Source: Sulfurimonas sp. (lineage in GTDB: Bacteria; Campylobacterota; Campylobacteria; Campylobacterales; Sulfurimonadaceae). From it: a stretch of DNA of 64,000 bases. Positions 1 through 64,000 of this stretch are shown piece after piece; within the stretch, counting starts at the first letter, position 1; the number at the start of each line of letters is the position of its first letter. The notes beneath the pieces were generated by a model that saw only the letters and a program-made list of their open reading frames with translations, searched no databases and was not told the DNA's origin. The DNA lies in contig CBDETZ010000003.1 in NCBI GenBank assembly GCA_965243085.1, positions 29,720 through 93,719 of the forward strand, read 5' to 3'. The position numbers and the translations under genes were made by a program.

Positions 1-204
1 TAATTTTGTACAATATTTTGATTTAATTTTAGATGAAGAATTAGAAATAAATAGGCATGTATTTGTTGGAAAAATAAAGGAGCTTAATTTCATTAAGCAT
101 ATTTAAGAGTTTAATATCTGCATCACTGACTTAATGAAAAAAATGGGTGCTTAAATCATAACTATTTATGATAATGAACAAAATAAAAATCAACTATCTT
201 CAAG

Positions 205-1539
205 TATACTACCCCAAGAAAACCAAACAACATTTCAAAAGTTTTTATTTCATATACGATAAAATAAGAATAATAAAGTGAGGGTAGAAAGATGAGCAGA
301 AAACGGACAACTTATTCAACAGAGCTAAAAACAAAATTGGTTTTAGAGCTTCTTAAAGAGGAAAAAACTCTTATAGAAATAGCTAAAGATAATGGTATTA
401 CACCCAATAATCTCAAAAACTGGAAGAAGCTATTTTTAGAGAATGCAGAGATGGCAATGGAACCTTCCAAAGTTGTAAAAGAGTATAAAGATGAAACTAA
501 AAAACTTCAAGAAAAAATAGATGAATACGCAAAAACAGTAGGACAATTAACAGTGGAGAATAACTGGATGCGGGGAAAGCTGAGAAGCTCGGACTTATCT
601 AGTAAAAAGGCTATGATAAATTTCGAGTTAAAGAGATTATCCGTAGTACAACAGTGTGCGATACTAGATATTAGTAGAAGTTCGCTTTACTATATACCTG
701 TAGTCAGCGAACATAAAGAAACCATCAAGGAGGAGATAAAATCTATCTTTGAAGAGATACCAATATATGGAGCTAAGAAGGTGCATTACCAGTTACTAGA
801 GAATGGTTTCAGTGTAAGTTTAAACACAGTGCAGAGTTATCGCAAAGAGTTAGGATTAAAGGCTATACTAGCTGTAAGAGAGCCTATTTCCTTAACTCTA
901 GCTAATATACAACATCCTAAGTTCTCCTATAAGCTTAGAGGGATAAATATTACAAGAGCTAATCAAGTATGGAGTACAGATATTACCTATATTAAAATCA
1001 ATGGTGGCATGGTTTATCTTGCAGCTATCATTGATTGGTACTCTAAAGCTGTTCTTTCATGGAAAATATCCAATACAATGGACACTGACCTTGTTATGGG
1101 AGTACTCAATGAAGCACTTCTTAAATATGAAAAACCAGAGATATTTAATACTGATCAAGGGAGTCAATATACTAGCTATATTCACACCCAAACACTTAAA
1201 GATAATGGCATTACTATCTCAATGGATGGTAAAGGTAGAGCTACTGATAATATTTGTATTGAGAGGTTCTGGAGAAGTGCTAAAGTTGAAAGAATTTATC
1301 TAAATCAGTACAACACAATTAAGGAACTAAAAGAGGATGTATCGGATTATATGGACTTCTACAATTATAAAAGATTTCATGAAACACTGAACTATAAAAA
1401 ACCAATGAATGTTTACTTGGAGAGTTTACAAATAAATGATGAGAACTATACTGAAAATGTAGTAGCTGTTTCATAAAGTTACAGGTTAGAGGTGAATAAG
1501 GAATTTGGAAATGTTGTCTTGACTTATTGGGGTAGTATA
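205..1539 (+). mobile_element. IS3-family element (type A), apparently complete
   Basis: 32-bp imperfect terminal IRs (tatactaccccaa...acaacatttc at 205; gaaatgttgt...ttggggtagtata ending 1539) enclose a transposase; flanks do not match, so no TSD. Confidence 0.9.
292..1476 (+). CDS. IS3-family transposase (fused OrfAB)
   Basis: N-terminal HTH_Tnp_1-like region, rve core WSTDITY...FNTDQGSQY...IERFW. Confidence 0.95.
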   Translation: MSRKRTTYSTELKTKLVLELLKEEKTLIEIAKDNGITPNNLKNWKKLFLENAEMAMEPSKVVKEYKDETKKLQEKIDEYAKTVGQLTVENNWMRGKLRSSDLSSKKAMINFELKRLSVVQQCAILDISRSSLYYIPVVSEHKETIKEEIKSIFEEIPIYGAKKVHYQLLENGFSVSLNTVQSYRKELGLKAILAVREPISLTLANIQHPKFSYKLRGINITRANQVWSTDITYIKINGGMVYLAAIIDWYSKAVLSWKISNTMDTDLVMGVLNEALLKYEKPEIFNTDQGSQYTSYIHTQTLKDNGITISMDGKGRATDNICIERFWRSAKVERIYLNQYNTIKELKEDVSDYMDFYNYKRFHETLNYKKPMNVYLESLQINDENYTENVVAVS

Positions 1540-1625
1540 GTCTACTGAAAATATGAAAAACTATGTTGAAAAAATTATTATTGGTTATGGAAGTAGATAT
1601 GAGATTAAATTTGTTTAGCTACTTA
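1540..1625 (+). mobile_element. IS630 (type A) 3' end fragment
   Basis: Near-identical to 19639-19724; ends tttgtttagctactta followed by TA. Confidence 0.8.
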
Positions 1626-1858
1626 TACTCACAAAAAATGCTTCTTCCAGTTTTTTAGACTTACTGGTAAAACTTCATATTGACTTGCTATCTCATTTAT
1701 AGTTTTAGCACCCTCTAAAACTAATTTTGCTTTAAATTCTGCACTATATGTTTTTCTTTTTGTACTCATAATTATTTATCACTATTTTTTGTATTCTTAT
1801 TCTATCATTTGGAATAAGAATACTTGGTTAATTGGTTTGTTTTTCTAGGGACATTATA
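1626..1858 (-). pseudogene. IS3-family (type B) left end and truncated OrfA
   Basis: Minus strand reads MSTKRKTYSAEFKAKLVLEGAKTINEIASQYEV...KNWKK; end tataatgtccctag; second copy at 19725-20124. Confidence 0.8.
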
Positions 1859-1931
1859 AAATTAAAATCTGATAAGAATAGTATGAAAATATTTTTATCT
1901 AAAGTACAAAGATTAGTTAAAGTTATTTAGC

Positions 1932-3176
1932 TTATCTTCCTTGAACAGCATTTCCCATATCCCACATAGGTAAGAATATACCAAGTGCTAATAACAAAAT
2001 CATACCAGTCATAAAGAAAAGCATAATAGGTTCAACCGCCTCACTTAGACCATCAATAATAGCATCGAATCTCATTTTATAATATTCAGCAACTTTCTTA
2101 ATCATTGTATCAAGTGTACCACTATCTTCACCTGCACTTACCATTTGTATAATCATATTTTCAAAAAGTTCAGTATTTTTTAAACCTTTATTAAGTGTAC
2201 CACCTTTTTCGACAGCAATTCTTACTGTTTGAAGTTTTGCTTTTAGAGGAAGATTATCTATCATTTCAATTGCAGTATCAAGTGCCTCTGCAATAGGAAT
2301 ACCAGCTCGAATAAGTTCTGAAAAAACTAATGTAAATCTATTAAGTGTAGAAAATTTAATGACATTTTTAATGAGATAGGTTTTAAGTAATGCTTCATGC
2401 CAACCATATCTAAAATTTTTAGAGTTATTAATCATATACTTAAAAATCATATAGGAAGTAATAATTATAGCCAAAACATAGAGACCATAATTATTAAATA
2501 AGTTTTCCAAGGTTAAAAGAATTTGTGTAGGAAGAGGTAGCTCTGCTTTTAATTCCTCAAAAATACTTTTAAATTCAGGTACAACATAGGAGATTAATAT
2601 AGTGAAAGCTACAGCCATAGCTATCATAACATTTCGAGGGTATGCCATTGCTTTTTTAAATTTAATAAAATTACTACGAATCTCTTCTAGCATATCAGCC
2701 AATGAATATAAAGATTCATCAAGATTACCTGTTTTTTCACCAAGGTTTACCATAGCAATTGTTAAATTTCCAAGTTCAAATCTAAAATTCTCCATAGATG
2801 CAGATAAAGAATAACCAGAGTTTATATCACTTGCAAGTTTACTAAACACTTTTTTTAATGCTTGGTCTTCAGTAGAGAATGCAATTTCACTTAAAGAATC
2901 AAAAATAGAAATACCAGCATTTGTCATTACGGCTAATTGCCTAACAGCCGCAATTAAAGCATCAGTTTTTATTTTCTTTTTTTGAATATTTTTGAGTAAA
3001 TTTGTTTTAAATCTTTTAAATTGTGCATCTATAGGTTCTTCTGCCTCAGCAATTTTAATTAAAGTTCCAGTGAATTGACTTTGAGCATAATTTTTTGCTT
3101 CATTTTTATTTTCTGCATAAATAGGAAGTTTCTTCCTCTTCCCTTTATTAAGAATTGTTGCAATAAAATATTTCAT
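1932..3176 (-). CDS. gspF: GspF/PilC-family inner-membrane platform protein (ctsF/mshG-like)
   Basis: Two T2SSF repeats (AGISI...GEKTGNL; AGIPI...GEDSGTL) with TM segments; directly follows the GspE ATPase. Confidence 0.92.
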   Translation of the reverse strand: MKYFIATILNKGKRKKLPIYAENKNEAKNYAQSQFTGTLIKIAEAEEPIDAQFKRFKTNLLKNIQKKKIKTDALIAAVRQLAVMTNAGISIFDSLSEIAFSTEDQALKKVFSKLASDINSGYSLSASMENFRFELGNLTIAMVNLGEKTGNLDESLYSLADMLEEIRSNFIKFKKAMAYPRNVMIAMAVAFTILISYVVPEFKSIFEELKAELPLPTQILLTLENLFNNYGLYVLAIIITSYMIFKYMINNSKNFRYGWHEALLKTYLIKNVIKFSTLNRFTLVFSELIRAGIPIAEALDTAIEMIDNLPLKAKLQTVRIAVEKGGTLNKGLKNTELFENMIIQMVSAGEDSGTLDTMIKKVAEYYKMRFDAIIDGLSEAVEPIMLFFMTGMILLLALGIFLPMWDMGNAVQGR

Positions 3177-4909
3177 CCTTTTGACACTTTTAAAATTTCT
3201 TCTAAGCTAGTAATCCCACTAATAGCTTTAGCAATACCATTTTCATAAATTCCTATAAAACCATCTTCTTGAGCTTGTTTTAGTAAAATATCTTTTGAAG
3301 ATCCTTTGGCAATAAGAGAAGACAAAGTTTCAGAGATATTAAGTACTTCGCAAATCATCTCACGTCCCATAAATCCAGAATCATTGCACTCTTTACAACC
3401 TGCTCCAGTATAGAACTTTGTATGCTCAGGGATAGAAACTCCCAACTCTTTTATGGTAGATGGTGCAATTTTTTCTTCTATTTTACAATGAATGCAAATT
3501 TTTCTAACAAGTCTTTGTGCCTGAATAGCAACAAGAGCTCCAGAAATTAAATAATGCTCTATACCCATGTCTACCATTCTAGGAATAGCACTAATTGAAT
3601 CATTTGTATGAAGTGTAGAGATAACCATATGACCAGTAAGAGCAGCTTTAATAGCAATTTCTAAGGTTTCTTGATCACGAATTTCACCAATCATAATCTT
3701 ATCTGGATCTTGCCTTAGGATTGAACGTAGTGCATCTGCAAAACTAAGACCTACTTTTGGGTTTACTTGGACTTGTTGAATAAGATTCATCCTATACTCT
3801 ACTGGATCTTCAACGGTAATTACCTTATCTTCAATATTTCTAAGTTCATTAAGTGCTCCATAAAGAGTAGTAGTTTTTCCACTACCAGTAGGTCCTGTAA
3901 CTAAGATAATTCCGTAAGGCTCTTGAAGTCCTTTTAATAATTTTTGATAGCTCACACTATCCATTCCTGCATCTTCGAGCCTCACCAAAGCTTTTTGTTT
4001 ATCTAAAACTCTCATTACTATTGATTCCCCATAAAGTATAGGGAGAGTAGAGATACGAAAATCATATTCTCTATCTCCTACAGCTGTTGAAAATCGTCCG
4101 TCCTGAGGCTTCCTCTTTTCGGCAATATCTAAGTTTGCAAGAAGCTTTATTCTTGAAGCCAAAGGGGGATAAATAGCCTTTTCAAAAATAAATACTTCAC
4201 TAAGTTTACCATCAATTCTAGCCCTTACAGAACAGTTTTTTTCAGTCGGTTCTACATGAATATCACTTGCTCTACCATTAATACAAGCTTTGAGTATCAC
4301 ATCAATGAGTAAAAGTATAGATGAAGCTTCTTGTTTGTCTTCTACGGAATTAATCGTATTCAGTTCATCTTTTATTTTTTTTACAAGACCTTTAACACTA
4401 TCTTTTAACTCGATTTTAAAAAGATATGAAGAGATTTGTTTTTTTGTAGAAAGGGCAATCTTAATTGGTTTTTTTGGAAAAAGTCTTTGCATAGATTCTT
4501 GAATTTGAATATCCAAAGGGTCATTTAATGCGACGGTTATACTTAAGTCATCTTCATAAATTGGTAAAGCATTATGTTTTTTTAGTTGAACTAATGAGAC
4601 ACGACCAGCCAGTTGGTAATCCATATCCATAGAATCGAGGTCTTCAAATTTTAAATTTAATTCACTTGCTAGTTTTTTTAGTACTACTTGTTCATGGATA
4701 TAAGTATAATTATCAATAATTGATAATTCATAATCACCATTTATAATCTTTTCAACAATAAATCTTACTAATCGATCCATTGTCATAAAACCTGATAAAG
4801 TTATATCTCGGAGTATTAAATTCTCATCAATACCTTGTGCCAGAAGTCTATCAACTTGCCTTTGCATAACTGAACCATTATTTAGTAAATCTTGGGTAAT
4901 TCTATCCAT
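3173..4909 (-). CDS. gspE: GspE/PilB secretion ATPase (ctsE-like)
   Basis: GPTGSGKTT Walker A, EDPVE, LRQDPDKIMIGEIRD, C-x2-C motifs; start placed at MDRITQ (4909). Confidence 0.95.
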   Translation of the reverse strand: MDRITQDLLNNGSVMQRQVDRLLAQGIDENLILRDITLSGFMTMDRLVRFIVEKIINGDYELSIIDNYTYIHEQVVLKKLASELNLKFEDLDSMDMDYQLAGRVSLVQLKKHNALPIYEDDLSITVALNDPLDIQIQESMQRLFPKKPIKIALSTKKQISSYLFKIELKDSVKGLVKKIKDELNTINSVEDKQEASSILLLIDVILKACINGRASDIHVEPTEKNCSVRARIDGKLSEVFIFEKAIYPPLASRIKLLANLDIAEKRKPQDGRFSTAVGDREYDFRISTLPILYGESIVMRVLDKQKALVRLEDAGMDSVSYQKLLKGLQEPYGIILVTGPTGSGKTTTLYGALNELRNIEDKVITVEDPVEYRMNLIQQVQVNPKVGLSFADALRSILRQDPDKIMIGEIRDQETLEIAIKAALTGHMVISTLHTNDSISAIPRMVDMGIEHYLISGALVAIQAQRLVRKICIHCKIEEKIAPSTIKELGVSIPEHTKFYTGAGCKECNDSGFMGREMICEVLNISETLSSLIAKGSSKDILLKQAQEDGFIGIYENGIAKAISGITSLEEILKVSKG

Positions 4910-4925
4910 AATTATATTACAACCT

Positions 4926-5468
4926 TTACCAATAAATGTGTGTTTTGATGATAATAGAGTCATAAAATTCTTCAATTATCATTTTATCAATTTTTTTTCC
5001 CTTACTTAAATACAATTTATATGTAAGCTTAGAATCTGTTTTATCTTCAAATAGATAAAATAATCTTGATTCGTGAGGACCTATTCTAGCATAGAAATCA
5101 AATACTTTAGATAAAATATAGTCTGTTGTTGGAAGTTCTACTGTATTTAAATTATAACCATCAACTAAAGCATGATAAAGTAACTTTTTTTGCATCAAAA
5201 TTACTGAAAAATATGCGGCATTAGCTCTTGCCTCTTTTGAAAATTTAAGCATTGCTACTGCTGTAGAAAGACTGTCTATAAAATCTGACTTTAAACATGC
5301 AAATGCGTATAAAGATATATACTCTTCATCTTTATTGTGATACTTGAAATTATCATAACCTATATTACAAACTTTTTCATATTTATGGTTTTGATAAAGA
5401 TTAAACATTTTTTGTTTTACGCTAGCGTATAAACTTATACTGAGTATTAGAATTAAAAATATTTTCAT
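4926..5468 (-). CDS. Secreted hypothetical protein in the pilus/competence operon
   Basis: 180 aa, N-terminal signal peptide, overlapping start/stop with neighbours. Confidence 0.75.
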   Translation of the reverse strand: MKIFLILILSISLYASVKQKMFNLYQNHKYEKVCNIGYDNFKYHNKDEEYISLYAFACLKSDFIDSLSTAVAMLKFSKEARANAAYFSVILMQKKLLYHALVDGYNLNTVELPTTDYILSKVFDFYARIGPHESRLFYLFEDKTDSKLTYKLYLSKGKKIDKMIIEEFYDSIIIKTHIYW

Positions 5469-6247
5469 TTTAATTTTCCTGACTTGATCTTATTAAGCAA
5501 TAATTTAGCAGCTTGGGAATCTGTATTATTAATATACTTTTGGAGCATTTTAATCGCTTTATCTTTTTTTGCTAATTTTACAAGTGATTTTGCAAATATA
5601 ATCCAACTCTCTTCAATTTCATTGTTTATGTCATTTGTAATAAGTGCATAATTATATGCTTCTTTATAATTTTGAAGATCATAATATTTTTTTGCAATAA
5701 ATAAGCTTAATGCAGGATTATTTGATTTTTTAAATCTTTTAATGACATGTTGAATATCATTTTTTGTATTTTGTCTTTTAATATTGATAAGTGAATTTTT
5801 AACTACTTCAACTTTTATTGGTTCAGCAAGAGGAATTTTTTTAGGTTTCTTTTTAACTATGGTTTTCTTTTTCTTTTTTTCATCTTGAAATTGTTTCTCA
5901 TTATAATACTGGGGTGAACTTATTTGAATATTCTTAATAAAATCTAATGATGGCTTTAAAATTATTTTCTGTTTTGCTGTTATATGAGAAGTGGATATAA
6001 GTTTAGAGGAAATATCTATAGGAATATTTTCTTTTTCTTGTTTTAAAATGATTTTTTCTATTTTCTTTGGAATATTTGTTTCTACTTCTACAGAGAACTT
6101 TTTCTCAGATGAAATATTGTTTATAAGTATATTATTAAATACAATATAAAGAATAATTAAAAAAATGAAGAAAATTACAAACAATGGAATAAGAGACTTT
6201 AGTTTGTATCTTCGCCATCTAGATTCTAATTCATGAAGGTTAAGCAT
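5465..6247 (-). CDS. Membrane-anchored TPR-like protein (ctsX-like position)
   Basis: N-terminal TM helix, C-terminal helical TPR-like segment; lies between the AAA ATPase and GspE as in Campylobacter cts clusters. Confidence 0.65.
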   Translation of the reverse strand: MLNLHELESRWRRYKLKSLIPLFVIFFIFLIILYIVFNNILINNISSEKKFSVEVETNIPKKIEKIILKQEKENIPIDISSKLISTSHITAKQKIILKPSLDFIKNIQISSPQYYNEKQFQDEKKKKKTIVKKKPKKIPLAEPIKVEVVKNSLINIKRQNTKNDIQHVIKRFKKSNNPALSLFIAKKYYDLQNYKEAYNYALITNDINNEIEESWIIFAKSLVKLAKKDKAIKMLQKYINNTDSQAAKLLLNKIKSGKLK

Positions 6248-7049
6248 GGAGGAGTCCAGTGTGTATAGCTGACATTTCAATTATTTTATGTGAAATTGTA
6301 TTTGTATTAATTTTTGATGGGTCATTTTGCATATAAGTGGAATAGATATCAAACAGGGTGTAAAGAAGTTTATTTGTATCTCTATAGTTTCCCTTTGTTA
6401 GTTTGTAAATTAAATTTACAGATTTGGTATGGAACATATTGGCACTATCAAAACAATTTGATTTCATTAACTTTTTTTGAATATAAATTTTAAGCTCAAT
6501 ACGTGAAGCATTTTCTAATTCAATACTTTCCCAAATTCTTGTTTGAAAGTGTTCTTTTACAATCAAGTCTTCTTTTTCTGTCTTGTGTAAAGTAATTACA
6601 AATTTCATTTTTCTTGTATCAGATAAAAGTCTAATCTTTTCCATTAAGCTATTTGAATATAATTGTGCTTCATCTAAGAGGATAATTGGTATATCATTTA
6701 TGATATATTTTTCAACTATTTTCATGAATTGAGTGAAGTTAAGCTCATTTTCATATGTAACATTGAATAAATCATATGCTAACTTTTTAAAAAATTCACC
6801 ATCATCTAGTATAGGTGTTTGATATAAATACACCGATTTAGTACTGGCTAAGTCATGATAAAGCTTTGCTAAAAACATACTTTTCCCAGTACCTGGTTTA
6901 CCATAAAGAAGAATCATCTTGAGAGGCTTATTTACGGAATCTTTTAAAGACTGATATATAGTAGACACACGATCAAGTTGGACATAGCCTTTTACATCAA
7001 CAGTATCTAAAAAAACATTTTTAGAATTAATAAAGATACTAGAATTCAT
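6240..7049 (-). CDS. ExeA/MshM-like AAA ATPase (ctsP-like)
   Basis: GKPGTGKS Walker A, LLDEAQ Walker B, GNYRDTNKL sensor-like motif. Confidence 0.85.
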   Translation of the reverse strand: MNSSIFINSKNVFLDTVDVKGYVQLDRVSTIYQSLKDSVNKPLKMILLYGKPGTGKSMFLAKLYHDLASTKSVYLYQTPILDDGEFFKKLAYDLFNVTYENELNFTQFMKIVEKYIINDIPIILLDEAQLYSNSLMEKIRLLSDTRKMKFVITLHKTEKEDLIVKEHFQTRIWESIELENASRIELKIYIQKKLMKSNCFDSANMFHTKSVNLIYKLTKGNYRDTNKLLYTLFDIYSTYMQNDPSKINTNTISHKIIEMSAIHTGLLHA

Positions 7050-7055
7050 TAAACT

Positions 7056-8654
7056 TTACTTTAATTGTGTATCAGTGATTTTTTCGGATTTAGATTCCTT
7101 TAAAAAAGAATCTGTGATGCCGCTATAGCCTAACTTTTTTATTGATAATCTAGAGTTTTCTTTATCAATAATATGAGGTTCAATTATAATAACAAGTTCT
7201 TGAGTTTCTGTCTCATTTTCTTCATATCTAAATGCCAAGCCTAATAAAGGAATATCACCTAATAAAGGTACTTTATTAGAAGTTTTAGAAGTTTTTGTAT
7301 TGATTAAACCACCAAGAATAATGCGTTTACCATCTTTTACAGTTATAACAGATGATAATTGCCGACGGTTTAAATTAGGAGGCATTGTAGCTTCCCCCGT
7401 AACAGGATCTATTGGAATTTTACCATTTATTTCTGAGATAGAGGGACTTACCTTCAGCGTTATTGTTCTATCATCAGATATTTCTGGTGTTATATCTAGG
7501 AGTACTCCAGAAAAAACAGACTTAATAACCTCAGTTTCACTTTGTGTACCACTTGAACCATTTGCTAACGTTTCAGTACTTCTTAGCTTATAGAAGTATT
7601 CTGTACCAACCGTAATAAGTGCTGGTTGATTATTAAGTGTTAAAACTTTTGGATTTGATATAGCCTTAACATCACCTTGTGTTTGTAAAAATTTAATCAC
7701 TTCGTTTAATGTTGCGGTACCGGTAGCTTTAAAAAGACTGGCTGTAGTAGCAGTATTTCCAGTCGATGCATTAGGATAAAGAGCTGTAGTAATTTTATTA
7801 TCAGTAAAGTCTTTAACATTTTGTGAGTAAAGAACATTACTTGAGAGAACCATATTTTGTAATTTATAAAGTTGGGACCAATCTATCCCAGTAGATTTTT
7901 TCTCTTTCATTGTAACCAAAAGTAACTGAACATCAATTAGAACTTGTAATTGTACTTTATCTTGCAATCTTTTAAGATATTTTTGAAGTCTATTCATCTG
8001 CTTAATAGTACAAGTTACAGTGATTAATCCAGCGTTTTTATTAATAATAGGAGCTGATGCGACATAGGCGTCATGAGGTCTATTGATAATTTGTTGTAGT
8101 TCTACATCAAGCTCTGTCCAAAATTTTACTTCATCATTTGATTCTATTTTTATACCAGAGGATGTAGAAGCTCCACTTGAAGACTCTTGACCCCCAGAAT
8201 CACCACCCCCAGAATCACCACCTCCAGAATCTTCGCCACTTTTTTGACCAGAAGATGAACCTAATGTAATATCTGTGCTACCACTACTTTTTCGTACAGA
8301 TAAAATATAGTCAATCGAAAAAACTTTAGTAGTTAAATAAGAAATTTTTAATATATTATTACTGAGGGTATAGGAAAGATTATTTTCATTTAGGATAATA
8401 TTAAGAACTTCATTGATAGTAAGGTTTTTGAGGTGTGTTTTATTTAAAGAAGTACTAAGAAATTTTTCAGCATTTGGATCTGTGACAATAATCGTAAATT
8501 CACATTCATCACTTAATTGCTCGACAAAATCCATTATTTTAGTACCTTTAGTAGAACTGATACTAAAAAGTTCATAAGAACAATCCCCAAAAGCACTAGT
8601 TGATAGAAGAAGGACCAAAAGAAGACTATTTATAGATGATTTTATTTTTTGCAT
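7056..8654 (-). CDS. mshL: MshL/GspD-type secretin (ctsD-like)
   Basis: Secretin domain (SNPKVLTLNNQPA; GGLI...KVPLLGDIPLLG...ELVIIIEP), Ser/Gly-rich linker. Confidence 0.92.
   Translation of the reverse strand: MQKIKSSINSLLLVLLLSTSAFGDCSYELFSISSTKGTKIMDFVEQLSDECEFTIIVTDPNAEKFLSTSLNKTHLKNLTINEVLNIILNENNLSYTLSNNILKISYLTTKVFSIDYILSVRKSSGSTDITLGSSSGQKSGEDSGGGDSGGGDSGGQESSSGASTSSGIKIESNDEVKFWTELDVELQQIINRPHDAYVASAPIINKNAGLITVTCTIKQMNRLQKYLKRLQDKVQLQVLIDVQLLLVTMKEKKSTGIDWSQLYKLQNMVLSSNVLYSQNVKDFTDNKITTALYPNASTGNTATTASLFKATGTATLNEVIKFLQTQGDVKAISNPKVLTLNNQPALITVGTEYFYKLRSTETLANGSSGTQSETEVIKSVFSGVLLDITPEISDDRTITLKVSPSISEINGKIPIDPVTGEATMPPNLNRRQLSSVITVKDGKRIILGGLINTKTSKTSNKVPLLGDIPLLGLAFRYEENETETQELVIIIEPHIIDKENSRLSIKKLGYSGITDSFLKESKSEKITDTQLK
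8191..8231. repeat. 15-bp tandem repeat encoding GGDSG units in the secretin linker
   Basis: cccccagaatcacca x2 plus cctccagaatc. Confidence 0.8.
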
Positions 8655-8666
8655 AACATTTCCTAA

Positions 8667-9071
8667 TTATTCTTTAAACTTGAGATTTTTATTTTTACTT
8701 TTAATAGAGAGTAGTAAAGTTTTTTTCTTAAAAGATAGAAGAACTATGGTTCTCTCTATACTCGTGATTGTATATTTATCGATTTTGTCATTTAGTTTGT
8801 ACCATTTTTCATTGATGAAAGCTGATTTGTTAATAATTGCATGGAGAGAAAGAGTGATTTCTTTTTTAGCAACAACATTCATATCTTTATCGAGGATTAC
8901 TTCCACAGGTTTCTTTTTAAGATTAAAAGGACTTCTTATAATATCTATTTTTGATTTGCTAATACCATTTCTAGGCGGTTTTATAGCATTTATTTGTTCA
9001 TCAACCCATTCTAATTCATCAGCATTAAGTTCATAGGATAAGATAAGGAGTAAAATTAATAAAATTTTCAT
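8667..9071 (-). CDS. Exported pilus-assembly accessory protein (PilP/ctsR-like position)
   Basis: Signal peptide MKILLILL; directly upstream of the secretin. Confidence 0.6.
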   Translation of the reverse strand: MKILLILLLILSYELNADELEWVDEQINAIKPPRNGISKSKIDIIRSPFNLKKKPVEVILDKDMNVVAKKEITLSLHAIINKSAFINEKWYKLNDKIDKYTITSIERTIVLLSFKKKTLLLSIKSKNKNLKFKE

Positions 9072-9703
9072 TAGTATGTAATTCCCCAAACAGATATAGT
9101 TAGATTAGTATCAAGATTTTCATTAACAAGCATATTTAAGCTATGTAAATCAATGACTAAATCACTTTGTTCAAGTGAATTAATAAAATTCAATGTATTG
9201 TTGTATTTAGCATTCATTTGGATATTTATATCCAAAACATGACCAAAAGAATTTTTATTTTCAGTATAATGATTTGAAAATTTTATAATTTTGACATTGT
9301 TGCTTTTAGCATGCTTAGATATAGAATGTAAATACTGTCCCCATGTTTGTTCATCGTAAATTAAAAAAGATATATCTTCTATTTTATGTTTAATATACTG
9401 GTTATAATCTTTAAATTGTATAGTTTTACTTTGAGTTATTTTTATTTCATTTTCAATATTAGCAACTTTTACTAGTGTGTTTTCTTGTAAAAATTTATTA
9501 TCATCAATAATTTTACTTTCTAAATTTGTGACTTCTAGTCGTTTAGCTTTAAAATCTGCTTCAGATGTATCCCAAAATAATAAATATGAAAATGCAAAAA
9601 TCATAGAAAAAATTACAGCATAGGTCATATATATATCTTTTTGACTTTTATTTTCAAAGTTCCTATCTATCTTTTGTAAGTAATCTTCAATTCCTATTTT
9701 CAT
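9071..9703 (-). CDS. PilO-like pilus assembly protein
   Basis: N-terminal TM helix, coiled coil, ferredoxin-like C-terminus (Y...LNFINSLE). Confidence 0.7.
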   Translation of the reverse strand: MKIGIEDYLQKIDRNFENKSQKDIYMTYAVIFSMIFAFSYLLFWDTSEADFKAKRLEVTNLESKIIDDNKFLQENTLVKVANIENEIKITQSKTIQFKDYNQYIKHKIEDISFLIYDEQTWGQYLHSISKHAKSNNVKIIKFSNHYTENKNSFGHVLDINIQMNAKYNNTLNFINSLEQSDLVIDLHSLNMLVNENLDTNLTISVWGITY

Positions 9704-11235
9704 AATATATTAACCCTTAACTCACTAAAGTAAAGTTTTTCTTCTTCATTATATGTTATCTCTTTAAGGAAAAATTTAAACTTATGATCATATTTTTTTG
9801 TAAGGTATTCTACTAGATTAGTTATTTTTTTATCTTTATTTGAGAGTAATAAAAGTGTTAAATATTTATTTTCTTTTTCTTGAGAATAGTTTATATTTTT
9901 AACTCTCACCAAAAACTTATTGAGATCTTTTGTTATTTGAGAAATTAGTTTTGCTTTCATAGGATAGTTTACTTTTACATCATGTATTTTCATTAATGTA
10001 TTCTTTTTCTCTGTATAGCGATTACTTTCATCAGTTAATAAGGCTAAAGATTTTTCTCTTTGAGCTTCTTTACTTTTTACAAGTGCTTGTCTTGTTGATT
10101 TCTTTGCATGAAGATTTTTATATTCATTATTTAATAATTCATATTGAATTTCTTGCGTATAGGTAAGAGTCCAATAAGCAATTGGAGAAGAAAAAGCAAC
10201 AAAAAATGAAATAGCAATAAGGATAAATATTTTACCACTTTGGCGTTTGGTAAATTTAGGTGGGCGGTTATACGTTGAAAAATTACATAAATATTTTTCA
10301 TCATCTTCAAGTCTTGTGGTGATATGAAGTAAGGCATGGATTTGATTAATGTATTGATTATTAGTTTCAAATCCATAATTAAAATTAAAATCACTCGATT
10401 CAATTCCTAATTCTACTTCAGAAATTTCATATAGTTTAGAAGCTAAATCAATTTGTGAACCTATATAAATATGAGAAACTTTTTCAATAGCAAAAGCTTT
10501 TTTTGCATAAGTTAATATATTAGTGATATTTGAAAAAAGTTCTTTATAAAGCTTTAAAATAATTGTTTTATAAGGACTCTTTGTATATTTTAAATTTTCC
10601 TGGGATAAAAATTCAATGAATTCTTGATAATTAACTCTCTCACCATAAAGTTCACAAAATTTTTCATGCATTTGTAATAGAGAATATTCTAAAGATTTTG
10701 CGTAAATAAACTCTTTTTCATTATAAATGGCAATAAAGGCATCATCCTGTTCAAAGTACACAAAAGAGTGTGTTCCCCCATCTTGTATTATCTCTTTTGA
10801 ATATAAAGACTTTATAAGTAGTGGAGAGGGAATGATAGTATCTATATAATTTATAGCCTCAACAGTAGTTAAGAATATTTCGTCCAGCTCGAGAGGATCC
10901 ACTAAAAAGACCTGAAAGTGTCTGTTTTCAGTATCTATAGCACTGTAAACTTCTATATATTGTATTTGGTATTCAATGGCTTGGTCTAAACCTAACTCAT
11001 CATAGACTTTGATGTTTATACTATCAAATACATCTTCTTCTGGAATATTTTTGCTAATTTCTATCTGGTTACTAATGTAAGTTTGTGTATTTAAATAGGA
11101 AGTAACAAATTGTTCTTTAATATAGCTAGGATTTTTCTCTTCATTTAAAAGATCTGAGACACCATTTATATATTCATTATTATAGGGATTAACAGAGAGT
11201 ATACTTGAAAAAATATTTAGCTGCTTTGTACTCAT
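9700..11235 (-). CDS. PilM/PilN-like fused pilus assembly protein
   Basis: 511 aa: cytoplasmic actin-like N-domain, one TM near residue 340, coiled coil; first gene of the operon. Confidence 0.7.
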   Translation of the reverse strand: MSTKQLNIFSSILSVNPYNNEYINGVSDLLNEEKNPSYIKEQFVTSYLNTQTYISNQIEISKNIPEEDVFDSINIKVYDELGLDQAIEYQIQYIEVYSAIDTENRHFQVFLVDPLELDEIFLTTVEAINYIDTIIPSPLLIKSLYSKEIIQDGGTHSFVYFEQDDAFIAIYNEKEFIYAKSLEYSLLQMHEKFCELYGERVNYQEFIEFLSQENLKYTKSPYKTIILKLYKELFSNITNILTYAKKAFAIEKVSHIYIGSQIDLASKLYEISEVELGIESSDFNFNYGFETNNQYINQIHALLHITTRLEDDEKYLCNFSTYNRPPKFTKRQSGKIFILIAISFFVAFSSPIAYWTLTYTQEIQYELLNNEYKNLHAKKSTRQALVKSKEAQREKSLALLTDESNRYTEKKNTLMKIHDVKVNYPMKAKLISQITKDLNKFLVRVKNINYSQEKENKYLTLLLLSNKDKKITNLVEYLTKKYDHKFKFFLKEITYNEEEKLYFSELRVNIL

Positions 11236-11308
11236 TAGTTATATTCCTAATTTTTAAATGAACCACCTTAACTATGGAACAAAAGTTATCATTTCTAAAA
11301 AATCTACT

Positions 11309-11569
11309 AGACTTCTTACAAAACTCCTATATACCTGCAGAGAGCTAAGAAGTACTAAAATTGTGTAAAACAAATTTTTATTCCTAGCCTAAGCTAAGGG
11401 TAAAATATTTTTTCATGTAAGGTTAGTACTTATTATCCCTTCCCAGGACACTTTATAGAGAGCATTACTCAGAGTTAAAGAACCCCAAGCATAGCTTGGC
11501 TACGCTTGTGAACATTGATTAAAACTCTCTATAAAGTGCTAAGGCATATAGGAGCTTTAGAAGAACTCT
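11309..11569 (+). mobile_element. MITE-A, diverged old copy
   Basis: Left IR agacttcttacaaaactcc, degenerate right IR, act TSD, several internal substitutions and deletions. Confidence 0.8.
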
Positions 11570-12307
11570 ACTCTATCGTATAGAAAATTTCTTGGCTATT
11601 CTAAAGAATAATGAGATATTTACTTTTAAGTATTCTAACTAACAAAACTGAAAATTCGCTTTATATCCCGAATAAATTCTATTTTTATTACTGATGTTAC
11701 GATAATCTAAACCTTCAAATTTACAAAAGGTGACATATTAAAAATAGATGGCATTAAAAATGCTTAAAATATATATGAAGCAATTAGAAGATATGTACAT
11801 AAATTTCGCAATCAGTTCATTTAGCAAGATAGAGATGACAAAACTTTCAAAAGTAACAGGTAATAGTCATGATATTTTCACAAAGCATCTACTATTAAAT
11901 GATTCTCTTGATGATGAAAAGACTTTGTGGAAATCAATAAAACCATTTTTAAGAGATTATGAGAATGAAGACAATGCTTGTATTATTATCGATGATATGC
12001 TTATGCATAAGCCTTGGAGTAAAGTAAATGATGTAGTTTGCTGGCATTATGACCATGTGTCACAAAAGATGCAAAAAGGTATCTTAATGCTAAATTTTCA
12101 TTATACAGATGCTACAGGTATATCTATCCCTTTGGGATATGAAATTATCACAAAAACTGAAAATAAGTGGAGTGAGGAACATCAGAAGAATATTAAAAAA
12201 TCTCTCTTTAGTAAAAATGAAATAATGCAAGATAAACTTCAAATTTTACATCACAATAATGAAGTGAAATATAAATATATTTTATTTGATAAATGGTTTT
12301 CAAGTAT

Positions 12308-12471
12308 AGACTTCTCCTAAAACCTTTTTCAATATTTGGATATATGTCCCTACGCAGTTACTTTAATTTAAAATATAAGAGTAATTTCAATATTACTAAA
12401 ATATAATCTTGCTAAAGCCTATAAACAGGTATCTAAATGGAGGTATTACTATGAGCTTTTAGGAGAAGTCC
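12308..12471 (+). mobile_element. MITE-B (164 bp)
   Basis: IR agacttctcctaaaa/ttttaggagaagtcc, tat TSD. Confidence 0.92.
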
Positions 12472-12699
12472 TATTAAGAATCTACTTTTTATAGAAGAAG
12501 AACTAAACAAGAAGTTTGTATGTCCAATAAAAAGTAATAGAAAAATAGCACTCACTTTAGAAGAAAGAAATAGACTTCTTGCAAAACTCCTATATACCAC
12601 AGAGAGCTAAGAAGGACTAAAATTGTGTAAAACAAATTTTTATTCCTAGCCTAAGCTAAGGGTAAAATATTTTTTTATGCAAGGTTAGTCCTTACTATC

Positions 12700-14319
12700 C
12701 AGCAATTCTAACCCAACACCAAAAATCACCACTCAATCATTTTTACAACATTAAAAAATAATTAACTAAAAACTTTTTATAGCCGTTAGTATTTTTTACG
12801 ACTTCAATATCTTCTGTTTTTATTTCAATAAAGCTCCAATTATCACTATTAATGGGAGTAATAGTATTTTTGACATAGGTATAGCCTTGTGAATATTTAC
12901 TAGTCCAAATGGATACCATCTATATAGCCTTTTATCATTGTTTGATAGAGAATATCCCAATCTAAAAAGTAAAAAAATGTTGTGAAAGTATTGATATGGT
13001 TAAAGAATGTTTTTCTCTTGTTTATAAGTCCATATAACTCTTTATAATCATCATCATATGTTAAGCATAGTGTATGAGTTAAGAATGCTAATATGTTAAA
13101 AACAAATAGCAACTCACTTAGTCCTTTTTTGCCGTGTCCAAAGTTATGTTCAAGATTGTAACCTCCTGTTTTTAATGTATTATTATTCTCATTTTCAATC
13201 TTCCATCTAGCACGACCTGCTTCTACAATCTCTTCTACATTTTCATCTTTAATTATATAGTCTGTTATAAAAGCACCACTATAAATTATCTTCCCTTTTA
13301 CCTCTTTAACTTCAACACTACACCAATTTACTTTTATAGGATTCTTTTCTCCTGTAAGTTCTACTTCATGTAGATATTTATAGTTGTAACTCTCTTTTTT
13401 TCTTTGTTTATTTAGTTTAGTAGCTGTTTTAGTATCCATATTACCGAGGTTATCAACCATATGTACAGTTTCATATAATTTTTTATGAGAAGTCTCTTTG
13501 CAGACAAATATATAGTTATACTCTTTCTCTCTTATCTTTTTAATAAGTGAAGTCTTTGAATATAAATCATCGCCCAAGAGTACTAGTTTATATTTTTTAG
13601 CGAGTATATGTGTTTTATCTAACCATCTTTTGGATGCGTTAATCTCACAATCTTGTTTATCATCTCCATCCGTATTTGATATCATCTCTGGTAATAATGG
13701 AAGTATTGTATTGGTCTTTGGTTTTGCTATTATTGGTGTTATTGCACTATGGTAATATTGAAGAGTCTCACTACCTTTAGTATCTGTTTTTTTTCTTGTT
13801 TGACAATGCTCACAATGTATTTTTGTTGAAGAATGGTAGTAAGTGCCATCAAGAAGAACAAGGAGTGTCTTATTATCAAAATAGGTATATTTTTCTAAGG
13901 TTTTTTTTTCTAAAAGTAGTTTATATATTTTATCGAATGTAGGTTGTAGTTTATCACTATCTATATCATCTAATGTATCTCGTACATGATTATCACTTGG
14001 TATCTTTTTTATACCAAATAGTGATTTAGCATTACTTTTACCGCTTTTTGTATTCATTTTTCTTGCAAAGTCTAACCAAGATGGATTTTGAAAATAATAC
14101 ATTGCAAATGCTGATAGTGTTATATCACTCATTGTATATATTAGTTTCTCTTTACTCCTTGAATCTGGTAGTTTTTCAAACTCTTTTGCTATAAGACTTA
14201 TTATCTGTTTTTGAAAATTCATTTATAAATTCTTTACTGCTAATTTTTAAAAGTATAGCAATTCTTATACCTTTTATTTTTTTACAAATTTTTTGGGGTA
14301 GAGTGAATTAGAATTGCTG
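12700..14319 (-). mobile_element. ISNCY-like element, complete (1620 bp)
   Basis: IR cagcaattcta, 9-bp TSD cttactatc; apparently identical copy at 57350-58969. Confidence 0.9.
12900..14222 (-). CDS. DDE transposase (ISNCY-like)
   Basis: LLDGT...HCEHC, KQDCE, LGDDLY, GRARWKIENE motifs; bounded by IRs. Confidence 0.85.
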   Translation of the reverse strand: MNFQKQIISLIAKEFEKLPDSRSKEKLIYTMSDITLSAFAMYYFQNPSWLDFARKMNTKSGKSNAKSLFGIKKIPSDNHVRDTLDDIDSDKLQPTFDKIYKLLLEKKTLEKYTYFDNKTLLVLLDGTYYHSSTKIHCEHCQTRKKTDTKGSETLQYYHSAITPIIAKPKTNTILPLLPEMISNTDGDDKQDCEINASKRWLDKTHILAKKYKLVLLGDDLYSKTSLIKKIREKEYNYIFVCKETSHKKLYETVHMVDNLGNMDTKTATKLNKQRKKESYNYKYLHEVELTGEKNPIKVNWCSVEVKEVKGKIIYSGAFITDYIIKDENVEEIVEAGRARWKIENENNNTLKTGGYNLEHNFGHGKKGLSELLFVFNILAFLTHTLCLTYDDDYKELYGLINKRKTFFNHINTFTTFFYFLDWDILYQTMIKGYIDGIHLD

Positions 14320-15745
14320 CTTACTATCCCTTCCATAGGACACTTTATAGAGAGCCTTACTCAGCGTTAAAGAATCCCAACCCTAGCTTTGGCTACGCTT
14401 GAGAACATTTACCTTGATTAAAACTCTCTATAAAGTGCTAAGCCATATAAGGAGTTTTGCAAGAAGTCTAATAAAGGAAAATATGTTAATATCTCAAGCA
14501 TAGATATAAAGGGTGGTAGTAGTCGGTTGATATATCTTGAAGCTTATAAAAAACCTCTAAGACTTATCAAGCAAGTGGTCAAAAACGGCGATGATGGCGA
14601 ATCTACTTATTTATATCTTGTTACTAATGATATAGACTTATCTTTCAATCAGGTACTTGAAATCTACAAAAGACGGTGGAAAATAGAGGAATATCATAAA
14701 TCTTTAAAACAAAATTTAAAAATAGAACACTCTCCAACAAAAGTTGAAATATCACAAAGAAATCATATACACCACCCTAATCCATTAATAACAAAAGTAT
14801 AAAAAAGGAACAATTATTGCTTTAGTTACAGAAAAACAAAGTGATAATAAAATGGCAATAAAATCAAGAGATAAATTAGCACATAAGCGTTCAAGAAAAG
14901 GCTATGCAAAAATAGCTGAATCAAATAAACTTTTAGAGTTACTATCAAGAGTTCCAGACCATCGTAAAGGTCAAGGGAAACGGCATAAACTAGAACATAT
15001 TTTATATCTAGCTATATTAGCTGGACTAATGGGAGCTACAGATTACAAACAAATCTCTATTTGGATAGATAAACATGTCCAAAAAGAAGAAGTAAAAAAA
15101 CTTCTAGGTGTAGAATTTATAATAACACCAAAAAGAAGTGCTGTATCAGATATACTTGCAAAAGTTGATAGTGAGGCAGTAGAACTTTTGTTTAGAGAAT
15201 GGATAAGAATTTATGTCGATACTACAGGAAAACATCTAAGCGTAGATGGTAAAGTGATGAATGGTAGTAGATATAAAGACCAAAAGGCTGTAGAAGTTGT
15301 TGGTGCAGTTCTATCAGAGATAGGTGTAGTTATTGCTCATCAAAAAATTGCAGAAAAATCAAATGAAATACCTGCTTTACAAGCTATGATAGCAGAGCTT
15401 GGAGATGAATTTCTCTTTACCTTTGATGCGATGAACACACAAAAAAACTCTTGATTCTATTGAGCAAAGTGGTTCAAAGTATATTGCTAAAGTTAAAGAT
15501 AACCAAAAAACACTTCTTGATAAAATAGATGAAATATCAAGAGAGATAAAACCATCAAGCACTTATAAAGCTAAACCAATCCAGCAGTCTAATGAGCGGA
15601 TAAATAGAGAGGTATTTGTATATCAACCGACTACTTTTTATCATAATGAAATCACCCATGTTCGCTCAATCATTAAAACCATTAAAAAAATACACAAGAC
15701 AAATCATAAAACTGGAGAAGTGACAAATAGTACTAGAATTTAGTT

Positions 15746-16004
15746 AGACTTCTTGCAAAACTCCTATATACCTTAGCACTTTATAGAGAGTTTTAATCAA
15801 AGTAAATGTTCTCAAGCGTAGCCAAACGGTTGGGGTTCTTTAACGCTGAGTAAGACTCTCTATAAAGTGTCCTATGGAAGGGATAGTAAGTACTAACCTT
15901 ACATAAAAAAATATTTTACCCTTAGGCTAGGAATAAAAACTTGTTTTACACAATTTTAGTACTTCTTAGCTCTCTGCGGCATATAGGAGTTTTGCAAGAA
16001 GTCT
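15746..16004 (-). mobile_element. MITE-A (short variant, ~259 bp)
   Basis: IR agacttcttgcaaaactcc, gtt TSD. Confidence 0.92.
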
Positions 16005-16221
16005 GTTCTGTATAGCAAATTTTCGTGAAAATGCGGAGTTCTTTCATGATAAAATTTTACTCCATTGGAAGGTAGAAACAATGCACCAATACAAAGATAA
16101 TACACTTTTAGAAGATGACCATAATGCTCATCTAAATCCATTTTTAATGACAATTATCAGAAGCATTATTTTAAATATCTTGCACCTAAATGGTACAAAA
16201 TCTATACAAGAACAACTCATT

Positions 16222-16490
16222 AGACTTCTTGCAAAACTCCTATATACCACAGAGAGCTAAGAAGGACTAAAATTGTGTAAAACAAATTTTTATTCCTAGC
16301 CTAAGCTAAGGGTAAAATATTTTTTTGTGCAAGGTTAGTACTTACTATCCCTTCCATAGGACACTTTATAGAGAGCCTTACTCAGCGTTAAAGAACCCCA
16401 ACCCTAGCTTTGGCTACGCTTGAGAACATTTACCTTGATTAAAACTCTCTATAAAGTGCTAAGCCATATAAGGAGTTTTGCAAGAAGTCT
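16222..16490 (+). mobile_element. MITE-A (269 bp)
   Basis: IR agacttcttgcaaaactcc, att TSD. Confidence 0.95.
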
Positions 16491-16758
16491 ATTAACAATA
16501 GATGGGATTTAGATGACTCTATCGCTTAACTCTTTAAATTTAGTTTTTAGTGGATTATGGTGCATGTACACTTATCTGTTCGTGGTTTTATAAAACTTGA
16601 GAAACTTCGATTAAACTATAAAATGAACCACTTTGCCATTAAGGAAAAAATATATATTGAGGCTCTCAAAGTCGCCTACCAAAAAGTTGAAGAATTACAA
16701 GTTGCTTAGATTTGTAGCACTTCTTAAACTTTATGAATTTAGATTATCGTAACATCAG

Positions 16759-18014
16759 CACCCCAATCCATTAATAACTAGAAATTAAAAGTGGAATAAT
16801 TATTGCTTGCTTTTGAGAAAAATAAGGTGATAAGAAAATGGCAATAAAAGCAAGAGATAAATTAGCACAAAAGCGTTCAAGAAAAGGCTATGCAAAAATA
16901 GCTGAATCAAATAAACTTTTAGAGTTACTATCAAGAGTTCCAGACCATCGTAAAGGTCAAGGTAAACGGCATAAATTAGAACATATCTTATATCTAGCTA
17001 TATTAGCTGGACTAATGGGAGCTACAGATTACAAACAAATCTCTATTTGGATAGATAAACATGTCCAAAAAGAAGAAGTAAAAAAACTTCTAGGTGTAGA
17101 ATTTATAATAACACCAAAAAGAAGTGCTGTATCAGATATACTTGCAAAAGTTGATAGTGAGGCAGTAGAACTTTTGTTTAGAGAATGGATAAGAATTTAT
17201 GTCGATACTACAGGAAAACATCTAAGCGTAGATGGTAAAGTGATGAATGGTAGTAGATATAAAGACCAAAAGGCTATACAAGTTGTTGGTGCAGTTCTAT
17301 CAGAGATAGGTGTAGTTATTGCTCATCAAAAAATTGCAGAGAAATCAAATGAAATACCTGCTTTACAAGCTATGATAGCAGAGCTTGGAGATGAATTTCT
17401 CTTTACCTTTGATGCGATGAACACACAAAAAAACTCTTGATTCTATTGAGCAGAGTGGTTCAAAATATATTGCTAAAGTTAAAGGTAACCAAAAAACACT
17501 TCTTGATAAAATAAATGAAATATCAAGAGAGATAAAACCATCAAGCACTTATAAAGCTAAACCAATCCAGCAATCTAATGAGTGGATAAATAGAGAAGTA
17601 TTTATATATGAACCAACTACTTTTTATCATAATGAAATTACCCATGTTCGCTCAATCATTAAAACCATTAAAAAAATACACAAGACAAATCATAAAACTG
17701 GAGAAGTGACAAATAGTACTAGAATTCAGTTCTGTATAGCAAATTTTCGTGAAAATGCGGAGTTCTTTCATGATAAAATTTTACTCCATTGGAAGGTAGA
17801 AACAATGCACCAATACAAAGATAATACACTTTTAGAAGATGACCATAATGCTCATCTAAATCCATTTTTAATGACAATTATCAGAAGCATTATTTTAAAT
17901 ATCTTGCACCTAAATGGTACAAAATCTATACAAGAACAACTCATTAACAATAGATGGGATTTAGATGACTCTATCGCTCAACTCTTGAAATTTAGTTTTT
18001 AGTGGATTGTGGTG
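16759..18014 (+). mobile_element. ISAs1 type A, complete
   Basis: IRs; TSD taacatcag/caacatcag duplicates the IS701 tip; ORFs 16838-17440 and frameshifted continuation to 18002. Confidence 0.92.
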
Positions 18015-18024
18015 CAACATCAGT

Positions 18025-18293
18025 AGACTTCTTGCAAAACTCCTTATATGGCTTAGCACTTTATAGAGAGTTTTAATCAAGGTAAATGTTCTCAAGCGTA
18101 GCCAAAGCTAGGGTTGGGGTTCTTTAACGCTGAGTAAGGCTCTCTATAAAGTGTCCTATGGAAGGGATAGTAAGTACTAACCTTGCACAAAAAAATATTT
18201 TACCCTTAGCTTAGGCTAGGAATAAAAATTTGTTTTACACAATTTTAGTCCTTCTTAGCTCTCTGTGGTATATAGGAGTTTTGCAAGAAGTCT
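18025..18293 (-). mobile_element. MITE-A
   Basis: IRs, agt TSD. Confidence 0.95.
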
Positions 18294-18320
18294 AGTTATG
18301 AAAATAACAGAAGTAAAAAT

Positions 18321-18484
18321 AGACTTCTCCTAAAACCTTTTTCAATATTTGGATATATGTCCCTACGCAGTTACTTTAATTTAAAATATAAGAGTAATTT
18401 CAATATTACTAAAATATAATCTTTCTAAAGCCTATAAACAGGTATCTAAAGTGAGGTATTACTATGAGCTTTTAGGAGAAGTCC
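18321..18484 (+). mobile_element. MITE-B
   Basis: IRs, aat TSD. Confidence 0.92.
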
Positions 18485-19020
18485 AATATTAAAAGAACTT
18501 AAAGAGATTCAGAACCATGGTAAAAGCTCACAAGAACGAATGCGAGCATTAGGTATTTTATTGTCAAATGATGGGAAAAAGAGCCAAGAAATAGCAGATA
18601 TTTTTGAAGTGACTCAACGAACAGTTTTCCAATGGTTTAAAGATTTTAGAAGTGAGGGAATTGTAAGTTTAAAGTGCAGTCAAGGAAGGGGTAGAAAAAG
18701 ACTATTAAATACAAATAATCACTTAAAAATCATCCAACAACATATAGAAACATATCCTAACCAACCTAAAAAGGCATTTGCACTTAGTGTCCAAGAGATA
18801 GGGATAGAAATGAGCTATAGAACATTCAAAAGGTTTTTAAAAAAGCACTCAATTTAAGCTACAAACGAATAAGAAAAGATCCTTCAAAAACCCCAGATAG
18901 TGAATTTTATAATACTAAACGCAAAGACCTTCAGACCTTAGAATTATTCGCTAAGAAAGGGATTGTATATCTCTACTACTTTGATGAAAGTGGATTTAAT
19001 TTGACACCTAACTTACCTTA

Positions 19021-19130
19021 GAGACTGTGAAAGAACTGTCATTCCGTACTTGATACGGAATCTAAAAGCCCTTAAACGCTAGATTCTGAATCAAGTTCAG
19101 AATGACTTTTTAGAGTTCTTTCACAGTCTC
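19021..19130. mobile_element. MITE-D (110 bp, REP-pair core)
   Basis: 17-bp perfect IR gagactgtgaaagaact, tta TSD; inverted copy at 61507-61616. Confidence 0.9.
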
Positions 19131-19275
19131 TTATGCTTGGTCATCCATTACTAAGACAATTGCAATACCCGCAAGAATGTCTAAAAAGCTTAATGTACTT
19201 GGCTTTTTGAATATTAATAACTCTAAACTTTTTGCATCAACAACTTATGATAGAGTAGATACAGAAGTTGTTATT

Positions 19276-19543
19276 AGACTTCTTGCAAAACTCCTCTATA
19301 CCTCAGAGAGCTAAGAAGGACTAAAATTGTGTAAAACAAATTTTTATTCCTAGCCTAAGCTAAGGGTAAAATATTTTTTTATGCAAGGTTAGTACGTACT
19401 GTCCCTTGCATAGGACACTTTATAGAGAGCCTTACTCAGCGTCAAAGAACCCCAACCGTAGCTTTGGCGACGCTTGAGAACATTTACTTTGATTAAAACT
19501 CTCTATAAAGTGCTAATGCATATAGGAGTTTTGCAAGAAGTCT
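19276..19543 (+). mobile_element. MITE-A (subtype b)
   Basis: IRs, att on both flanks. Confidence 0.95.
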
Positions 19544-19724
19544 ATTTTCTTTTTACCTCCATACTCTCCACAGCTAAACCCTATAGAACAACTTTGGAAA
19601 TTTATGGAGTATTACTGGATAGAACTTGATGCTTATAAGTCTACTGAAAATATGAAAAACTATGTTGAAAAAATTATTATTGGTTATGGAAGTAGATATG
19701 AGATTGAATTTGTTTAGCTACTTA

Positions 19725-20124
19725 TACTCACAAAAAATGCTTCTTCCAGTTTTTTAGACTTACTGGTAAAACTTCATATTGACTTGCTATCTCATTTATA
19801 GTTTTAGCACCCTCTAAAACTAATTTTGCTTTAAATTCTGCACTATATGTTTTTCTTTTTGTACTCATAATTATTTATCCCTATTTTTTGTATTCTTATA
19901 CTAGACTTCTCCTAAAACCTTTTTCAATATTTGGATATATGTCCCTACGCAGTTACTTTAATTTAAAATATAAGAGTAATTTCAATATTACTAAAATATA
20001 ATCTTGCTAAAGCCTATAAACAGGTATCTAAATTGAGGTATTACTATCAGCTTTTAGGAGAAGTCCACTATCATTTGGAATAAGAATGCTTGGTTAATTG
20101 GTTTGTTTTTCTAGGGACATTATA
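19725..20124 (-). pseudogene. IS3 type B left-end fragment carrying a MITE-B
   Basis: Copy of 1626-1858 plus an insertion. Confidence 0.8.
19903..20066 (+). mobile_element. MITE-B
   Basis: IRs, act TSD. Confidence 0.92.
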
Positions 20125-20127
20125 TAA

Positions 20128-20170
20128 AAGATAATCCTATTAATTGAAGTTATTTCTATTCTACTACTTA
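20128..20170. repeat. MITE-C terminal fragment
   Basis: Matches the last ~43 bp of 27443-27593. Confidence 0.7.
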
Positions 20171-20226
20171 TATCAAATTATACTAAAAGCATCTTATAAA
20201 AATTAAAAAAAAAAGAAGGGGGAAAA

Positions 20227-20250
20227 CACTACACAATCTAAAATGTAGTG
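20227..20250 (-). terminator. Putative intrinsic terminator of the 11-mer repeat gene
   Basis: cactaca/tgtagtg stem 30 bp past the stop, followed by T-rich sequence on the minus strand. Confidence 0.45.
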
Positions 20251-20279
20251 CTTATGATAAAAATATTTGTAACTAAAGA

Positions 20280-21119
20280 CTATTTATGAATATTATTGAG
20301 TGCGTCAGCAGTATTAGTAGTTGCAGTATTAATTGCCGAAGCAGTATTAGTTGTTGCAGTGTTAGAAGCTGAAGCAGCATTTGTAGTCGCAGTATTTATG
20401 GCAGAAGCGATGTCCTTGGAAATAGTTTTTGCAGAATCATTAAGATTTGATGAAGTAATATTTACAGATGCTTCCATATTTGTTGAAACAGTTTTAGTGG
20501 AGTCTTTAATATTCGAAGAAGCAGTATTTATCGCTGATGTAGCATTAGCAGATACATTAGTAGTAGTATCTCTTAAATCATTAGAAACAGTATTAGAAAC
20601 ATTGCTTACATCTTTAGATAATGATTTTGTAGAATCATTAACATGACTAGATACAGTACCTACTGAAGAGGTAATATTGTTTGAAGTTGAGATTGAGCTA
20701 TCTTTGAAATCTTTAGAAGCCATAGTTGAGCTATCTTTAAAATCTCTACTTGTATTAGAAGTAGTGTCTTTAGAATCTTCAGCAATTTCAATAGTAGAAT
20801 CTCTTAAATCTTTTGACACGCCAGAGATAGTAGTAGTTGTACTTGTAGTAGTAGAAACTTCAGAAGTTTTTACATCATCAGAAACTTTTACTAAAGAGTC
20901 TTTAGTGTCAGAACTTACAGCAGCCGTAGTTCTCTCAGCTGATTTTGAAGTTTCAACTACCCCAGTTACACTTGCGCTTGATACATCTGAAGCATCCTTA
21001 CTCATCGAAGTAATACTATCTTTGATATTCTTAAATATATCATTAAGGCTAAAGTCTGATGCAGATAAACCTGTAGTTAATACTAGAGCCGTTATTGAAC
21101 TTATTACTATGTTTTTCAT
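20280..21119 (-). CDS. Secreted Ser/Thr/Ala-rich protein with 11-residue repeats
   Basis: Signal peptide; RBS aagga; ~16 consecutive 11-mers (SKDFKDSSIST, SNDLRDTTTNV, TTNTASAINTA). Confidence 0.8.
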   Translation of the reverse strand: MKNIVISSITALVLTTGLSASDFSLNDIFKNIKDSITSMSKDASDVSSASVTGVVETSKSAERTTAAVSSDTKDSLVKVSDDVKTSEVSTTTSTTTTISGVSKDLRDSTIEIAEDSKDTTSNTSRDFKDSSTMASKDFKDSSISTSNNITSSVGTVSSHVNDSTKSLSKDVSNVSNTVSNDLRDTTTNVSANATSAINTASSNIKDSTKTVSTNMEASVNITSSNLNDSAKTISKDIASAINTATTNAASASNTATTNTASAINTATTNTADALNNIHK

Positions 21120-22491
21120 GTTTGTTTCCTTGTAGGTAATTAATTAAATGTTATGCTAATTATAACTATTAATTAATTAATTATAACTTAAAATTTATAT
21201 ATTCATAATAATATCTTATCAACTGTTTCTATATTTTAAAAGTAGGTGTTTAAAGGATTATTGAGGTTTTAAAAAAGAGAAATTTAACATTAGACTTCTT
21301 TCAAAAGTCATTTAATGTGCCTTTAATTTCAATTTAAAGTTATAAGTAAGAGAGCATAACTAAATTCATAGCTAGCATCTCATGTAAAAGATTTAGATTT
21401 AATGTGAATTTGACTTGTCTACACGAGTATCGTTAAGTATAGTTCAACGAAGAAAATCATTTTTTCATTGGCTATGAAGTTATTTATGTTCTGATGTTAC
21501 GATAATCTAAATTCATAAAGTTTAAGAAGTGCTACAAATCTAAGCAACTTGTAATTCTTCAACTTTTTGGTAGGCGACTTTGAGAGCCTCAATATATATT
21601 TTTTCCTTAATGGCAAAGTGGTTCATTTTATAGTTTAATCGAAGTTTCTCAAGTTTTATAAAACTACGAACAGATAAATGTATATGATTTCTTTGTGATG
21701 TTTCAACTTTTGTTGGAGAGTGTTCTATTTTTAAATTTTGTTTTAAAGATTTATGATATTCCTCTATTTTCCACCGTCTTTTGTAGATTTCAAGTACCTG
21801 ATTGAAAGATAAGTCTATATCATTAGTAACAAGATATAAATAAGTAGATTCGCCATCATCGCCGTTTTTGACCACTTGCTTGATAAGTCTTAGAGGTTTT
21901 TTATAACCTTCAATATATATCAGCCGACTACTACCACCCTTTATATCTATGCTTGAGATATTAACATATTTTCCTTTATTTCTTTCTTCTAAAGTGAGTG
22001 CTATTTTTCTATTACTTTTTATTGGACATACAAACTTCTTGTTTAGTTCTTCTTCTATAAAAAGTAGATTCTTAATACTTGAAAACCATTTATCAAATAA
22101 AATATATTTATATTTCACTTCATTATTGTGATGTAAAATTTGAAGTTTATCTTGCATTATTTCATTTTTACTAAAGAGAGATTTTTTAATATTCTTCTGA
22201 TGTTCCTCACTCCACTTATTTTCAGTTTTTGTGATAATTTCATATCCCAAAGGGATAGATATACCTGTAGCATCTGTATAATGAAAATTTAGCATTAAGA
22301 TACCTTTTTGCATCTTTTGTGAGACATGGTCATAATGCCAGCAAACTACATCATTTACTTTACTCCAAGGCTTATGCATAAGCATATCATCGATAATAAT
22401 ACAAGCATTGTCTTCATTCTCATAATCTCTTAAAAATGGTTTTATTGATTTCCACAAAGTCTTTTCATCATCAAGAGAATCATTTAATAGT

Positions 22492-23407
22492 AGACTTCTT
22501 GCAAAACTCTAAAAGTAGGAACTAAAAATGCTATCAGATTGATATGAATAAATATGAAAAATTACAGAAGAAAGAACCAAAGAATTTTAAGCGTCTTATT
22601 GGTGTAAATAAAGATACATTTAATGAAATGCTTTTAGTATTTATAGCCTATGAAAAAGAGAGAACTAAAAACCATGGAGTTGGTGGTAGAAAAAGTTTAG
22701 ATTCAAAAGAAAAAGTACTATTAATGTTAAGTTATTACAGAGAATATAGAACCTTAGAACATATTGGCTTTGATTATGGAGTAAGTGAATCTACAGCTTC
22801 TCGAATAGTAAGAGATGTTGAAGATGTTTTAATAAAATCTGGAAAGTTTTCATTACCAAGTAAACGTGCTTTATATGGAGATGATATGGACTTAGAGTTT
22901 ATCGTCATTGATGCTACAGAGTCCCCCATACAACGACCAAAAAAAAGCAAAGAGATTACTACTCAGGGAAGAAAAGAAACCATACACTAAAAGGGCAAAT
23001 CGTTATTGACAAGGATGAACGTATTATTTGTGCTCATACATGCAAAGGTACTACTCATGATTTTAAACTCTTTAAACAGAGTGATCTACCTGTGAAACCT
23101 CAAACTTGTATCTATGTAGATTTAGGCTATCTTGGTATTAAAAAGCAACATAATAACACTCAAATACCATATAAGAAATCAAAGCTACATCCATTAACTG
23201 ATACACAAAAAAATCAAAATAAAAGAGAAGCTTCAGCTCGCATATGTGTTGAACATATCAATGCTAAATTAAAGACTTTTCAAATCCTTAAACAGAAATA
23301 TCGTAACCGTAGAAAAAGGTTCAATCTTCGCTTCAATCTGATATGTGGATTAGTTAATTTTGACCGTGGATTTGAGGTTGCTGGAAAATGAGTTTTGCAA
23401 GAAGTCT
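22492..23407 (+). mobile_element. IS5-family ISL2/IS702-like element (916 bp), candidate autonomous partner of MITE-A/B
   Basis: IR agacttcttgcaaaactc, agt TSD; ORFs 22544-22990 (HTH_Tnp_4-like) and DDE_Tnp_4-like part to 23391, joined at an A8G shift site. Confidence 0.92.
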
Positions 23408-23518
23408 AGTAGATGCTTTGTGAAAACATCATGACTATTACCTGTTACTTTTGAAAGTTTTGTCATCTCTATCTTGCTAAATGAACTGATTGCGAAATTT
23501 ATGTACATATCTTCTAAT

Positions 23519-24742
23519 CACCCCAATCCACTAAAAACTAAATTTCAAGAGTTGAGCGATAGAGTCATCTAAATCCCATCTATTGTTAATGAGTTGTTCT
23601 TGTATAGATTTTGTACCATTTAGGTGCAAGATATTTAAAATAATGCTTCTGATAATTGTCATTAAAAATGGATTTAGATGAGCATTATGGTCATCTTCTA
23701 AAAGTGTATTATCTTTGTATTGGTGCATTGTTTCTACCTTCCAATGGAGTAAAATTTTATTATGAAAGAACTCCGCATTTTCACGAAAATTTGCTATACA
23801 GAACTGAATACTAGTGCTGTTTGTTACTTCTCCTGTTTTATGGTTTGTCTTGTGTATTTTTTTAATAGTTTTTATGATTGAGCGAACATGGGTAATTTCA
23901 TTATGATAAAAAGTAGTTGGTTCATATATAAATACTTCTCTATTTATCCACTCATTAGATTGCTGGATTGGTTTAGCTTTATAAGTGCTTGATGGTTTTA
24001 TCTCTCTTGATATTTCATTTATTTTATCAAGAAGTGTTTTTTGGTTACCTTTAACTTTAGCAATATATTTTGAACCACTCTGCTCAATAGAATCAAGAGT
24101 TTTTTTGTGTGTTCATCGCATCAAAGGTAAAGAGAAATTCAGGTATTTCATTTGATTTCTCTGCAATTTTTTGATGAGCAATAACTACACCTATCTCTGA
24201 TAGAACTGCACCAACAACTTGTATAGCCTTTTGGTCTTTATATCTACTACCATTCATCACTTTACCATCTACGCTTAGATGTTTTCCTGTAGTATCGACA
24301 TAAATTCTTATCCATTCTCTGAACAAAAGTTCAACTGCCTCACTATCAACTTTTGCAAGTATATCTGAGACAGCACTTCTTTTTGGTGTTATTATAAATT
24401 CTACACCTAGAAGTTTTTTTACTTCTTCTTTTTGAACATGTTTATCTATCCAAATAGAAATTTGTTTGTAATCTGTAGCTCCCATTAGTCCAGCTAATAT
24501 AGCTAGATATAAGATATGTTCTAATTTATGCCGTTTACCTTGACCTTTACGATGGTCTGGAACTCTTGATAGTAACTCTAAAAGTTTATTTGATTCAGCT
24601 ATTTTTGCATAGCCTTTTCTTGAACGCTTTTGTGCTAATTTATCTCTTGCTTTTATTGCCATTTTCTTATCACCTTGTTTTTCTCAAAAGCAAGCAATAA
24701 TTATTCCACTTTTAATTTCTAGTTATTAATGGATTAGGGGTG
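23519..24742 (-). mobile_element. ISAs1 type A (33-bp in-frame deletion in ORF1)
   Basis: IRs, perfect 9-bp TSD tcttctaat; SNEIPEFLF instead of SNEIPALQAMIAELGDEFLF. Confidence 0.92.
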
Positions 24743-24843
24743 TCTTCTAATTGCTTCATATATATTTTAAGCATTTTTAATGCCACCTATTTTTAATATG
24801 TCACCTTTTGTAAATTTGAAGGTTTAGATTATCGTAACATCAG

Positions 24844-26001
24844 TGTGTTATTAGTGTGAAAAACTGCTTGATTGCTCACATCTTTAGTTGTACCATCACT
24901 GTAAACACCTAGCAAGTTCAAGCTTACACTTTGAGAAACTCTCAGTACACTTTTCGGGCTTGTGATTTTTATAGATTTAAGAAGCACAGATGGTTTTACA
25001 ACTAGAATGTAAGGTTTTGAAGGTGGGTTTTCAACTTGGATATGAGGTTTTGAAGGTGGGTTTACAACTGGGATATCAGGTTTTGAAGGTGGATTTAATG
25101 AACCTTCTTGAGTATCCTCACTGAAGATATTAAATGCGTGAACCTTAGTTTCTGTACTCTTAGGATTATTTCCATTAACTACACCAGTAGCATTTACTTC
25201 AACGGTGTAATTTCCATCACCTAAAGATGAAATCTTAAGTAAAACTGAGTAGTTATTATCATTATTTTTATCTTGCAATATTCCCGTAGAAACTAAAGCA
25301 TTAGCATTGGTACCTACTTTATAAATACCATAGTTTACAGAATTAACTCCATCAATATCTACAACAGTTAATGAGATATTTAAATCATTCCCATTTAAAA
25401 TAGATGATGGAGCAACTATATTTGAAGCAGTTAAATTATTATCATTAGGAGCTACAATTGTTGTAAGACCTAAAGTACTTAAAATAATGTTTAAATGATT
25501 AATAGCATCTGTTTGAGTAACGAGAGTTTTACCAAGTATATCAGCTACATCAGTATCAAAAGTATCTGATGTAAAATCAATACTATTATCTTTTAATAAG
25601 GCTAATAGTTTTGGATCTAGTGTGATACCATTACTAGCATTATTGTCACTGTCAAGTGTTTGCAACAGTTGAGCTAGATTTATAGCTGCTGTTTTATTAC
25701 TTGGAAATAAGGTAAGAGGAGTAATGGTATTCTCTACATCTACTATACCTAAAGAGATACCTGCAAGGTTAAACTCTACCATATCTCCCTCATTACAAGT
25801 GTATTCTCCTAAAGTATTTGTAATTCCTCTTTTATCTGAACTACAATTATAATCAAGACCTGAAACTGCACTATCTTGGAAAGTACCAGTGATAGTATTT
25901 GTAACTGATTCTTTTGACTTTTCATCTTTACTACTTAAACAAGCAGTAAATGATACTCCAAACAACACTACAAGCATAGTGATTATTATAAATCTTTTTA
26001 T
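24844..26001 (-). pseudogene. Surface lipoprotein with Pro-rich repeats and a truncated Big_2-like Ig domain
   Basis: Lipobox FTAC; 3 x 11-aa NPPSKP repeats; C-terminus LKSIKIT...GVYSDGTTKDVS cut by IS701; RBS points to an ATA codon at 26001. Confidence 0.75.
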
Positions 26002-26339
26002 GATTTATCCTTTTTTTGTTTTTTGTAATTTTTTCAAAGTGTATTTAGTTTAGCTTTCTAATATAAATATACAAGCTGAATTTAAGTATTATATCTGTTG
26101 TACTATAAAGAGTATATTAACCCTAATCCCTAATAATTCCATACCAAATTAGACAACAATCTAAATTACTCTATAATTAGGTACTTTAAATCGAAAAAGT
26201 AACACTCAAAGAGTTCACCCAAGGGGTGTAACTTTTCCAAATAACAGGTATGATTATGGCACAAACTGTATTAAAATTCAATCTTGAAACCACAAATGAG
26301 AAATTAACTAGAAAGTCAAATATAATTTCAAAATTGGAA

Positions 26340-27287
26340 CACTTTTTGCAAGTAAAAAGTTATGATGAAAGAAAAAGAGATACTAAATAAACTGAGCTAT
26401 ATAAAAGATAGTGGATTAACTAAACAAGAGCGTCACAGAGCACATGCTTTACTACTACTAAAGGCAGGTAAAAGCAAAAATGAATTAGCAGAGATATTTG
26501 AAGTATCTCAAAGAACAATTTATAATTGGATTAATGATTTTAAAGCAAATGGAATAAAGAGTTTAGCTATTCAAAAATGTCGAGGAAGAAAGACTATTTT
26601 GAATGAAGATAACGATAAAAAAGTTATTTCAGAGTTCATCAAAATGTATTCGCATCAACCAAAAAAAGCATATGCTTTAAGTGTAGAAAAGCTATCAATA
26701 AAAATGAGCTATAAGACCTTTAAACGCTATTTAAAAAAACACTCAATTTAAGCTATAAACGCATTCGCAGAAGTACAGCAAAAAAAACAGACCCTGAACT
26801 CTATGAAAGAAAGAAGAAAGAGCTTGAAGTGCTTGAAACAAAGGTTCTTGCAGGAGAAATTGATGTTGAATACTTTGATGAGAGTGGATTTAACCTCAAT
26901 GTCCTTGGATTTTTTAACAAAAATAAATCAACACTTTTTGCTTCAACAAGCTATGATAAAGTTGATACAGAAGTAGTCATAGGTCATTTTAATCTCTTTG
27001 TAGATGAGATTTCAAAGCCTACTGTTGCTGTTGTTGATAATGCCTCAATTCACACAAGTAAAAAGTTTAAAGAGATGATACTAAAATGGGAAGAAAAAGG
27101 ATTGAGTATCTTTTATTTACCACCTTATTCTCCTCAATTAAATCCAATTGAAATGGTATGGAAATTTATGAAGTATTACTGGATAGAATTTGATGCTTAT
27201 CTATCCATAGAAAATATGAAAAACTATGTTGAAAAAGTTATTATGGGATATGGTGTTAATTTTGAAATTAAATTTGGGTAGTTACTT
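26340..27287 (+). mobile_element. IS630-family element (type B), with an internal deletion
   Basis: ORF 26362-26751 (HTH) and frameshifted DDE part (YFDESGF, DNASIH, LPPYSPQLNPIE); right end gtagttactta; left end not fixed. Confidence 0.85.
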
Positions 27288-27425
27288 AGAAGGTTTCCAT
27301 TCTCATCATAGCTATAGGATTCTGTGAAAAGATGTTTTCCTTCAAGATTTAGAGGTATTTTTGAGATGGACTATCCTTTTTGGTTTTGTAGGTATGTGTA
27401 AATTAGTGCTGATATTTTTTTTAGA

Positions 27426-27871
27426 TTAGGTCAAAATTTTGATAAGTAATAGACCTCAAATAATTTCAAAACTAATATCATTAAAAAGGTTTAGATTTAA
27501 TGTGAATTTGACTTGCTTACACGACTAGGGTTAAGTTAATTTCAACATAGAAGATAATCCTATTAATTGAAGTTATTTCTATCCTACTACTTAATAGGCT
27601 GTAGAAACAAGCAAGAATGTAAAAATAACAATTACTAATCCCACTACCTGATAAGAGTCATAATTAATTTTTATATCTTGCTCTCTTATCTCATTGTATA
27701 TATAATCAGACCACATAGCAAAATGTAAAAACATAGGTATAATACCCATAAGTCAAGCTTCGAAAAAAGTTGCTGTTTCATTGGTATCTGTCGCTGGGAC
27801 AACTTGTGAACCAACAAACATAATAAATCCTATAGCTACTATAATGCTATCACGAATTTTTTTTACTGAAA
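27426..27871 (-). pseudogene. Orphan paralog of the Rhs immunity-like membrane protein
   Basis: Minus strand KKIRDSIIVAIGF...TFFEA*LMG...KINYDSYQVVGL aligns by eye with 28742-29056 (FFEA, KINY..Q..GL); internal TGA and a MITE-C insertion. Confidence 0.7.
27443..27593 (+). mobile_element. MITE-C (~150 bp)
   Basis: IR taagtaatag/ctactactta with TA duplication; three full copies in the window. Confidence 0.85.
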
Positions 27872-28022
27872 TAAGTAGTAGGATAGAAATAACTTCAATT
27901 AATAGGATTATCTTCTATGTTGAAATTAACTTAACCCTAGTCGTGTAAGCAAGTCAAATTCACATTAAATCTAAACCTTTTTAATGATATTAGTTTTGAA
28001 ATTATTTGAGGTCTATTACTTA
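27872..28022 (-). mobile_element. MITE-C, inverted relative to 27443
   Basis: Reverse complement of 27443-27593, TA duplication. Confidence 0.85.
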
Positions 28023-28340
28023 GCTCCTGTTTTATCTCTTTGGCTTAGTTCATAGCTAAAGGTATTGTCACTTACACTTGTTACTTCACCATAGTTGTTG
28101 TAGCTTATGTTTTGAGTAAAAGTATTGTCTGTTACTTTTGTGGTGTAGCCATTTGCCTTATCTCTTGTAAGTGTGAAATCTCCACTTGATGTGAGTAAAT
28201 TATCCTTATCGTAGGTATAGTTGTTTGTTGTACCTGCGTAGGTACTTGGTTTTACTATCTTAATAATTTTTCTGTTTTTGTTATAGGTGTATGTGGTGGC
28301 TTTGCTTAGTGGTGATGTGTGGTTTGTTGCTTCTCTTTTT
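28023..28340 (-). pseudogene. Orphan Rhs core fragment
   Basis: Near-identical to 30125-30350, joined via gtacttg to the uninterrupted KIVKPS junction. Confidence 0.8.
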
Positions 28341-28491
28341 GGGTTTGTGAGGATTGCTATATTTGGAGGTATTTTTGAGATAAGCTATCCTTTTGAGTTT
28401 TGTAGGTATGTGTAAATTAGTGCTTCGTATGTTCTTTTGTTTCTAAACTTTTTATGTTGAAAAGTGGAGATTCATTCACAGGGGTGTAGTT

Positions 28492-28551
28492 TTTTTTTAA
28501 ATATTTGAAAAAATAGGATATATGAGTACTTTTTAATTATGCAGTCGGCTC
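28492..28551 (+). repeat. IS5-subgroup right-end remnant
   Basis: Matches ~44780-44835 ending tatgcagtcggctc. Confidence 0.75.
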
Positions 28552-28709
28552 ACCATTGTATTCAAATTCATAGCTTGAATAATCTTCATATGTTACTGAT
28601 AGAAGGTCTCCATTCTCATCATAGCTATAGGATTCTGTGAAAAGATGTTTTCCTTCAAGATTTAGAGGTATTTTTGATATGGACTATCCTTTTTAGTTTT
28701 GTAAAAATC

Positions 28710-28728
28710 ACCAAGCTTTAAGCTTGGT
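28710..28728 (-). terminator. Putative terminator of the rhs-immunity operon
   Basis: accaagct/agcttggt hairpin just past the immunity stop, followed by gattttt. Confidence 0.5.
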
Positions 28729-28741
28729 AACGAAGAAAGTA

Positions 28742-29056
28742 TTAGTTTGTTAAGGAACAACCAAAAGAAGCTAAAGTAGTTATTGTTGTTACAATAATAG
28801 CTACCAATAGTCCTAAAAACTGGAACATATTATAATTAATTTTATATCCATATTCTACAGATAAATCATAGTTATAATTAGAAAATAAATATAATTGCAT
28901 TATCAAAAATGGGCTTGCTATTGTTAAAGCCTCAAAAAATGAAAAATATTCTTGTCCTTTTCTTCCTTCGATGGATATTTGTGAAAATATAAATAAAATT
29001 AAAAATCCAACAATTAAAATAATATATTTAATTTTTATTATTAATGTAATATTCAT
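28742..29056 (-). CDS. Putative immunity protein (multi-TM) for the Rhs toxin
   Basis: Start overlaps the rhs stop; 104 aa, about 3 hydrophobic segments. Confidence 0.7.
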   Translation of the reverse strand: MNITLIIKIKYIILIVGFLILFIFSQISIEGRKGQEYFSFFEALTIASPFLIMQLYLFSNYNYDLSVEYGYKINYNMFQFLGLLVAIIVTTITTLASFGCSLTN

Positions 29057-30599
29057 TAGTGTAGTGCTATCCCAACATTAGCAGCATTCTCAATTGCATC
29101 TAGTCCCAGACCTGTTACTGGACCAGCCATAACCAATGCTACTCCACCTAATGCTCCAACTCCCATTGCACCAAGTAGATGCCATGCAGAGCTTGGCATT
29201 TGAAATCCACCACACGGATTAATAAATGCTGTAGCTCCACCCATTATCCCACCAGCGAGTATGGCTGTACCTAATAAAAATGGATTTAACCCCTCAGGAT
29301 CCACCAAATTAACAGGATCCCCTAAAACATACCCATAAAGATTACTATCTCCACCACTAAAGTCTATAGGGTCTTTGGCTGTCCACTTTCCTGTGAGTGG
29401 GTCATACTCTCTGTATCCGAAGTGAACTAGGTTTGTGTCTTTGTCGTGGATTCCACCTGCAAAACCAAATGGTATGTTTAGGTTTGTGTTTGTGTCTGAG
29501 AGTATATTACCGTAAGTGTCATAAGTTATCTCTTTTATGATGTTATGGTTTGTATCACTTATAGCTCTTAGTGTTCCTACTTGGTCGTAGTGAAGATAGT
29601 AAGTTTCATTGTTTTGTGTCATGCTTGTTGGCATTCTACTGTCTGTGTAGTTGTATCTTTGGATTAGATTATCATCTTTGTCATATATTGCTAATAGAGT
29701 TGTAAGGTTTGCCCATAGGTACTTTTCTACTATTTCATTATTTACTTCTTTTGCTACTCTTTGGTTGAGTGCGTTTAAGTGGTAGATGATTGTTTTACTT
29801 GGAGTAGTTACACTTGTTAATGCTCCTAGTGTGTTGTATGTGTAGGTAGTTGTTTGTGTTGGACTTGTCTTTTGTGCTAAGTAACCATCTTCAGCATATC
29901 TGTATGTTGTGTTTCCATATACTTCTAGGTTATCATCTAGTGTATAACTTGCTGTTGTGCTTACTCCATATACTGTTTCTTGTAGTCTGTTACCGTTGTT
30001 GTCGTAGGTGTAGTTTTCTACTTCTGTATTATCTTTACTGACATTTGTTAATCTTCCTCTTGTGTCATAAGTATAGTCATAGTTTGTACTTACTCCATTT
30101 ATACTTTCTTTTTTTTGAGTGATAGTCCCTGTTTTATCTCTTTGGCTTAGTTCATAGCTAAAGGTATTGTCACTTACACTTGTTACTTCACCATAGTTGT
30201 TGTAGCTTATGTTTTGAGTAAAAGTATTGTCTGTTACTTTTGTCGTGTAGCCATTTGCTTTATCTCTTGTAAGTGTGAAATCTCCACTTGATGTGAGTAA
30301 ATTATCCTTATCGTAGGTATAGTTGTTTGTTGTACCTGCGTATGTACTTGATATTACTAAGAAGTCATTGTTATAGCTGTAGTTTATGGTTTGGTTTAGA
30401 GTTCCTTCTTGAGTAAGTGAAGTTAATAGCTCTCCATCGTAAGTATAGTTTATACGCTCACTATCATTTATAATAGTTCCTAGTCTATCTGCAAACAGAT
30501 AGGTATAAGAAGTAGTTCCCTCAAGAGTAACTGTACTTACTAAACGGTCGTTAGTATACGAGTTTGAGATAGTTCTTGTACTTGGTTTTACTATCTTAG

Positions 30600-32944
30600 T
30601 AGCCCATTCCGATACTAAGAACAATATTTGCTTATAGCTCTAAAAGGGGCAGAAATGAGCAATAAATTATTAGAAATTTTTAAAGAGGAAATATCAGAGC
30701 AAGGAAGAGAACAAGCGAGACAATATAGTTTACCTATGATGATGTATTTATCGGTAATTGCAATTCTGATGGGTGCAAAGAATCCAATTGAAATACATCA
30801 ATGGATGAAGAATAACGGTAAACGAAAAGAGATAAAAAAACTATTAGGTGTAGAATTTTTTAAAGCCCCAGGAAAATCAAGAGTGTATGACTTTTTTGAA
30901 ATAGTTGATAAGATTGAATTAGAAAAAGCCTTCCGCAGATGGATACGAATTTTTATAGATATACCAGCACATGCAGTAGTAGCCGTAGATGGTAAAGTTC
31001 TAAGAGGAAGTGCAAATGCTAAAGATAATGCAGTATCTGTTTTATCTGCAGTTTTAGCAGAAACAAAATTAATTATTGCCCATAAAGAGATAGAAAAAAA
31101 GTCTAATGAGATACCAGCATTTCAAGAACTAATAGGTGAGCTTGATGAGACATTTAGTTATGGCTTTGATGCTTTAAACACACAAAAAAAACTCTTAAAA
31201 AGGCATCTGATAGCGGTTCAAAGTTTATAGCAAAAGTAAAAAAGAATCAAAAAACTTTACTGTCTCTAGCTAAAGAGATAGAGGAAGCTTCTTCTATCGA
31301 TTCAAGTTTTCAAATGGAAATTAAACAATCAAATGATTTCATACAAAGAAATATATATGTGTATCAAAACTGTATATATCCATGGGATGGTGTTTTTATT
31401 CATTCAGTAATCAGAGTTGATAAAATTGTTAATTGCAAAGAGACAAAGACACATTACTATATCTCAAATGATACAGATAGTGCAGAATCATTTTTGCAAA
31501 AGATACTCCAAGAGTTAGCCTATTCCAATACTAAACAATCCTTAATAAACCCATATTCCAATCTTACCATAGAGAAGAGCATCAAAGCCTCAGCTAAATT
31601 TTGAGTTGTATCAACAATTTTTCTACCTATATTTTGAACTTTATTAAGATGAAGAATATTGATTACAATACTTCTTAAAATTGAAAAACTAAATGCACCT
31701 TTATTAATTTTGCATCTATCTTCATTAAGTGCTGTATCTTTATAAAAGTGCATTGTCTCAACACTCCACTCTTGGAGTATCTTTTGCAAAAATGATTCTG
31801 CACTATCTGTATCATTTGAGATATAGTAATGTGTCTTTGTCTCTTTGCAATTAACAATTTTATCAACTCTGATTACTGAATGAATAAAAACACCATCCCA
31901 TGGATATATACAGTTTTGATACACATATATATTTCTTTGTATGAAATCATTTGATTGTTTAATTTCCATTTGAAAACTTGAATCGATAGAAGAAGCTTCC
32001 TCTATCTCTTTAGCTAGAGACAGTAAAGTTTTTTGATTCTTTTTTACTTTTGCTATAAACTTTGAACCGCTATCAGATGCCTTTTTAAGAGTTTTTTTTG
32101 TGTGTTTAAAGCATCAAAGCCATAACTAAATGTCTCATCAAGCTCACCTATTAGTTCTTGAAATGCTGGTATCTCATTAGACTTTTTTTCTATCTCTTTA
32201 TGGGCAATAATTAATTTTGTTTCTGCTAAAACTGCAGATAAAACAGATACTGCATTATCTTTAGCATTTGCACTTCCTCTTAGAACTTTACCATCTACGG
32301 CTACTACTGCATGTGCTGGTATATCTATAAAAATTCGTATCCATCTGCGGAAGGCTTTTTCTAATTCAATCTTATCAACTATTTCAAAAAAGTCATACAC
32401 TCTTGATTTTCCTGGGGCTTTAAAAAATTCTACACCTAATAGTTTTTTTATCTCTTTTCGTTTACCGTTATTCTTCATCCATTGATGTATTTCAATTGGA
32501 TTCTTTGCACCCATCAGAATTGCAATTACCGATAAATACATCATCATAGGTAAACTATATTGTCTCGCTTGTTCTCTTCCTTGCTCTGATATTTCCTCTT
32601 TAAAAATTTCTAATAATTTATTGCTCATTTCTGCCCCTTTTAGAGCTATAAGCAAATATTGTTCTTAGTATCGGAATGGGCTGTCCAAGAGTGGAGTGTT
32701 GAGACAATGCACTTTTATAAAGATACAGCACTTAATGAAGATAGATGCAAAATTAATAAAGGTGCATTTAGTTTTTCAATTTTAAGAAGTATTGTAATCA
32801 ATATTCTTCATCTTAATAAAGTTCAAAATATAGGTAGAAAAATTGTTGATACAACTCAAAATTTAGCTGAGGCTTTGATGCTCTTCTCTATGGTAAGATT
32901 GGAATATGGGTTTATTAAGGATTGTTTAGTATTGGAATAGGCTA
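30600..32944 (+). mobile_element. ISAs1 type B (outer copy)
   Basis: IR tagcccattcc/ggaataggcta, 9-bp TSD ctatcttag; transposase ORF1 30655-31230 with A8C shift site. Confidence 0.92.
31516..32683 (-). mobile_element. ISAs1 type B (inner copy, inverted, inserted into its twin)
   Basis: 9-bp TSD tccaagagt at 31507 and 32684. Confidence 0.92.
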
Positions 32945-34205
32945 CTATCTTAGTGATTCTTCTGTTTTTGTTATAGGTGTAGGTGGTGGCTTTACTGAGT
33001 GGTGATGTGTGGTTTAGTCTTTTATCTATACCATTGTATGTAAATGTGTGGTTTGTGGGGCTTGGGGTGATGAGTTTACTTATGTTAGAATTAAAGTCAT
33101 ACTCGTATTCTTGTGTAGTTCCATTTGCATAAGTGATTTTATTTACTCTATCCATTATGTCGTAGGTGTAGCTTGTTGTTTCACCTTTTTGGTTTGTAAT
33201 AGTTTCTATATTTCCTTTGTTATCATAGGTGTAGTGGATGATTCTAGTTCCCATAGTTTCTTTAATTACTTTACCTTGAGTGTTGTACTCATATCTTGTA
33301 GGTTCAAGTGTTCCTAAACTTATAGATGTAGTTAAAAGAGTGTCTTTATCATACTCTCGTTTGAGAGTTCTTGCTTCAGGGCTAGTGATGGTATCTCTAG
33401 CATTATTGTAGTCAGATACTATAGTTGTTACTTTAGAGTTAGTGCTGATGGTTTGTGTTTTTAAGTTGGTATGCGTTTGATTTCCATCATAACTTCTTGT
33501 ATATACTATTTGCTTTTTAAGTCCACTTCCTTGGGTTCTTGTTTGAGAAGAGAGAATCTTTTGTTGAGTGAGTGTGTCTGTAGTATATAGAGTGCTTGTA
33601 CTTACTCCACCTTTTGAGAGAGATATTTGTTTTTTATCTACTGAGATTGTTGAGGAGATAGTATCTCCACTTGGAAGTGTCCTTAGCGATAAAGTAGAAC
33701 CATCAGCTTGTTTGGTGTCTGTAGAACTTGTCTCATCTCCCTCTGGTTTGGTCATTGTATATGTAGTTGCTTTGGCACTATTACTTTTTGTAAACTGCCA
33801 GTCTCCACCTATGGAATCTGTATCTTGATAGATTCTACCGTTATCATCAAAGAGGTGTGTGAATACATTTCCATTAGGGTCTGTCTCCTTAGTCATTAAG
33901 GAGACACCATTGTATTCAAATTCATAGCTTGAATAATCTTCATATGTTACTGATAGAAGGTCTCCATTAGAATCTACATTCAAATATGTTTCTTGTCCAT
34001 TTGGAGCTGTTATTAAAGTTGGAATTCCATTGTCATCTCTTGTGATTGTGATTGTATTTGAGAAGTTGTCTGTTATAGAGATAACTGATGTTACGATAAT
34101 CTAAATTCATAAAGTTTAAGAAGTGCTACAAATCTAAGCAACTTGTAATTCTTCAACTTTTTGGTAGGCGACTTTGAGAGCCTCAATATATATTTTTTCC
34201 TTAAT

Positions 34206-34369
34206 GGATTTCTCCTAAAAGCTCATAGTAATACCTCACTTTAGATACCTGTTTATAGGCTTTAGAAAGATTATATTTTAGTAATATTGAAATTACTCTT
34301 ATATTTTAAATTAAAGTAACTGCGTAGGGACATATATCCAAATATTGAAAAAGGTTTTAGGAGAAGTCT
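34206..34369 (-). mobile_element. MITE-B
   Basis: IRs, aat TSD. Confidence 0.9.
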
Positions 34370-34388
34370 AATGGCAAAGTGGTTCATT

Positions 34389-34552
34389 GGACTTCTCCTA
34401 AAAGCTCATAGTAATACCTCACTTTAGATACCTGTTTATAGGATTTAGCAAGATTATATTTTAGTAATATTGAAATTACTCTTATATTTTAAATTAAAGT
34501 AACTGCGTAGGGACATATATCCAAATATTGAAAAAGGTTTTAGGAGAAGTCT
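34389..34552 (-). mobile_element. MITE-B
   Basis: IRs, att TSD; 19 bp from the previous copy. Confidence 0.92.
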
Positions 34553-36389
34553 ATTTTATAGTTTAATCGAAGTTTCTCAAGTTTTATAAAACCACGAACA
34601 GATAAATGTATATGATTTCTTTGTGATGTTTCAACTTTTGTTGGAGAGTGTTCTATTTTTAAATTTTGTTTTAAAGATTTATGATATTCCTCTATTTTCC
34701 ACCGTCTTTTGTAGATTTCAAGTACCTGATTGAAAGATAAGTCTATATCATTAGTAACAAGATATAAATAAGTAGATTCGCCATCATCGCCGTTTTTGAC
34801 CACTTGCTTGATAAGTCTTAGAGGTTTTTTATAACCTTCAATATATATCAGCCGACTACTACCACCCTTTATATCTATGCTTGAGATATTAACATATTTT
34901 CCTTTATTTCTTTCTTCTAAAGTGAGTGCTATTTTTCTATTACTTTTTATTGGACATACAAACTTCTTGTTTAGTTCTTCTTCTATAAAAAGTAGATTCT
35001 TAATACTTGAAAACCATTTATCAAATAAAATATATTTATATTTCACTTCATTATTGTGATGTAAAATTTGAAGTTTATCTTGCATTATTTCATTTTTACT
35101 AAAGAGAGATTTTTTAATATTCTTCTGATGTTCCTCACTCCACTTATTTTCAGTTTTTGTGATAATTTCATATCCCAAAGGGATAGATATACCTGTAGCA
35201 TCTGTATAATGAAAATTTAGCATTAAGATACCTTTTTGCATCTTTTGTGAGACATGGTCATAATGCCAGCAAACTACATCATTTACTTTACTCCAAGGCT
35301 TATGCATAAGCATATCATCAATAATAATACAAGCATTGTCTTCATTCTCATAATCTCTTAAAAATGGTTTTATTGATTTCCACAAAGTCTTTTCATCATC
35401 AAGAGAATCATTTAATAGTAGATGCTTTGTGAAAACATCATGACTATTACCTGTTACTTTTGAAAGTTTTGTCATCTCTATCTTGCTAAATGAACTGATT
35501 GCGAAATTTATGTACATATCTTCTAATTGCTTCATATATATTTTAAGCATTTTTAATGCCATCTATTTTTAATATGTCACCTTTTATAAATTTGAAGGTT
35601 TAGATTATCGTAACATCAGGTCTTTATATCTTTAGTATCAATACCTTGTAGTGTATCAAGTTGTGCATTCTTGTATGTCTTGGAGTTATGGGCTTTAGCA
35701 TTAAGAATTCTTTGAATCTTCTTTTTTGAAGGCTTTTTGGATTGAAGCTCTACTTCAAGTTTTATATTTAACTCAGCATTTATTGTTTGAATACCTTTCT
35801 TGTCTTCTTTGTATACTTCTTTAGTCTTATTTTTTATTTGCGTGTTATCACTTCTAATGAGAGTAGCATCAATTAAAACAGATTTTCCTTTTTTAGCTAT
35901 CAGGTTTTTACTCTCTAATTGTTTATTTACAGAGTTAAATAATTTATCATAAAGTCGGTTCTTGAGTAGGGAATTTCTAAATCTACAGATTGTACTCTCG
36001 TCTGGTACACTATCCTCTAGGCTAAGTCCTACAAATCTAATAAAGAGTAGGTTTACATAGAGTGCATCTTGGGTGGCTTGATCAGAGAGATTGTAATACT
36101 TCTGGAGTAACAGTACTCTAAACATCAGTACATTATCATAAGCAGGTGCTCCAGCTACATTACTTTTAGCAATTCCATTTCTATTTAGTACTGGTCGTAA
36201 TTTATCAAAGTCTATAATAGAGTCCAACTCTTTAAGAAATGAATTTACTTTTTCTAATCTTGATGTTACTGCTATATCTGAAAATGTATTGTTTGTATCT
36301 TTAAATGCCACTTTTTACCTCTTCTTAGTGATGTTATTTTAGCTGAAAAGTGCTTTTAATGCCTTTAAATAGGTTGCTTTGTTGGATTA

Positions 36390-36707
36390 TAAGTAATAGG
36401 ATAGAAATAACTTCAATTAATAGGATTATCTTCTATGTTGAAATTAACTTAACGCTAGTCGTGTAACCAAGTCAAATTCATATTGGACTTCTTCTAAAAG
36501 CTCATAGTAATACCTCACTTTAGATACCTGTTTATAGGCTTTAGCAAGATTATATTTTAGTAATATTGAAATTACTCTTATATTTTAAATTAAAGTAACT
36601 GTGTAGGGACATATATCCAAATATTGAAAAAGGTTTTAGGAGAAGTCTATTAAATCTAAACCTTTTTAATGATCTTAGTTTTGAAATTATTTGAGGTCTA
36701 TTACTTA
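36390..36707 (-). mobile_element. MITE-C containing a MITE-B
   Basis: IR taagtaatag/ctattactta at a TA within the IS5 left end. Confidence 0.85.
36485..36648 (-). mobile_element. MITE-B
   Basis: IRs, att TSD. Confidence 0.92.
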
Positions 36708-36722
36708 CTGTGCAGTGGTCTC

Positions 36723-36902
36723 TTTATCAAGTTTTACTCGTGTTGGATAGTCCTTATTTGTTGAAGTCATCGGAGCAATGATAATATTATCAAAATTCAT
36801 TTCATCTGGGGATATAATGAGACAAGGTCTTGTTTTTTGTATCTCCTTTCCTACAGTAGGATTAAGATTAACAAGCACAATTTCGTATTGTCTATAAATC
36901 AT
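36723..36902 (-). pseudogene. PemK/MazF-family toxin, C-terminally truncated by IS5
   Basis: VNLNPTVGKEIQKTRPCLIISP...APMTS motif; only ~60 native residues remain. Confidence 0.88.
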
Positions 36903-37122
36903 TCCAATCCTTAGAACCTAAATCATCCTCAATTAATAACTCATTTGAAGAATTTTTAAACTTCTCCTGCCAACCTTTTCTAGGAGATTCAACGGTATCT
37001 AAAATAATTTGATTTCCCTTAACATGTAGTTCAAAAGAGCTAAGAGAATTAAACATCTTAAGCACACTTGAAGGGATGCGAATTCCCTTACTCGTCCCAA
37101 TATTTATTAAAGCTACTTGCAT
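36892..37122 (-). CDS. AbrB/MazE-family antitoxin
   Basis: IGTSKGIRIP motif; overlaps the toxin start. Confidence 0.88.
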   Translation of the reverse strand: MQVALINIGTSKGIRIPSSVLKMFNSLSSFELHVKGNQIILDTVESPRKGWQEKFKNSSNELLIEDDLGSKDWNDL

Positions 37123-37165
37123 TATCAAACCTTTTATATCTAGTTAATACATGATTATATTATAA

Positions 37166-39839
<2,674 letters not shown>

Positions 39840-39849
39840 TTATCTTAAA

Positions 39850-40245
39850 CTTATTAACTCAACTTTGGCACACACCATATTCTTCATACTGGATACTACT
39901 CCAGAATCTTTGAATTACAATGTTGTCAATACTTCTCCCTTTTCCATCCATTGATATTTGAATATCATATTTTTAATATGTCTACATGGGCTGACGCTGT
40001 GTATTATGACCCTTCCTTGCTATTGATTATATCAGATTTAGAGTATGGACTTAATGCTTCATCCATTGTATTAGATAACTTTGAAGATAATACTTTCTTC
40101 GTGTTCCAGTCAATTATAGCAGCTAAATATATATGCCCTTTTTCTAATGTGAGGTATGTGATATCAGTAGAGCATACTTTATTTGGAGTATCTATTATTA
40201 CTTGATTTTTATCATTCTTAAATTTTTTTAATAAGTATGGATATT
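39850..40245 (-). pseudogene. Decayed IS3-family transposase core
   Basis: STDITYL...YLAAIIDW...SNTMD with stops and deletions. Confidence 0.8.
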
Positions 40246-40566
40246 CACCCCAATCCATTAATAACTAGAAATTAAAAGTGGAATAATTATTGCTTGCTTT
40301 TGAGAAAAACAAGGTGATAAGAAAATGGCAATAAAAGCAAGAGATAAATTAGCACAAAAGCGTTCAAGAAAAGGCTATGCAAAAATAGCTGAATCAAATA
40401 AACTTTTAGAGTTACTATCAAGAGTTCCAGACCATCGTAAAGGTCAAGGTAAACGGCATAAATTAGAACATATCTTATATCTAGCTATATTAGCTGGACT
40501 AATGGGAGCTACAGATTACAAACAAATTTCTATTTGGATAGATAAACATGTTCAAAAAGAAGAAGT

Positions 40567-40835
40567 AGACTTCTTGCAAAACTCCTATATACCACAGAGA
40601 GCTAAGAAGGACTAAAATTGTGTAAAACAAATTTTTATTCCTAGCCTAAGCTAAGGGTAAAATATTTTTTTGTGCAAGGTTAGTACTTACTATCCCTTCC
40701 ATAGGACACTTTATAGAGAGCCTTACTCAGCGTTAAAGAACCCCAACCCTAGCTTTGGCTACGCTTGAGAACATTTACCTTGATTAAAACTCTCTATAAA
40801 GTGCTAAGCCATATAAGGAGTTTTGCAAGAAGTCT
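40567..40835 (+). mobile_element. MITE-A
   Basis: IRs, agt TSD. Confidence 0.95.
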
Positions 40836-41271
40836 AGTAAAAAAACTTCTAGGTGTAGAATTTATAATAACACCAAAAAGAAGTGCTGTATCAGATATAC
40901 TTGCAAAAGTTGACAGTGAGGCAGTTGAACTTTTGTTTAGAGAATGGATAAGAATTTATGTCGATACTACAGGAAAACATCTAAGCGTAGATGGTAAAGT
41001 GATGAATGGTAGTAGATATAAAGACCAAAAGGCTATACAAGTTGTTGGTGCAGTTCTATCAGAGATAGGTGTAGTTATTGCTCATCAAAAAATTGCAGAG
41101 AAATCAAATGAAATACCTGCTTTACAAGCTATGATAGCAGAGCTTGGAGATGAATTTCTCTTTACCTTTGATGCGATGAACACACAAAAAAACTCTTGAT
41201 TCTATTGAGCAAAGTGGTTCAAAGTATATTGCTAAAGTTAAAGATAACCAAAAAACACTTCTTGATAAAAT

Positions 41272-42187
41272 AGACTTCTTGCAAAACTCATTTTCCAGCA
41301 ACCTCAAATCCACGGTCAAAATTAACTAATCCACATATCAGATTGAAGCGAAGATTGAACCTTTTTCTACGGTTACGATATTTCTGTTTAAGGATTTGAA
41401 AAGTCTTTAATTTAGCATTGATATGTTCAACACATATGCGAGCTGAAGCTTCTCTTTTATGTTGATTTTTTTGTGTATCAGTTAATGGATGTAGCTTTGA
41501 TTTCTTATATGGTATTTGAGTGTTATTATGTTGCTTTTTAATACCAAGATAGCCTAAATCTACATAGATACAAGTTTGAGGTTTCACAGGTAGATCACTC
41601 TGTTTAAAGAGTTTAAAATCATGAGTAGTACCTTTGCATGTATGAGCACAAATAATACGTTCATCCTTGTCAATAACGATTTGCCCTTTTAGTGTATGGT
41701 TTCTTTTCTTCCCTGAGTAGTAATCTCTTTGCTTTTTTTTGGTCGTTGTATGGGGGACTCTGTAGCATCAATGACGATAAACTCTAAGTCCATATCATCT
41801 CCATATAAAGCACGTTTACTTGGTAATGAAAACTTTCCAGATTTTATTAAAACATCTTCAACATCTCTTACTATTCGAGAAGCTGTAGATTCACTTACTC
41901 CATAATCAAAGCCAATATGTTCTAAGGTTCTATATTCTCTGTAATAACTTAACATTAATAGTACTTTTTCTTTTGAATCTAAACTTTTTCTACCACCAAC
42001 TCCATGGTTTTTAGTTCTCTCTTTTTCATAGGCTATAAATACTAAAAGCATTTCATTAAATGTATCTTTATTTACACCAATAAGACGCTTAAAATTCTTT
42101 GGTTCTTTCTTCTGTAATTTTTCATATTTATTCATATCAATCTGATAGCATTTTTAGTTCCTACTTTTAGAGTTTTGCAAGAAGTCT
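41272..42187 (-). mobile_element. IS5 ISL2-like element, complete
   Basis: IRs, aat TSD; copy of 22492-23407. Confidence 0.93.
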
Positions 42188-43021
42188 AATAGATGAAATA
42201 TCAAGAGAGATAAAACCATCAAGCACTTATAAGGCTAAAGCAATCCAGCAGTCTAATGAGCGGATAAATAGAGAGGTATTTGTATATCAACCGACTACTT
42301 TTTATCATAATGAAATCACCCATGTTCGCTCAATCATTAAAACCATTAAAAAAATACACAAGACAAACCATAAAACAGGAGAAGTAACAAACAGCACTAG
42401 TATTCAGTTCTGTATAGCAAATTTTCGTGAAAATGCGGAGTTCTTTCATGATAAAATTTTACTCCATTGGAAGGTAGAAACAATGCACCAATACAAAGAT
42501 AATACACTTTTAGAAGATGACCATAATGCTCATCTAAATCCATTTTTAATGACAATTATCAGAAGCATTATTTTAAATATCTTGCACCTAAATGGTACAA
42601 AATCTATACAAGAACAACTCATTAACAATAGATGGGATTTAGATGACTCTATCGCTCAACTTTTGAAATTTAGTTTTTAGTGGATTGTGGTGGGTAATAT
42701 ATATGAAGTCACAGTTTAAATCTTGTTCTAAGATAGTAGAGTACATGGCAAGGTATACCCATAAGTCTGCTATTGCTAACTCTAGGATTATCTCCATAGA
42801 TAACAACATCATAAAATTCAAATACAAAGATTATAAAGATGATTCTAAACTAAATAGCGATGAGTTCATTAGACTTCTTGCAAAACTCCTTATATGGCTT
42901 AGCACTTTATGAGACCACTGCACAGTATAATCTAACAAAGCAATCTATTTAAAGGCATTAAAAGCACTTTTCAGCTAAAATAACATCACTAAGAAGAGGT
43001 ACAAAGTGGCATTTAAAGATA

Positions 43022-43185
43022 AGACTTCTCCTAAAACCTTTTTCAATATTTGGATATATGTCCCTACGCAGTTACTTTAATTTAAAATATAAGAGTAATT
43101 TCAATATTACTAAAATATAATCTTGCTAAAGCCTATAAACAGGTATTTAAAGTGAGGTATTACTATGAGCTTTTAGGAGAAGTCC
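43022..43185 (+). mobile_element. MITE-B
   Basis: IRs, ata TSD. Confidence 0.92.
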
Positions 43186-44015
43186 ATACAAACAATACAT
43201 TTTCAGATATAGCAGTAACATCAAGATTAGAAAAAGTAAATTCATTTCTTAAAGAGTTGGACTCTATTATAGACTTTGATAAATTACGACCAGTACTAAA
43301 TAGAAATGGAATTGCTAAAAGTAATGTAGCTGGAGCACCTGCTTATGATAATGTACTGATGTTTAGAGTACTGTTACTCCAGAAGTATTACAATCTCTCT
43401 GATCAAGCCACCCAAGATGCACTCTATGTAAACCTACTCTTTATTAGATTTGTAGGACTTAGCCTAGAGGATAGTGTACCAGACGAGAGTACAATCTGTA
43501 GATTTAGAAATTCCCTACTCAAGAACCGACTTTATGATAAATTATTTAACTCTGTAAATAAACAATTAGAGAGTAAAAACCTGATAGCGAAAAAAGGAAA
43601 ATCTGTTTTAATTGATGCTACTCTCATTAGAAGTGATAACACGCAAATAAAAAATAAGACTAAAGAAGTATACAAAGAAGATAAGAAAGGTATTCAAACA
43701 ATAAATGCTGAGTTAAATATAAAACTTGAAGTAGAGCTTCAATCCAAAAAGCCTTCAAAAAAGAAGATTCAAAGAATTCTTAATGCTAAAGCCCATAACT
43801 CCAAGACATACAAGAATGCACAACTTGATACACTACAAGGTATTGATACTAAAGATATAAAGACTTCTCAAATTATTATAAAGAATGAAGAAGATAGCTA
43901 TAATCATCAAGATAAAATAGATAGTGAAGTAAGGATAGGCTTTCACGCATCAAAGAAACAATATACACAAGGCTATAAAGTACATATAGCAGTAGATGAG
44001 CAGAGTGGTATTATT

Positions 44016-44284
44016 AGACTTCTTGCAAAACTCCTATATACCACAGAGAGCTAAGAAGGACTAAAATTGTGTAAAACAAATTTTTATTCCTAGCCTAAGC
44101 TAAGGGTAAAATATTTTTTTGTGCAAGGTTAGTACTTACTATCCCTTCCATAGGACACTTTATAGAGAGCCTTACTCAGCGTTAAAGAACCCCAACCCTA
44201 GCTTTGGCTACGCTTGAGAACATTTACCTTGATTAAAACTCTCTATAAAGTGCTAAGCCATATAAGGAGTTTTGCAAGAAGTCT
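44016..44284 (+). mobile_element. MITE-A
   Basis: IRs, att TSD. Confidence 0.95.
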
Positions 44285-45562
44285 ATTATCTCCCAACAAA
44301 CCACCTTCGCAAATACTCACGATATAGACACAGTAAAAACATTTGTAAAAGATATAGATGGAATGAAAGCTCTTTATGCTGATAAAGCATATAACTCAAA
44401 AGATATAGATACTTTTTTAGAAAGTGAAAATATAGAAAATATGGTATGTCTCAAAGAGAAACAAACTCTAAGGCAAGAACAGATTAAGCAGCAAAGAAAA
44501 GATGAAAAACCTAAACATAAGATTAGAGCTAAAGTTGAACATAGGTTTGCAGATATAAAAACTCAGATGAAAGGCTCAACTACAAAATTTATAGGACTCG
44601 TTAGAAATAATATGAATTTTACCCTTACCTGTATAGCTACTAATCTTAGATTATTAGGACAAAGACAAATAAGACAAAGATTAGAAGTAATTAGATGAAT
44701 AATATAGAGCTAAAGAGCTTTAATAGACTAAAAAAGCTCCTAAAAATGACTGAATCTAATTTTATTGAAGATGGATTTTTTTAAATATTTGAAAAAATAG
44801 GATATATGAGTACTTTTTAATTATGCAGTCGGCTCTTTATAGAGAGTTTTAATCAAGGTAAATGTTCTCAAGCGTAGCCAAAGCTAGGGTTGGGGTTCTT
44901 TAACGCTGAGTAAGGCTCTCTATAAAGTGTCCTATGGAAGGGATAGTAAGTACTAACCTTGCACAAAAAAATATTTTACCCTTAGCTTAGGCTAGGAATA
45001 AAAATTTGTTTTACACAATTTTAGTCCTTCTTAGCTCTCTGTGGTATATAGGAGTTTTGCAAGAAGTCTATTAAAAGGTTTCTCTACCACATACCACCTA
45101 AAAGGTTCTTTCGCATAAGATATTATGGAGCTATACAAAGAGTAGCAAAGATGGAAAGTATAAAGACCATAGAGATACAACCACAACACACAAAAGTAAA
45201 ACCAAAGTGTAAGAAGTGTACCTGTGAGGATATACAAACTGTTGTAGTTGTAGATAGATACACGAGAGTAGTCCAAGGCTTAATGACACCAAGAATATTA
45301 TCCCAAAGAGAGGAGAAAAGCTTTAATGATAGTGGCTAATTTAAACCAAAAAAAGAATCAAACTAGAACTAAAATAACTACACTAAAATTGACAATACTA
45401 CAACTATTATTAAAAAATGACAAAGAGCATAATAATAGCTTTGAAGCTATACTATTGTTGCATGTTCAAGAGAAAATATTAGAAAAACACCATATACTCA
45501 CAAGCCCAAAACCTACTAAAACACTGCCATCCACTCACAAACTCCATAGCTTGCATTCGTTC

Positions 45563-45660
45563 ATATAACAAGGGTGTTGAAGACGAACATTTTAGCAGGA
45601 TAGTTTTTATAATATGTTAATGTTTTTGGTGCTAAAATGTCGCTTAACTAATAGTTAAAG
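45563..45660 (+). other. Integron attC site (98 bp)
   Basis: R'' atataac / R' gttaaag; left arm ttGaagAcgaAcattttagca pairs with tgctaaaatgtcgcttaa, leaving three extrahelical bases. Confidence 0.8.
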
Positions 45661-45693
45661 GTAAAATAACAAATACAATACATAGGAAATATT

Positions 45694-46744
45694 ATGCCAA
45701 CAGTACCAAGTCTTTATGGATTAAAGAAAACAAATCGTGATTATACAAAAAAAGAAACTTGGGGGGAAGAACCAATTTAACTCTTCGTTTCCAGCATCAT
45801 TGTGTTGTTACTTAGAATCAAAAGATATTCAAGCCAATTACCTTTCAATTCAAAATAAACATTTTTCTGCAACATCAACAATAAAAATAAGTGAAGTTTT
45901 TGGAATATCATCAAAAGATAATGATATTTATTTTGCTTTTGAAGCTCAACATACACCTTTCCAAAAATATGTTATTGGTACATTACCAAGAACAGACTTA
46001 GTAATTCAGAAAGAAAGTAATGGAGAATGTTTATCAGGATTAGAAGTAAAACTTACAGCATTACCGGATAATAGTACACATACATTAACAGAAGCTTGCT
46101 ATGGAAGTGAAATCGTTGTACGTCCGGATACAATTGTTTACTTAGCCTGTAGTATAGCTTCTAATTTAGATGAAAAATTAAAAGACTGCATTCCTGATAT
46201 TGAACTTGATTGGGCAGATGCATCAGCAGTTTTACATGAAATAGTAACTATAGTTGAATCGATTAAGAGAATATCAATTATTTTGGAAGCAAATCAAAGT
46301 CCATTTTCACTACAGCCAGTTTGGAAAACAAAAGGCAAATCACCTGCTCTTGCAGATAATTGCTTAGATATATTTGTATGGAGTGATGCTGGTTTTTGTA
46401 ATTTTATTTCTAGTATTTCTAACAGTGACCCAAAAGCTACAAAAATAACTAGGCAAACAAGAACAGCTATTTGGCTTTTTAAGATGTTACTAGATATAAA
46501 AAAATCAGGAAAGTTTGACCATGAATCAATAATTGACAACCTTTCTTATAATACAAAAAATGATAAAGCCTTTGCCTCTTCTGGAAATATTACAAATTCA
46601 TATATGTCTTGTACTAGATTAACAACTCCAATTGTTACAAAAGCAGAAATAAAGAAAATAATTTTGGGCGGAGGTCAAAATTTATTAAGCCCCAAACGTA
46701 GGTTTGATGCCATAATATTTAATTCACCTGAGCTATTTGTATAA
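45694..46744 (+). pseudogene. HindVP-like type II restriction endonuclease with a +1 frameshift
   Basis: MPTVPSLYGL...TWGKNQFNSSFP is restored by removing one G of the G6 at 45761-45766; LEVKLT PD-(D/E)xK-like motif. Confidence 0.75.
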
Positions 46745-46746
46745 AT

Positions 46747-47813
46747 AGACTTCTTGCAAAACTCATTTTCCAGCAACCTCAAATCCACGGTCAAAATTAA
46801 CTAATCCACATATCAGATTGAAGCGAAGATTGAACCTTTTTCTACGGTTACGATATTTCTGTTTAAGGATTTGAAAAGTCTTTAATTTAGCATTGATATG
46901 TTCAACACATATGCGAGCTGAAGCTTCTCTTTTATTTTGATTTTTTTGTGTATCAGTTAATGGATGTAGCTTTGATTTCTTATATGGTATTTGAGTGTTA
47001 TTATGTTGCTTTTTAATACCAAGATAGCCTAAATCTACATAGATACAAGTTTGAGGTTTCACAGGTAAATCACTCTGTTTAAAGAGTTTAAAATCATGAG
47101 TAGTACCTTTGCATGTATGAGCACAAATAATACGTTCATCCTTGTCAATAACGATTTGCCCTTTTAGTGTATGGTTTCTTTTCTTCCCTGAGTAGTAATC
47201 TCTTTGCTTTTTTTTGGTCGTTGTATGGGGGACTCTGTAGCATCAATGACGATAAACTCTAAGTCCATATCATCTCCATATAAAGCACGTTTACTTGGTA
47301 ATGAAAACTTTCCAGATTTTATTAAAACATCTTCAACATCTCTTACTATTCGAGAAGCTGTAGATTCACTTACTCCATAATCAAAGCCAATAGACTTCTT
47401 GCAAAACTCCTATATGCATTAGCACTTTATAGAGAGTTTTAATCAAAGTAAATGTTCTCAAGCGTCGCCAAAGCTACGGTTGGGGTTCTTTGACGCTGAG
47501 TAAGGCTCTCTATAAAGTGTCCTATGCAAGGGACAGTACGTACTAACCTTGCATAAAAAAATATTTTACCCTTAGCTTAGGCTAGGAATAAAAATTTGTT
47601 TTACACAATTTTAGTCCTTCTTAGCTCTCTGAGGTATAGAGGAGTTTTGCAAGAAGTCTAATATGTTCTAAGGTTCTATATTCTCTGTAATAACTTAACA
47701 TTAATAGTACTTTTTCTTTTGAATCTAAACTTTTTCTACCACCAACTCCATGGTTTTTAGTTCTCTCTTTTTCATAGGCTATAAATACTAAAAGCATTTC
47801 ATTAAATGTATCT
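46747..47813 (-). mobile_element. IS5 ISL2-like element, 5'-truncated, with MITE-A
   Basis: Right IR at 46747; homology to 22492-23407 stops at ~47813. Confidence 0.9.
47392..47659 (-). mobile_element. MITE-A (subtype b)
   Basis: IRs, aat TSD. Confidence 0.95.
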
Positions 47814-48051
47814 CTTATTATAACACTAAGCATTTAGGGATGCGAAGCACTTGGAAATTGTAAGATTTTATGACAAAATGCAATATTTCTAAACTTTTCG
47901 TAAATATTTGCTTAAAATATTCTTATGCCTGAAATGTATCTTAGTCCTTAGAGGCTGTAATAAAGAAAAGGCTCATGTTTTAATACTGAAAAGAATAATA
48001 GGCTATATGCCTGAATAAGAGAATAGTTAGAAAACATAAAAGGATAAAATT

Positions 48052-49025
48052 ATGACTAATATAAATGACATAACATATATTGGCGTTGATATTGCAAAAG
48101 ATAAAATTGATATTTGTATAAATAATGGTAATTCCTCAGGTCATGTATATAGCTCCTACTCCAATAATTTGGATGGTTTTCTAAACTTTTTTCTTTTAGC
48201 TAATAGTATTAATCACTTAAAAAATATAAGGATAGGTCTTGAAGCAACAAGCACCTACATGATAGCATTACAAAAATACTTAGACCTTCATGAAATAAAA
48301 TATATATTAATCAATCCAAATAAATTACATCATTTCATAAAATACAAACATAAAGAAAGTAAAACAGATAAGCTTGATAGTTACTACATCTCAGATTATA
48401 TAATGACATTACGAGATCGAAACTTTAATAGTACTCACTCATCAAGAAAAACGCTTTTTCAGTCTTATAACGCTTATATTAACCTAATCACAACAACAGA
48501 AACAAGGCTAAAAGGTCTTAACGATAGTATCTTAAGCAATGATTTCACAAGCCAAGCTTTACAAAACCAAATCAAAAATTTGAAACTAGCCTTAACTAAG
48601 ACAAAAAATGTAGCACAAAAAGATTTCCTAGAAACTCTCAAAATTTCTATGCCTGAATAAAAAATGATTTGGTTGGTGTAGGAGATAAAACCTTGATGGC
48701 AGTTTTACCAATAATCTACGATATCTCAAATAAATATTCTCTTAACCAACTTCAAAGCTTAGTAGGTCTTGACCCAGTATATAAAAATAGTGGTTCATCA
48801 GTAAATAAAAAACAAAGAATAAGTAAAAAAGGAAATTCAAGAGTACGAGCGGTCCTTTACATGTCCGCAGTATCCTCAATCCGTTCAAATGCAGACCTAT
48901 CACTAAAATACAATCGTCTATTAGACAATGGCAAGCCTCCTATGTTAGCACTAGTCGCAATCATGGCACATATATTTCGAGCAATAGTAAAGAAACTAAA
49001 CTACTACAAAGCTCTCAATGAATAG
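48052..49025 (+). pseudogene. IS110-family DEDD recombinase/transposase, frameshifted
   Basis: YIGVDIAKD, GLEATS, KTDKLD (RuvC-like) then GVGDKT...GLDP...SG.S...ISKKGNSRVRAVLY (Transposase_20-like); stop at 48660, continuation in the -1 frame. Confidence 0.9.
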
Positions 49026-49134
49026 TTAGATTTCTAATGCTTACTAGATTTTAGCTCTTCATTGCTTTCTCTTGGTTTAGTAAGTATTAGAAACTTAATT
49101 AACTTTAAGTACTTTAAAATAATAGGAAACATAA

Positions 49135-49536
49135 ATGCCAACAAAAACAACAAAACCTGAAAGTTCACAAGAAGATATAAAAGATTATTCTCCTCAAAAT
49201 CTAAGCCAAACAAACCCTGCTTTATTTATGGAAAGATATAACAAAAATGAAATTTCTCTTGCTGGTAAAGTAATTGACTTAACAACATCTGACCCTAAAC
49301 CAAAATACGAAAAAGATGGTAGTACACAAGTTATAAATGAAGATGGCAGTATGGCTTTTTGGGAGCCTTTTTACTCAGCTGAAATTATCTTTGAAGGTGG
49401 TTCTATGAGAATGAATTTGCAGTCTTCTATTTATCAAGGTTTGGTAGTAGGTAAAAGATACCTCTTTGAGGGAATGATGGGCTTAGAGTTTAAAAAAATT
49501 AATCCTAAGTTCTACAATGCAACTTTAATAATGTAG
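49135..49536 (+). CDS. Putative single-stranded DNA-binding (OB-fold) protein
   Basis: 133 aa, beta-strand pattern, RBS agga; sits upstream of an RCR Rep. Confidence 0.45.
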   Translation: MPTKTTKPESSQEDIKDYSPQNLSQTNPALFMERYNKNEISLAGKVIDLTTSDPKPKYEKDGSTQVINEDGSMAFWEPFYSAEIIFEGGSMRMNLQSSIYQGLVVGKRYLFEGMMGLEFKKINPKFYNATLIM

Positions 49537-49545
49537 GTTTCCTTT

Positions 49546-49851
49546 ATGCTTTTGAAGAATTTTTCAAGGGCTGAACAAGATTACATTATATTTATGGATA
49601 GTGGTTCAAGTGTTCCTTATCATATGGAAGACGTTCCTTACTATCCTATCCCAGTAATCAAGTTAGAAACTCTTGAATATGAAGACAAGCTTTATATCAA
49701 GTCTAACTCTTTTTATTGCGTTGGTACACGCTTACACTCTTTTGTAAGAAAAATATCAGCACAAGACTATAGAAAAATAAAATCAGAAATAGAAGCTAAA
49801 AAGAAGTCTAATAGCATAGTTGGTAAACAATTAGTTATGGACTTTTCTTAA
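49546..49851 (+). CDS. Hypothetical protein
   Basis: 101-aa ORF in a compact operon. Confidence 0.6.
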   Translation: MLLKNFSRAEQDYIIFMDSGSSVPYHMEDVPYYPIPVIKLETLEYEDKLYIKSNSFYCVGTRLHSFVRKISAQDYRKIKSEIEAKKKSNSIVGKQLVMDFS

Positions 49852-49875
49852 AATTCTATATTTTCGTTTATCTCT

Positions 49876-49898
49876 CCCCCCGTGGTTTAACAAGGGGG
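49876..49898 (+). other. Putative double-strand origin/nick hairpin
   Basis: ccccccgtggtttaacaaggggg, a GC stem with TTAACA in the loop, 70 bp upstream of Rep. Confidence 0.65.
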
Positions 49899-49968
49899 TA
49901 TCAGTAGCCATTAAAAATGAACAAGTCTCTATCGGTAGCCAAATACAAAAAGGAAGAAAAACAAACCT

Positions 49969-52832
49969 ATGAATATAATCTCTCAAACAGTAGACACAAT
50001 AAAAACTCATTACACAATATCAAAAAATATAAATGATGAAGACTTTCTTTTCTATTCTAAAATAATCAAAACTCTAATATCTTTAAAAAAAGACTCACAA
50101 GAACTAAAAAATAACTATGGTTCTATAAAAACAGTTAATTATACTTTTGGTGATTTTAGATTTAACATACTACCAACCTCAATAACTGGTTTCTCCATCG
50201 TAATGCAAAATTCAGATTTCCAATTAGCATTAAGACAATCTAAAAGTAAAATAAATGCTTCACCTCTCATAAAAGCCGAATTTAGAGCAGAATTTCTAGC
50301 AAGATTAGGCTATATAAAATGTTTAGAAATAGTGAATAATTTTGTAAAAGAGTACATTTTAACTGACTGTGAAATAACTATTAGTGAAATACATCTAGCA
50401 TCAGACATACAAGGCTACGATTTTAAGCTATCTCACTTCGCTCAAATGAAAACACGCATGAGAACTGGTAATACTCATGATGAAGAAACTTTAGAAGCTT
50501 CTGCTAGCGTTCATGGTACTATTACTACCTTTACTGGCTTTACATTCGGTAAAGGGGCACCACAATCCACTAAAAATTAAATTTCAAGAGTTGAGCGATA
50601 GAGTCATCTAAATCCCATCTATTGTTAATGAGTTGTTCTTGTATAGATTTTGTACCATTTAGGTGCAAGATATTTAAAATAATGCTTCTGATAATTGTCA
50701 TTAAAAATGGATTTAGATGAGCATTATGGTCATCTTCTAAAAGTGTATTATCTTTGTATTGGTGCATTGTTTCTACCTTCCAATGGAGTAAAATTTTATC
50801 ATGAAAGAACTCCGCATTTTCACGAAAATTTGCTATACAGAACTGAATACTAGTGCTGTTTGTTACTTCTCCTGTTTTATGGTTTGTCTTGTGTATTTTT
50901 TTAATAGTTTTTATGATTGAGCGAACATGGGTAATTTCATTATGATAAAAAGTAGTTGGTTCATATATAAATACTTCTCTATTTATCCACTCATTAGATT
51001 GCTGGATTGGTTTAGCTTTATAAGTGCTTGATGGTTTTATCTCTCTTGATATTTCATTTATTTTATCAAGAAGTGTTTTTTGGTTACCTTTAACTTTAGC
51101 AATATATTTTGAACCACTCTGCTCAATAGAATCAAGAGTTTTTTTGTGTGTTCATCGCATCAAAGGTAAAGAGAAATTCATCTCCAAGCTCTGCTATCAT
51201 AGCTTGTAAAGCAGGTATTTCATTTGATTTCTCTGCAATTTTTTGATGAGCAATAACTACACCTATCTCTGATAAAACTGCACCAACAACTTCTATAGCC
51301 TTTTGGTCTTTATATCTGCTACCATTCATCACTTTACCATCTACGCTTAGATGTTTTCCTGTAGTATCGACATAAATTCTTATCCATTCTCTAAACAAAA
51401 GTTCTACTGCCTCACTATCAACTTTTGCAAGTATATCTGAGACAGCACTTCTTTTTGGTGTTATTATAAATTCTACACCTAGAAGTTTTTTTACTTCTTC
51501 TTTTTGAACATGTTTATCTATCCAAATAGAGATTTGTTTGTAATCTGTAGCTCCCATTAGTCCAGCTAATATAGCTAGATATAAAATATGTTCTAGTTTA
51601 TGCCGTTTCCCTTGACCCTTACGATGGTCTGGAACTCTTGATAGTAACTCTAAAAGTTTATTTGATTCAGCTATTTTTGCATAACCTTTTCTTGAACGCT
51701 TATGTGCTAATTTATCTCTTGCTTTTATTGCCATTTTCTTATCACCTTGTTTTTCTCAAAAGCAAGCAATAATTATTCCACTTTTAATTTCTAGTTATTA
51801 ATGGATTGGGGTGGTAAAGGGGATTACCTACTAAGGATTTACGATAAAACAAAGGAAATTAAAACTTTCAAACATAAATCATTTGCAAAAACTCATTTAT
51901 GGCAAAATAATAAAAATTATAATCCTGATTTGAAAGTATGGCGTTTAGAAATACAAATAAGAAGAGCTAAATTAAAGAAGATGGTTAATTCAAATGGAAA
52001 CACAATGGATAACTATCACAACTGTTTAAACGGAATACCTGATTTATGGTCAAAAGCTCTAGAAGATTATGAAATAAAAGATGTACCAAGAGATAAAACT
52101 TCTGACTTATTCCACGGTGATAGAGTTCAAAAAAATGGTAAAACAGTACTTCTTACAAAACATTCAATAACTAAAATATTTAAACGCTCTCCAAGTCTAT
52201 ATTTTTGGGAAAAACTAAAAACATGGAACCATAACGATAGATTTAACAAAGACATAAAAAAAATAACATGGACTACTAAAAACATAAATATAACTCCTTT
52301 ATATTATTTTGATTACTTAAAACAATTTGGATACTTACCCATCTCAACAGCTCCTAAAACTCCTAATCATGGTTCACAAGAATATGTAAATAATTCTATA
52401 AAGTCTCTATATTCCACACTAGCAAAGCATAAAGGTTCAGTTACAAAAAAAACATTAATAGAAGCCTTTAAAATTGCAAACGAGGACAGTATAAAAAGAA
52501 ATGATGTCTCTCTATTAGAAGATAGTTTTAATAAGCAGTTGGACTGGATGGAACTTGTAGATGGTCATGTTCATTCAGGTGTTCTAAACACACCAGACTA
52601 CAAGTCCTTAGAAACTGAAATAGTAAATGTTATCTCAACTTGTGATAATCACATTAAAAATGTTTTATATTCAGAAGATATTTTACTTAGAATAGAAGCT
52701 CGTATGCACTCTCTCAAACATACACCAGATAAAGTTATTTACAAAGACCTTGACTATCTTGACTCTATGACTACCCGATTAGAAGCAAGACTAGCATTCC
52801 ACCCTATGGAGTACAATCATGCTTTCCGCTAA
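49969..52832 (+). pseudogene. Rep_trans-family rolling-circle initiator interrupted by ISAs1
   Basis: Removing 50558-51822 gives FTFGKGDYLLRIYDKTKE...VWRLEIQIRR; also the ISEIHLASD motif. Confidence 0.82.
50558..51813 (-). mobile_element. ISAs1 type A
   Basis: IRs, perfect 9-bp TSD gtaaagggg. Confidence 0.93.
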
Positions 52833-52965
52833 CGAGCTATTAGTCATTAAAGAATTAGCAATCTTCGGAGAAAAACATAATATCAATAAAACAAATATAT
52901 CAAAAAAAATAGATTTAACTCAAAAAACAGTAAGAAATATTATAAAAAAATTAAAGGAACTCTAA
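52819..52965 (+). CDS. Small winged-HTH DNA-binding protein (48 aa, absent from the ORF track)
   Basis: MLSANELLVIKELAIFGEKHNINKTNISKKIDLTQKTVRNIIKKLKEL; overlaps the Rep stop and ends 1 nt before the next ATG. Confidence 0.65.
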   Translation: MLSANELLVIKELAIFGEKHNINKTNISKKIDLTQKTVRNIIKKLKEL

Positions 52966-52966
52966 A

Positions 52967-53356
52967 ATGTCAAAATTGAATGAACAATCTTCAAGATGGG
53001 ACACAATTAAATATTTTAAAAAAGAAGATTTTGATTGTAGATGTGGCTGTGGTCTCAATAATATTGACTACGCCTTAGTGTTCAAATTAGATAGCGTCCG
53101 TAAGCTATCAGGTATCCCTATCTTTGTTAATTCAGCATGTAGGTGTCATCCACATAATAAAATTATAGGAAGTACTGTAGGCTCTTCACACCCTAAAGGA
53201 CTAGCAATTGATATTCGAATTAGAACCCCCACCCAAAGATTTAAGATCTTAAATGCACTTATAAAAGTAGGTTTTTCTCGTATAGGAATTTACAGAAATT
53301 TTATACATATTGATTTAGACTTATCTAAAGTTCAAAATCTAATCTGGTATAGATAA
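52967..53356 (+). CDS. Peptidase M15A-type D-Ala-D-Ala metallopeptidase (endolysin-like)
   Basis: YFKKEDFDCRCGCG, VNSACRC..HN, SSHPKGLAID, IGIYRNFIHID. Confidence 0.88.
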   Translation: MSKLNEQSSRWDTIKYFKKEDFDCRCGCGLNNIDYALVFKLDSVRKLSGIPIFVNSACRCHPHNKIIGSTVGSSHPKGLAIDIRIRTPTQRFKILNALIKVGFSRIGIYRNFIHIDLDLSKVQNLIWYR

Positions 53357-53379
53357 TTATTTAAAAAAGGATACAAAAA

Positions 53380-53640
53380 ATGCCAAATTTATTCACAATG
53401 GTTCTTCCATATTTATTAGAAATGCTCTTAGCATATATCAAAAGTTCAGATACAACACAAGACGATAAAGTACTAAAGATAGTACAAGAAGGTGCAAGAT
53501 ACTTAGCTCCATGCCCTAATAACAGTTTACAATACTTTGAGGCTGATAAAATTGCAAATGCAACTATGACGACTAAATCTATTGATATTGTACTTCCATC
53601 ATTTGATAATGATGATGGTTTAGCTGATTGGGGTGAATAA
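53380..53640 (+). CDS. Small phage-like protein with hydrophobic N-terminus
   Basis: RBS aagga; follows the peptidase; holin or virion role not established. Confidence 0.6.
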   Translation: MPNLFTMVLPYLLEMLLAYIKSSDTTQDDKVLKIVQEGARYLAPCPNNSLQYFEADKIANATMTTKSIDIVLPSFDNDDGLADWGE

Positions 53641-54533
53641 AACTAACATTTCTCATTCTTATGGAATTATAGATTATCCCGCTCCGTTCTCACTTATATA
53701 CATTTTGGAATTTTATCTTGTTACTAAGACTGTGTTCGTTGCTCTTTTAAATTTTAATTTCCAGGATACTAGGAGGGAAGATTATCTAAATTATTATTTT
53801 GGAAATATACTTAGACTTCTTGATACTAGTAAAGGTAGTAGTGTTAGTTTACCACTTCCTCTTTCTCATATTTCTATTTCTCGTTATAGAATTATTGATT
53901 TAAAAAATATTTCTCTTTCCAATAAAGAAAATTTAGGTTCATACTTGAGCTCTGGAAAGCCTATTTCTAATTATTCTCACGGTAGTGGTTATTCAAGGGA
54001 ATTTCATGACTATTATCATTAGACTTCTTGCAAAACTCCTCTATACCTCAGAGAGCTAAGAAGGACTAAAATTGTGTAAAACAAATTTTTATTCCTAGCC
54101 TAAGCTAAGGGTAAAATATTTTTTTATGCAAGGTTAGTACGTACTGTCCCTTCCATAGGACACTTTATAGAGAGCCTTACTCAGCGTCAAAGAACCCCAA
54201 CCGTAGCTTTGGCGACGCTTGAGAACATTTACTTTGATTAAAACTCTCTATAAAGTGCTAAGGCATATAGGAGTTTTGCAAGAAGTCTATTATTACGAGC
54301 ATGGTTATATTTTAGAAAGGTATGGACTCGAGGGTAGTCTAATTTCTTGTAATGGTGGTCATGATATTTTTTATATTTTTGAAGATTATGTTACTGGTAC
54401 TAGATGTTCCCTTTTAGAGGATCAGCAAATTTATTTTTATAGCTTGGATGTAACATATAAAATAACAAAAAAAAAGACAGACTGCTGCATTCTAGTATGT
54501 TGTGAACCTGACAAGTATGAACTAAGAACTTAA
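53633..54533 (+). pseudogene. Hypothetical protein (~210 aa) interrupted by MITE-A
   Basis: DYYH|YYEHGY rejoins in frame across the att TSD. Confidence 0.75.
54021..54288 (+). mobile_element. MITE-A (subtype b)
   Basis: IRs, att TSD. Confidence 0.95.
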
Positions 54534-54568
54534 AAAAAAATAATATAAAAAAAAAAGGAGTTTTATTT

Positions 54569-55090
54569 ATGAATTGTGAACAAATATTAACAGAAGTAAA
54601 CGATAGAGTTAGTGAAGGATTAGGACTTGGAAGGACTACAAAAGAATATGCAAAAAACATTCAATCAATTTCAGAATCTAGTCATGGTCTCTTGAGCGAT
54701 TTGCATGTATCTAAAATCCCCTCTATTATAACCTCAATGAATATGCTAACAAGAGGTCCTTTGAATAGCCAAAACCAATCTTATCTCCAAGATAACGCTA
54801 GAGGAGCTTTTGAGAATTCTAGTAGTAATAAAGCTGAACTAGTATCTATTAATAGTCATCTTGAGGGATTAATTGCTGCGGCGAATACAGAAATCGAGTA
54901 TGTCCTTGCATGTCTTAATGCTTCTCGTAGTGCCTCTGGCTCTTCCTCTTCTGCCTCATCAAGAGCCTATGCAGCCTATTCAGTATCAACACAAATACTA
55001 AATAAACTTAACAGTACCCCTCCAGTAAATCTATCTTCTATAAACGATAAGCTAGATAGGATATTAAAATTCTTAGGAAACCCAGCATGA
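54569..55090 (+). CDS. Hypothetical helical protein
   Basis: RBS aggag; 173 aa, Ser-rich tract. Confidence 0.75.
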   Translation: MNCEQILTEVNDRVSEGLGLGRTTKEYAKNIQSISESSHGLLSDLHVSKIPSIITSMNMLTRGPLNSQNQSYLQDNARGAFENSSSNKAELVSINSHLEGLIAAANTEIEYVLACLNASRSASGSSSSASSRAYAAYSVSTQILNKLNSTPPVNLSSINDKLDRILKFLGNPA

Positions 55091-56151
55091 ACATTTTAAC
55101 CATAGCCCCATATTTACTGACTATAGGTGGAGTATTAAAATCTTTCTTCCAGTCAAGAAAAACAATAGATATTTTAGCTACTTCCGCAACCATTACCTCT
55201 ATGGTGAACTCTCACCAGTTGAAAATCAAAGAAGCAACGGATACAGACTTAGCGTCATCTCTTGGTGATATAGAAGATTTTGTTTCAGCTGGTCTACCTG
55301 AATTTGAGAAAGACTTTAGAGTTTCAATAGCCAATCCTACTACAATGCCTCACTATCTCAAAAATCAAAATGACTTGGCTATGGCTCAAATAGAAAAGAC
55401 TAACAACCTCACGGAGCAAATGAAGTTCCAAAATGAACTTATAGCAAGGCAATCAAAAGAGGAGTTAAAAAGAAATTCTGTACTTTTTTCAATGGCAGAA
55501 ACAGTGACTGCAGTGCTACCTGCATTAGTGATACAACTTCAAGAAGTTTCTAAAATCGCTAGTGTTATCTCAATCTCTTCAGATATTGAAATCGCTTATC
55601 GTGAGGTTTCTCTAGTTAATCATACTGAACTTATTAAGACTCTTGGTGCTATTACTACGGCTATGAATACAAGTACAGAAACTAAAACAGCTTATGCAGA
55701 GCTATCTTTAACAAATCATGCTGAACTAGTTAGAACTATATCCGTTATAGCATCTAACTTATCATCTGTTTCAAACTTGGCAACATACCAAACAACAGTA
55801 GCAAGTATTACTGATTTAGATGGTAATGTACTAGCACAACTTAGCCCACAAGAACTTTCATCATACAAAGATTTTTCTCTAGCTCGTGCAAAGGAAAAGG
55901 AAAAGGAAATAGGAGACTATCAAACAACACCAGTAGCCATAAAAAACCTTGATGGTAACACAGTAGCAACAGCCAAACCAATGGAAATAACAGCAATTAA
56001 AGACGCTGTGAACACAAAAAATGAAACTGATGAAATGGAGTTTGAATTAGATGAGGAAACACTAGACTATGTTTTTAGTCCTCTTCCTCTCCCAGGTTTC
56101 ACAAAAGCAACACTTGATGAAGATTACAAAGAAATAATAGAAGGAATGTAA
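55087..56151 (+). CDS. Hypothetical protein with two internal repeat pairs
   Basis: 354 aa; 32-aa period (YREVSLVNHTEL / YAELSLTNHAEL) and 44-aa period (YQTTVASITDLDGN / YQTTPVAIKNLDGN). Confidence 0.8.
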   Translation: MNILTIAPYLLTIGGVLKSFFQSRKTIDILATSATITSMVNSHQLKIKEATDTDLASSLGDIEDFVSAGLPEFEKDFRVSIANPTTMPHYLKNQNDLAMAQIEKTNNLTEQMKFQNELIARQSKEELKRNSVLFSMAETVTAVLPALVIQLQEVSKIASVISISSDIEIAYREVSLVNHTELIKTLGAITTAMNTSTETKTAYAELSLTNHAELVRTISVIASNLSSVSNLATYQTTVASITDLDGNVLAQLSPQELSSYKDFSLARAKEKEKEIGDYQTTPVAIKNLDGNTVATAKPMEITAIKDAVNTKNETDEMEFELDEETLDYVFSPLPLPGFTKATLDEDYKEIIEGM

Positions 56152-56153
56152 GA

Positions 56154-56951
56154 ATGGTAAAGCAAGATACGATAACATACCAAACATATAGTGCTAAACC
56201 AAGTATTTTAGGAACTGGTGCAAAGTATGGTATAAATGAAATGGTAGAGACTGGTGTATCAATGGGATTGATGCAAGGTAGAAAAGTAGTAGTAGAGGGT
56301 ATTACGAAAGATATACAAAATGAGTTTGTTAAAGATATGCTTCAAGATGGTTTGAGTGCCGGTCTAGGTTTCTTCTCAAATCAAGCAATGCAATTGCAAG
56401 AAAAGCTACTAGAAAAGGGTTATAATTCTGGTCTTGCTGTCGTCGCAACTTATTATAATAAAGGACTTATTAAAAGGAAATTTCAGCAAAAATTTGGTAG
56501 AGGTCGTAAGGCTACTATGTTTGCTAAATTTCTAGGAGGTAATAATAATAGGGCAGAGGAGAGCCGATTAATAGCTGACTTTGTTCAAATGGATATAGAC
56601 TCTTCGGCGAGTTCTCACGATACTCTAGCTCGTCAAGGTGTCTTAGAAAATCAATTCGTAAATGAAACTCTACAAGTGCAAAAAGAGGGGGTTAGTGCAG
56701 ATATAGCAAGGTTGCAAATTGACGGAATGCGTGACACTTTTGATATGAAAGTAAAAACTTCTTCATTTTTTGTTACTGATAAAAATTTAATTAAGAATAT
56801 GACTGGAATGTCAAGCGTTAAGGATAAGCATATAAAAAAACTAAACTCTTTAAGTGGCTCTATGGTTTTTGAAGATAGTGAGGGTAACTATGTTGGTTAC
56901 GCTGAGGCAGTCACAATTTTAATGAATGGAATGGGGCTACATCGTGCTTAG
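56154..56951 (+). CDS. Hypothetical Gly-rich helical protein
   Basis: 265 aa, translationally coupled to the previous gene. Confidence 0.75.
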   Translation: MVKQDTITYQTYSAKPSILGTGAKYGINEMVETGVSMGLMQGRKVVVEGITKDIQNEFVKDMLQDGLSAGLGFFSNQAMQLQEKLLEKGYNSGLAVVATYYNKGLIKRKFQQKFGRGRKATMFAKFLGGNNNRAEESRLIADFVQMDIDSSASSHDTLARQGVLENQFVNETLQVQKEGVSADIARLQIDGMRDTFDMKVKTSSFFVTDKNLIKNMTGMSSVKDKHIKKLNSLSGSMVFEDSEGNYVGYAEAVTILMNGMGLHRA

Positions 56952-56954
56952 ATT

Positions 56955-57239
56955 TTATTCTATTATTCTTTTTCCATTCTCATCGAATTTAAATTTACTC
57001 ATCTTTTCTAGTATTTGTCTATGGTCTTCGTCTATATCTGCACTGGTTGGACTCATCAAAAAGAGGAACATGCTTATCATCGCTATTATTGTTAGAAACT
57101 CTAAAGCCCTATTTTGCCTATCAGATAAACTATCAACCCACTTACCAAATTCATATAGGACAATCTCAAACCCTAAACCAACTTTCTCCAACCCTAAACC
57201 AATCTTTTCAAGGATATACATATGAGCAACCTTTACCAT
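56955..57239 (-). CDS. Small membrane protein
   Basis: One TM segment; convergent with the main operon. Confidence 0.5.
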   Translation of the reverse strand: MVKVAHMYILEKIGLGLEKVGLGFEIVLYEFGKWVDSLSDRQNRALEFLTIIAMISMFLFLMSPTSADIDEDHRQILEKMSKFKFDENGKRIIE

Positions 57240-57349
57240 GTTAAATTAAAAATAGGCAAACGAACCTTTACAGACAAGGTTTACGCTAATTCTTCTGATA
57301 GCATTATAGCATTTTATAAACAAGCATGTGAAGCTAAAGTTATGGAGAT
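57222..57349 (+). pseudogene. ORF truncated by ISNCY
   Basis: MSNLYHVKLKIG...KVMEI then reads into the IS end. Confidence 0.4.
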
Positions 57350-58969
57350 CAGCAATTCTAACCCAACACCAAAAATCACCACTCAATCATTTTTACAACA
57401 TTAAAAAATAATTAACTAAAAACTTTTTATAGCCGTTAGTATTTTTTACGACTTCAATATCTTCTGTTTTTATTTCAATAAAGCTCCAATTATCACTATT
57501 AATGGGAGTAATAGTATTTTTGACATAGGTATAGCCTTGTGAATATTTACTAGTCCAAATGGATACCATCTATATAGCCTTTTATCATTGTTTGATAGAG
57601 AATATCCCAATCTAAAAAGTAAAAAAATGTTGTGAAAGTATTGATATGGTTAAAGAATGTTTTTCTCTTGTTTATAAGTCCATATAACTCTTTATAATCA
57701 TCATCATATGTTAAGCATAGTGTATGAGTTAAGAATGCTAATATGTTAAAAACAAATAGCAACTCACTTAGTCCTTTTTTGCCGTGTCCAAAGTTATGTT
57801 CAAGATTGTAACCTCCTGTTTTTAATGTATTATTATTCTCATTTTCAATCTTCCATCTAGCACGACCTGCTTCTACAATCTCTTCTACATTTTCATCTTT
57901 AATTATATAGTCTGTTATAAAAGCACCACTATAAATTATCTTCCCTTTTACCTCTTTAACTTCAACACTACACCAATTTACTTTTATAGGATTCTTTTCT
58001 CCTGTAAGTTCTACTTCATGTAGATATTTATAGTTGTAACTCTCTTTTTTTCTTTGTTTATTTAGTTTAGTAGCTGTTTTAGTATCCATATTACCGAGGT
58101 TATCAACCATATGTACAGTTTCATATAATTTTTTATGAGAAGTCTCTTTGCAGACAAATATATAGTTATACTCTTTCTCTCTTATCTTTTTAATAAGTGA
58201 AGTCTTTGAATATAAATCATCGCCCAAGAGTACTAGTTTATATTTTTTAGCGAGTATATGTGTTTTATCTAACCATCTTTTGGATGCGTTAATCTCACAA
58301 TCTTGTTTATCATCTCCATCCGTATTTGATATCATCTCTGGTAATAATGGAAGTATTGTATTGGTCTTTGGTTTTGCTATTATTGGTGTTATTGCACTAT
58401 GGTAATATTGAAGAGTCTCACTACCTTTAGTATCTGTTTTTTTTCTTGTTTGACAATGCTCACAATGTATTTTTGTTGAAGAATGGTAGTAAGTGCCATC
58501 AAGAAGAACAAGGAGTGTCTTATTATCAAAATAGGTATATTTTTCTAAGGTTTTTTTTTCTAAAAGTAGTTTATATATTTTATCGAATGTAGGTTGTAGT
58601 TTATCACTATCTATATCATCTAATGTATCTCGTACATGATTATCACTTGGTATCTTTTTTATACCAAATAGTGATTTAGCATTACTTTTACCGCTTTTTG
58701 TATTCATTTTTCTTGCAAAGTCTAACCAAGATGGATTTTGAAAATAATACATTGCAAATGCTGATAGTGTTATATCACTCATTGTATATATTAGTTTCTC
58801 TTTACTCCTTGAATCTGGTAGTTTTTCAAACTCTTTTGCTATAAGACTTATTATCTGTTTTTGAAAATTCATTTATAAATTCTTTACTGCTAATTTTTAA
58901 AAGTATAGCAATTCTTATACCTTTTATTTTTTTACAAATTTTTTGGGGTAGAGTGAATTAGAATTGCTG
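57350..58969 (-). mobile_element. ISNCY-like element (transposase 57550-58872)
   Basis: Same as 12700-14319; flanks do not match, so no TSD. Confidence 0.92.
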
Positions 58970-60840
58970 TTTCACAGGTAGATCACTCTGTTTAAAGAGT
59001 TTAAAATCATGAGTAGTACCTTTGCATGTATGAGCACAAATAATACGTTCATCCTTGTCAATAACGATTTGCCCTTTTAGTGTATGGTTTCTTTTCTTCC
59101 CTGAGTAGTAATCTCTTTGCTTTTTTTTGGTCGTTGTATGGGGGACTCTGTAGCATCAATGACGATAAACTCTAAGTCCATATCATCTCCATATAAAGCA
59201 CGTTTACTTGGTAATGAAAACTTTCCAGATTTTATTAAAACATCTTCAACATCTCTTACTATTCGAGAAGCTGTAGATTCACTTACTCCATAATCAAAGC
59301 CAATATGTTCTAAGGTTCTATATTCTCTGTAATAACTTAACATTAATAGTACTTTTTCTTTTGAATCTAAACTTTTTCTACCACCAACTCCATGGTTTTT
59401 AGTTCTCTCTTTTTCATAGGCTATAAATACTAAAAGCATTTCATTAAATGTATCTTTATTTACACCAATAAGACGCTTAAAATTCTTTGGTTCTTTCTTC
59501 TGTAATTTTTCATATTTATTCATATCAATCTTACCCCAATCCATTAATAACTAGCACTTAAAAGTGGAATAATTATTGCTTGCTTTTGAGAAAAATAAGG
59601 TGATAAGAAAATGGCAATAAAAGCAAGAGATAAATTAGCACAAAAGCGTTTAAGAAAAGGCTATGCAAAAATAGCTGAATCAAATAAACTTTTAGAGTTA
59701 CTATCAAGAGTTCCAGACCATCGTAAAGGTCAAGGTAAACGGCATAAATTAGAACATATCTTATATCTAGCTATATTAGCTGGACTAATGGGAGCTACAG
59801 ATTACAAACAAATTTCTATTTGGATAGATAAACATGTTCAAAAAGAAGAAGTAAAAAAACTTCTAGGTGTAGAATTTATAATAACACCAAAAAGAAGTGC
59901 TGTATCAGATATACTTGCAAAAGTTGATAGTGAGGCAGTAGAACTTTTGTTTAGAGAATGGATAAGAATTTATGTCGATACTACAGGAAAACATCTAAGC
60001 GTAGATGGTAAAGTGATGAATGGTATCAGATATAAAGACCAAAAGGCTATAGAAGTTGTTGGTGCAGTTTTATCAGAGATAGGTGTAGTTATTGCTCATC
60101 AAAAAATTGCAGAGAAATCAAATGAAATACCTGCTTTACAAGCTATGATAGCAGAGCTTGGAGATGAATTTCTCTTTACCTTTGATGCGATGAACACACA
60201 AAAAAACTCTTGATTCTATTGAGCAGAGTGGTTCAAAATATATTGCTAAAGTTAAAGGTAACCAAAAAACACTTCTTGATAAAATAAATGAAATATCAAG
60301 AGAGATAAAACCATCAAGCACTTATAAAGCTAAACCAATCCAGCAATCTAATGAGTGGATAAATAGAGAAGTATTTATATATGAACCAACTACTTTTTAT
60401 CATAATGAAATTACCCATGTTCGCTCAATCATAAAAACTATTAAAAAAATACACAAGACAAACCATAAAACAGGAGAAGTAACAAACAGCACTAGTATTC
60501 AGTTCTGTATAGCAAATTTTCGTGAAAATGCGGAGTTCTTTCATGATAGAATTTTACTCCATTGGAAGGTAGAAACAATGCACCAATACAAAGATAATAC
60601 ACTTTTAGAAGATGACCATAATGCTCATCTAAATCCATTTTTAATGACAATTATCAGAAGCATTATTTTAAATATCTTGCACCTAAATGGTACAAAATCT
60701 ATACAAGAACAACTCATTAACAATAGATGGGATTTAGATGACTCTATCGCTCAACTCTTGAAATTTAGTTTTTAGTGGATTGGGGTGTATCAATCTGATA
60801 GCATTTTTAGTTCCTACTTTTAGAGTTTTGCAAGAAGTCT
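58970..60840 (-). mobile_element. IS5 ISL2-like element, 3'-truncated, containing ISAs1
   Basis: Left IR at 60840; halves rejoin across the tatcaatct TSD. Confidence 0.9.
59532..60787 (+). mobile_element. ISAs1 type A
   Basis: IRs, 9-bp TSD tatcaatct. Confidence 0.93.
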
Positions 60841-61087
60841 AATTTAAAAATAGAACACTCTCCAACAAAAGTTGAAACATCACAAAGAAATCATATACAC
60901 TTATCTGTTCGTGGTTTTATAAAACTTGAGAAACTTCGATTAAACTATAAAATGAACCACTTTGCCATTAAGGAAAAAATATATATTGAGGCTCTCCAAG
61001 TCGCCTACCAAAAAGTTGAAGAATTACAAGTTGCTTAGATTTGTAGCACTTCTTAAACTTTATGAATTTAGATTATCGTAACATCAG
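60841..61087 (+). mobile_element. IS701 3' fragment
   Basis: Transposase tail plus IR ending aacatcag. Confidence 0.9.
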
Positions 61088-61435
61088 TTTATAATATACA
61101 ATGATATAAGTAGGAATATATAAAACAATAGTGATTGTATGTATGATTACGATAGCCCATATTACTTTCATATCTGCATTTTCAGTACTCAAAGTGTAAA
61201 TATCATAAACTAAACTTAGTATGTGCCAAGATAGCAATATAGGTAAATAAGTTTTCCAAATTATTTTTTTAAATATATTTTTGTTTTTTACATACTCAAA
61301 AATAGCAATTAATGAAATAGTGTCTATTAATAAATTAAAGTAAGCCCTTACTCCATAACTAGAATCTATCAGTTGAAATCCGTAAACATATAATGCAACC
61401 ATAACGAAAAGATAAATCTTCAAAGCTGTTTTCAA
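61088..61435 (-). pseudogene. Small membrane protein, probable integron cassette ORF, cut by IS701
   Basis: Starts ~16 bp after the attC R' box with RBS aagga; about 4 TM segments. Confidence 0.65.
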
Positions 61436-61451
61436 TTTGTGTCCTTTTGTA

Positions 61452-61631
61452 AGCTAACGGCAGTCGTGAGCGATAATTTTCCTTTAGGTAAATTATTCGT
61501 TCCTCGGAGACTGTGAAAGAACTCTAAAAAGTCATTCTGAACTTGATTCAGAATCTAGCGTTTAAGGGCTTTTAGATTCCGTATCAAGTACGGAATGACA
61601 GTTCTTTCACAGTCTCTCGTATTTGTTAGCA
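61452..61631 (-). other. Integron attC site (~67 bp) disrupted by MITE-D
   Basis: Minus strand tgctaac...gttagct; arms cgagGaacgaataatttacct / aggaaaattatcgctcacg; starts 7 bp after the HerA stop. Confidence 0.65.
61507..61616. mobile_element. MITE-D
   Basis: 17-bp IR, tcg TSD. Confidence 0.9.
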
Positions 61632-61638
61632 TTTTAAG

Positions 61639-63324
61639 TCACTTCTGTTGCTTTCTTAATGCTTCAACGGCTTGTTCAATACCTTTATCTTCTTTAGCTT
61701 TACTCCATACATCCCAAAAGTCTATGGTTGCACTATTAGGTTTTATTGTTGGTTCATCAATTCTTACTCTACTTGGCAGCAGTGATGCATCTCCAACTAT
61801 CAAAGCTTCTCCAATATCTAAAATTGGTAATAATTCAGAAAAATCTCCTAAATTATCAGGAAATAGTCTTTTGATTACATTTTGATCATCAGGATTAGTT
61901 AATCTCATTGCTATGAAATTCCCACATTGACTTAATATCGTTTTATTTACATCTGAAGGTCTTTGGCTAATAACAACAAGAGAGATCCCATATTTCCTAC
62001 CTTCTTTAGCTATCCTTTCAAAGCTTTGCAGTCCTTTTTCTTCTATGCTCCCTTTAGTCTGAGCAGGTAAATAAAGATGTGCTTCATCACAAAAAAGTGC
62101 TATCGGATGTCTTTTTTCTTCTTCCATCCATTGCTGAATAGAAAAAATTAATCTGCCGATTAATCCAGTAATAAGAGGTAAAATATCAGATGGGACCTCA
62201 GAGAAATCAATAATTTTCAAACCTTTATCATTTCCAAAATCTAATAATTTATTGGCTAATTCTAAAAACCAGTCATATTCTAGGAGAGCATTATCCGCGT
62301 TAAAAATAAAATTTAATCTTTTATCAGATTGCTTACTACTTAATCTTTGCACAAAACGTGTGAGTTTTCCATTTAATGGACCTTGCTTTTCACTTCCAGC
62401 TCTGGCTCCAGGGACCATTTCAGTATCTTTATCTTGTAGTGAAGATAATACATCATTAAGTTTATATGGAATTGGACTTTCAACAGTAAAGTTATTTAAT
62501 ACATCAGTTTTACCATCTTCAACAAGTTTTTCTTTTTTATATTTAATAATTAAATCAAAAAGTGTTCTAGATTGATTTGGAGCATTCGCATCACTTCTAT
62601 CTAAAAGCAAAGATTCAACTTCTTCATAAGATAAAAGCCAATATGGCAAAAATATTGTATCAGTATCACTTGGAGTGTCTGATGGTCCAGCAATTTTAAG
62701 TAACGTAGTATTATGTAAATCTTTTAGTGGTTTATACTCACCATGTAAATCAAATACAAGACTATTAATAGATTGAAGTGCAGAAGCTTTTTCGAGTATA
62801 TTTGCTACTGTCCATGACTTTCCAGACCCTGTTCCACCAACAATAACAGCATGTCTTTGGAAAAATTTATTACCATCTAAGTTTGCATTTGATTCTTCCG
62901 ATATGGTATATTTACCTATTGTTAAAGGATTCTCACTACTTGATGAAATAATATTCATAAATGCAGAAAGCTCGGCTTCTTGTAATAAAAAACAATCTGC
63001 ATTAATACTGGGAACTGTGTCTAATGTTCTCTTAAAAGTATTACGTGCTGTTCCAGTCCTTTCTATAAGCGTACCTACAAGGTTTACTTTAATTATATTT
63101 TCAACAATATAGTCAGGTTCTCCACTTTCGTCAATTTTATCAGAAATTGCCTTTCTCATGATTTTTGATATAAGACCTATGATAGTTTGACCTGTTTTGG
63201 TAGAACGTACTTGAACTATTTGATTCACTTGCACACTGTTTAATAACTCTTCCTTATCTACTTGAACAGTAATACTTCCAGTATCAACACTTTGTACTTT
63301 TCCAATTAATGAGTTAGGGTTCAT
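61639..63324 (-). CDS. herA: HerA-family ATPase (DUF87), partner of Sir2
   Basis: N-terminal HAS-barrel-like region, RHAVIVGGTGSGKS, FDLHGEY, DEAH, IAKEGRKYG...SQRPS. Confidence 0.9.
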   Translation of the reverse strand: MNPNSLIGKVQSVDTGSITVQVDKEELLNSVQVNQIVQVRSTKTGQTIIGLISKIMRKAISDKIDESGEPDYIVENIIKVNLVGTLIERTGTARNTFKRTLDTVPSINADCFLLQEAELSAFMNIISSSSENPLTIGKYTISEESNANLDGNKFFQRHAVIVGGTGSGKSWTVANILEKASALQSINSLVFDLHGEYKPLKDLHNTTLLKIAGPSDTPSDTDTIFLPYWLLSYEEVESLLLDRSDANAPNQSRTLFDLIIKYKKEKLVEDGKTDVLNNFTVESPIPYKLNDVLSSLQDKDTEMVPGARAGSEKQGPLNGKLTRFVQRLSSKQSDKRLNFIFNADNALLEYDWFLELANKLLDFGNDKGLKIIDFSEVPSDILPLITGLIGRLIFSIQQWMEEEKRHPIALFCDEAHLYLPAQTKGSIEEKGLQSFERIAKEGRKYGISLVVISQRPSDVNKTILSQCGNFIAMRLTNPDDQNVIKRLFPDNLGDFSELLPILDIGEALIVGDASLLPSRVRIDEPTIKPNSATIDFWDVWSKAKEDKGIEQAVEALRKQQK

Positions 63325-63326
63325 AA

Positions 63327-64000
63327 TTATAATATCTCCATAAATTTATTTAGTTGCCAATAAGAGCCATCGATTTCTAGACTTATTTCGGTTGAATCTT
63401 TTGATGTTTTATATGTAATTTTAGTTTTATTCTCATTCGAAGAGTCTTCTAAAAAGATATACTTATCAGCATCTTTTAACTCTTCCTTTGTATTCTCTGT
63501 TACTTCCTTTGTTATTAGTACAATAGGTATACCTTTTTTTACTTTCGCACGAATTTTTGGTGTCAGATGTTCATCATTAAATCCAAAACCTACAACAAGA
63601 AAACTGGAAGCGGTTTCAATTAAGCTATCTGATTTTTGAATTAGTTCTCTATAAGGGCTGTGATAAGCTTCTCTATACTTATTTTTGCTTGGTGTTATAA
63701 TTTGAGGCTCGTATTTATCTGAATAACAGTTAATGTATCGAATATCATCATTTACATTAAACCAATTGAGAGAGCCATGTACTTTAATTAAATTAACCAT
63801 ATCTCTATTTTTAAATAAAGTATTATCAAATATTGAAAGCATTTTTCCGTTAAAACCATCAGTAAAAGGGATATTATTATATGATAAAACATATTCCAAT
63901 ACCCTATCATAGTTAGTTGTAATAATATTTACAACTTTTGGATGAGTGTAAATAAGTTTTTCAATTAATACTTTAACCCCATTAAACTCTGGATTGCCTG
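63327..64000 (-). CDS. SIR2-like NADase of a Sir2-HerA anti-phage system (5' part outside the window)
   Basis: Frame is open to the window edge; IITTNYD, KVHGSLNW, GFGFNDEH motifs; 2 bp from herA. Confidence 0.88.
   Translation of the reverse strand, partial: GNPEFNGVKVLIEKLIYTHPKVVNIITTNYDRVLEYVLSYNNIPFTDGFNGKMLSIFDNTLFKNRDMVNLIKVHGSLNWFNVNDDIRYINCYSDKYEPQIITPSKNKYREAYHSPYRELIQKSDSLIETASSFLVVGFGFNDEHLTPKIRAKVKKGIPIVLITKEVTENTKEELKDADKYIFLEDSSNENKTKITYKTSKDSTEISLEIDGSYWQLNKFMEIL

Follow-up and report, generated by a model that had tools for sequence, protein, structure and literature searches.

A Sulfurimonas MITE with a conserved, strand-specific paired-hairpin body: a candidate structured RNA module carried by transposon ends

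Why should a 269-bp element that shares its ends with a resident insertion sequence (IS) carry a long folded interior of different origin, and what might that interior do? The question is raised by MITE-A, a repeat dispersed over the window, that is, the whole stretch of 64,000 nt of Sulfurimonas sp. DNA analyzed here (GCA_965243085.1, contig CBDETZ010000003.1, positions 29,720 to 93,719, forward strand).

MITE-A and its partner insertion sequence

A BLASTN search with the 269-bp MITE-A at 16222-16490 as the query returned 11 copies in the window, nine of them full length, one split and one truncated, together with a 45-bp fragment. This tally is the one given by the first-pass annotation. The 18-nt terminus AGACTTCTTGCAAAACTC has 28 matches in the window at no more than two mismatches, compared with 0.01 expected by chance. 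The copies of MITE-A and of the 916-bp IS that serves as its autonomous partner are as follows.

11309..11569, + strand: MITE-A, old and diverged, 261 bp, ~90% identity
12572..14469 (12572-12700 and 14320-14469), + strand: MITE-A split at position ~120-129 by a 1.6-kb IS (12701-14319)
15746..16004, - strand: MITE-A subtype c, 259 bp, with two small deletions
16222..16490, + strand: MITE-A reference, 269 bp, the master variant common to 49 identical copies
18025..18293, - strand: MITE-A master variant (BLASTN)
19276..19543, + strand: MITE-A subtype b, 268 bp
22492..23407, + strand: 916-bp IS5-family IS, autonomous partner with the same 18-bp ends, AGT duplication
40567..40835, + strand: MITE-A master variant (BLASTN)
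41272..42187, - strand: second copy of the 916-bp IS, AAT duplication
42871..42914, - strand: MITE-A right-end fragment, 45 bp (BLASTN)
44016..44284, + strand: MITE-A master variant (BLASTN)
44832..45069, - strand: MITE-A truncated to positions 1-238 (BLASTN)
47392..47659, - strand: MITE-A subtype b, inside a 916-bp IS copy beginning at 46747
54021..54288, + strand: MITE-A subtype b (BLASTN)

The reference copy has terminal repeats at its positions 1-18 and 252-269, a left hairpin domain at ~30-135, a central mini-hairpin at ~128-141 and a right domain at ~141-240. It has no transposase gene, and stop codons occur in the frames inspected visually within the conserved block of the right domain. 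Subtype b had been recognized at 19276, 47392 and 54021, and the copy at 11309 had been read as old and diverged; both assignments hold, with subtype b showing ~95% identity. In the 2.98-Mb genome we counted 132 to 135 full-length copies in 40 sequence variants, with 49 copies identical, in agreement with the recent burst proposed earlier, and 47 copies lie less than 2 kb from another one. The 1.6-kb IS within the split copy has a 440-aa transposase open reading frame (ORF) on the minus strand, is weakly IS4-like and is flanked by a 9-bp duplication, CTTACTATC; as an unrelated IS with a duplication of its own, it was rejected as a parent of MITE-A.

The 916-bp IS, of which the genome has 32 full-length copies, contains two ORFs joined at an A8 run and matches the IS5-family model NF033581 (transpos_IS5_4) with 171.8 bits against a cutoff of 140. 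MITE-A agrees with it over 18 of 18 bp at the left end and over 21 bp at the right, and a 3-bp target duplication flanks 127 of the 132 MITE-A copies (ATT in 63, AAT in 37, ACT in 10 and AGT in 9), of the same ANT type as the AGT and AAT found at the two IS copies that were checked. BLASTN at word size 7 found the termini alone in common between the two elements, with no similarity between the interior and the IS, and an origin of the interior by internal deletion of this IS was therefore rejected. The first-pass annotation was thus correct on the shared ends, the shared duplication and the unrelated interior. An IS-derived interior is the classical origin of a MITE and is not required for membership. 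MITE-A is a non-autonomous MITE, since its ends and duplication match those of a resident IS, it is small, it lacks a transposase and it occurs in many copies. The transposase of the 916-bp IS very probably moves it in trans, and its amplification is very recent.

As to insertion context, 28% of the 132 copies, compared with 65% of random ANT sites, lie within an open frame of 200 codons or more (assessed with the copy removed). Insertions are depleted from genes yet are not excluded from them, and these gene-context figures do not separate the candidate functions considered below.

Fold, covariation and strand preference of the body

The terminal repeats close the body of MITE-A, a pseudo-dyad made up of two inverted paralogous hairpins of ~100 nt and a smaller one between them. 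Reverse complementation of the right apex gives the left apex exactly, and a model derived from the right domain also matches the left one when the opposite strand is read. Covariation across species, proposed in the first-pass annotation as a check, proved strong. In an alignment of 23 sequences, double compensatory changes occur in 41 of 89 predicted pairs, a type of count that close relatives inflate. Within the right domain, 96.5% of the cells are paired, 18 of 33 pairs show double compensatory changes and the covariation score is 0.437, compared with 0.155 ± 0.010 in shuffles (0.437 is reached by none of 500); the corresponding values for the left domain are 94.2%, 24 of 33 pairs, and 0.530 compared with 0.181 (0.530 again reached by none of 500), and controls with slid partners score 0.18 or lower. 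The internal-loop and apex sequences are invariant, reading AAUCAAGGC(R)G ... AGCGUAGC-loop-GCUACGGUGA ... YUAACGCAGAGU, with a looser consensus of AAUCAAGGC(R)G ... AGCRUA(G)C-loop-G(C)UACGUGA ... YUAACGMAGAGU, and the unpaired blocks stay nearly invariant while the stems change completely.

Only part of the pairing scheme put forward from the window survives this comparison. The outer 14-bp core stem does so, being paired in 94% of the cells when species are compared; the inner stems CTCA/TGAG (67 to 72% paired) and TAAAG/CTTTG (52 to 60%) are not conserved and belong to this genome alone, and GCGT/ACGC, being invariant, is uninformative. The linked substitutions of subtype b, which had been offered as evidence of pairing, represent a single lineage event and prove little; they turn one T.T mismatch into a pair, and the register in which this happens is not one that the family keeps. 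An AGGAG in both terminal repeats is present in the variant of this genome and is not conserved. The inner 14-bp inverted repeat was also considered as the end of another element and was rejected in that role, as it was not found outside MITE-A. In the commonest variant of this genome the apex stem, invariant elsewhere, is interrupted by a G.G mismatch, and the recent burst therefore had no need of a perfect module.

The two hairpins differ in the strand on which they fold. For the left domain the plus strand gives the more stable fold in 107 of 109 elements (-45.9 versus -35.0 kcal/mol), and for the right domain the minus strand does so in 108 of 109 (-43.9 versus -32.4 kcal/mol); the preference is present in all three terminal-repeat classes compared. 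The favored strand of each hairpin is the one reading inward from the nearer end, with a gain of ~11 kcal/mol. The same asymmetry is seen in the noncanonical pairs: G.U outnumbers A.C by 126:7 and 120:23 in the two halves, with opposite polarity; two wobble pairs are retained in 30 to 31 of 32 sequences; and tandem G.U/U.G and G.U/U.U/U.G motifs, which are typical of RNA helices, are kept in nearly all copies. By these comparisons the module is selected to fold on one strand only, and we infer that the single strand that folds is RNA. Because each half folds on its inward strand, a transcript entering from either flank would first make a sense hairpin, whatever the orientation of the insertion.

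The body with other ends and without ends

The same body, ~270 bp long (264 to 277 bp), was found with at least five unrelated types of terminal repeat, with TA duplications for classes 2 and 4 and ANT for class 1. The search across Campylobacterota that had been suggested earlier recovered the module, with several end types, in 34 of 401 genomes and 14 of 63 sampled genera. It also occurs in 6 of 151 genomes from the order of a Cyclobacteriaceae metagenome-assembled genome (MAG), one of which has at least 20 copies, and a Cytophagales genome has a single module in a MITE of ~175 bp; 11 matches of a 17-mer in viral contigs showed no further similarity and were rejected as chance. In ten genomes, searches by end patterns for the partner ISs or transposases of the other terminal-repeat classes found none, returning MITEs, solo ends and minimal end-to-end pairs only, and no conserved promoter keeps a constant distance from one terminal-repeat class to another. 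The module is older and more widely spread than MITE-A itself.

The module also occurs without transposon ends, in 88 of 301 genomes and 19 of 57 genera, and in several copies in some genomes. In the genome studied here it lies in both rRNA operons, in the 16S-23S spacer in the sense of the rRNA and 19 nt upstream of tRNA-Ile; three other Sulfurimonas genomes have it at the same spacer position, and two more have it upstream of tRNA-Asp. Other sites are tRNA clusters and positions beside gene 3' ends. The sense strand of these end-less copies is the more stable one in 28 of 29 and 12 of 12 cases. Outer stems with A and T runs flank the module in six loci. Past the outer stem, runs of T4 to T7 are seen in six single loci, all of one family, and in roughly half of the 12 copies of one genome. 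In 21 of 25 loci the module lies 8 to 23 nt past the stop codon of an opposite-strand gene; since 16 of the 25 correspond to a single orthologous locus in genomes of close relatives, they represent few independent contexts, and the position is equally compatible with a 3'-end element, an independent small RNA gene and a DNA-level site.

The first-pass annotation had counted a match of the core to an ordinary locus against its proposal. Such a match does, in a sense, exist, in the rRNA-spacer hairpin, yet it strengthens the idea of a captured functional module and does not refute it. Of that earlier idea, the structure and its capture by transposon ends stand, and the arguments from subtype b and from the inner stems do not. 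The comparisons support the view that the interior of MITE-A is a conserved structured module that transposon ends have probably picked up. Taken jointly, the MITE identity, the partner IS, the burst, the covariation, the strand asymmetry, the exchange of terminal repeats and the homology to the spacer hairpin are shown here with high confidence.

Possible function and relation to known systems

Our best guess for the function is a portable cis-acting hairpin for RNA processing or 3'-end formation that works in either orientation. The module would be an RNA hairpin marking a processing or 3'-end site, its candidate reader being, for example, an RNase specific for double strands or a factor acting in termination or stability. 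A face-to-face pair might then insulate the insertion from flanking transcription in both directions, and such insulation could lower the cost of an insertion, so that different transposon ends keep the same body. Since the hairpins in the MITEs are not followed by a consistent U run, they are unlikely to be canonical intrinsic terminators. The explanation as a whole, a trans-mobilized MITE with paired modules that have a presumed function in RNA processing or 3'-end formation, is advanced tentatively, its chances standing a little below even. That the ~100-nt hairpin defines an undescribed class of functional structured RNA in Campylobacterota and Cytophagales, acting in its own right in RNA processing, in the formation of 3' ends or in the control of transcription, is conceivable but rather doubtful, and the same is to be said of repeated capture of the hairpin, singly or in pairs, by several transposon families whose insertions it would make harmless or useful in either orientation.

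The same observations can be read in other ways. If the module acted as single-stranded or extruded DNA, as a site for a recombinase, an HUH-type enzyme or replication and repair, or as a fold joining the transposon ends, then the strand-specific structure, the conserved unpaired bases amid variable stems, the multicopy occurrence in two phyla and the location of end-less copies just past an opposite-strand stop codon in 21 of 25 loci would all be accommodated, and so would the wobble bias, as G.T is the least destabilizing mismatch in DNA. We consider this unlikely, because a body shared by terminal repeats of at least five unrelated kinds and by two types of duplication is not the binding site of any single transposase, the tandem wobble motifs are of the RNA type, the Sulfurimonas end-less copy lies in sense within rRNA and tRNA transcripts, and the attC core motifs do not have the arrangement of attC sites. 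Such a site would resemble attC in its logic, the folding strand being the complement of the upstream gene. A family of trans-acting small RNA genes or of protein-sequestering RNAs, merely spread by the MITEs, would account for loop sequences that are invariant across two phyla and for end-less copies that are often antisense to both neighbors, as independent small RNA genes are, and -10-like boxes are visible by eye 7 to 20 nt upstream in some loci. We regard it as quite unlikely: the lack of a conserved fixed-distance promoter and of any Rfam family match speaks against it, more than 130 nearly identical copies in one genome would flood any regulator, and the face-to-face pairing of two sense copies would be left unexplained.

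Finally, the element might have no function, its quasi-palindromes being kept by templated intrastrand mutation and descent from an inverted duplication, with the end-less copies as decayed MITE fragments. The pseudo-dyad, the inflation of covariation counts, the apex mismatch tolerated in the current master copy and the multicopy end-less forms in some genomes can be cited in its favor. However, templated correction predicts no excess of G.T over A.C, least of all one of opposite polarity in the two halves, and would be expected to remove the internal loops, the bulges and the two wobble pairs, which are conserved; nor does it account for the strand bias in 107 to 108 of 109 elements and in every class, for unpaired blocks that are nearly invariant next to fully changed stems, or for a spacer copy at the same position in four Sulfurimonas species. 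Already disfavored by the strand asymmetry, this explanation is very improbable.

Among described families, a search of the Rfam 15 covariance models, as the first-pass annotation had proposed, yielded nothing above noise, whether the query was MITE-A, an element of class 2 or 3 or an end-less copy. Short strings in common prompted comparison with the signal recognition particle (SRP) RNA, domain V of group II introns, CsrA-binding sites, the rrn boxA and attC; all were rejected for an unfit arrangement or the lack of an Rfam match. The literature searched held nothing relevant on Sulfurimonas MITEs, on MITEs with exchanged ends or on the conserved strings, and bcr1 was the sole precedent found. 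This MITE-like dispersed repeat of the Bacillus cereus group is ~155 bp long and flanked by direct repeats (Klevan et al. 2007 and Kristoffersen et al. 2011, summarized in Delihas 2011, PMC3184786). Its transcript adopts a cruciform-like fold of two independent stem-loops, kept by compensatory changes (PMC3184786). It resembles MITE-A as a dispersed repeat with two compensated stem-loops and differs in its unrelated sequence, its size and its host phylum; the account consulted reports none of the several unrelated ends, the opposite strand polarity or the end-less rRNA-spacer homologue that MITE-A has.

Integron attC sites are imperfect hairpins of 60 to 140 nt that lie just past genes; a single strand folds, and its unpaired bases, unlike its stems, are conserved. 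The module has these traits, in its one-strand folding, conserved unpaired bases, variable stems and position downstream of genes, but it differs in the arrangement of RYYYAAC/GTTRRRY, in the lack of cassette arrays and in the transposon repeats and duplications that flank the elements. Identity with attC was rejected, as AUCUAAC lies on the 3' side with its AAC unpaired in an internal loop and has no GTTRRRY partner. REP/REPIN elements with their RAYT transposases are strand-specific GC-rich hairpins in many copies, often as inverted pairs at gene 3' ends; MITE-A and the elements related to it share the strand-specific hairpins, inverted pairs and copy number but have DDE-type repeats and duplications (ANT, TA), ends that match an IS5-family IS and ~100-nt hairpins with conserved internal loops, and no link to a RAYT was seen. 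The Correia/NEMIS elements of Neisseria and the ERIC elements of enterobacteria are small, abundant MITEs cotranscribed with neighboring genes; Correia RNA is processed by RNase III, and folded Correia and ERIC RNA is processed or alters mRNA stability. Their long stem comes mainly from the terminal repeats, whereas the structure of MITE-A is internal, independent of the ends and present at non-MITE loci as well.

MITEs are usually viewed as decayed insertion sequences with constraint at the ends only. Here the relation is reversed, with ends that are interchangeable (at least five types and two kinds of duplication, in two phyla) and a body that is conserved, which points to a new and widespread structured nucleic acid motif absent from Rfam, with a testable function, and to a cargo module that may decide the success of non-autonomous transposons. 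The mirror-image polarity predicts that such an element would behave in the same way in both orientations and that each half would serve transcripts from its own side only.

The IS5-dependent element MITE-A

The 18-nt end AGACTTCTTGCAAAACTC has 28 matches in the window at no more than two mismatches, against 0.01 expected by chance, and a BLASTN search with the 269-bp copy at 16222-16490 as the query recovered nine full-length copies of MITE-A, one copy split by an IS, one truncated copy and one fragment, bearing out the count of 11 given in the first-pass annotation. The genome from which the window derives (2.98 Mb, 31% G+C; the window is contig C3, 29720-93719) contains 132 to 135 full-length copies in 40 variants, and the complete identity of 49 copies indicates recent amplification. 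A 3-bp duplication was observed at 127 of 132 copies (ATT, 63; AAT, 37; ACT, 10; AGT, 9). The following insertion sequences (ISs) of the window are relevant here.

22492-23407: 916-bp IS, two ORFs joined at an A8 run
12701-14319: 1.6-kb IS, interrupting a MITE-A copy

The transposase of the 916-bp IS scores above the curated cut-off of an IS5-family model, and this IS is present in the genome in 32 full-length copies, two of which were checked and found to carry the duplications AGT and AAT. Its similarity to MITE-A is limited to the terminal 18 to 21 bp. MITE-A thus qualifies as a genuine MITE, with a body that does not come from its partner IS. We conclude that MITE-A is an IS5-dependent MITE, active now or recently.

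Several of these elements are nested or clustered. A copy of the 268-bp subtype b (47392-47659) interrupts a copy of the 916-bp IS at 46747-47830, a case of the MITE jumping into the helper on which it depends. The 1.6-kb IS has terminal repeats beginning CAGCAATTCTAA, a 9-bp duplication, CTTACTATC, and a 440-aa ORF that is weakly IS4-like (26 bits versus a cut-off of 152); a second interrupted MITE-A (contig C2, 337162-338608) holds a 1.2-kb insert at almost the same position (about 119-129), and the near coincidence may reflect a target hotspot. The repeat scan also showed four copies of an approximately 1.9-kb repeat (families D2-D8), at 14770-17950, 40240-42630 and 59530-60720, which together with several other repeat families crowd the window, and genome-wide 47 of 132 MITE-A copies lie less than 2 kb from another copy. 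Mobile elements are thus densely stacked and nested in this region.

An inverted pair of strand-specific hairpins

The body of MITE-A is an inverted pair of conserved, strand-specific hairpin modules. The single-sequence fold of the element has a z score of about -8 relative to shuffled sequences on either strand; since a strong fold is expected of any inverted-repeat element, relatives were collected. Full-length homologues with 70 to 82% identity were found in 13 further genomes, 12 belonging to the genus and one to another family. RNAalifold predicted 89 pairs from an alignment of 23 sequences, 41 of them with double compensatory changes, and the architecture has four parts: the terminal repeats pair as an outer stem, which encloses two long hairpins, left and right, with a mini-hairpin at the center (CCC-NNN-GGG, covarying to TCC...GGA in the window's genome). 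Covariation within the two domains was assessed in wider, non-redundant sets of sequences that span three terminal-repeat classes.

Pairing in the two domains of the element
Right domain: 96.5% of cells paired, 18 of 33 pairs with double changes
Left domain: 94.2% of cells paired, 24 of 33 pairs with double changes

The covariation score was 0.437 for the right domain, compared to 0.155 ± 0.010 after shuffling, and 0.530 for the left domain, compared to 0.181 ± 0.012; in neither case did any of 500 shuffles reach the observed value, and the slid-partner controls stayed at or below 0.18 and 0.15, respectively. These scores and the double compensatory changes uphold the earlier proposal that the interior is a structured module. 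Among the individual stems then proposed, the outer 14-bp core stem is conserved, with 94% of cells paired, while the inner stems CTCA/TGAG (67 to 72%) and TAAAG/CTTTG (52 to 60%) are not; the stem GCGT/ACGC, being invariant, is uninformative on pairing. The linked substitutions of subtype b, which had been read as preserving structure, lose that value, as they are the changes of a single lineage in a register not kept by the family.

The left domain is more stable as plus-strand RNA in 107 of 109 distinct elements (-45.9 versus -35.0 kcal/mol), and the right domain as minus-strand RNA in 108 of 109 (-43.9 versus -32.4 kcal/mol), a polarity seen in each of the three classes compared. In the consensus helices, G.U pairs exceed A.C pairs by 126:7 for the right domain and by 120:23 for the left one, and two wobble pairs are retained in 30 to 31 of 32 sequences. 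The opposite polarity, taken together with the G.U excess, indicates that each half is built to fold in the strand reading inward from its own end. The two halves are inverted paralogues: the right-domain model matches the left domain on the opposite strand, and in one clade each apex is the exact reverse complement of the other. Neutral upkeep of a palindrome by templated mutation fails to predict the strand asymmetry, which therefore points to selection on a single-stranded form.

The module with other ends and without ends

The module is common to MITEs with other ends and to loci without transposon ends, including rRNA spacers. A search with the most conserved block of the element as the pattern yielded 65 loci in reference genomes and a further 101 in metagenomes, many of which have the same two-hairpin body and a total length of 264 to 277 bp with unrelated terminal repeats.

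Classes of elements by terminal repeat
Class 1 (including MITE-A): AGACTTCTTGCA; duplication ANT; Sulfurimonas and relatives
Class 2: TTACGCCACC / TTACCGCACC; TA on both sides in 11 of 20; other Campylobacterales
Class 3: AGGGCACCTCTAAAAAC; no duplication evident; Campylobacterota and a Cyclobacteriaceae MAG
Class 4: ACTGACCTTACGCAC; duplication TA; Campylobacterota
Class 5: AAGCATCTAGTTAAAAG; one locus

Derivatives with the right domain only are about 166 bp long. Classes other than class 1 are absent from the window's genome, and an end-pattern search of ten genomes found no autonomous partners for their ends. Minimal elements of 54 to 55 bp (genome G344, C1:1844676-1844729; genome G380, C28:4042-4096) consist of two class 2 or class 4 terminal repeats head to head, without a body, and could be acceptors or remnants bearing on recombination between ends and bodies. 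An element of about 50 to 55 bp (containing ACTTTACTCAGAAAACATGCATTAAGCATATTTCTCTGAGATAT) is nested at two distinct sites of class 2 elements; it looks like a far smaller MITE with the hairpins as its insertion targets.

Loci L049 and L050: mini-element in the left domain
Loci L057, L076 and L078: mini-element in the right domain

Of 401 Campylobacterota genomes, 34 (14 of 63 genera, six families) contain the module according to R1, a covariance model built on the right domain. R1 also gave nine matches in the 5.5-Mb Cyclobacteriaceae MAG, where ordinary chromosomal genes flank the elements, and detected the module in five further genomes of that MAG's order, one of which has at least 20 copies of a single module in a MITE of about 175 bp with a further terminal repeat, AAGTACTAGGACA. 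An IS30-family transposase gene (L089, 1928-2932) lies 3 kb from a class 3 element in the MAG.

When the window's genome was searched with a profile, two additional matches fell outside MITEs, both in the 16S-23S spacer of its two rRNA operons, in operon sense, 19 nt upstream of tRNA-Ile.

Contig C5, 14092-14193 and 456586-456687 (locus L240, 4587-4704, minus strand): spacer hairpin, about 105-118 nt

The spacer hairpin is homologous to the MITE-A right domain, sharing with the MITE domain the basal stem, the internal-loop blocks AAUCAAGGCGG and CUAACGCAGAGUAAAGC and the apex motif, whereas its middle helix is longer. Its position is kept in three other Sulfurimonas genomes, and in two more the hairpin lies upstream of tRNA-Asp in tRNA clusters. 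A second model (R2) located the end-less form in 88 of 301 Campylobacterota genomes (19 of 57 genera), mostly as one copy per genome and in some as 11 to 13 or more, and copies within one genome have the same loops on entirely different stems. The sense strand is the more stable in 28 of 29 and 12 of 12 cases. At 21 of 25 end-less loci examined, the hairpin has its 3' side 8 to 23 nt past the stop codon of an opposite-strand gene; 16 of the 25 loci represent one orthologous site in closely related genomes, adjacent to a carboxynorspermidine-synthase-like gene. At six loci of another family, the hairpin is enclosed by an extra outer stem, with an A-run upstream and a T4-T7 run downstream. No match in Rfam 15 was found for MITE-A, class 2 and 3 elements or end-less copies.

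Possible function, origin and precedents

We infer that the selected single-stranded form is RNA and that the module is a putative cis-acting hairpin for processing or 3'-end formation; with two such hairpins face to face, transcription entering from either flank would meet one in sense, so that the element would act alike in both orientations. The main rival is that the module acts as single-stranded DNA, by a logic like that of attC sites. The position of end-less copies after convergent genes would favor such a role, but it is at odds with the conservation of the tandem wobble motifs and with the sense orientation that copies have inside stable-RNA operons. Less likely are a trans-acting small RNA and a module without any function. 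The probability that the module itself represents a new class of structured RNA is substantial. As to origin, we can only speculate that a convergent intergenic region with two facing hairpins was captured between two IS ends.

Among known elements, bcr1 of the Bacillus cereus group comes closest, a transcribed MITE-like repeat with two stem-loops kept by compensatory changes (PMC3184786). Some of the same logic is found in Correia, ERIC and REP/REPIN elements. The features that are new here are (i) a body that does not depend on its ends, whichever transposon type or phylum carries it, (ii) the mirror-image strand polarity of the two halves, and (iii) the occurrence in rRNA and tRNA operons of a homologue that lacks transposon ends.

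What the first reader, a model, noticed from the sequence alone, without database searches (positions are those of the whole stretch)
45563..64000. Fragments of a defence-rich integron cassette array without an integrase (CALIN-like)
Seen: two attC sites on opposite strands 16 kb apart, one preceding a REase and one directly after a Sir2-HerA pair. Known: Sir2-HerA is an anti-phage NADase/helicase system, and integron arrays carry defence cassettes. Inference: a shattered chromosomal integron in which a >2.3-kb two-gene defence system was a single cassette.
Basis: partly seen in the sequence, partly recalled or inferred. Interest (0 to 1): 0.68.

Follow-up and report, generated by a model that had tools for sequence, protein, structure and literature searches.

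The report
Broken-up integron array of defence cassettes
The two hairpin sites are real integron recombination sites (attC) marking what is left of a chromosomal gene-cassette array that held a restriction-modification pair and a Sir2-HerA anti-phage pair, later torn apart by insertion sequences and colonised by a small mobile element that inserts into attC sites.

Summary
Observation confirmed, interpretation supported and sharpened. Site A (45563-45660, +) and site B (61452-61631, -) are attC sites. A covariance model built only from attC sites of related integrase-linked arrays ranks them first and second in 85 kb (E 7e-9 and 0.05). Sequence identity with other copies stops exactly at the G|TT crossover. 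Bona fide integron integrases sit next to arrays of the same attC family in related hydrothermal-vent Campylobacterota contigs.

New points:
- Site B is split by a 110-nt MITE.
- A third, atypical, MITE-split site lies beyond the window between sir2 and a C5 methyltransferase.
- That methyltransferase is the partner of the HindVP-type restriction enzyme. One IS inserted between the REase stop and the MTase start, and a later rearrangement inverted the MTase-sir2-herA block. This explains the "opposite strands, 16 kb apart". A vent metagenome contig still carries the intact junction.
- sir2-herA (about 2.76 kb) is a single cassette, seen behind three different upstream and before four different downstream neighbours.
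- No intI was found in about 240 kb sampled from this genome; attC sites are scattered and about half carry the MITE.

Defence cassettes in integrons are already known, so the main finding is a new member of a known kind. The attC-targeting MITE is the unusual part.

The parts
45326..45568 (+). ORF80, a hypothetical small cassette ORF; its stop codon lies in the R'' box of site A
   Evidence: ORF list. No family hit. A second, ~98% identical copy of its 3' end plus attC A lies elsewhere in the same genome, before a different downstream gene (L159). K-mer depth 45-290 versus 6-7.6 for the REase.
45563..45660 (+). attC site A: R'' ATATAAC, L'' GTT[G]AAG[A]CG, 34-nt variable loop, L' CGCTTAAC, R' GTTAAAG
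   Evidence: Architecture score 21, best in 146 kb, 0/200 shuffles reach it. R3 21.6 bits, E 0.047, full length. Identity with L159, L157 and L108 copies ends exactly at the GTT of R'. Generic class 1 model R1 finds only the right-hand half, E 3.3.
45694..46744 (+). HindVP-family type II restriction endonuclease gene, frameshifted in a G6 run (45758-45763); the longest in-frame ORF starts at GTG 45737
   Evidence: Pfam RE_HindVP 1.2e-135. 35.5% identical to E. coli plasmid HindVP REases. N-terminus MPTVPSLYGLKKTNR..WG aligns only when read through the G run. Contigs of runs X1 and X2 show no indel there.
46745..47830 (-). IS-X (IS5 family, ISL2-like, TSD ANT), inserted at AAT directly after the REase stop codon. 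It retains positions 116-929 of the 0.94-kb element and itself carries a 274-nt IS-X-derived MITE at 47389-47662
   Evidence: Repeat and junction analysis. The same TSD AAT and the opposite IS end abut the MTase ATG at ext 65445.
47831..61072 (.). Filler between the two halves of the former array: an IS110-family element (48052-49025, split ORF); a phage-like block (49135-57400, with an M15 endolysin-like peptidase and a replication-like gene cut by an ISAs1-like IS); a 440-aa DDE transposase IS (57550-58872); further IS-X, ISAs1 and IS4-like fragments
61073..61435 (-). ORF120, a small predicted membrane protein and the cassette downstream of sir2-herA; its own 3' end is cut by an IS fragment
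   Evidence: No attC is detected after it.
61452..61631 (-). attC site B ('down'): 67-nt family attC (TGCTAAC-AAATA-CGAGGAACGAATAATTTACC..GGAAAATTATCGCTCACGACTGCC-GTTAGCT), interrupted by a MITE
   Evidence: R3 51.9 bits, E 6.6e-9. R2 59.6 bits (this site was in that training set). Aligns with 30 metagenome copies; 90.9% of cells paired; compensatory pair UA16/GC9/AU2.
61507..61616 (-). 110-nt palindromic MITE (GAGACTGTGAAAGAACT..AGTTCTTTCACAGTCTC), 3-bp TSD TCG/CGA, inserted 5 nt 3' of the R'' AAC of site B
   Evidence: DNA fold -35.5 kcal/mol, z -9.9. Copies and TSDs. 8 of 9 copies in the genome sample lie at the same position of attC sites.
61639..63324 (-). herA (561 aa)
   Evidence: PADLOC HerA 2.9e-231; Pfam DUF87/HerA_C.
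63327..64000 (-). sir2 (319 aa; its 5' third lies beyond the window, to ext 64286). Further on: atypical attC 'up' with a second MITE copy (ext 64325-64494), C5 DNA methyltransferase (ext 64467-65444), IS-X left end (ext 65445-65568)
   Evidence: PADLOC SIR2 7e-107. L001 gene table and sequence. MTase TIGR00675 1.4e-50 and 57% identical to M.HindV of E. coli plasmids.
19021..19130 (+). The only MITE copy seen outside an attC: inside an IS630-family transposase gene, at CCTAAC + 5 nt, TSD TTA
   Evidence: removing it restores ..NLPYAW..

Best explanation
The finding is the wreck of a chromosomal integron cassette array (a CALIN) in an IS-ridden genome from a hydrothermal-vent setting. The genome is most likely a Sulfurovum-like member of the Campylobacterota.

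The original order, all on one strand, was: ORF80 - attC A - [hindVP REase + hindV C5 MTase] - attC 'up' - [sir2 + herA] - attC B - ORF120.

Each bracket was one cassette. Each was captured and shuffled by an integron integrase that recombines the folded bottom strand of attC at G|TT.

Later events, in order where it can be told:
- One IS5-family element (IS-X) inserted at AAT between the REase stop and the MTase start.
- A rearrangement with a breakpoint inside that IS inverted the MTase-sir2-herA-ORF120 block. The block now lies about 18.7 kb away on the other strand. Other IS elements and a phage-like fragment fill the gap.
- A 110-nt MITE that inserts 5 nt 3' of the R'' box split two of the three attC sites.
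- The REase acquired a frameshift.

Functional reading:
- sir2-herA presumably still acts as an abortive-infection NADase/ATPase pair (inferred from family membership).
- The MTase is intact.
- The REase is probably off.
- The cassettes are probably no longer mobile here. Two attCs are split, and no integrase lies within the 240 kb sampled.

Shown: attC identity, cassette boundaries, the IS split, MITE positions. Inferred: order of events, present activity, taxon.
For: attC identity:
- The lineage covariance model R3 was built only from comparator sites. It gives site B E 6.6e-9 and site A E 0.047; the next independent hit is E 5.3.
- Structure counts on 31 family members: 90.9% of cells paired, against 25-41% when the partners are slid, with one strongly compensatory pair.
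- Conservation in 30+ copies stops at CGTT(A).
- One upstream cassette is joined to at least 7 different downstream sequences.

Integrase link:
- IntI homologues (41-46% identical to IntI1) lie divergent from arrays of this attC family in L120, L102 and L111.
- L120 IntI scores 418.6 bits on TIGR02249, cut-off 265.
- L138 has IntI next to rpiB-lepB-folD, with 9 attC hits all on the opposite strand.

Single-cassette status of sir2-herA:
- The same 5' junction follows three different attCs and genes, and the 3' attC precedes four different downstream sequences.
- An 85%-identical pair sits between GmrSD and a Tsp45I R-M in an array with another attC family.

Site A: a second copy in the same genome, with identity ending at GTTA.

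R-M split:
- Both junctions carry the TSD AAT and opposite IS-X ends. Removing the IS gives TAA directly followed by ATG.
- The MTase is 57% identical to M.HindV, which neighbours HindVP REases.
- A vent-metagenome contig runs from the REase 3' end straight into the MTase start.

Scattering: 14 more attC sites in at least 4 regions of the same assembly, and no IntI.
Against: - A generic attC model that I built from 27 class 1 attCs gave no hit with E<=1. The IntegronFinder model itself could not be run.
- E-values from my models are rough. Site A's 0.047 could be about 0.25.
- Site A has spacer lengths 6/5, whereas every true class 1 site I scored had the 3' spacer at least as long as the 5' one.
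- The 'up' site is only about 50 nt once the MITE is removed. It is detected by no model, so the upstream boundary of the sir2-herA cassette rests on junction comparison alone.
- In other lineages an 83-84%-identical sir2-herA pair sits inside type I R-M operons with no attC, so the pair also moves by other routes.
- The exact rearrangement path is not resolved. 20 nt of IS-X are present on both sides of the break.
Confidence: 0.88

Rival explanations
1. The array is not dead. An integrase encoded elsewhere in the genome still acts in trans on the intact attC sites such as site A, so this is a working, merely dispersed, integron.
For: Site A is uninterrupted and has an identical copy before a different neighbour in the same genome, so exchange was recent. 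About half of the attC sites sampled are MITE-free. Only about 240 kb of the genome was examined.
Against: No IntI lies in 73 kb plus 170 kb. None of the 120 closest relatives of the lineage IntI sits on the 642,904-bp or 193,833-bp contigs of this assembly. Duplicated cassettes could equally come from IS-mediated duplication.
Confidence: 0.25
2. The sites are ordinary repeated extragenic palindromes or terminators of this lineage. The defence genes form a conventional defence island assembled by IS elements, unrelated to integrons.
For: The genome is extremely IS-rich. sir2-herA occurs in non-integron defence islands elsewhere. My class 1-trained model is not significant.
Against: The repeats lie next to bona fide integron integrases in the canonical divergent layout. 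They carry the R''/R' boxes ..TAAC/GTTA.., with bulges on the expected arm. Sequence identity between copies breaks precisely at G|TT. There is no T-run as in terminators.
Confidence: 0.04
3. Chance: two hairpins with AAC..GTT ends in AT-rich DNA.
For: 189 AAC..GTT pairs with at least 6 of 7 complementary box positions occur per strand. Site B's architecture score of 14.5 is reached about twice per shuffle.
Against: Site A's score was never reached in 200 shuffles. Both sites have near-identical relatives in other contigs, with conserved structure.
Confidence: 0.01

Closest known systems
Sedentary chromosomal integrons and CALINs carrying anti-phage defence cassettes (Darracq et al., bioRxiv 10.1101/2024.07.02.601686; Kieffer et al., 10.1101/2024.07.02.601719; CALIN as defined in Cury et al. 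2016, PMC4889954)
   Same: attC-bounded cassettes encode defence systems, here a type II R-M and a two-gene system. The array lacks a nearby integrase. Toxin-antitoxin and small unknown ORFs are neighbours in related arrays.
   Different: The host lineage is vent Campylobacterota with its own 67-nt attC family. The array is broken by IS elements into pieces on both strands. The cassettes are large: about 2.1 and 2.76 kb here, and a three-gene R-M of about 3.5 kb in L120. The cited survey reports that systems in integrons never exceed 2 components.
SIR2-HerA anti-phage system (family as in PADLOC and DefenseFinder)
   Same: A SIR2-like gene directly followed by herA, with full-length matches to the PADLOC SIR2 and HerA models.
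   Different: Function was not tested here. In this lineage the pair travels as an integron cassette, whereas 83-84%-identical pairs elsewhere sit inside type I R-M operons.
HindV / HindVP-type type II restriction-modification (as annotated on small E. coli plasmids, e.g. AP026749)
   Same: The REase is 35.5% and the MTase 57% identical to the plasmid pair.
   Different: The genes are co-oriented and abutting (TAA-ATG) rather than divergent. Here they are split by an IS and separated by 18.7 kb, and the REase is frameshifted.
attC-targeting mobile elements: the IS1111-attC group (ISPa21, ISPst6, ISKpn4) and group IIC-attC introns (PMC3001079, PMC11187229)
   Same: Insertion is site-specific, near the 5' end of attC sites, and recurs in many cassettes.
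   Different: The element here is a 110-nt non-coding palindrome with 17-bp terminal inverted repeats and a 3-bp target duplication. It encodes no transposase, seekRNA or reverse transcriptase. No parent element was found.

Membership tests
Integron attC site | R'' (RYYYAAC) and R' (GTTRRRY) boxes that pair, with the crossover at G|TT | tested here: met
   Site A: ATATAAC / GTTAAAG. Site B: TGCTAAC / GTTAGCT. The family consensus has invariant CTAAC and CGTT. Identity between copies ends at GTT.
Integron attC site | Imperfect hairpin: an unpaired central spacer, L''/L' boxes, and extrahelical bases on the arm that becomes the 3' arm of the bottom strand | tested here: met
   Site B has spacers 5/6 and two extra bases in the 5' arm of the top strand. 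Site A has bulges G, A, A in the 5' arm, but unusual 6/5 spacers. On the family alignment 90.9% of cells are paired, with compensatory changes.
Integron attC site | Significant score with an attC covariance model (IntegronFinder uses E<1) | tested here: inconclusive
   The IntegronFinder model was not available. My class 1 model R1 gave no hit with E<=1. The lineage model R3, built from integrase-linked arrays without window sequence, gave site B E 6.6e-9 and site A E 0.047. The 'up' site was not detected.
Integron attC site | Recombined by an integron integrase | not testable with these tools
   Only indirect evidence: the same cassette in different contexts, and IntI adjacent to arrays of the same family.
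[quoted passage not shown] | At least 2 attC sites within 4 kb on the same strand, with no intI nearby | tested here: met
   'up' and site B are 2.9 kb apart on the - strand (both MITE-split). In the reconstructed order A, 'up' and B are 2.1 and 2.9 kb apart. There is no IntI in 73 kb. As the DNA now stands a standard run might report nothing, because A is alone on its strand and the other two sites are interrupted.
Complete integron | An intI gene with attI next to the array | tested here: not met
   tblastn with lineage IntI and IntI1 gave nothing in ext or in L150-L159. The rest of the genome was not searched.
SIR2-HerA defence system | Adjacent SIR2-domain and HerA-family ATPase genes | tested here: met
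   PADLOC SIR2 7e-107 and HerA 2.9e-231; the genes are 2 nt apart.
SIR2-HerA defence system | Phage-triggered NAD+ depletion and protection from phage | not testable with these tools
   Inferred from family membership only.
Type II R-M system, HindV type | A cognate REase and C5 MTase encoded together | tested here: met
   Both are homologous to the plasmid pair. The ancestral adjacency is reconstructed from the TSD and IS ends and seen intact in run X7. In this genome they are now separated and the REase is frameshifted.

The most novel reading that the evidence does not exclude
The 110-nt palindromic MITE is a new kind of attC-specific parasite. It is a non-autonomous element whose unknown recombinase or transposase reads the integrase-binding R'' box (..TAAC) and inserts exactly 5 nt downstream, separating R'' from L''. 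By occupying about half of the attC sites it may have helped to freeze and then break up the integron of this genome. A bolder version, which the evidence does not exclude, is that the element is moved by the integron integrase itself or by an IS1111-like enzyme supplied in trans.
Probability: 0.5. Interest if true: 0.7.

Novelty: new member of a known kind. Interest (0 to 1): 0.55.

Why it matters
- It extends the 'integrons as biobanks of defence systems' picture to deep-sea vent Campylobacterota.
- It gives direct comparative evidence that large multi-gene systems move as single cassettes: sir2-herA at 2.76 kb, a two-gene R-M, and a three-gene R-M in a relative.
- It documents how such an array decays: IS insertion splits an R-M pair, an inversion scatters the pieces, and the REase is lost by frameshift while the MTase survives.
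- It shows a practical blind spot. With two attCs split by a MITE and the third alone on its strand, standard integron finders would probably miss the locus.
- The attC-targeting MITE, if confirmed, adds a third class of element that preys on attC sites.

Tried and rejected
- Rfam at gathering thresholds: no hit in the window.
- Treating site B as one long attC: rejected once the 110-nt palindrome proved to be a MITE with target duplications.
- Energy-only detection of attCs in GC-rich class 1 arrays gave mostly false positives and was replaced by an architecture score.
- The generic covariance model R1, from 27 class 1 attCs, was not significant on the window. It found only half-sites of A and 'up' at E 3-9. 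I judge this a limit of a small, GC-rich, aadA-dominated training set, but it is a negative result.
It returned almost only class 1 integrons, so it gave no species-level comparators.
- The taxon could not be read from cluster names, because window proteins are masked. It is inferred from the names of IntI relatives and from run labels.
- Search for the MITE in viral contigs: none.
- PHROGs on the intervening block: only an endolysin-like M15 peptidase.
- I could not derive a clean single-step inversion model. 20 nt of IS-X occur on both sides of the break, and the far breakpoints lie in an IS110 element and an unidentified 290-nt stretch.
- The 'up' site could not be folded into a canonical attC.

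Full report
COORDINATES. 'ext' means the window extended by the source contig. L001 is the reverse complement and overlaps the window over 12,362 nt with no mismatch. Window position = 73325 - L001 position.

1. THE GENES.
- The window is about 30% G+C and full of insertion sequences.
- 45737-46744(+) is a HindVP-family type II restriction endonuclease (Pfam 1.2e-135; PADLOC REase_II).
- 61639-63324(-) is HerA, and the ORF running off the window at 63327(-) is SIR2 (PADLOC 2.9e-231 and 7e-107).
- The source contig (ENA ERZ25074789, 642,904 bp) shows sir2 complete at 319 aa. Directly upstream of it lies a C5 DNA methyltransferase (L001 7881-8858 = ext 64467-65444).

2. THE 110-NT PALINDROME IS A MITE.
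It is a 110-nt element with 17-bp terminal inverted repeats.
- It occurs three times in ext, each copy flanked by a 3-bp direct repeat. Copy one is inside an IS630 transposase gene (19021-19130, TTA). Copy two is inside site B (61507-61616, TCG). Copy three lies between the MTase and sir2 (ext 64367-64476, CTT).
- It therefore has to be removed before the sites are judged.

3. ARE THE SITES ATTC SITES?

(a) Architecture score.
- I scored the published features: paired R''/R' boxes ending in AAC and starting with GTT, spacers of 4-7 nt, and an L stem with bulges allowed only on the 5' arm.
- I calibrated the score on about 33 true attCs taken from 75 class 1 integron loci. They score 14-22.
- On the MITE-healed 73 kb, site A scores 21. 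This is the best candidate on either strand; the next scores 16. No dinucleotide shuffle out of 200 reached 21.
- Healed site B scores 14.5 with canonical geometry, but that value alone is not significant.

(b) Generic covariance model. A model built from 27 class 1 attCs gave no hit with E<=1. This is a negative result, which I attribute to a narrow training set.

(c) Comparators for sir2-herA.
- HerA has hundreds of relatives at 80-97% identity, mostly on 2.7-3.5-kb contigs.
- In L089, upstream of sir2, there is an uninterrupted 67-nt relative of site B. Our sequence becomes identical to L089 from GTTAGCATACATCC onwards, although the upstream gene differs.

(d) The repeat family.
- A metagenome scan with a 5'-arm motif returned 39 loci. 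About 33 of them belong to one repeat family.
- Conservation begins at CTAAC and ends at CGTT(A).
- One and the same upstream cassette is joined to at least seven different downstream sequences.
- On 31 aligned members, 90.9% of cells are paired, against 25-41% when the partners are slid. One pair is clearly compensatory: UA 16, GC 9, AU 2.

(e) Integrase link.
- tblastn finds integron-integrase homologues next to, and divergent from, such arrays in L120, L102 and L111.
- The L120 protein scores 418.6 bits on TIGR02249 'integron integrase', cut-off 265.
- Its relatives are named Sulfurovum sp., Campylobacterales and Sulfurimonas crateris.
- L138 is a 249-kb contig with IntI beside rpiB-lepB-folD and nine attC hits on the opposite strand, i.e. 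a sedentary chromosomal integron.

(f) Lineage covariance model.
- R3 was built only from 39 comparator sites and holds no window sequence. Those sites had, however, been collected with R2, whose training set included healed site B.
- On the window plus L001 it gives 61452-61519(-) at 51.9 bits, E 6.6e-9, and 45563-45660(+) at 21.6 bits, E 0.047, aligned full length. The next independent hit is E 5.3. E-values are rough.

(g) Independent support for site A.
- The same genome holds a second copy of the ORF80 3' end plus attC A that is about 98-100% identical. Identity stops right after TAATAGTTA.
- A deletion variant with a third downstream context also exists.
- L108 carries the 3' half next to a family attC, again diverging at GTT.

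I conclude that A and B are attC sites. The site between the MTase and sir2 ('up': GCCTAAC, then about 50 nt, then GTTAGC once healed) is atypical and is found by no model. Its 3' end is nevertheless the cassette junction shared with L089 and L141-144.

4. ONE CASSETTE FOR SIR2-HERA.
- The 5' junction G|TTAGCATACATCC follows three different upstream units. These are the MTase plus 'up' here, an RHH gene plus a family attC in L089, and a 301-aa ORF plus a 57-nt attC in L141-144.
- The 3' attC is followed by four different sequences: here, L090, L119 and L141-146.
- Healed, the cassette is about 2.76 kb.
- An 85%-identical pair lies between GmrSD and a Tsp45I R-M in an array with a different, longer repeat ending ..GCCAAACCGTT.
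- Pairs at 83-84% identity sit inside type I R-M operons without attC, so the module also travels in other ways.

5. WHY THE SITES ARE ON OPPOSITE STRANDS.
- The IS5-family element IS-X has ends AGACTTCTTGCAAAACTC.. and a target duplication ANT. More than 25 ends occur in 73 kb.
- Its right end abuts the REase stop codon with AAT. Its left end abuts the MTase ATG, also with AAT. Removing it gives ..TTTGTATAAATGACTTGT.., i.e. TAA followed at once by ATG.
- The MTase is 57% identical to the M.HindV that neighbours HindVP REases on E. coli plasmids.
- A contig of vent metagenome run X7 matches the REase 3' end and runs straight on into GACTTGTGTAGATTTATTTTCGGGTTGTGG, the MTase start. The intact operon therefore exists in nature exactly as reconstructed.
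- The REase-side copy keeps IS-X positions 116-929 and the MTase-side copy keeps positions 12-135. A later break inside the IS therefore inverted the MTase-sir2-herA-ORF120 block. The detailed path is unresolved.

6. STATE OF THE REASE.
- The conserved N-terminus (MPTVPSLYGLKKTNR..WG) starts at ATG 45694. It is out of frame with the rest because of a G6 run at 45758-45763.
- Contigs of two runs reproduce the window without any indel.
- The enzyme is probably inactive or phase-variable. The MTase ORF is intact, except that the MITE replaces its last few codons.

7. THE REST OF THE GENOME.
- Looking up a multi-copy transposase returned eight further 21-kb pieces of the same assembly.
- They hold 14 more attC sites in at least four regions and in both orientations, and no IntI.
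- None of the 120 closest IntI relatives lies on this assembly's two known contigs.
- 'Shattered, integrase-less' therefore holds for about 240 kb. The remainder is untested.

8. THE MITE TARGETS ATTC.
- Nine copies were seen. Eight lie in attC sites, always 5 nt 3' of the R'' ..TAAC and with a 3-bp duplication.
- Seven of these eight share one orientation, and one is itself cut by an ISAs1 element.
- The ninth copy is at CCTAAC+5 in an IS630 gene.
- Eight of the 17 attC sites carry it.
- Known attC-targeting elements are IS1111-attC insertion sequences and group IIC-attC introns, which also insert near the 5' end of attC. I know of no MITE with this behaviour (own knowledge, not an exhaustive search).

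9. CONTEXT AND VERDICT.
- Defence systems in integron cassettes are established. A RefSeq survey found 783 systems, small ones favoured and never more than two components. Sulfurovum NBC37-1 has been reported to have two CALINs.
- The main finding is therefore a well-supported new member of a known kind, with an informative decay history and one probably new side observation.

Noticed in passing
window 61507-61616, 19021-19130; ext 64367-64476; L157 and L159 (several): A 110-nt palindromic MITE inserts at one fixed position of attC sites, 5 nt 3' of the R'' ..TAAC, with a 3-bp TSD. 8 of 9 copies are in attCs, and 8 of 17 attCs sampled are occupied. No autonomous parent was found.
   Followed up: yes
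window 45694-45780: The REase is frameshifted in a G6 run (45758-45763). The conserved N-terminus is in another frame. Contigs of two runs show the same run length, so it is not an assembly slip. Either a pseudogene or phase variation.
   Followed up: partly
L120 7279-10698: In a related complete integron, a three-gene R-M unit (Dam-like MTase, 461-aa protein, second MTase; about 3.5 kb) lies between two attC sites. This is larger than the 'never more than 2 components' reported for integron defence systems. The first cassette of that array resembles the anti-phage protein DS8 (E 1.8e-48, below cut-off).
   Followed up: partly
L100, L107, L109 (directly after the attC GTT): Three family attCs are followed by GTTGT..hairpin..ACAACGG(G/C)GG(C) structures, e.g. 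GTTGTCCGCTCACTGCGTGACCGGACAACGGGGGCGC. This may be the end of another attC-targeting element, perhaps a group IIC intron or an IS.
   Followed up: no
window 44011-44290, 44832-45074, 47389-47662, 54018-54291 and more than 20 other ends: A 250-274-nt MITE derived from IS-X (same ends, TSD ANT) is extremely abundant. K-mer depth of IS-X is 400-1000 against 6-8 for single-copy DNA in the source runs.
   Followed up: partly
window 49135-57400: A block of co-oriented unknown genes with an M15 endolysin-like peptidase (52967-53356) and a replication-like gene cut by a 1255-nt ISAs1-like element (50558-51812). Probably a small prophage remnant.
   Followed up: partly
window 48052-49025: An IS110-family transposase split into two ORFs (202 + 118 aa), sitting at the breakpoint inside IS-X next to the REase.
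   Followed up: no
window 1-32000 versus the ENA contig: By coordinates the ENA contig ctg56788 should end near window position 32000 (in an ISAs1 copy). The window therefore comes from a longer or differently joined record of the same genome.
   Followed up: no
L155 17828-21323 (same genome): A type II CRISPR-Cas locus (cas9, cas1). Elsewhere in the same genome there is a 2112-aa RHS/teneurin-like protein (L154) and an AAA_15/HNH pair (L158). The genome is rich in defence and toxin genes.
   Followed up: no

Follow-up and report, generated by a model that had tools for sequence, protein, structure and literature searches.

The stretch of Sulfurimonas sp. DNA analysed here (the window, 64,000 nucleotides) very probably contains a decayed, defective copy of a virus-like or prophage-like element of about 10-13 kb, which belongs to Sulfurimonas-type bacteria and, judged from sequence comparison, would integrate via an IS110 bridge RNA recombinase. 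In the family as a whole an RNA-programmed IS110 recombinase appears to act as the prophage integrase, its predicted RNA guides matching the DNA beside the insertions. Hosts of the family are Sulfurimonas, Sulfuricurvum and related Campylobacterota, and intact members measure 10.4-12.7 kb. A small phage-like element integrating through a bridge-type IS110 enzyme had been proposed in the first-pass annotation, and this proposal is borne out by conserved linkage, two ends, junctions and guide-target matches.

Borders and condition of the window copy

All element features given below lie on the plus strand. The extent of 47814-57349 proposed at first is exact at both borders: 47814 is the first base past the CT core of an IS110-type left end starting at 47812, and 57349 is the last base ahead of another IS, which truncates the element. 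The element itself is incomplete at 57349, since intact relatives continue for about 2-5 kb beyond the matching point; missing in the window copy are a paralogous pair of ~120 aa and the right end, a loss associated with the IS that starts at 57350. Two nested insertions aside, 47831-57349 is single-copy within the window. The order is left end, IS110 gene, two small ORFs, GC hairpin, Rep, HTH gene, M15 peptidase and six family-specific ORFs. The window is rich in IS, and the IS110 gene is single-copy there.

The window copy is dead, owing to the recombinase frameshift, the two insertions and the lost right 2-5 kb. An ISAs1-type IS (50558-51813) interrupts rep between copies of the 9-bp duplication GTAAAGGGG (50549-50557 and 51814-51822), and a MITE of 271 bp (54021-54291) with a 3-bp duplication ATT interrupts a 209-aa gene. 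With the right 2-5 kb missing, the damage exceeds the broken Rep and recombinase noticed initially.

Recombinase, linkage and predicted bridge RNA

The IS110-family (DEDD + Tnp_20) recombinase pseudogene (48052-49025) is split into two ORFs, 48052-48660 and 48669-49025, over which the Pfam matches to IS110 DEDD (PF01548, 1.9e-18) and Transposase_20 (PF02371, 2.8e-16) are spread, in agreement with the broken DEDD recombinase reported before. The frame is lost at ~48658, with an apparent deletion of ~10 nt where intact homologues have the codons for YDF. Compared with the intact 325-aa gene of locus L002 the identity is 61-67%, and the catalytic D/E/D/D residues and the SG.S serines are invariant across the recombinase family.

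Some 25 loci of Sulfurimonas, Sulfuricurvum and metagenomic origin share the gene order of the window copy, with an IS110 gene that is intact. The arrangement IS110-133aa-101aa-Rep-HTH-lysin-...-354aa-265aa-124aa is present in L002/L003, L005-L013, L016, L017, L019, L020 and L025 as well as in the metagenome loci L088-L100 and L102. Starting from the recombinase, the cargo was present in 11 of 11 loci whose IS110 reached 33% identity or more and whose downstream DNA sufficed; none was found beside more distant IS110s, and no stand-alone copy was seen among the close IS110 relatives, so that the gene does not behave as the multicopy IS considered earlier. The linkage is conserved when tested from both the IS110 side and the cargo side, which supports the IS110 as integrase. 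Consistent linkage, a check proposed in the first-pass annotation, holds for the Sulfurimonas-clade relatives; in Arcobacter-type relatives, which lack IS110, its position is taken by a tyrosine integrase and a CI repressor, a module swap and no refutation of the linkage.

Alignment of 15 left ends indicates that the non-coding left end of the window copy (47812-48051, 240 nt) would specify a bridge-RNA-like transcript with two loops. The putative target-binding loop comprises an outer stem (GCCU 47927-47930 / AGGC 47969-47972), the left target guide (47932-47941), an inner hairpin (47942-47957) and the right target guide TAATAAAG (47958-47965), and the donor-binding loop comprises the left donor guide (about 47989-48000), an inner hairpin (48001-48011) and the right donor guide TGAATAAGAG (48012-48021), which is the reverse complement of the left-end start CTCTTATT. 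RNAalifold and pair counts on the 15 aligned left ends showed the predicted fold to be backed by covariation: 99.3% of cells in the helices were paired, compared to 30-50% in slid controls, and compensatory changes occurred in 15 of 19 pairs. Furthermore, the donor guides covary with the element ends, as in L019 (ACGGAATT versus ACGTAATT) and for the guides AATAAGAG versus ATAGAAAA against the ends CTCTTAT versus TTTCTAT. The left-end RNA matched no Rfam family, and for the element neither an ISfinder nor an Rfam entry was matched.

Insertion sites, right ends and junctions

The insertion site of the window copy is AAATGTAT-CT-TTATTTAC, within an IS5-family transposase gene. The left target half with its core, TTCATTAAATGTAT-CT, occupies 47798-47813 (plus strand), within which AAATGTATCT (47804-47813) has the same letters as the left target guide in the RNA that the element itself would encode. 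In the window itself the uninterrupted target AATGTAT-CT-TTATTTACACC is found in three other copies of that IS (22601-22620 on the minus strand, 42059-42078 and 59447-59466), and the right target guide matches the intact target in these other copies of the interrupted IS. With the right end missing, the left junction and the intact target in the sister copies are what point to integration of this copy.

Over 8-11 nt, left target guide and left host flank are the same sequence in 14 of the 15 loci, every site being different; L007, where guide and flank do not match, is the exception. The longest common string of guide and flank averages 8.9 nt for cognate and 4.4 nt for non-cognate pairs. Right ends were located 10.4-12.7 kb downstream in six loci, and the 6-9 nt that follow each of them are the right target guide in reverse complement; a seventh right end was located by eye. 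The search for circular junctions recommended initially yielded right-end/left-end junctions in L004, L169 and L012, which stem from independent samples and enclose the whole cargo. For L012, unitigs from the raw run contain the junction as well, at a depth of 70 compared to 92 for the host, and a copy with IS110 deleted is maintained at about 0.8 times host depth. The junction rebuilds a sigma-70 promoter, which matches the consensus at 12 of 12 positions in L012 and at 10 of 12 in L004. Such junctions could also arise from tandem prophage copies instead of free circles.

An ordinary, independent IS110 that came to lie by chance beside an unrelated prophage or island would be in keeping with the abundance of IS110 elements in general, with a window full of IS and with an IS110 gene that is single-copy and broken, but this explanation is extremely improbable, given that linkage is retained in about 25 loci despite divergence of the IS110 proteins to 34-81% identity. 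Moreover, left flanks vary by locus whereas the right neighbour of IS110 is always the same cargo, the right end with its predicted right target lies 10-13 kb away, and the junctions span the entire cargo.

Under the preferred reading, in which IS110 is the integrase of the element, the circular form would bear the right-end/left-end junction, whose promoter, composed of TTGAC(A/T) from the right end and, after a 17-nt spacer, TATAAT or TATAGT from the left end, would drive a bridge RNA of ~200 nt and the IS110 (DEDD/Ser) recombinase. One RNA loop would pair with the element's own junction as donor and the other with a chromosomal site, over about 8-11 + 6-9 nt around a CT or TT core. Recombination would then insert the whole element, placing the recombinase gene at the left edge and the right end 10-13 kb off. 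A divergent initiator of the Rep_trans superfamily would probably act at the conserved hairpin just 5' of its gene, and release may occur by lysis, as suggested by the M15 peptidase, for which some relatives would have a lysozyme instead.

Candidate replication and lysis genes

Behind the recombinase a 133-aa ORF (49135-49536) has homologues in about 30 loci and stands beside Rep in relatives that keep enough upstream sequence; its initial description as SSB-like was not sustained, a 32-sequence profile being without match in Pfam or PDB. It is followed by a conserved 101-aa ORF (49546-49851), likewise with homologues in relatives, and by a putative double-strand origin (49877-49940). The latter consists of the GC hairpin CCCCC-GTGGTTTAACAA-GGGGG (49877-49898), noticed already in the first-pass annotation and kept in every relative examined, and two direct repeats, TATCAGTAGCC (49899-49909) and TATCGGTAGCC (49930-49940). 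In pT181-type origins, too, a GC-stem hairpin adjoins the rep gene. Stem, 12-nt loop and a TAAGTAGCC-type motif past the hairpin recur in loci whose Rep is ~45-68% identical to that of the window/L002, and only in closer relatives can a second motif copy be made out clearly. This region may serve as a nick or binding site.

The replication initiator (49969-52832) has 532 aa when read through the insertion (49969-50557 + 51823-52832) and contains the motifs EIHLASD, RIYDK, with the candidate catalytic Tyr, and WRLEIQIRR. Even with the ORF restored no direct match to Pfam Rep_trans was obtained. Profile-profile comparison with a second Rep family gave 99.9%, and the profile of that family hits PDB 4CIJ (Rep_trans fold) with E=3.5e-4. 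By this transitive link the protein is probably a divergent Rep_trans initiator, so that the original assignment stands at superfamily level only. The motifs SRiDl..D, R(I/L)Y(D/N)K and WR.E.Q.RR of Rep_trans (PF02486; pT181 RepC/RepD, PDB 4CIJ, CTX-phi RstA) align with the window Rep, which differs in scoring below Pfam thresholds and in an extra C-terminal region of ~250 aa. The winged-helix gene named before corresponds to a 48-aa helix-turn-helix protein (52819-52965), conserved in relatives, whose Pfam match is weak (HTH_36, 2.9e-4, under the gathering score).

The M15 lysis peptidase was confirmed as Peptidase_M15_3 and candidate endolysin (52967-53356; Pfam E=7.9e-15, PHROG 894 'endolysin' 9.4e-27); among eight related elements scanned, five have an M15_3 match and two a Phage_lysozyme match. 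An 86-aa ORF with a hydrophobic N-terminus (53380-53640) is kept directly after the lysis enzyme, Arcobacter-type relatives included, and is a possible holin or lysis accessory. The following ORFs, listed as unknown at first, are family-specific, one of them being part of the single 209-aa gene (53633-54533, i.e. 53633-54020 + 54292-54533) split by the MITE. Its product, with a variable body rich in Ser, Tyr and Asn and a conserved C-terminal CC(I/L)LVCCEPDKY, is a candidate host-recognition or surface protein. An accessory 173-aa ORF (54569-55090) has a homologue in no related element. The family-specific 354-aa protein (55087-56151) has a hydrophobic helix at its N-terminus, long helices, two repeats of a beta-hairpin and a C-terminus that is acidic and conserved (TDEMEFE). 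The 265-aa all-helical protein (56154-56951) is the best-conserved non-Rep gene of the family, with homologues in only 52 representative clusters among 1.84 billion proteins. The jelly-roll or pilot folds looked for did not emerge in the latter two proteins: the AF2 models, of low confidence, are mostly helical for the 354-aa protein (pLDDT 63.8) and nearly all helical with one short hairpin for the 265-aa protein (pLDDT 57), and neither gave a fold match. The first 43 codons of a conserved 124-aa gene (57222-57349) remain before the IS.

The 124 ORFs of eight elements include no recognisable gene for a capsid, portal, terminase, Zot or packaging ATPase, and no T4SS or plasmid gene either. The latter had been named in the first-pass annotation as a possible refutation. 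A non-viral cargo, namely an integrative rolling-circle plasmid or a satellite without a particle of its own, is rather unlikely. It would explain the lack of a recognisable structural protein and the near absence of the family from IMG/VR, where only three relatives are present, and the IS110-deleted copy at about 0.8 times host depth would fit an episome. Against it, the lysis enzyme is conserved, with an analogue apparently taking its place in some members, the Arcobacter-type relatives have the CI repressor and tyrosine integrase, mobilisation and T4SS genes are absent, and ~10 co-linear genes specific to the family are conserved, among them those for membrane-anchored helical proteins and for variable lectin- or fibre-like ones (601 aa and 256 aa, respectively, in some members). 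The small tailless, temperate or lytic phages PM2 (Corticoviridae) and FLiP (Finnlakeviridae), with about 9-10 kb, are comparable in genome size, rolling-circle-type initiator, lysis enzyme and many small membrane-like proteins. They differ in their double-jelly-roll capsid protein and packaging ATPase, which were not detected in the element; the candidate genes here are the 209-, 122- and 119-aa families.

Comparison with known IS110 systems

With IS621-type IS110 elements (Durrant et al. 2024, PMC11208160) the element shares DEDD and Tnp_20, a non-coding RNA in the left end 5' of the gene, two internal loops, in each of which an inner hairpin stands between a left guide and a right guide, a left guide equal to the top strand of the left flank, a right guide complementary to the right flank, a promoter rebuilt at the circle junction and, in one subgroup, the CT core. 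In contrast, the unit moved here comprises 10-13 kb with about 18-20 genes compared to about 1.3 kb, a second subgroup has a TT core, and the right target guide has 6-9 nt.

The Neisseria Nf and Thermus inoviruses come closest as precedents. Nf1-4 / MDA-phi (Kawai et al. 2005, cited in PMC7058167) and Thermus phiOH16, Zuza8 and Zuza27 (PMC11437467) are small prophages that carry a replication initiation factor at one end and, at the opposite end, an IS110-family transposase believed to integrate the phage at a CT-core site (PMC7058167, PMC11437467). No bridge RNA or guide-target matching was found for them in the literature searched. They infect other phyla and possess Zot and coat genes and no endolysin, whereas here an endolysin is present, Zot is absent and structural genes are unrecognisable.

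That the cargo is itself a filamentous phage (Tubulavirales) of the Nf / phiOH16 type, with morphogenesis genes too diverged to recognise, is improbable, more so than a non-viral cargo. The adjacency of a Rep_trans-type initiator and IS110 on the circular map of Nf1 and the Thermus inoviruses (PMC7058167, PMC11437467) speaks for it, as do an Inoviridae replication initiator as the sole phage match of Rep and distant Rep relatives on Lysobacteraceae and Arenimonas contigs. Zot/pI ATPase and P-loop, however, are absent from all ORFs checked, RstB and coat family matches are lacking, a conserved endolysin (M15 or lysozyme) is atypical of extruding phages, and some members encode the lectin- or fibre-like proteins. 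Finally, the Thermus inovirus derivative phiOH3 is without the transposase (PMC11437467), a loss comparable to the IS110-deleted copy in L012.

Results and Discussion

The restored replication initiator (Rep) of the window element yielded 85 homologues, chiefly from Sulfurimonas or unbinned metagenomes, and a Rep scan with one genome per species gave 27 Campylobacterota loci. The related element L002 is located on a 115-kb contig, flanked by a Mur-ligase gene and panD, and carries, in this order, an intact IS110 gene (325 aa), ORFs of 129 and 97 aa, Rep, the HTH protein, the M15 peptidase, ORFs of 77, 200, 373, 264 and 124 aa and about eight more genes. All window proteins have counterparts in L002 in the same order (identities of 61-67% for IS110 and 64% for Rep) save a 173-aa ORF (54569-55090), for which neither a family match nor a homologue in any related element was found and which may be a lineage-specific accessory gene. 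Further accessory cargo varies between the elements, with a 601-aa DUF285/Laminin_G_3 lectin-like protein in L016 (18160-19962) and, at 7509-8024 and 2917-3525 of L171 and 6745-7530 of L005, genes for an ArdA anti-restriction protein and a glycosyltransferase, a QueC-like protein and C5 methylases. A scan of IMG/VR returned three loci, one of them a palindrome (L086, IMGVR_UViG_2568526144_000001), in which a fragment with Rep is perfectly duplicated in inverted orientation, most likely an assembly artefact.

According to the first-pass annotation, the IS110 gene belongs to the element as its candidate integrase, and the linkage of gene and cargo was indeed observed from both sides. All Sulfurimonas/Sulfuricurvum-type loci with upstream sequence have a same-strand IS110 gene directly upstream of the cargo. 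In the reverse test, in which IS110 proteins were compared with metagenome contigs, the cargo was present in all loci (11 of 11) where the IS110 reached 33% identity or more and the downstream sequence was long enough, and none of the roughly 65 more distant IS110s in the same metagenome scan carried it. In Arcobacter-type relatives a tyrosine integrase (PF00589) and a CI-type repressor (PF07022) occupy the position of IS110. Furthermore, the similarities of Rep and IS110 to those of L002 are incongruent in L010, L016 and L017 (L010: Rep 57%, IS110 37%; L016: Rep 38%, IS110 58% identity), indicating that the module of recombinase, RNA and right end has been exchanged between backbones.

The window recombinase, split over two frames, matches PF01548 (1.9e-18; N-terminal DEDD, RuvC-like domain) and PF02371 (2.8e-16; C-terminal Tnp_20), and D11, E62, D104, D107 and S248/S251 are invariant across 14 recombinase homologues. 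The non-coding left end 5' of the IS110 gene (240 nt in the window copy) was aligned for 15 loci and analyzed with RNAalifold and pair counts. The left ends start with CT/CTTATAATG in one subgroup or TT/TCTATAATG in another and have in common a two-loop RNA consisting of a target loop and a donor loop. Its three helices exhibit compensatory changes at 12 of 12 pairs, and over the 19 scored pairs (12 helix and 7 guide-to-donor pairs) 99.3% of the cells were paired, compared with 30-50% when the partners were slid. The thermodynamic z-score of the single-sequence left-end fold was not significant, and no Rfam family matched the left-end RNA. The architecture of this RNA and its guides is that described for IS621 (PMC11208160).

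The left guide of the target loop (5' side) is identical to the host DNA preceding the core over 8-11 nt in 14 of the 15 loci, at sites which all differ between loci except for two sharing ATTATATCT. The right target guide (3' side of the same loop) reads as the reverse complement of the right-hand flank in seven out of seven cases, over 6-9 nt. For comparison, non-cognate guide-flank pairs agreed over a mean of 4.4 nt on the left and 4.3 nt on the right. L007 (7557-7572) is the sole locus whose left guide (TATAGCATCT) does not match its left flank (AATACTCCT); its right side matches, and the flank may have been rearranged after insertion, or the insertion may have occurred off target. In many targets (L002 7740-7751; left flanks of L010, L012, L013, L016, L017, L019 and L020) ATTATA, the reverse complement of a -10 box, stands just left of the core and is not fully covered by the guide match. 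In L002, the element entered 34 nt 5' of a divergently oriented outer-membrane-like gene, and promoter regions may be preferred as targets.

A search for right ends by the guide alone gave many chance matches in AT-rich DNA, and only those behind a conserved right-end motif, TTGACTTTTA...GAAT/CT or ...CGGAA/TT, were kept. The right ends identified in this way are located 10,381-12,664 bp from the left ends. In the donor loop, the right guide pairs with the start of the left end and covaries across the subgroups (CTCTTAT/TTTCTAT switch), and the left guide agrees with 5-8 nt of the right end, with covariation in L019 (G-to-T). The alternative that the IS110 gene is a stand-alone insertion sequence was rejected with respect to these distant right ends and to the linkage with the cargo, which recurs from both sides. 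As judged from the sequence comparisons, the IS110 recombinase and its RNA very probably serve to integrate the element as a whole.

Up to L002 position 19103, the independent metagenome contig L004 has the same sequence as L002; L004 then jumps to L002 7749, 259 nt before the IS110 start codon. The comparison of both contigs defines attL as ...GAATTATAT/CT/CTTATAGTG..., attR as ...TAGTATAGAAT/CT/TAAAAAAC... and the junction of right and left end as ...TAGTATAGAAT/CT/CTTATAGTG.... Such junctions, which the first-pass annotation had suggested looking for, were found in L004, L012 and L169, the last being a 10.4-kb contig without host DNA; they may stem from a circle or from a tandem copy. No circular contig was detected by a terminal-overlap test. 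The junction rebuilds a sigma-70 promoter in L012 (TTGACA-17-TATAAT, 12 of 12 consensus positions) and in L004 (TTGACT-17-TATAGT, 10 of 12). For L012, the unitigs of a public run showed depths of 92 for the host, 109 for the IS110 segment, 172 for the cargo, 70 for the junction and 84 for an IS110-deleted joint. From these depths and the joint it follows that a second element copy is present at about 0.8 times the host depth, from which exactly 957 bp are missing (7961-8917 versus 17984/17985), comprising the remainder of the left end and the greater part of the recombinase gene. This copy is either arranged in tandem, without an integrase, or forms a circle or episome of 9,067 bp, and it recalls Thermus phiOH3 as compared with phiOH16.

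Regarding the cargo, Pfam recognised only three things on the window element, namely the split IS110 recombinase, a weak HTH in a 48-aa ORF and Peptidase_M15_3. The latter (E=7.9e-15; 55.4 bits versus a gathering cut-off of 23.2) also matched the PHROGs endolysins at 9e-27, corroborating the lysis peptidase proposed earlier; it contains SSHPKGLAID and FIHID, residues of which may possibly bind metal. The proposed SSB-like function of a 133-aa ORF gained no support, as neither its family profile against the PDB nor its members against Pfam gave a match. Among 124 ORFs of eight elements, Pfam identified IS110, M15_3 (five elements) and Phage_lysozyme (two elements), besides accessory methylases, QueC and a lectin/DUF285 protein. 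In the same set no Zot, capsid, portal, terminase or T4SS family was found by Pfam, nor any P-loop family save the host RadA outside the element, and the window and L002 proteins contain no Walker A motif. On the evidence of these 124 ORFs, the possibility that the unclassified ORFs are T4SS or plasmid genes was rejected, in line with the first-pass annotation.

The same annotation had recognised neither Zot nor a microvirus VP1 gene, and the Pfam and PHROG searches confirmed both statements. A microvirus was rejected because no Pfam or PHROG match to a Microviridae VP1/F-type jelly-roll capsid was obtained and the core proteins other than Rep are all shorter than about 435 aa. Several 60-90-aa ORFs matched no coat family, and capsid or virion proteins were recognised neither by Pfam, PHROGs and PDB profiles nor in two AF2 models. 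The PHROGs search with the structural-region proteins gave only weak matches to families of unknown function. The AF2 models, of the 265-aa and 354-aa proteins, are helical and of low confidence owing to shallow alignments; a Foldseek comparison with viral structures gave no match at E<0.1 and was thus uninformative. The 265-aa family comprises only 52 representative clusters among 1.84 billion proteins. A paralogous pair of ~120-aa proteins near the right end is conserved in all full elements, and the profiles of the 119-aa and 122-aa families found no match in the PDB.

The assignment of Rep as a Rep_trans initiator could be retained tentatively and at the superfamily level only. At gathering score, Pfam Rep_trans (PF02486) matched neither the Rep halves nor the restored 532-aa protein nor 23 homologues, and neither Rep as a single query nor the profile of its family (A1) found anything in the PDB. 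A1 is homologous to a second Rep family, A3, of Xanthomonadales and other phyla (hhalign 99.9%; 3 of 26 A3 members match PF02486, weakly), and through this intermediate alone the Rep_trans-fold structure 4CIJ was reached (E=3.5e-4), with RLYDK aligned to RFYEK and a shared WR.E.Q.R. Y206 and K208 are invariant in the Rep family. The only GenBank phage match of Rep is an Inoviridae replication initiator with 22% identity. A distant sister family of Rep (L032-L083) shows 23-31% identity over the N-terminal ~250 aa and is common in Lysobacteraceae/Arenimonas, Dormibacteria, Ktedonobacterales and further groups. Since it, too, lies mostly below the Pfam threshold, it represents a large, under-annotated branch of the Rep_trans superfamily. 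Just upstream of rep, a hairpin CCCCC-GTGGTTTAACAA-GGGGG is conserved across loci whose Rep is ~45-68% identical to that of the window or L002. It is followed by a TAAGTAGCC-type motif, repeated in the closer relatives, and both together plausibly provide the nick and binding site for Rep.

The family combines traits of temperate phages: an integration module (IS110 or tyrosine integrase), a CI repressor in relatives and a lysis enzyme (M15 or lysozyme). The cargo is probably a virus which forms its own particles, and we lean slightly towards a non-filamentous one. The full reading, to which we give an even chance, is that of undescribed temperate, lysis-competent, non-filamentous viruses of sulfur-oxidising Campylobacterota with bridge-RNA-programmed lysogeny, in which the target loop would be rewritten per lineage for different chromosomal sites and the whole module of IS110, RNA and right end would be swapped between phage backbones or exchanged for a tyrosine integrase. 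If true, this would be a natural RNA-guided recombinase carrying more than 10 kb of cargo.

Phages with an IS110-family transposase and a replication initiation factor at the provirus ends are already known. The description of Neisseria Nf/MDA-phi places these at opposite ends of the provirus and gives dRS3, with a CT core, as the integration site (PMC7058167), and the same arrangement of both genes is found in Thermus inoviruses (PMC11437467). The present elements differ from Inoviridae/Tubulavirales in that no Zot/pI-type morphogenesis ATPase was recognised in the 124 ORFs of eight elements. In literature searches of limited coverage, no paper joining IS110, bridge RNA and filamentous phage and none joining Sulfurimonas, prophage and IS110 was found, which, given that coverage, is weak evidence. 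We consider as new that an entire phage-like replicon is bounded by an explicit bridge-RNA anatomy in which guides and flanks covary, that a second subgroup has a TT core, that integration modules are exchanged between backbones, and that the cargo cannot be recognised as an inovirus.

Work on bridge recombinases has so far concerned minimal insertion sequences of 1.3 kb and engineering tools. In the present family, the bridge machinery appears to bound and move a natural replicon of 10-13 kb and ~20 genes, and how such an element retargets can be read from the agreement of guides and targets at over a dozen separate sites. At the level of sequence, this provides a mechanism for the earlier suggestion that some small phages such as Neisseria Nf and the Thermus inoviruses integrate by their own IS110 transposase, and makes attachment sites predictable directly from the prophage sequence. 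It also exposes a mobile-element family of Sulfurimonas-type bacteria whose structural genes match nothing known.

The value of the window copy is that of a pointer to this family, as the copy itself is a dead relic. Its left border had been placed exactly in the first-pass annotation: the 47814 given there directly follows the CT core of the IS110-type left end, which starts at 47812. Here, the flank AAATGTAT/CT is identical to the left target guide (47932-47941), and the right target guide, as reverse complement CTTTATTAC, fits the sequence that continues the flank in three uninterrupted window copies of the same IS5-family element (AATGTAT-CT-TTATTTACACC). Evidently, the element was inserted into an IS copy. 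The right border of the earlier reading, on the other hand, marks a truncation and not the element end, since at 57350 an IS with a 440-aa transposase begins which cuts the 124-aa gene after codon 43; attR or an element right end was sought throughout the window and not found. The region 47831-57349 is single-copy within the window except for two nested mobile elements. A 1,255-bp ISAs1-type IS (50558-51813), with the 9-bp duplication GTAAAGGGG on both sides, splits the 532-aa Rep ORF (49969-50557 and 51823-52832), and a 271-bp MITE (54021-54291), with ATT on both sides, splits a 209-aa ORF (53633-54020 and 54292-54533). Together with a frameshift near 48658 in the recombinase and the loss past codon 43 of the 124-aa gene, the copy bears four lesions, so that the element is defective, as proposed, and beyond the breaks in Rep and recombinase.

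The element sits in a hotspot of defence genes and IS. A HindVP restriction endonuclease gene (45737-46744, plus strand) lies to its left and a C5 methylase gene just past the window end. The gene of a HerA/DUF87-like ATPase (561 aa; 61639-63324, minus strand) adjoins that of a SIR2_2 protein (63327-64000, minus strand), and both look like a defence pair of the SIR2-HerA type. The IS load is extreme: the window holds at least seven copies or fragments of the 1,255-bp ISAs1-type element, ~12 copies of the 271-bp MITE (TIR AGACTTCTTGCAAAACTCC, 3-bp duplication; sites including 11308, 12571, 16217, 19273, 44009 and 47389), IS5-family copies and the DDE IS encoding the 440-aa transposase. These elements are often nested, and IS-rich sites are found, for example, at 14771-18015, 23519-24742, 40246-42692 and 59533-60787.
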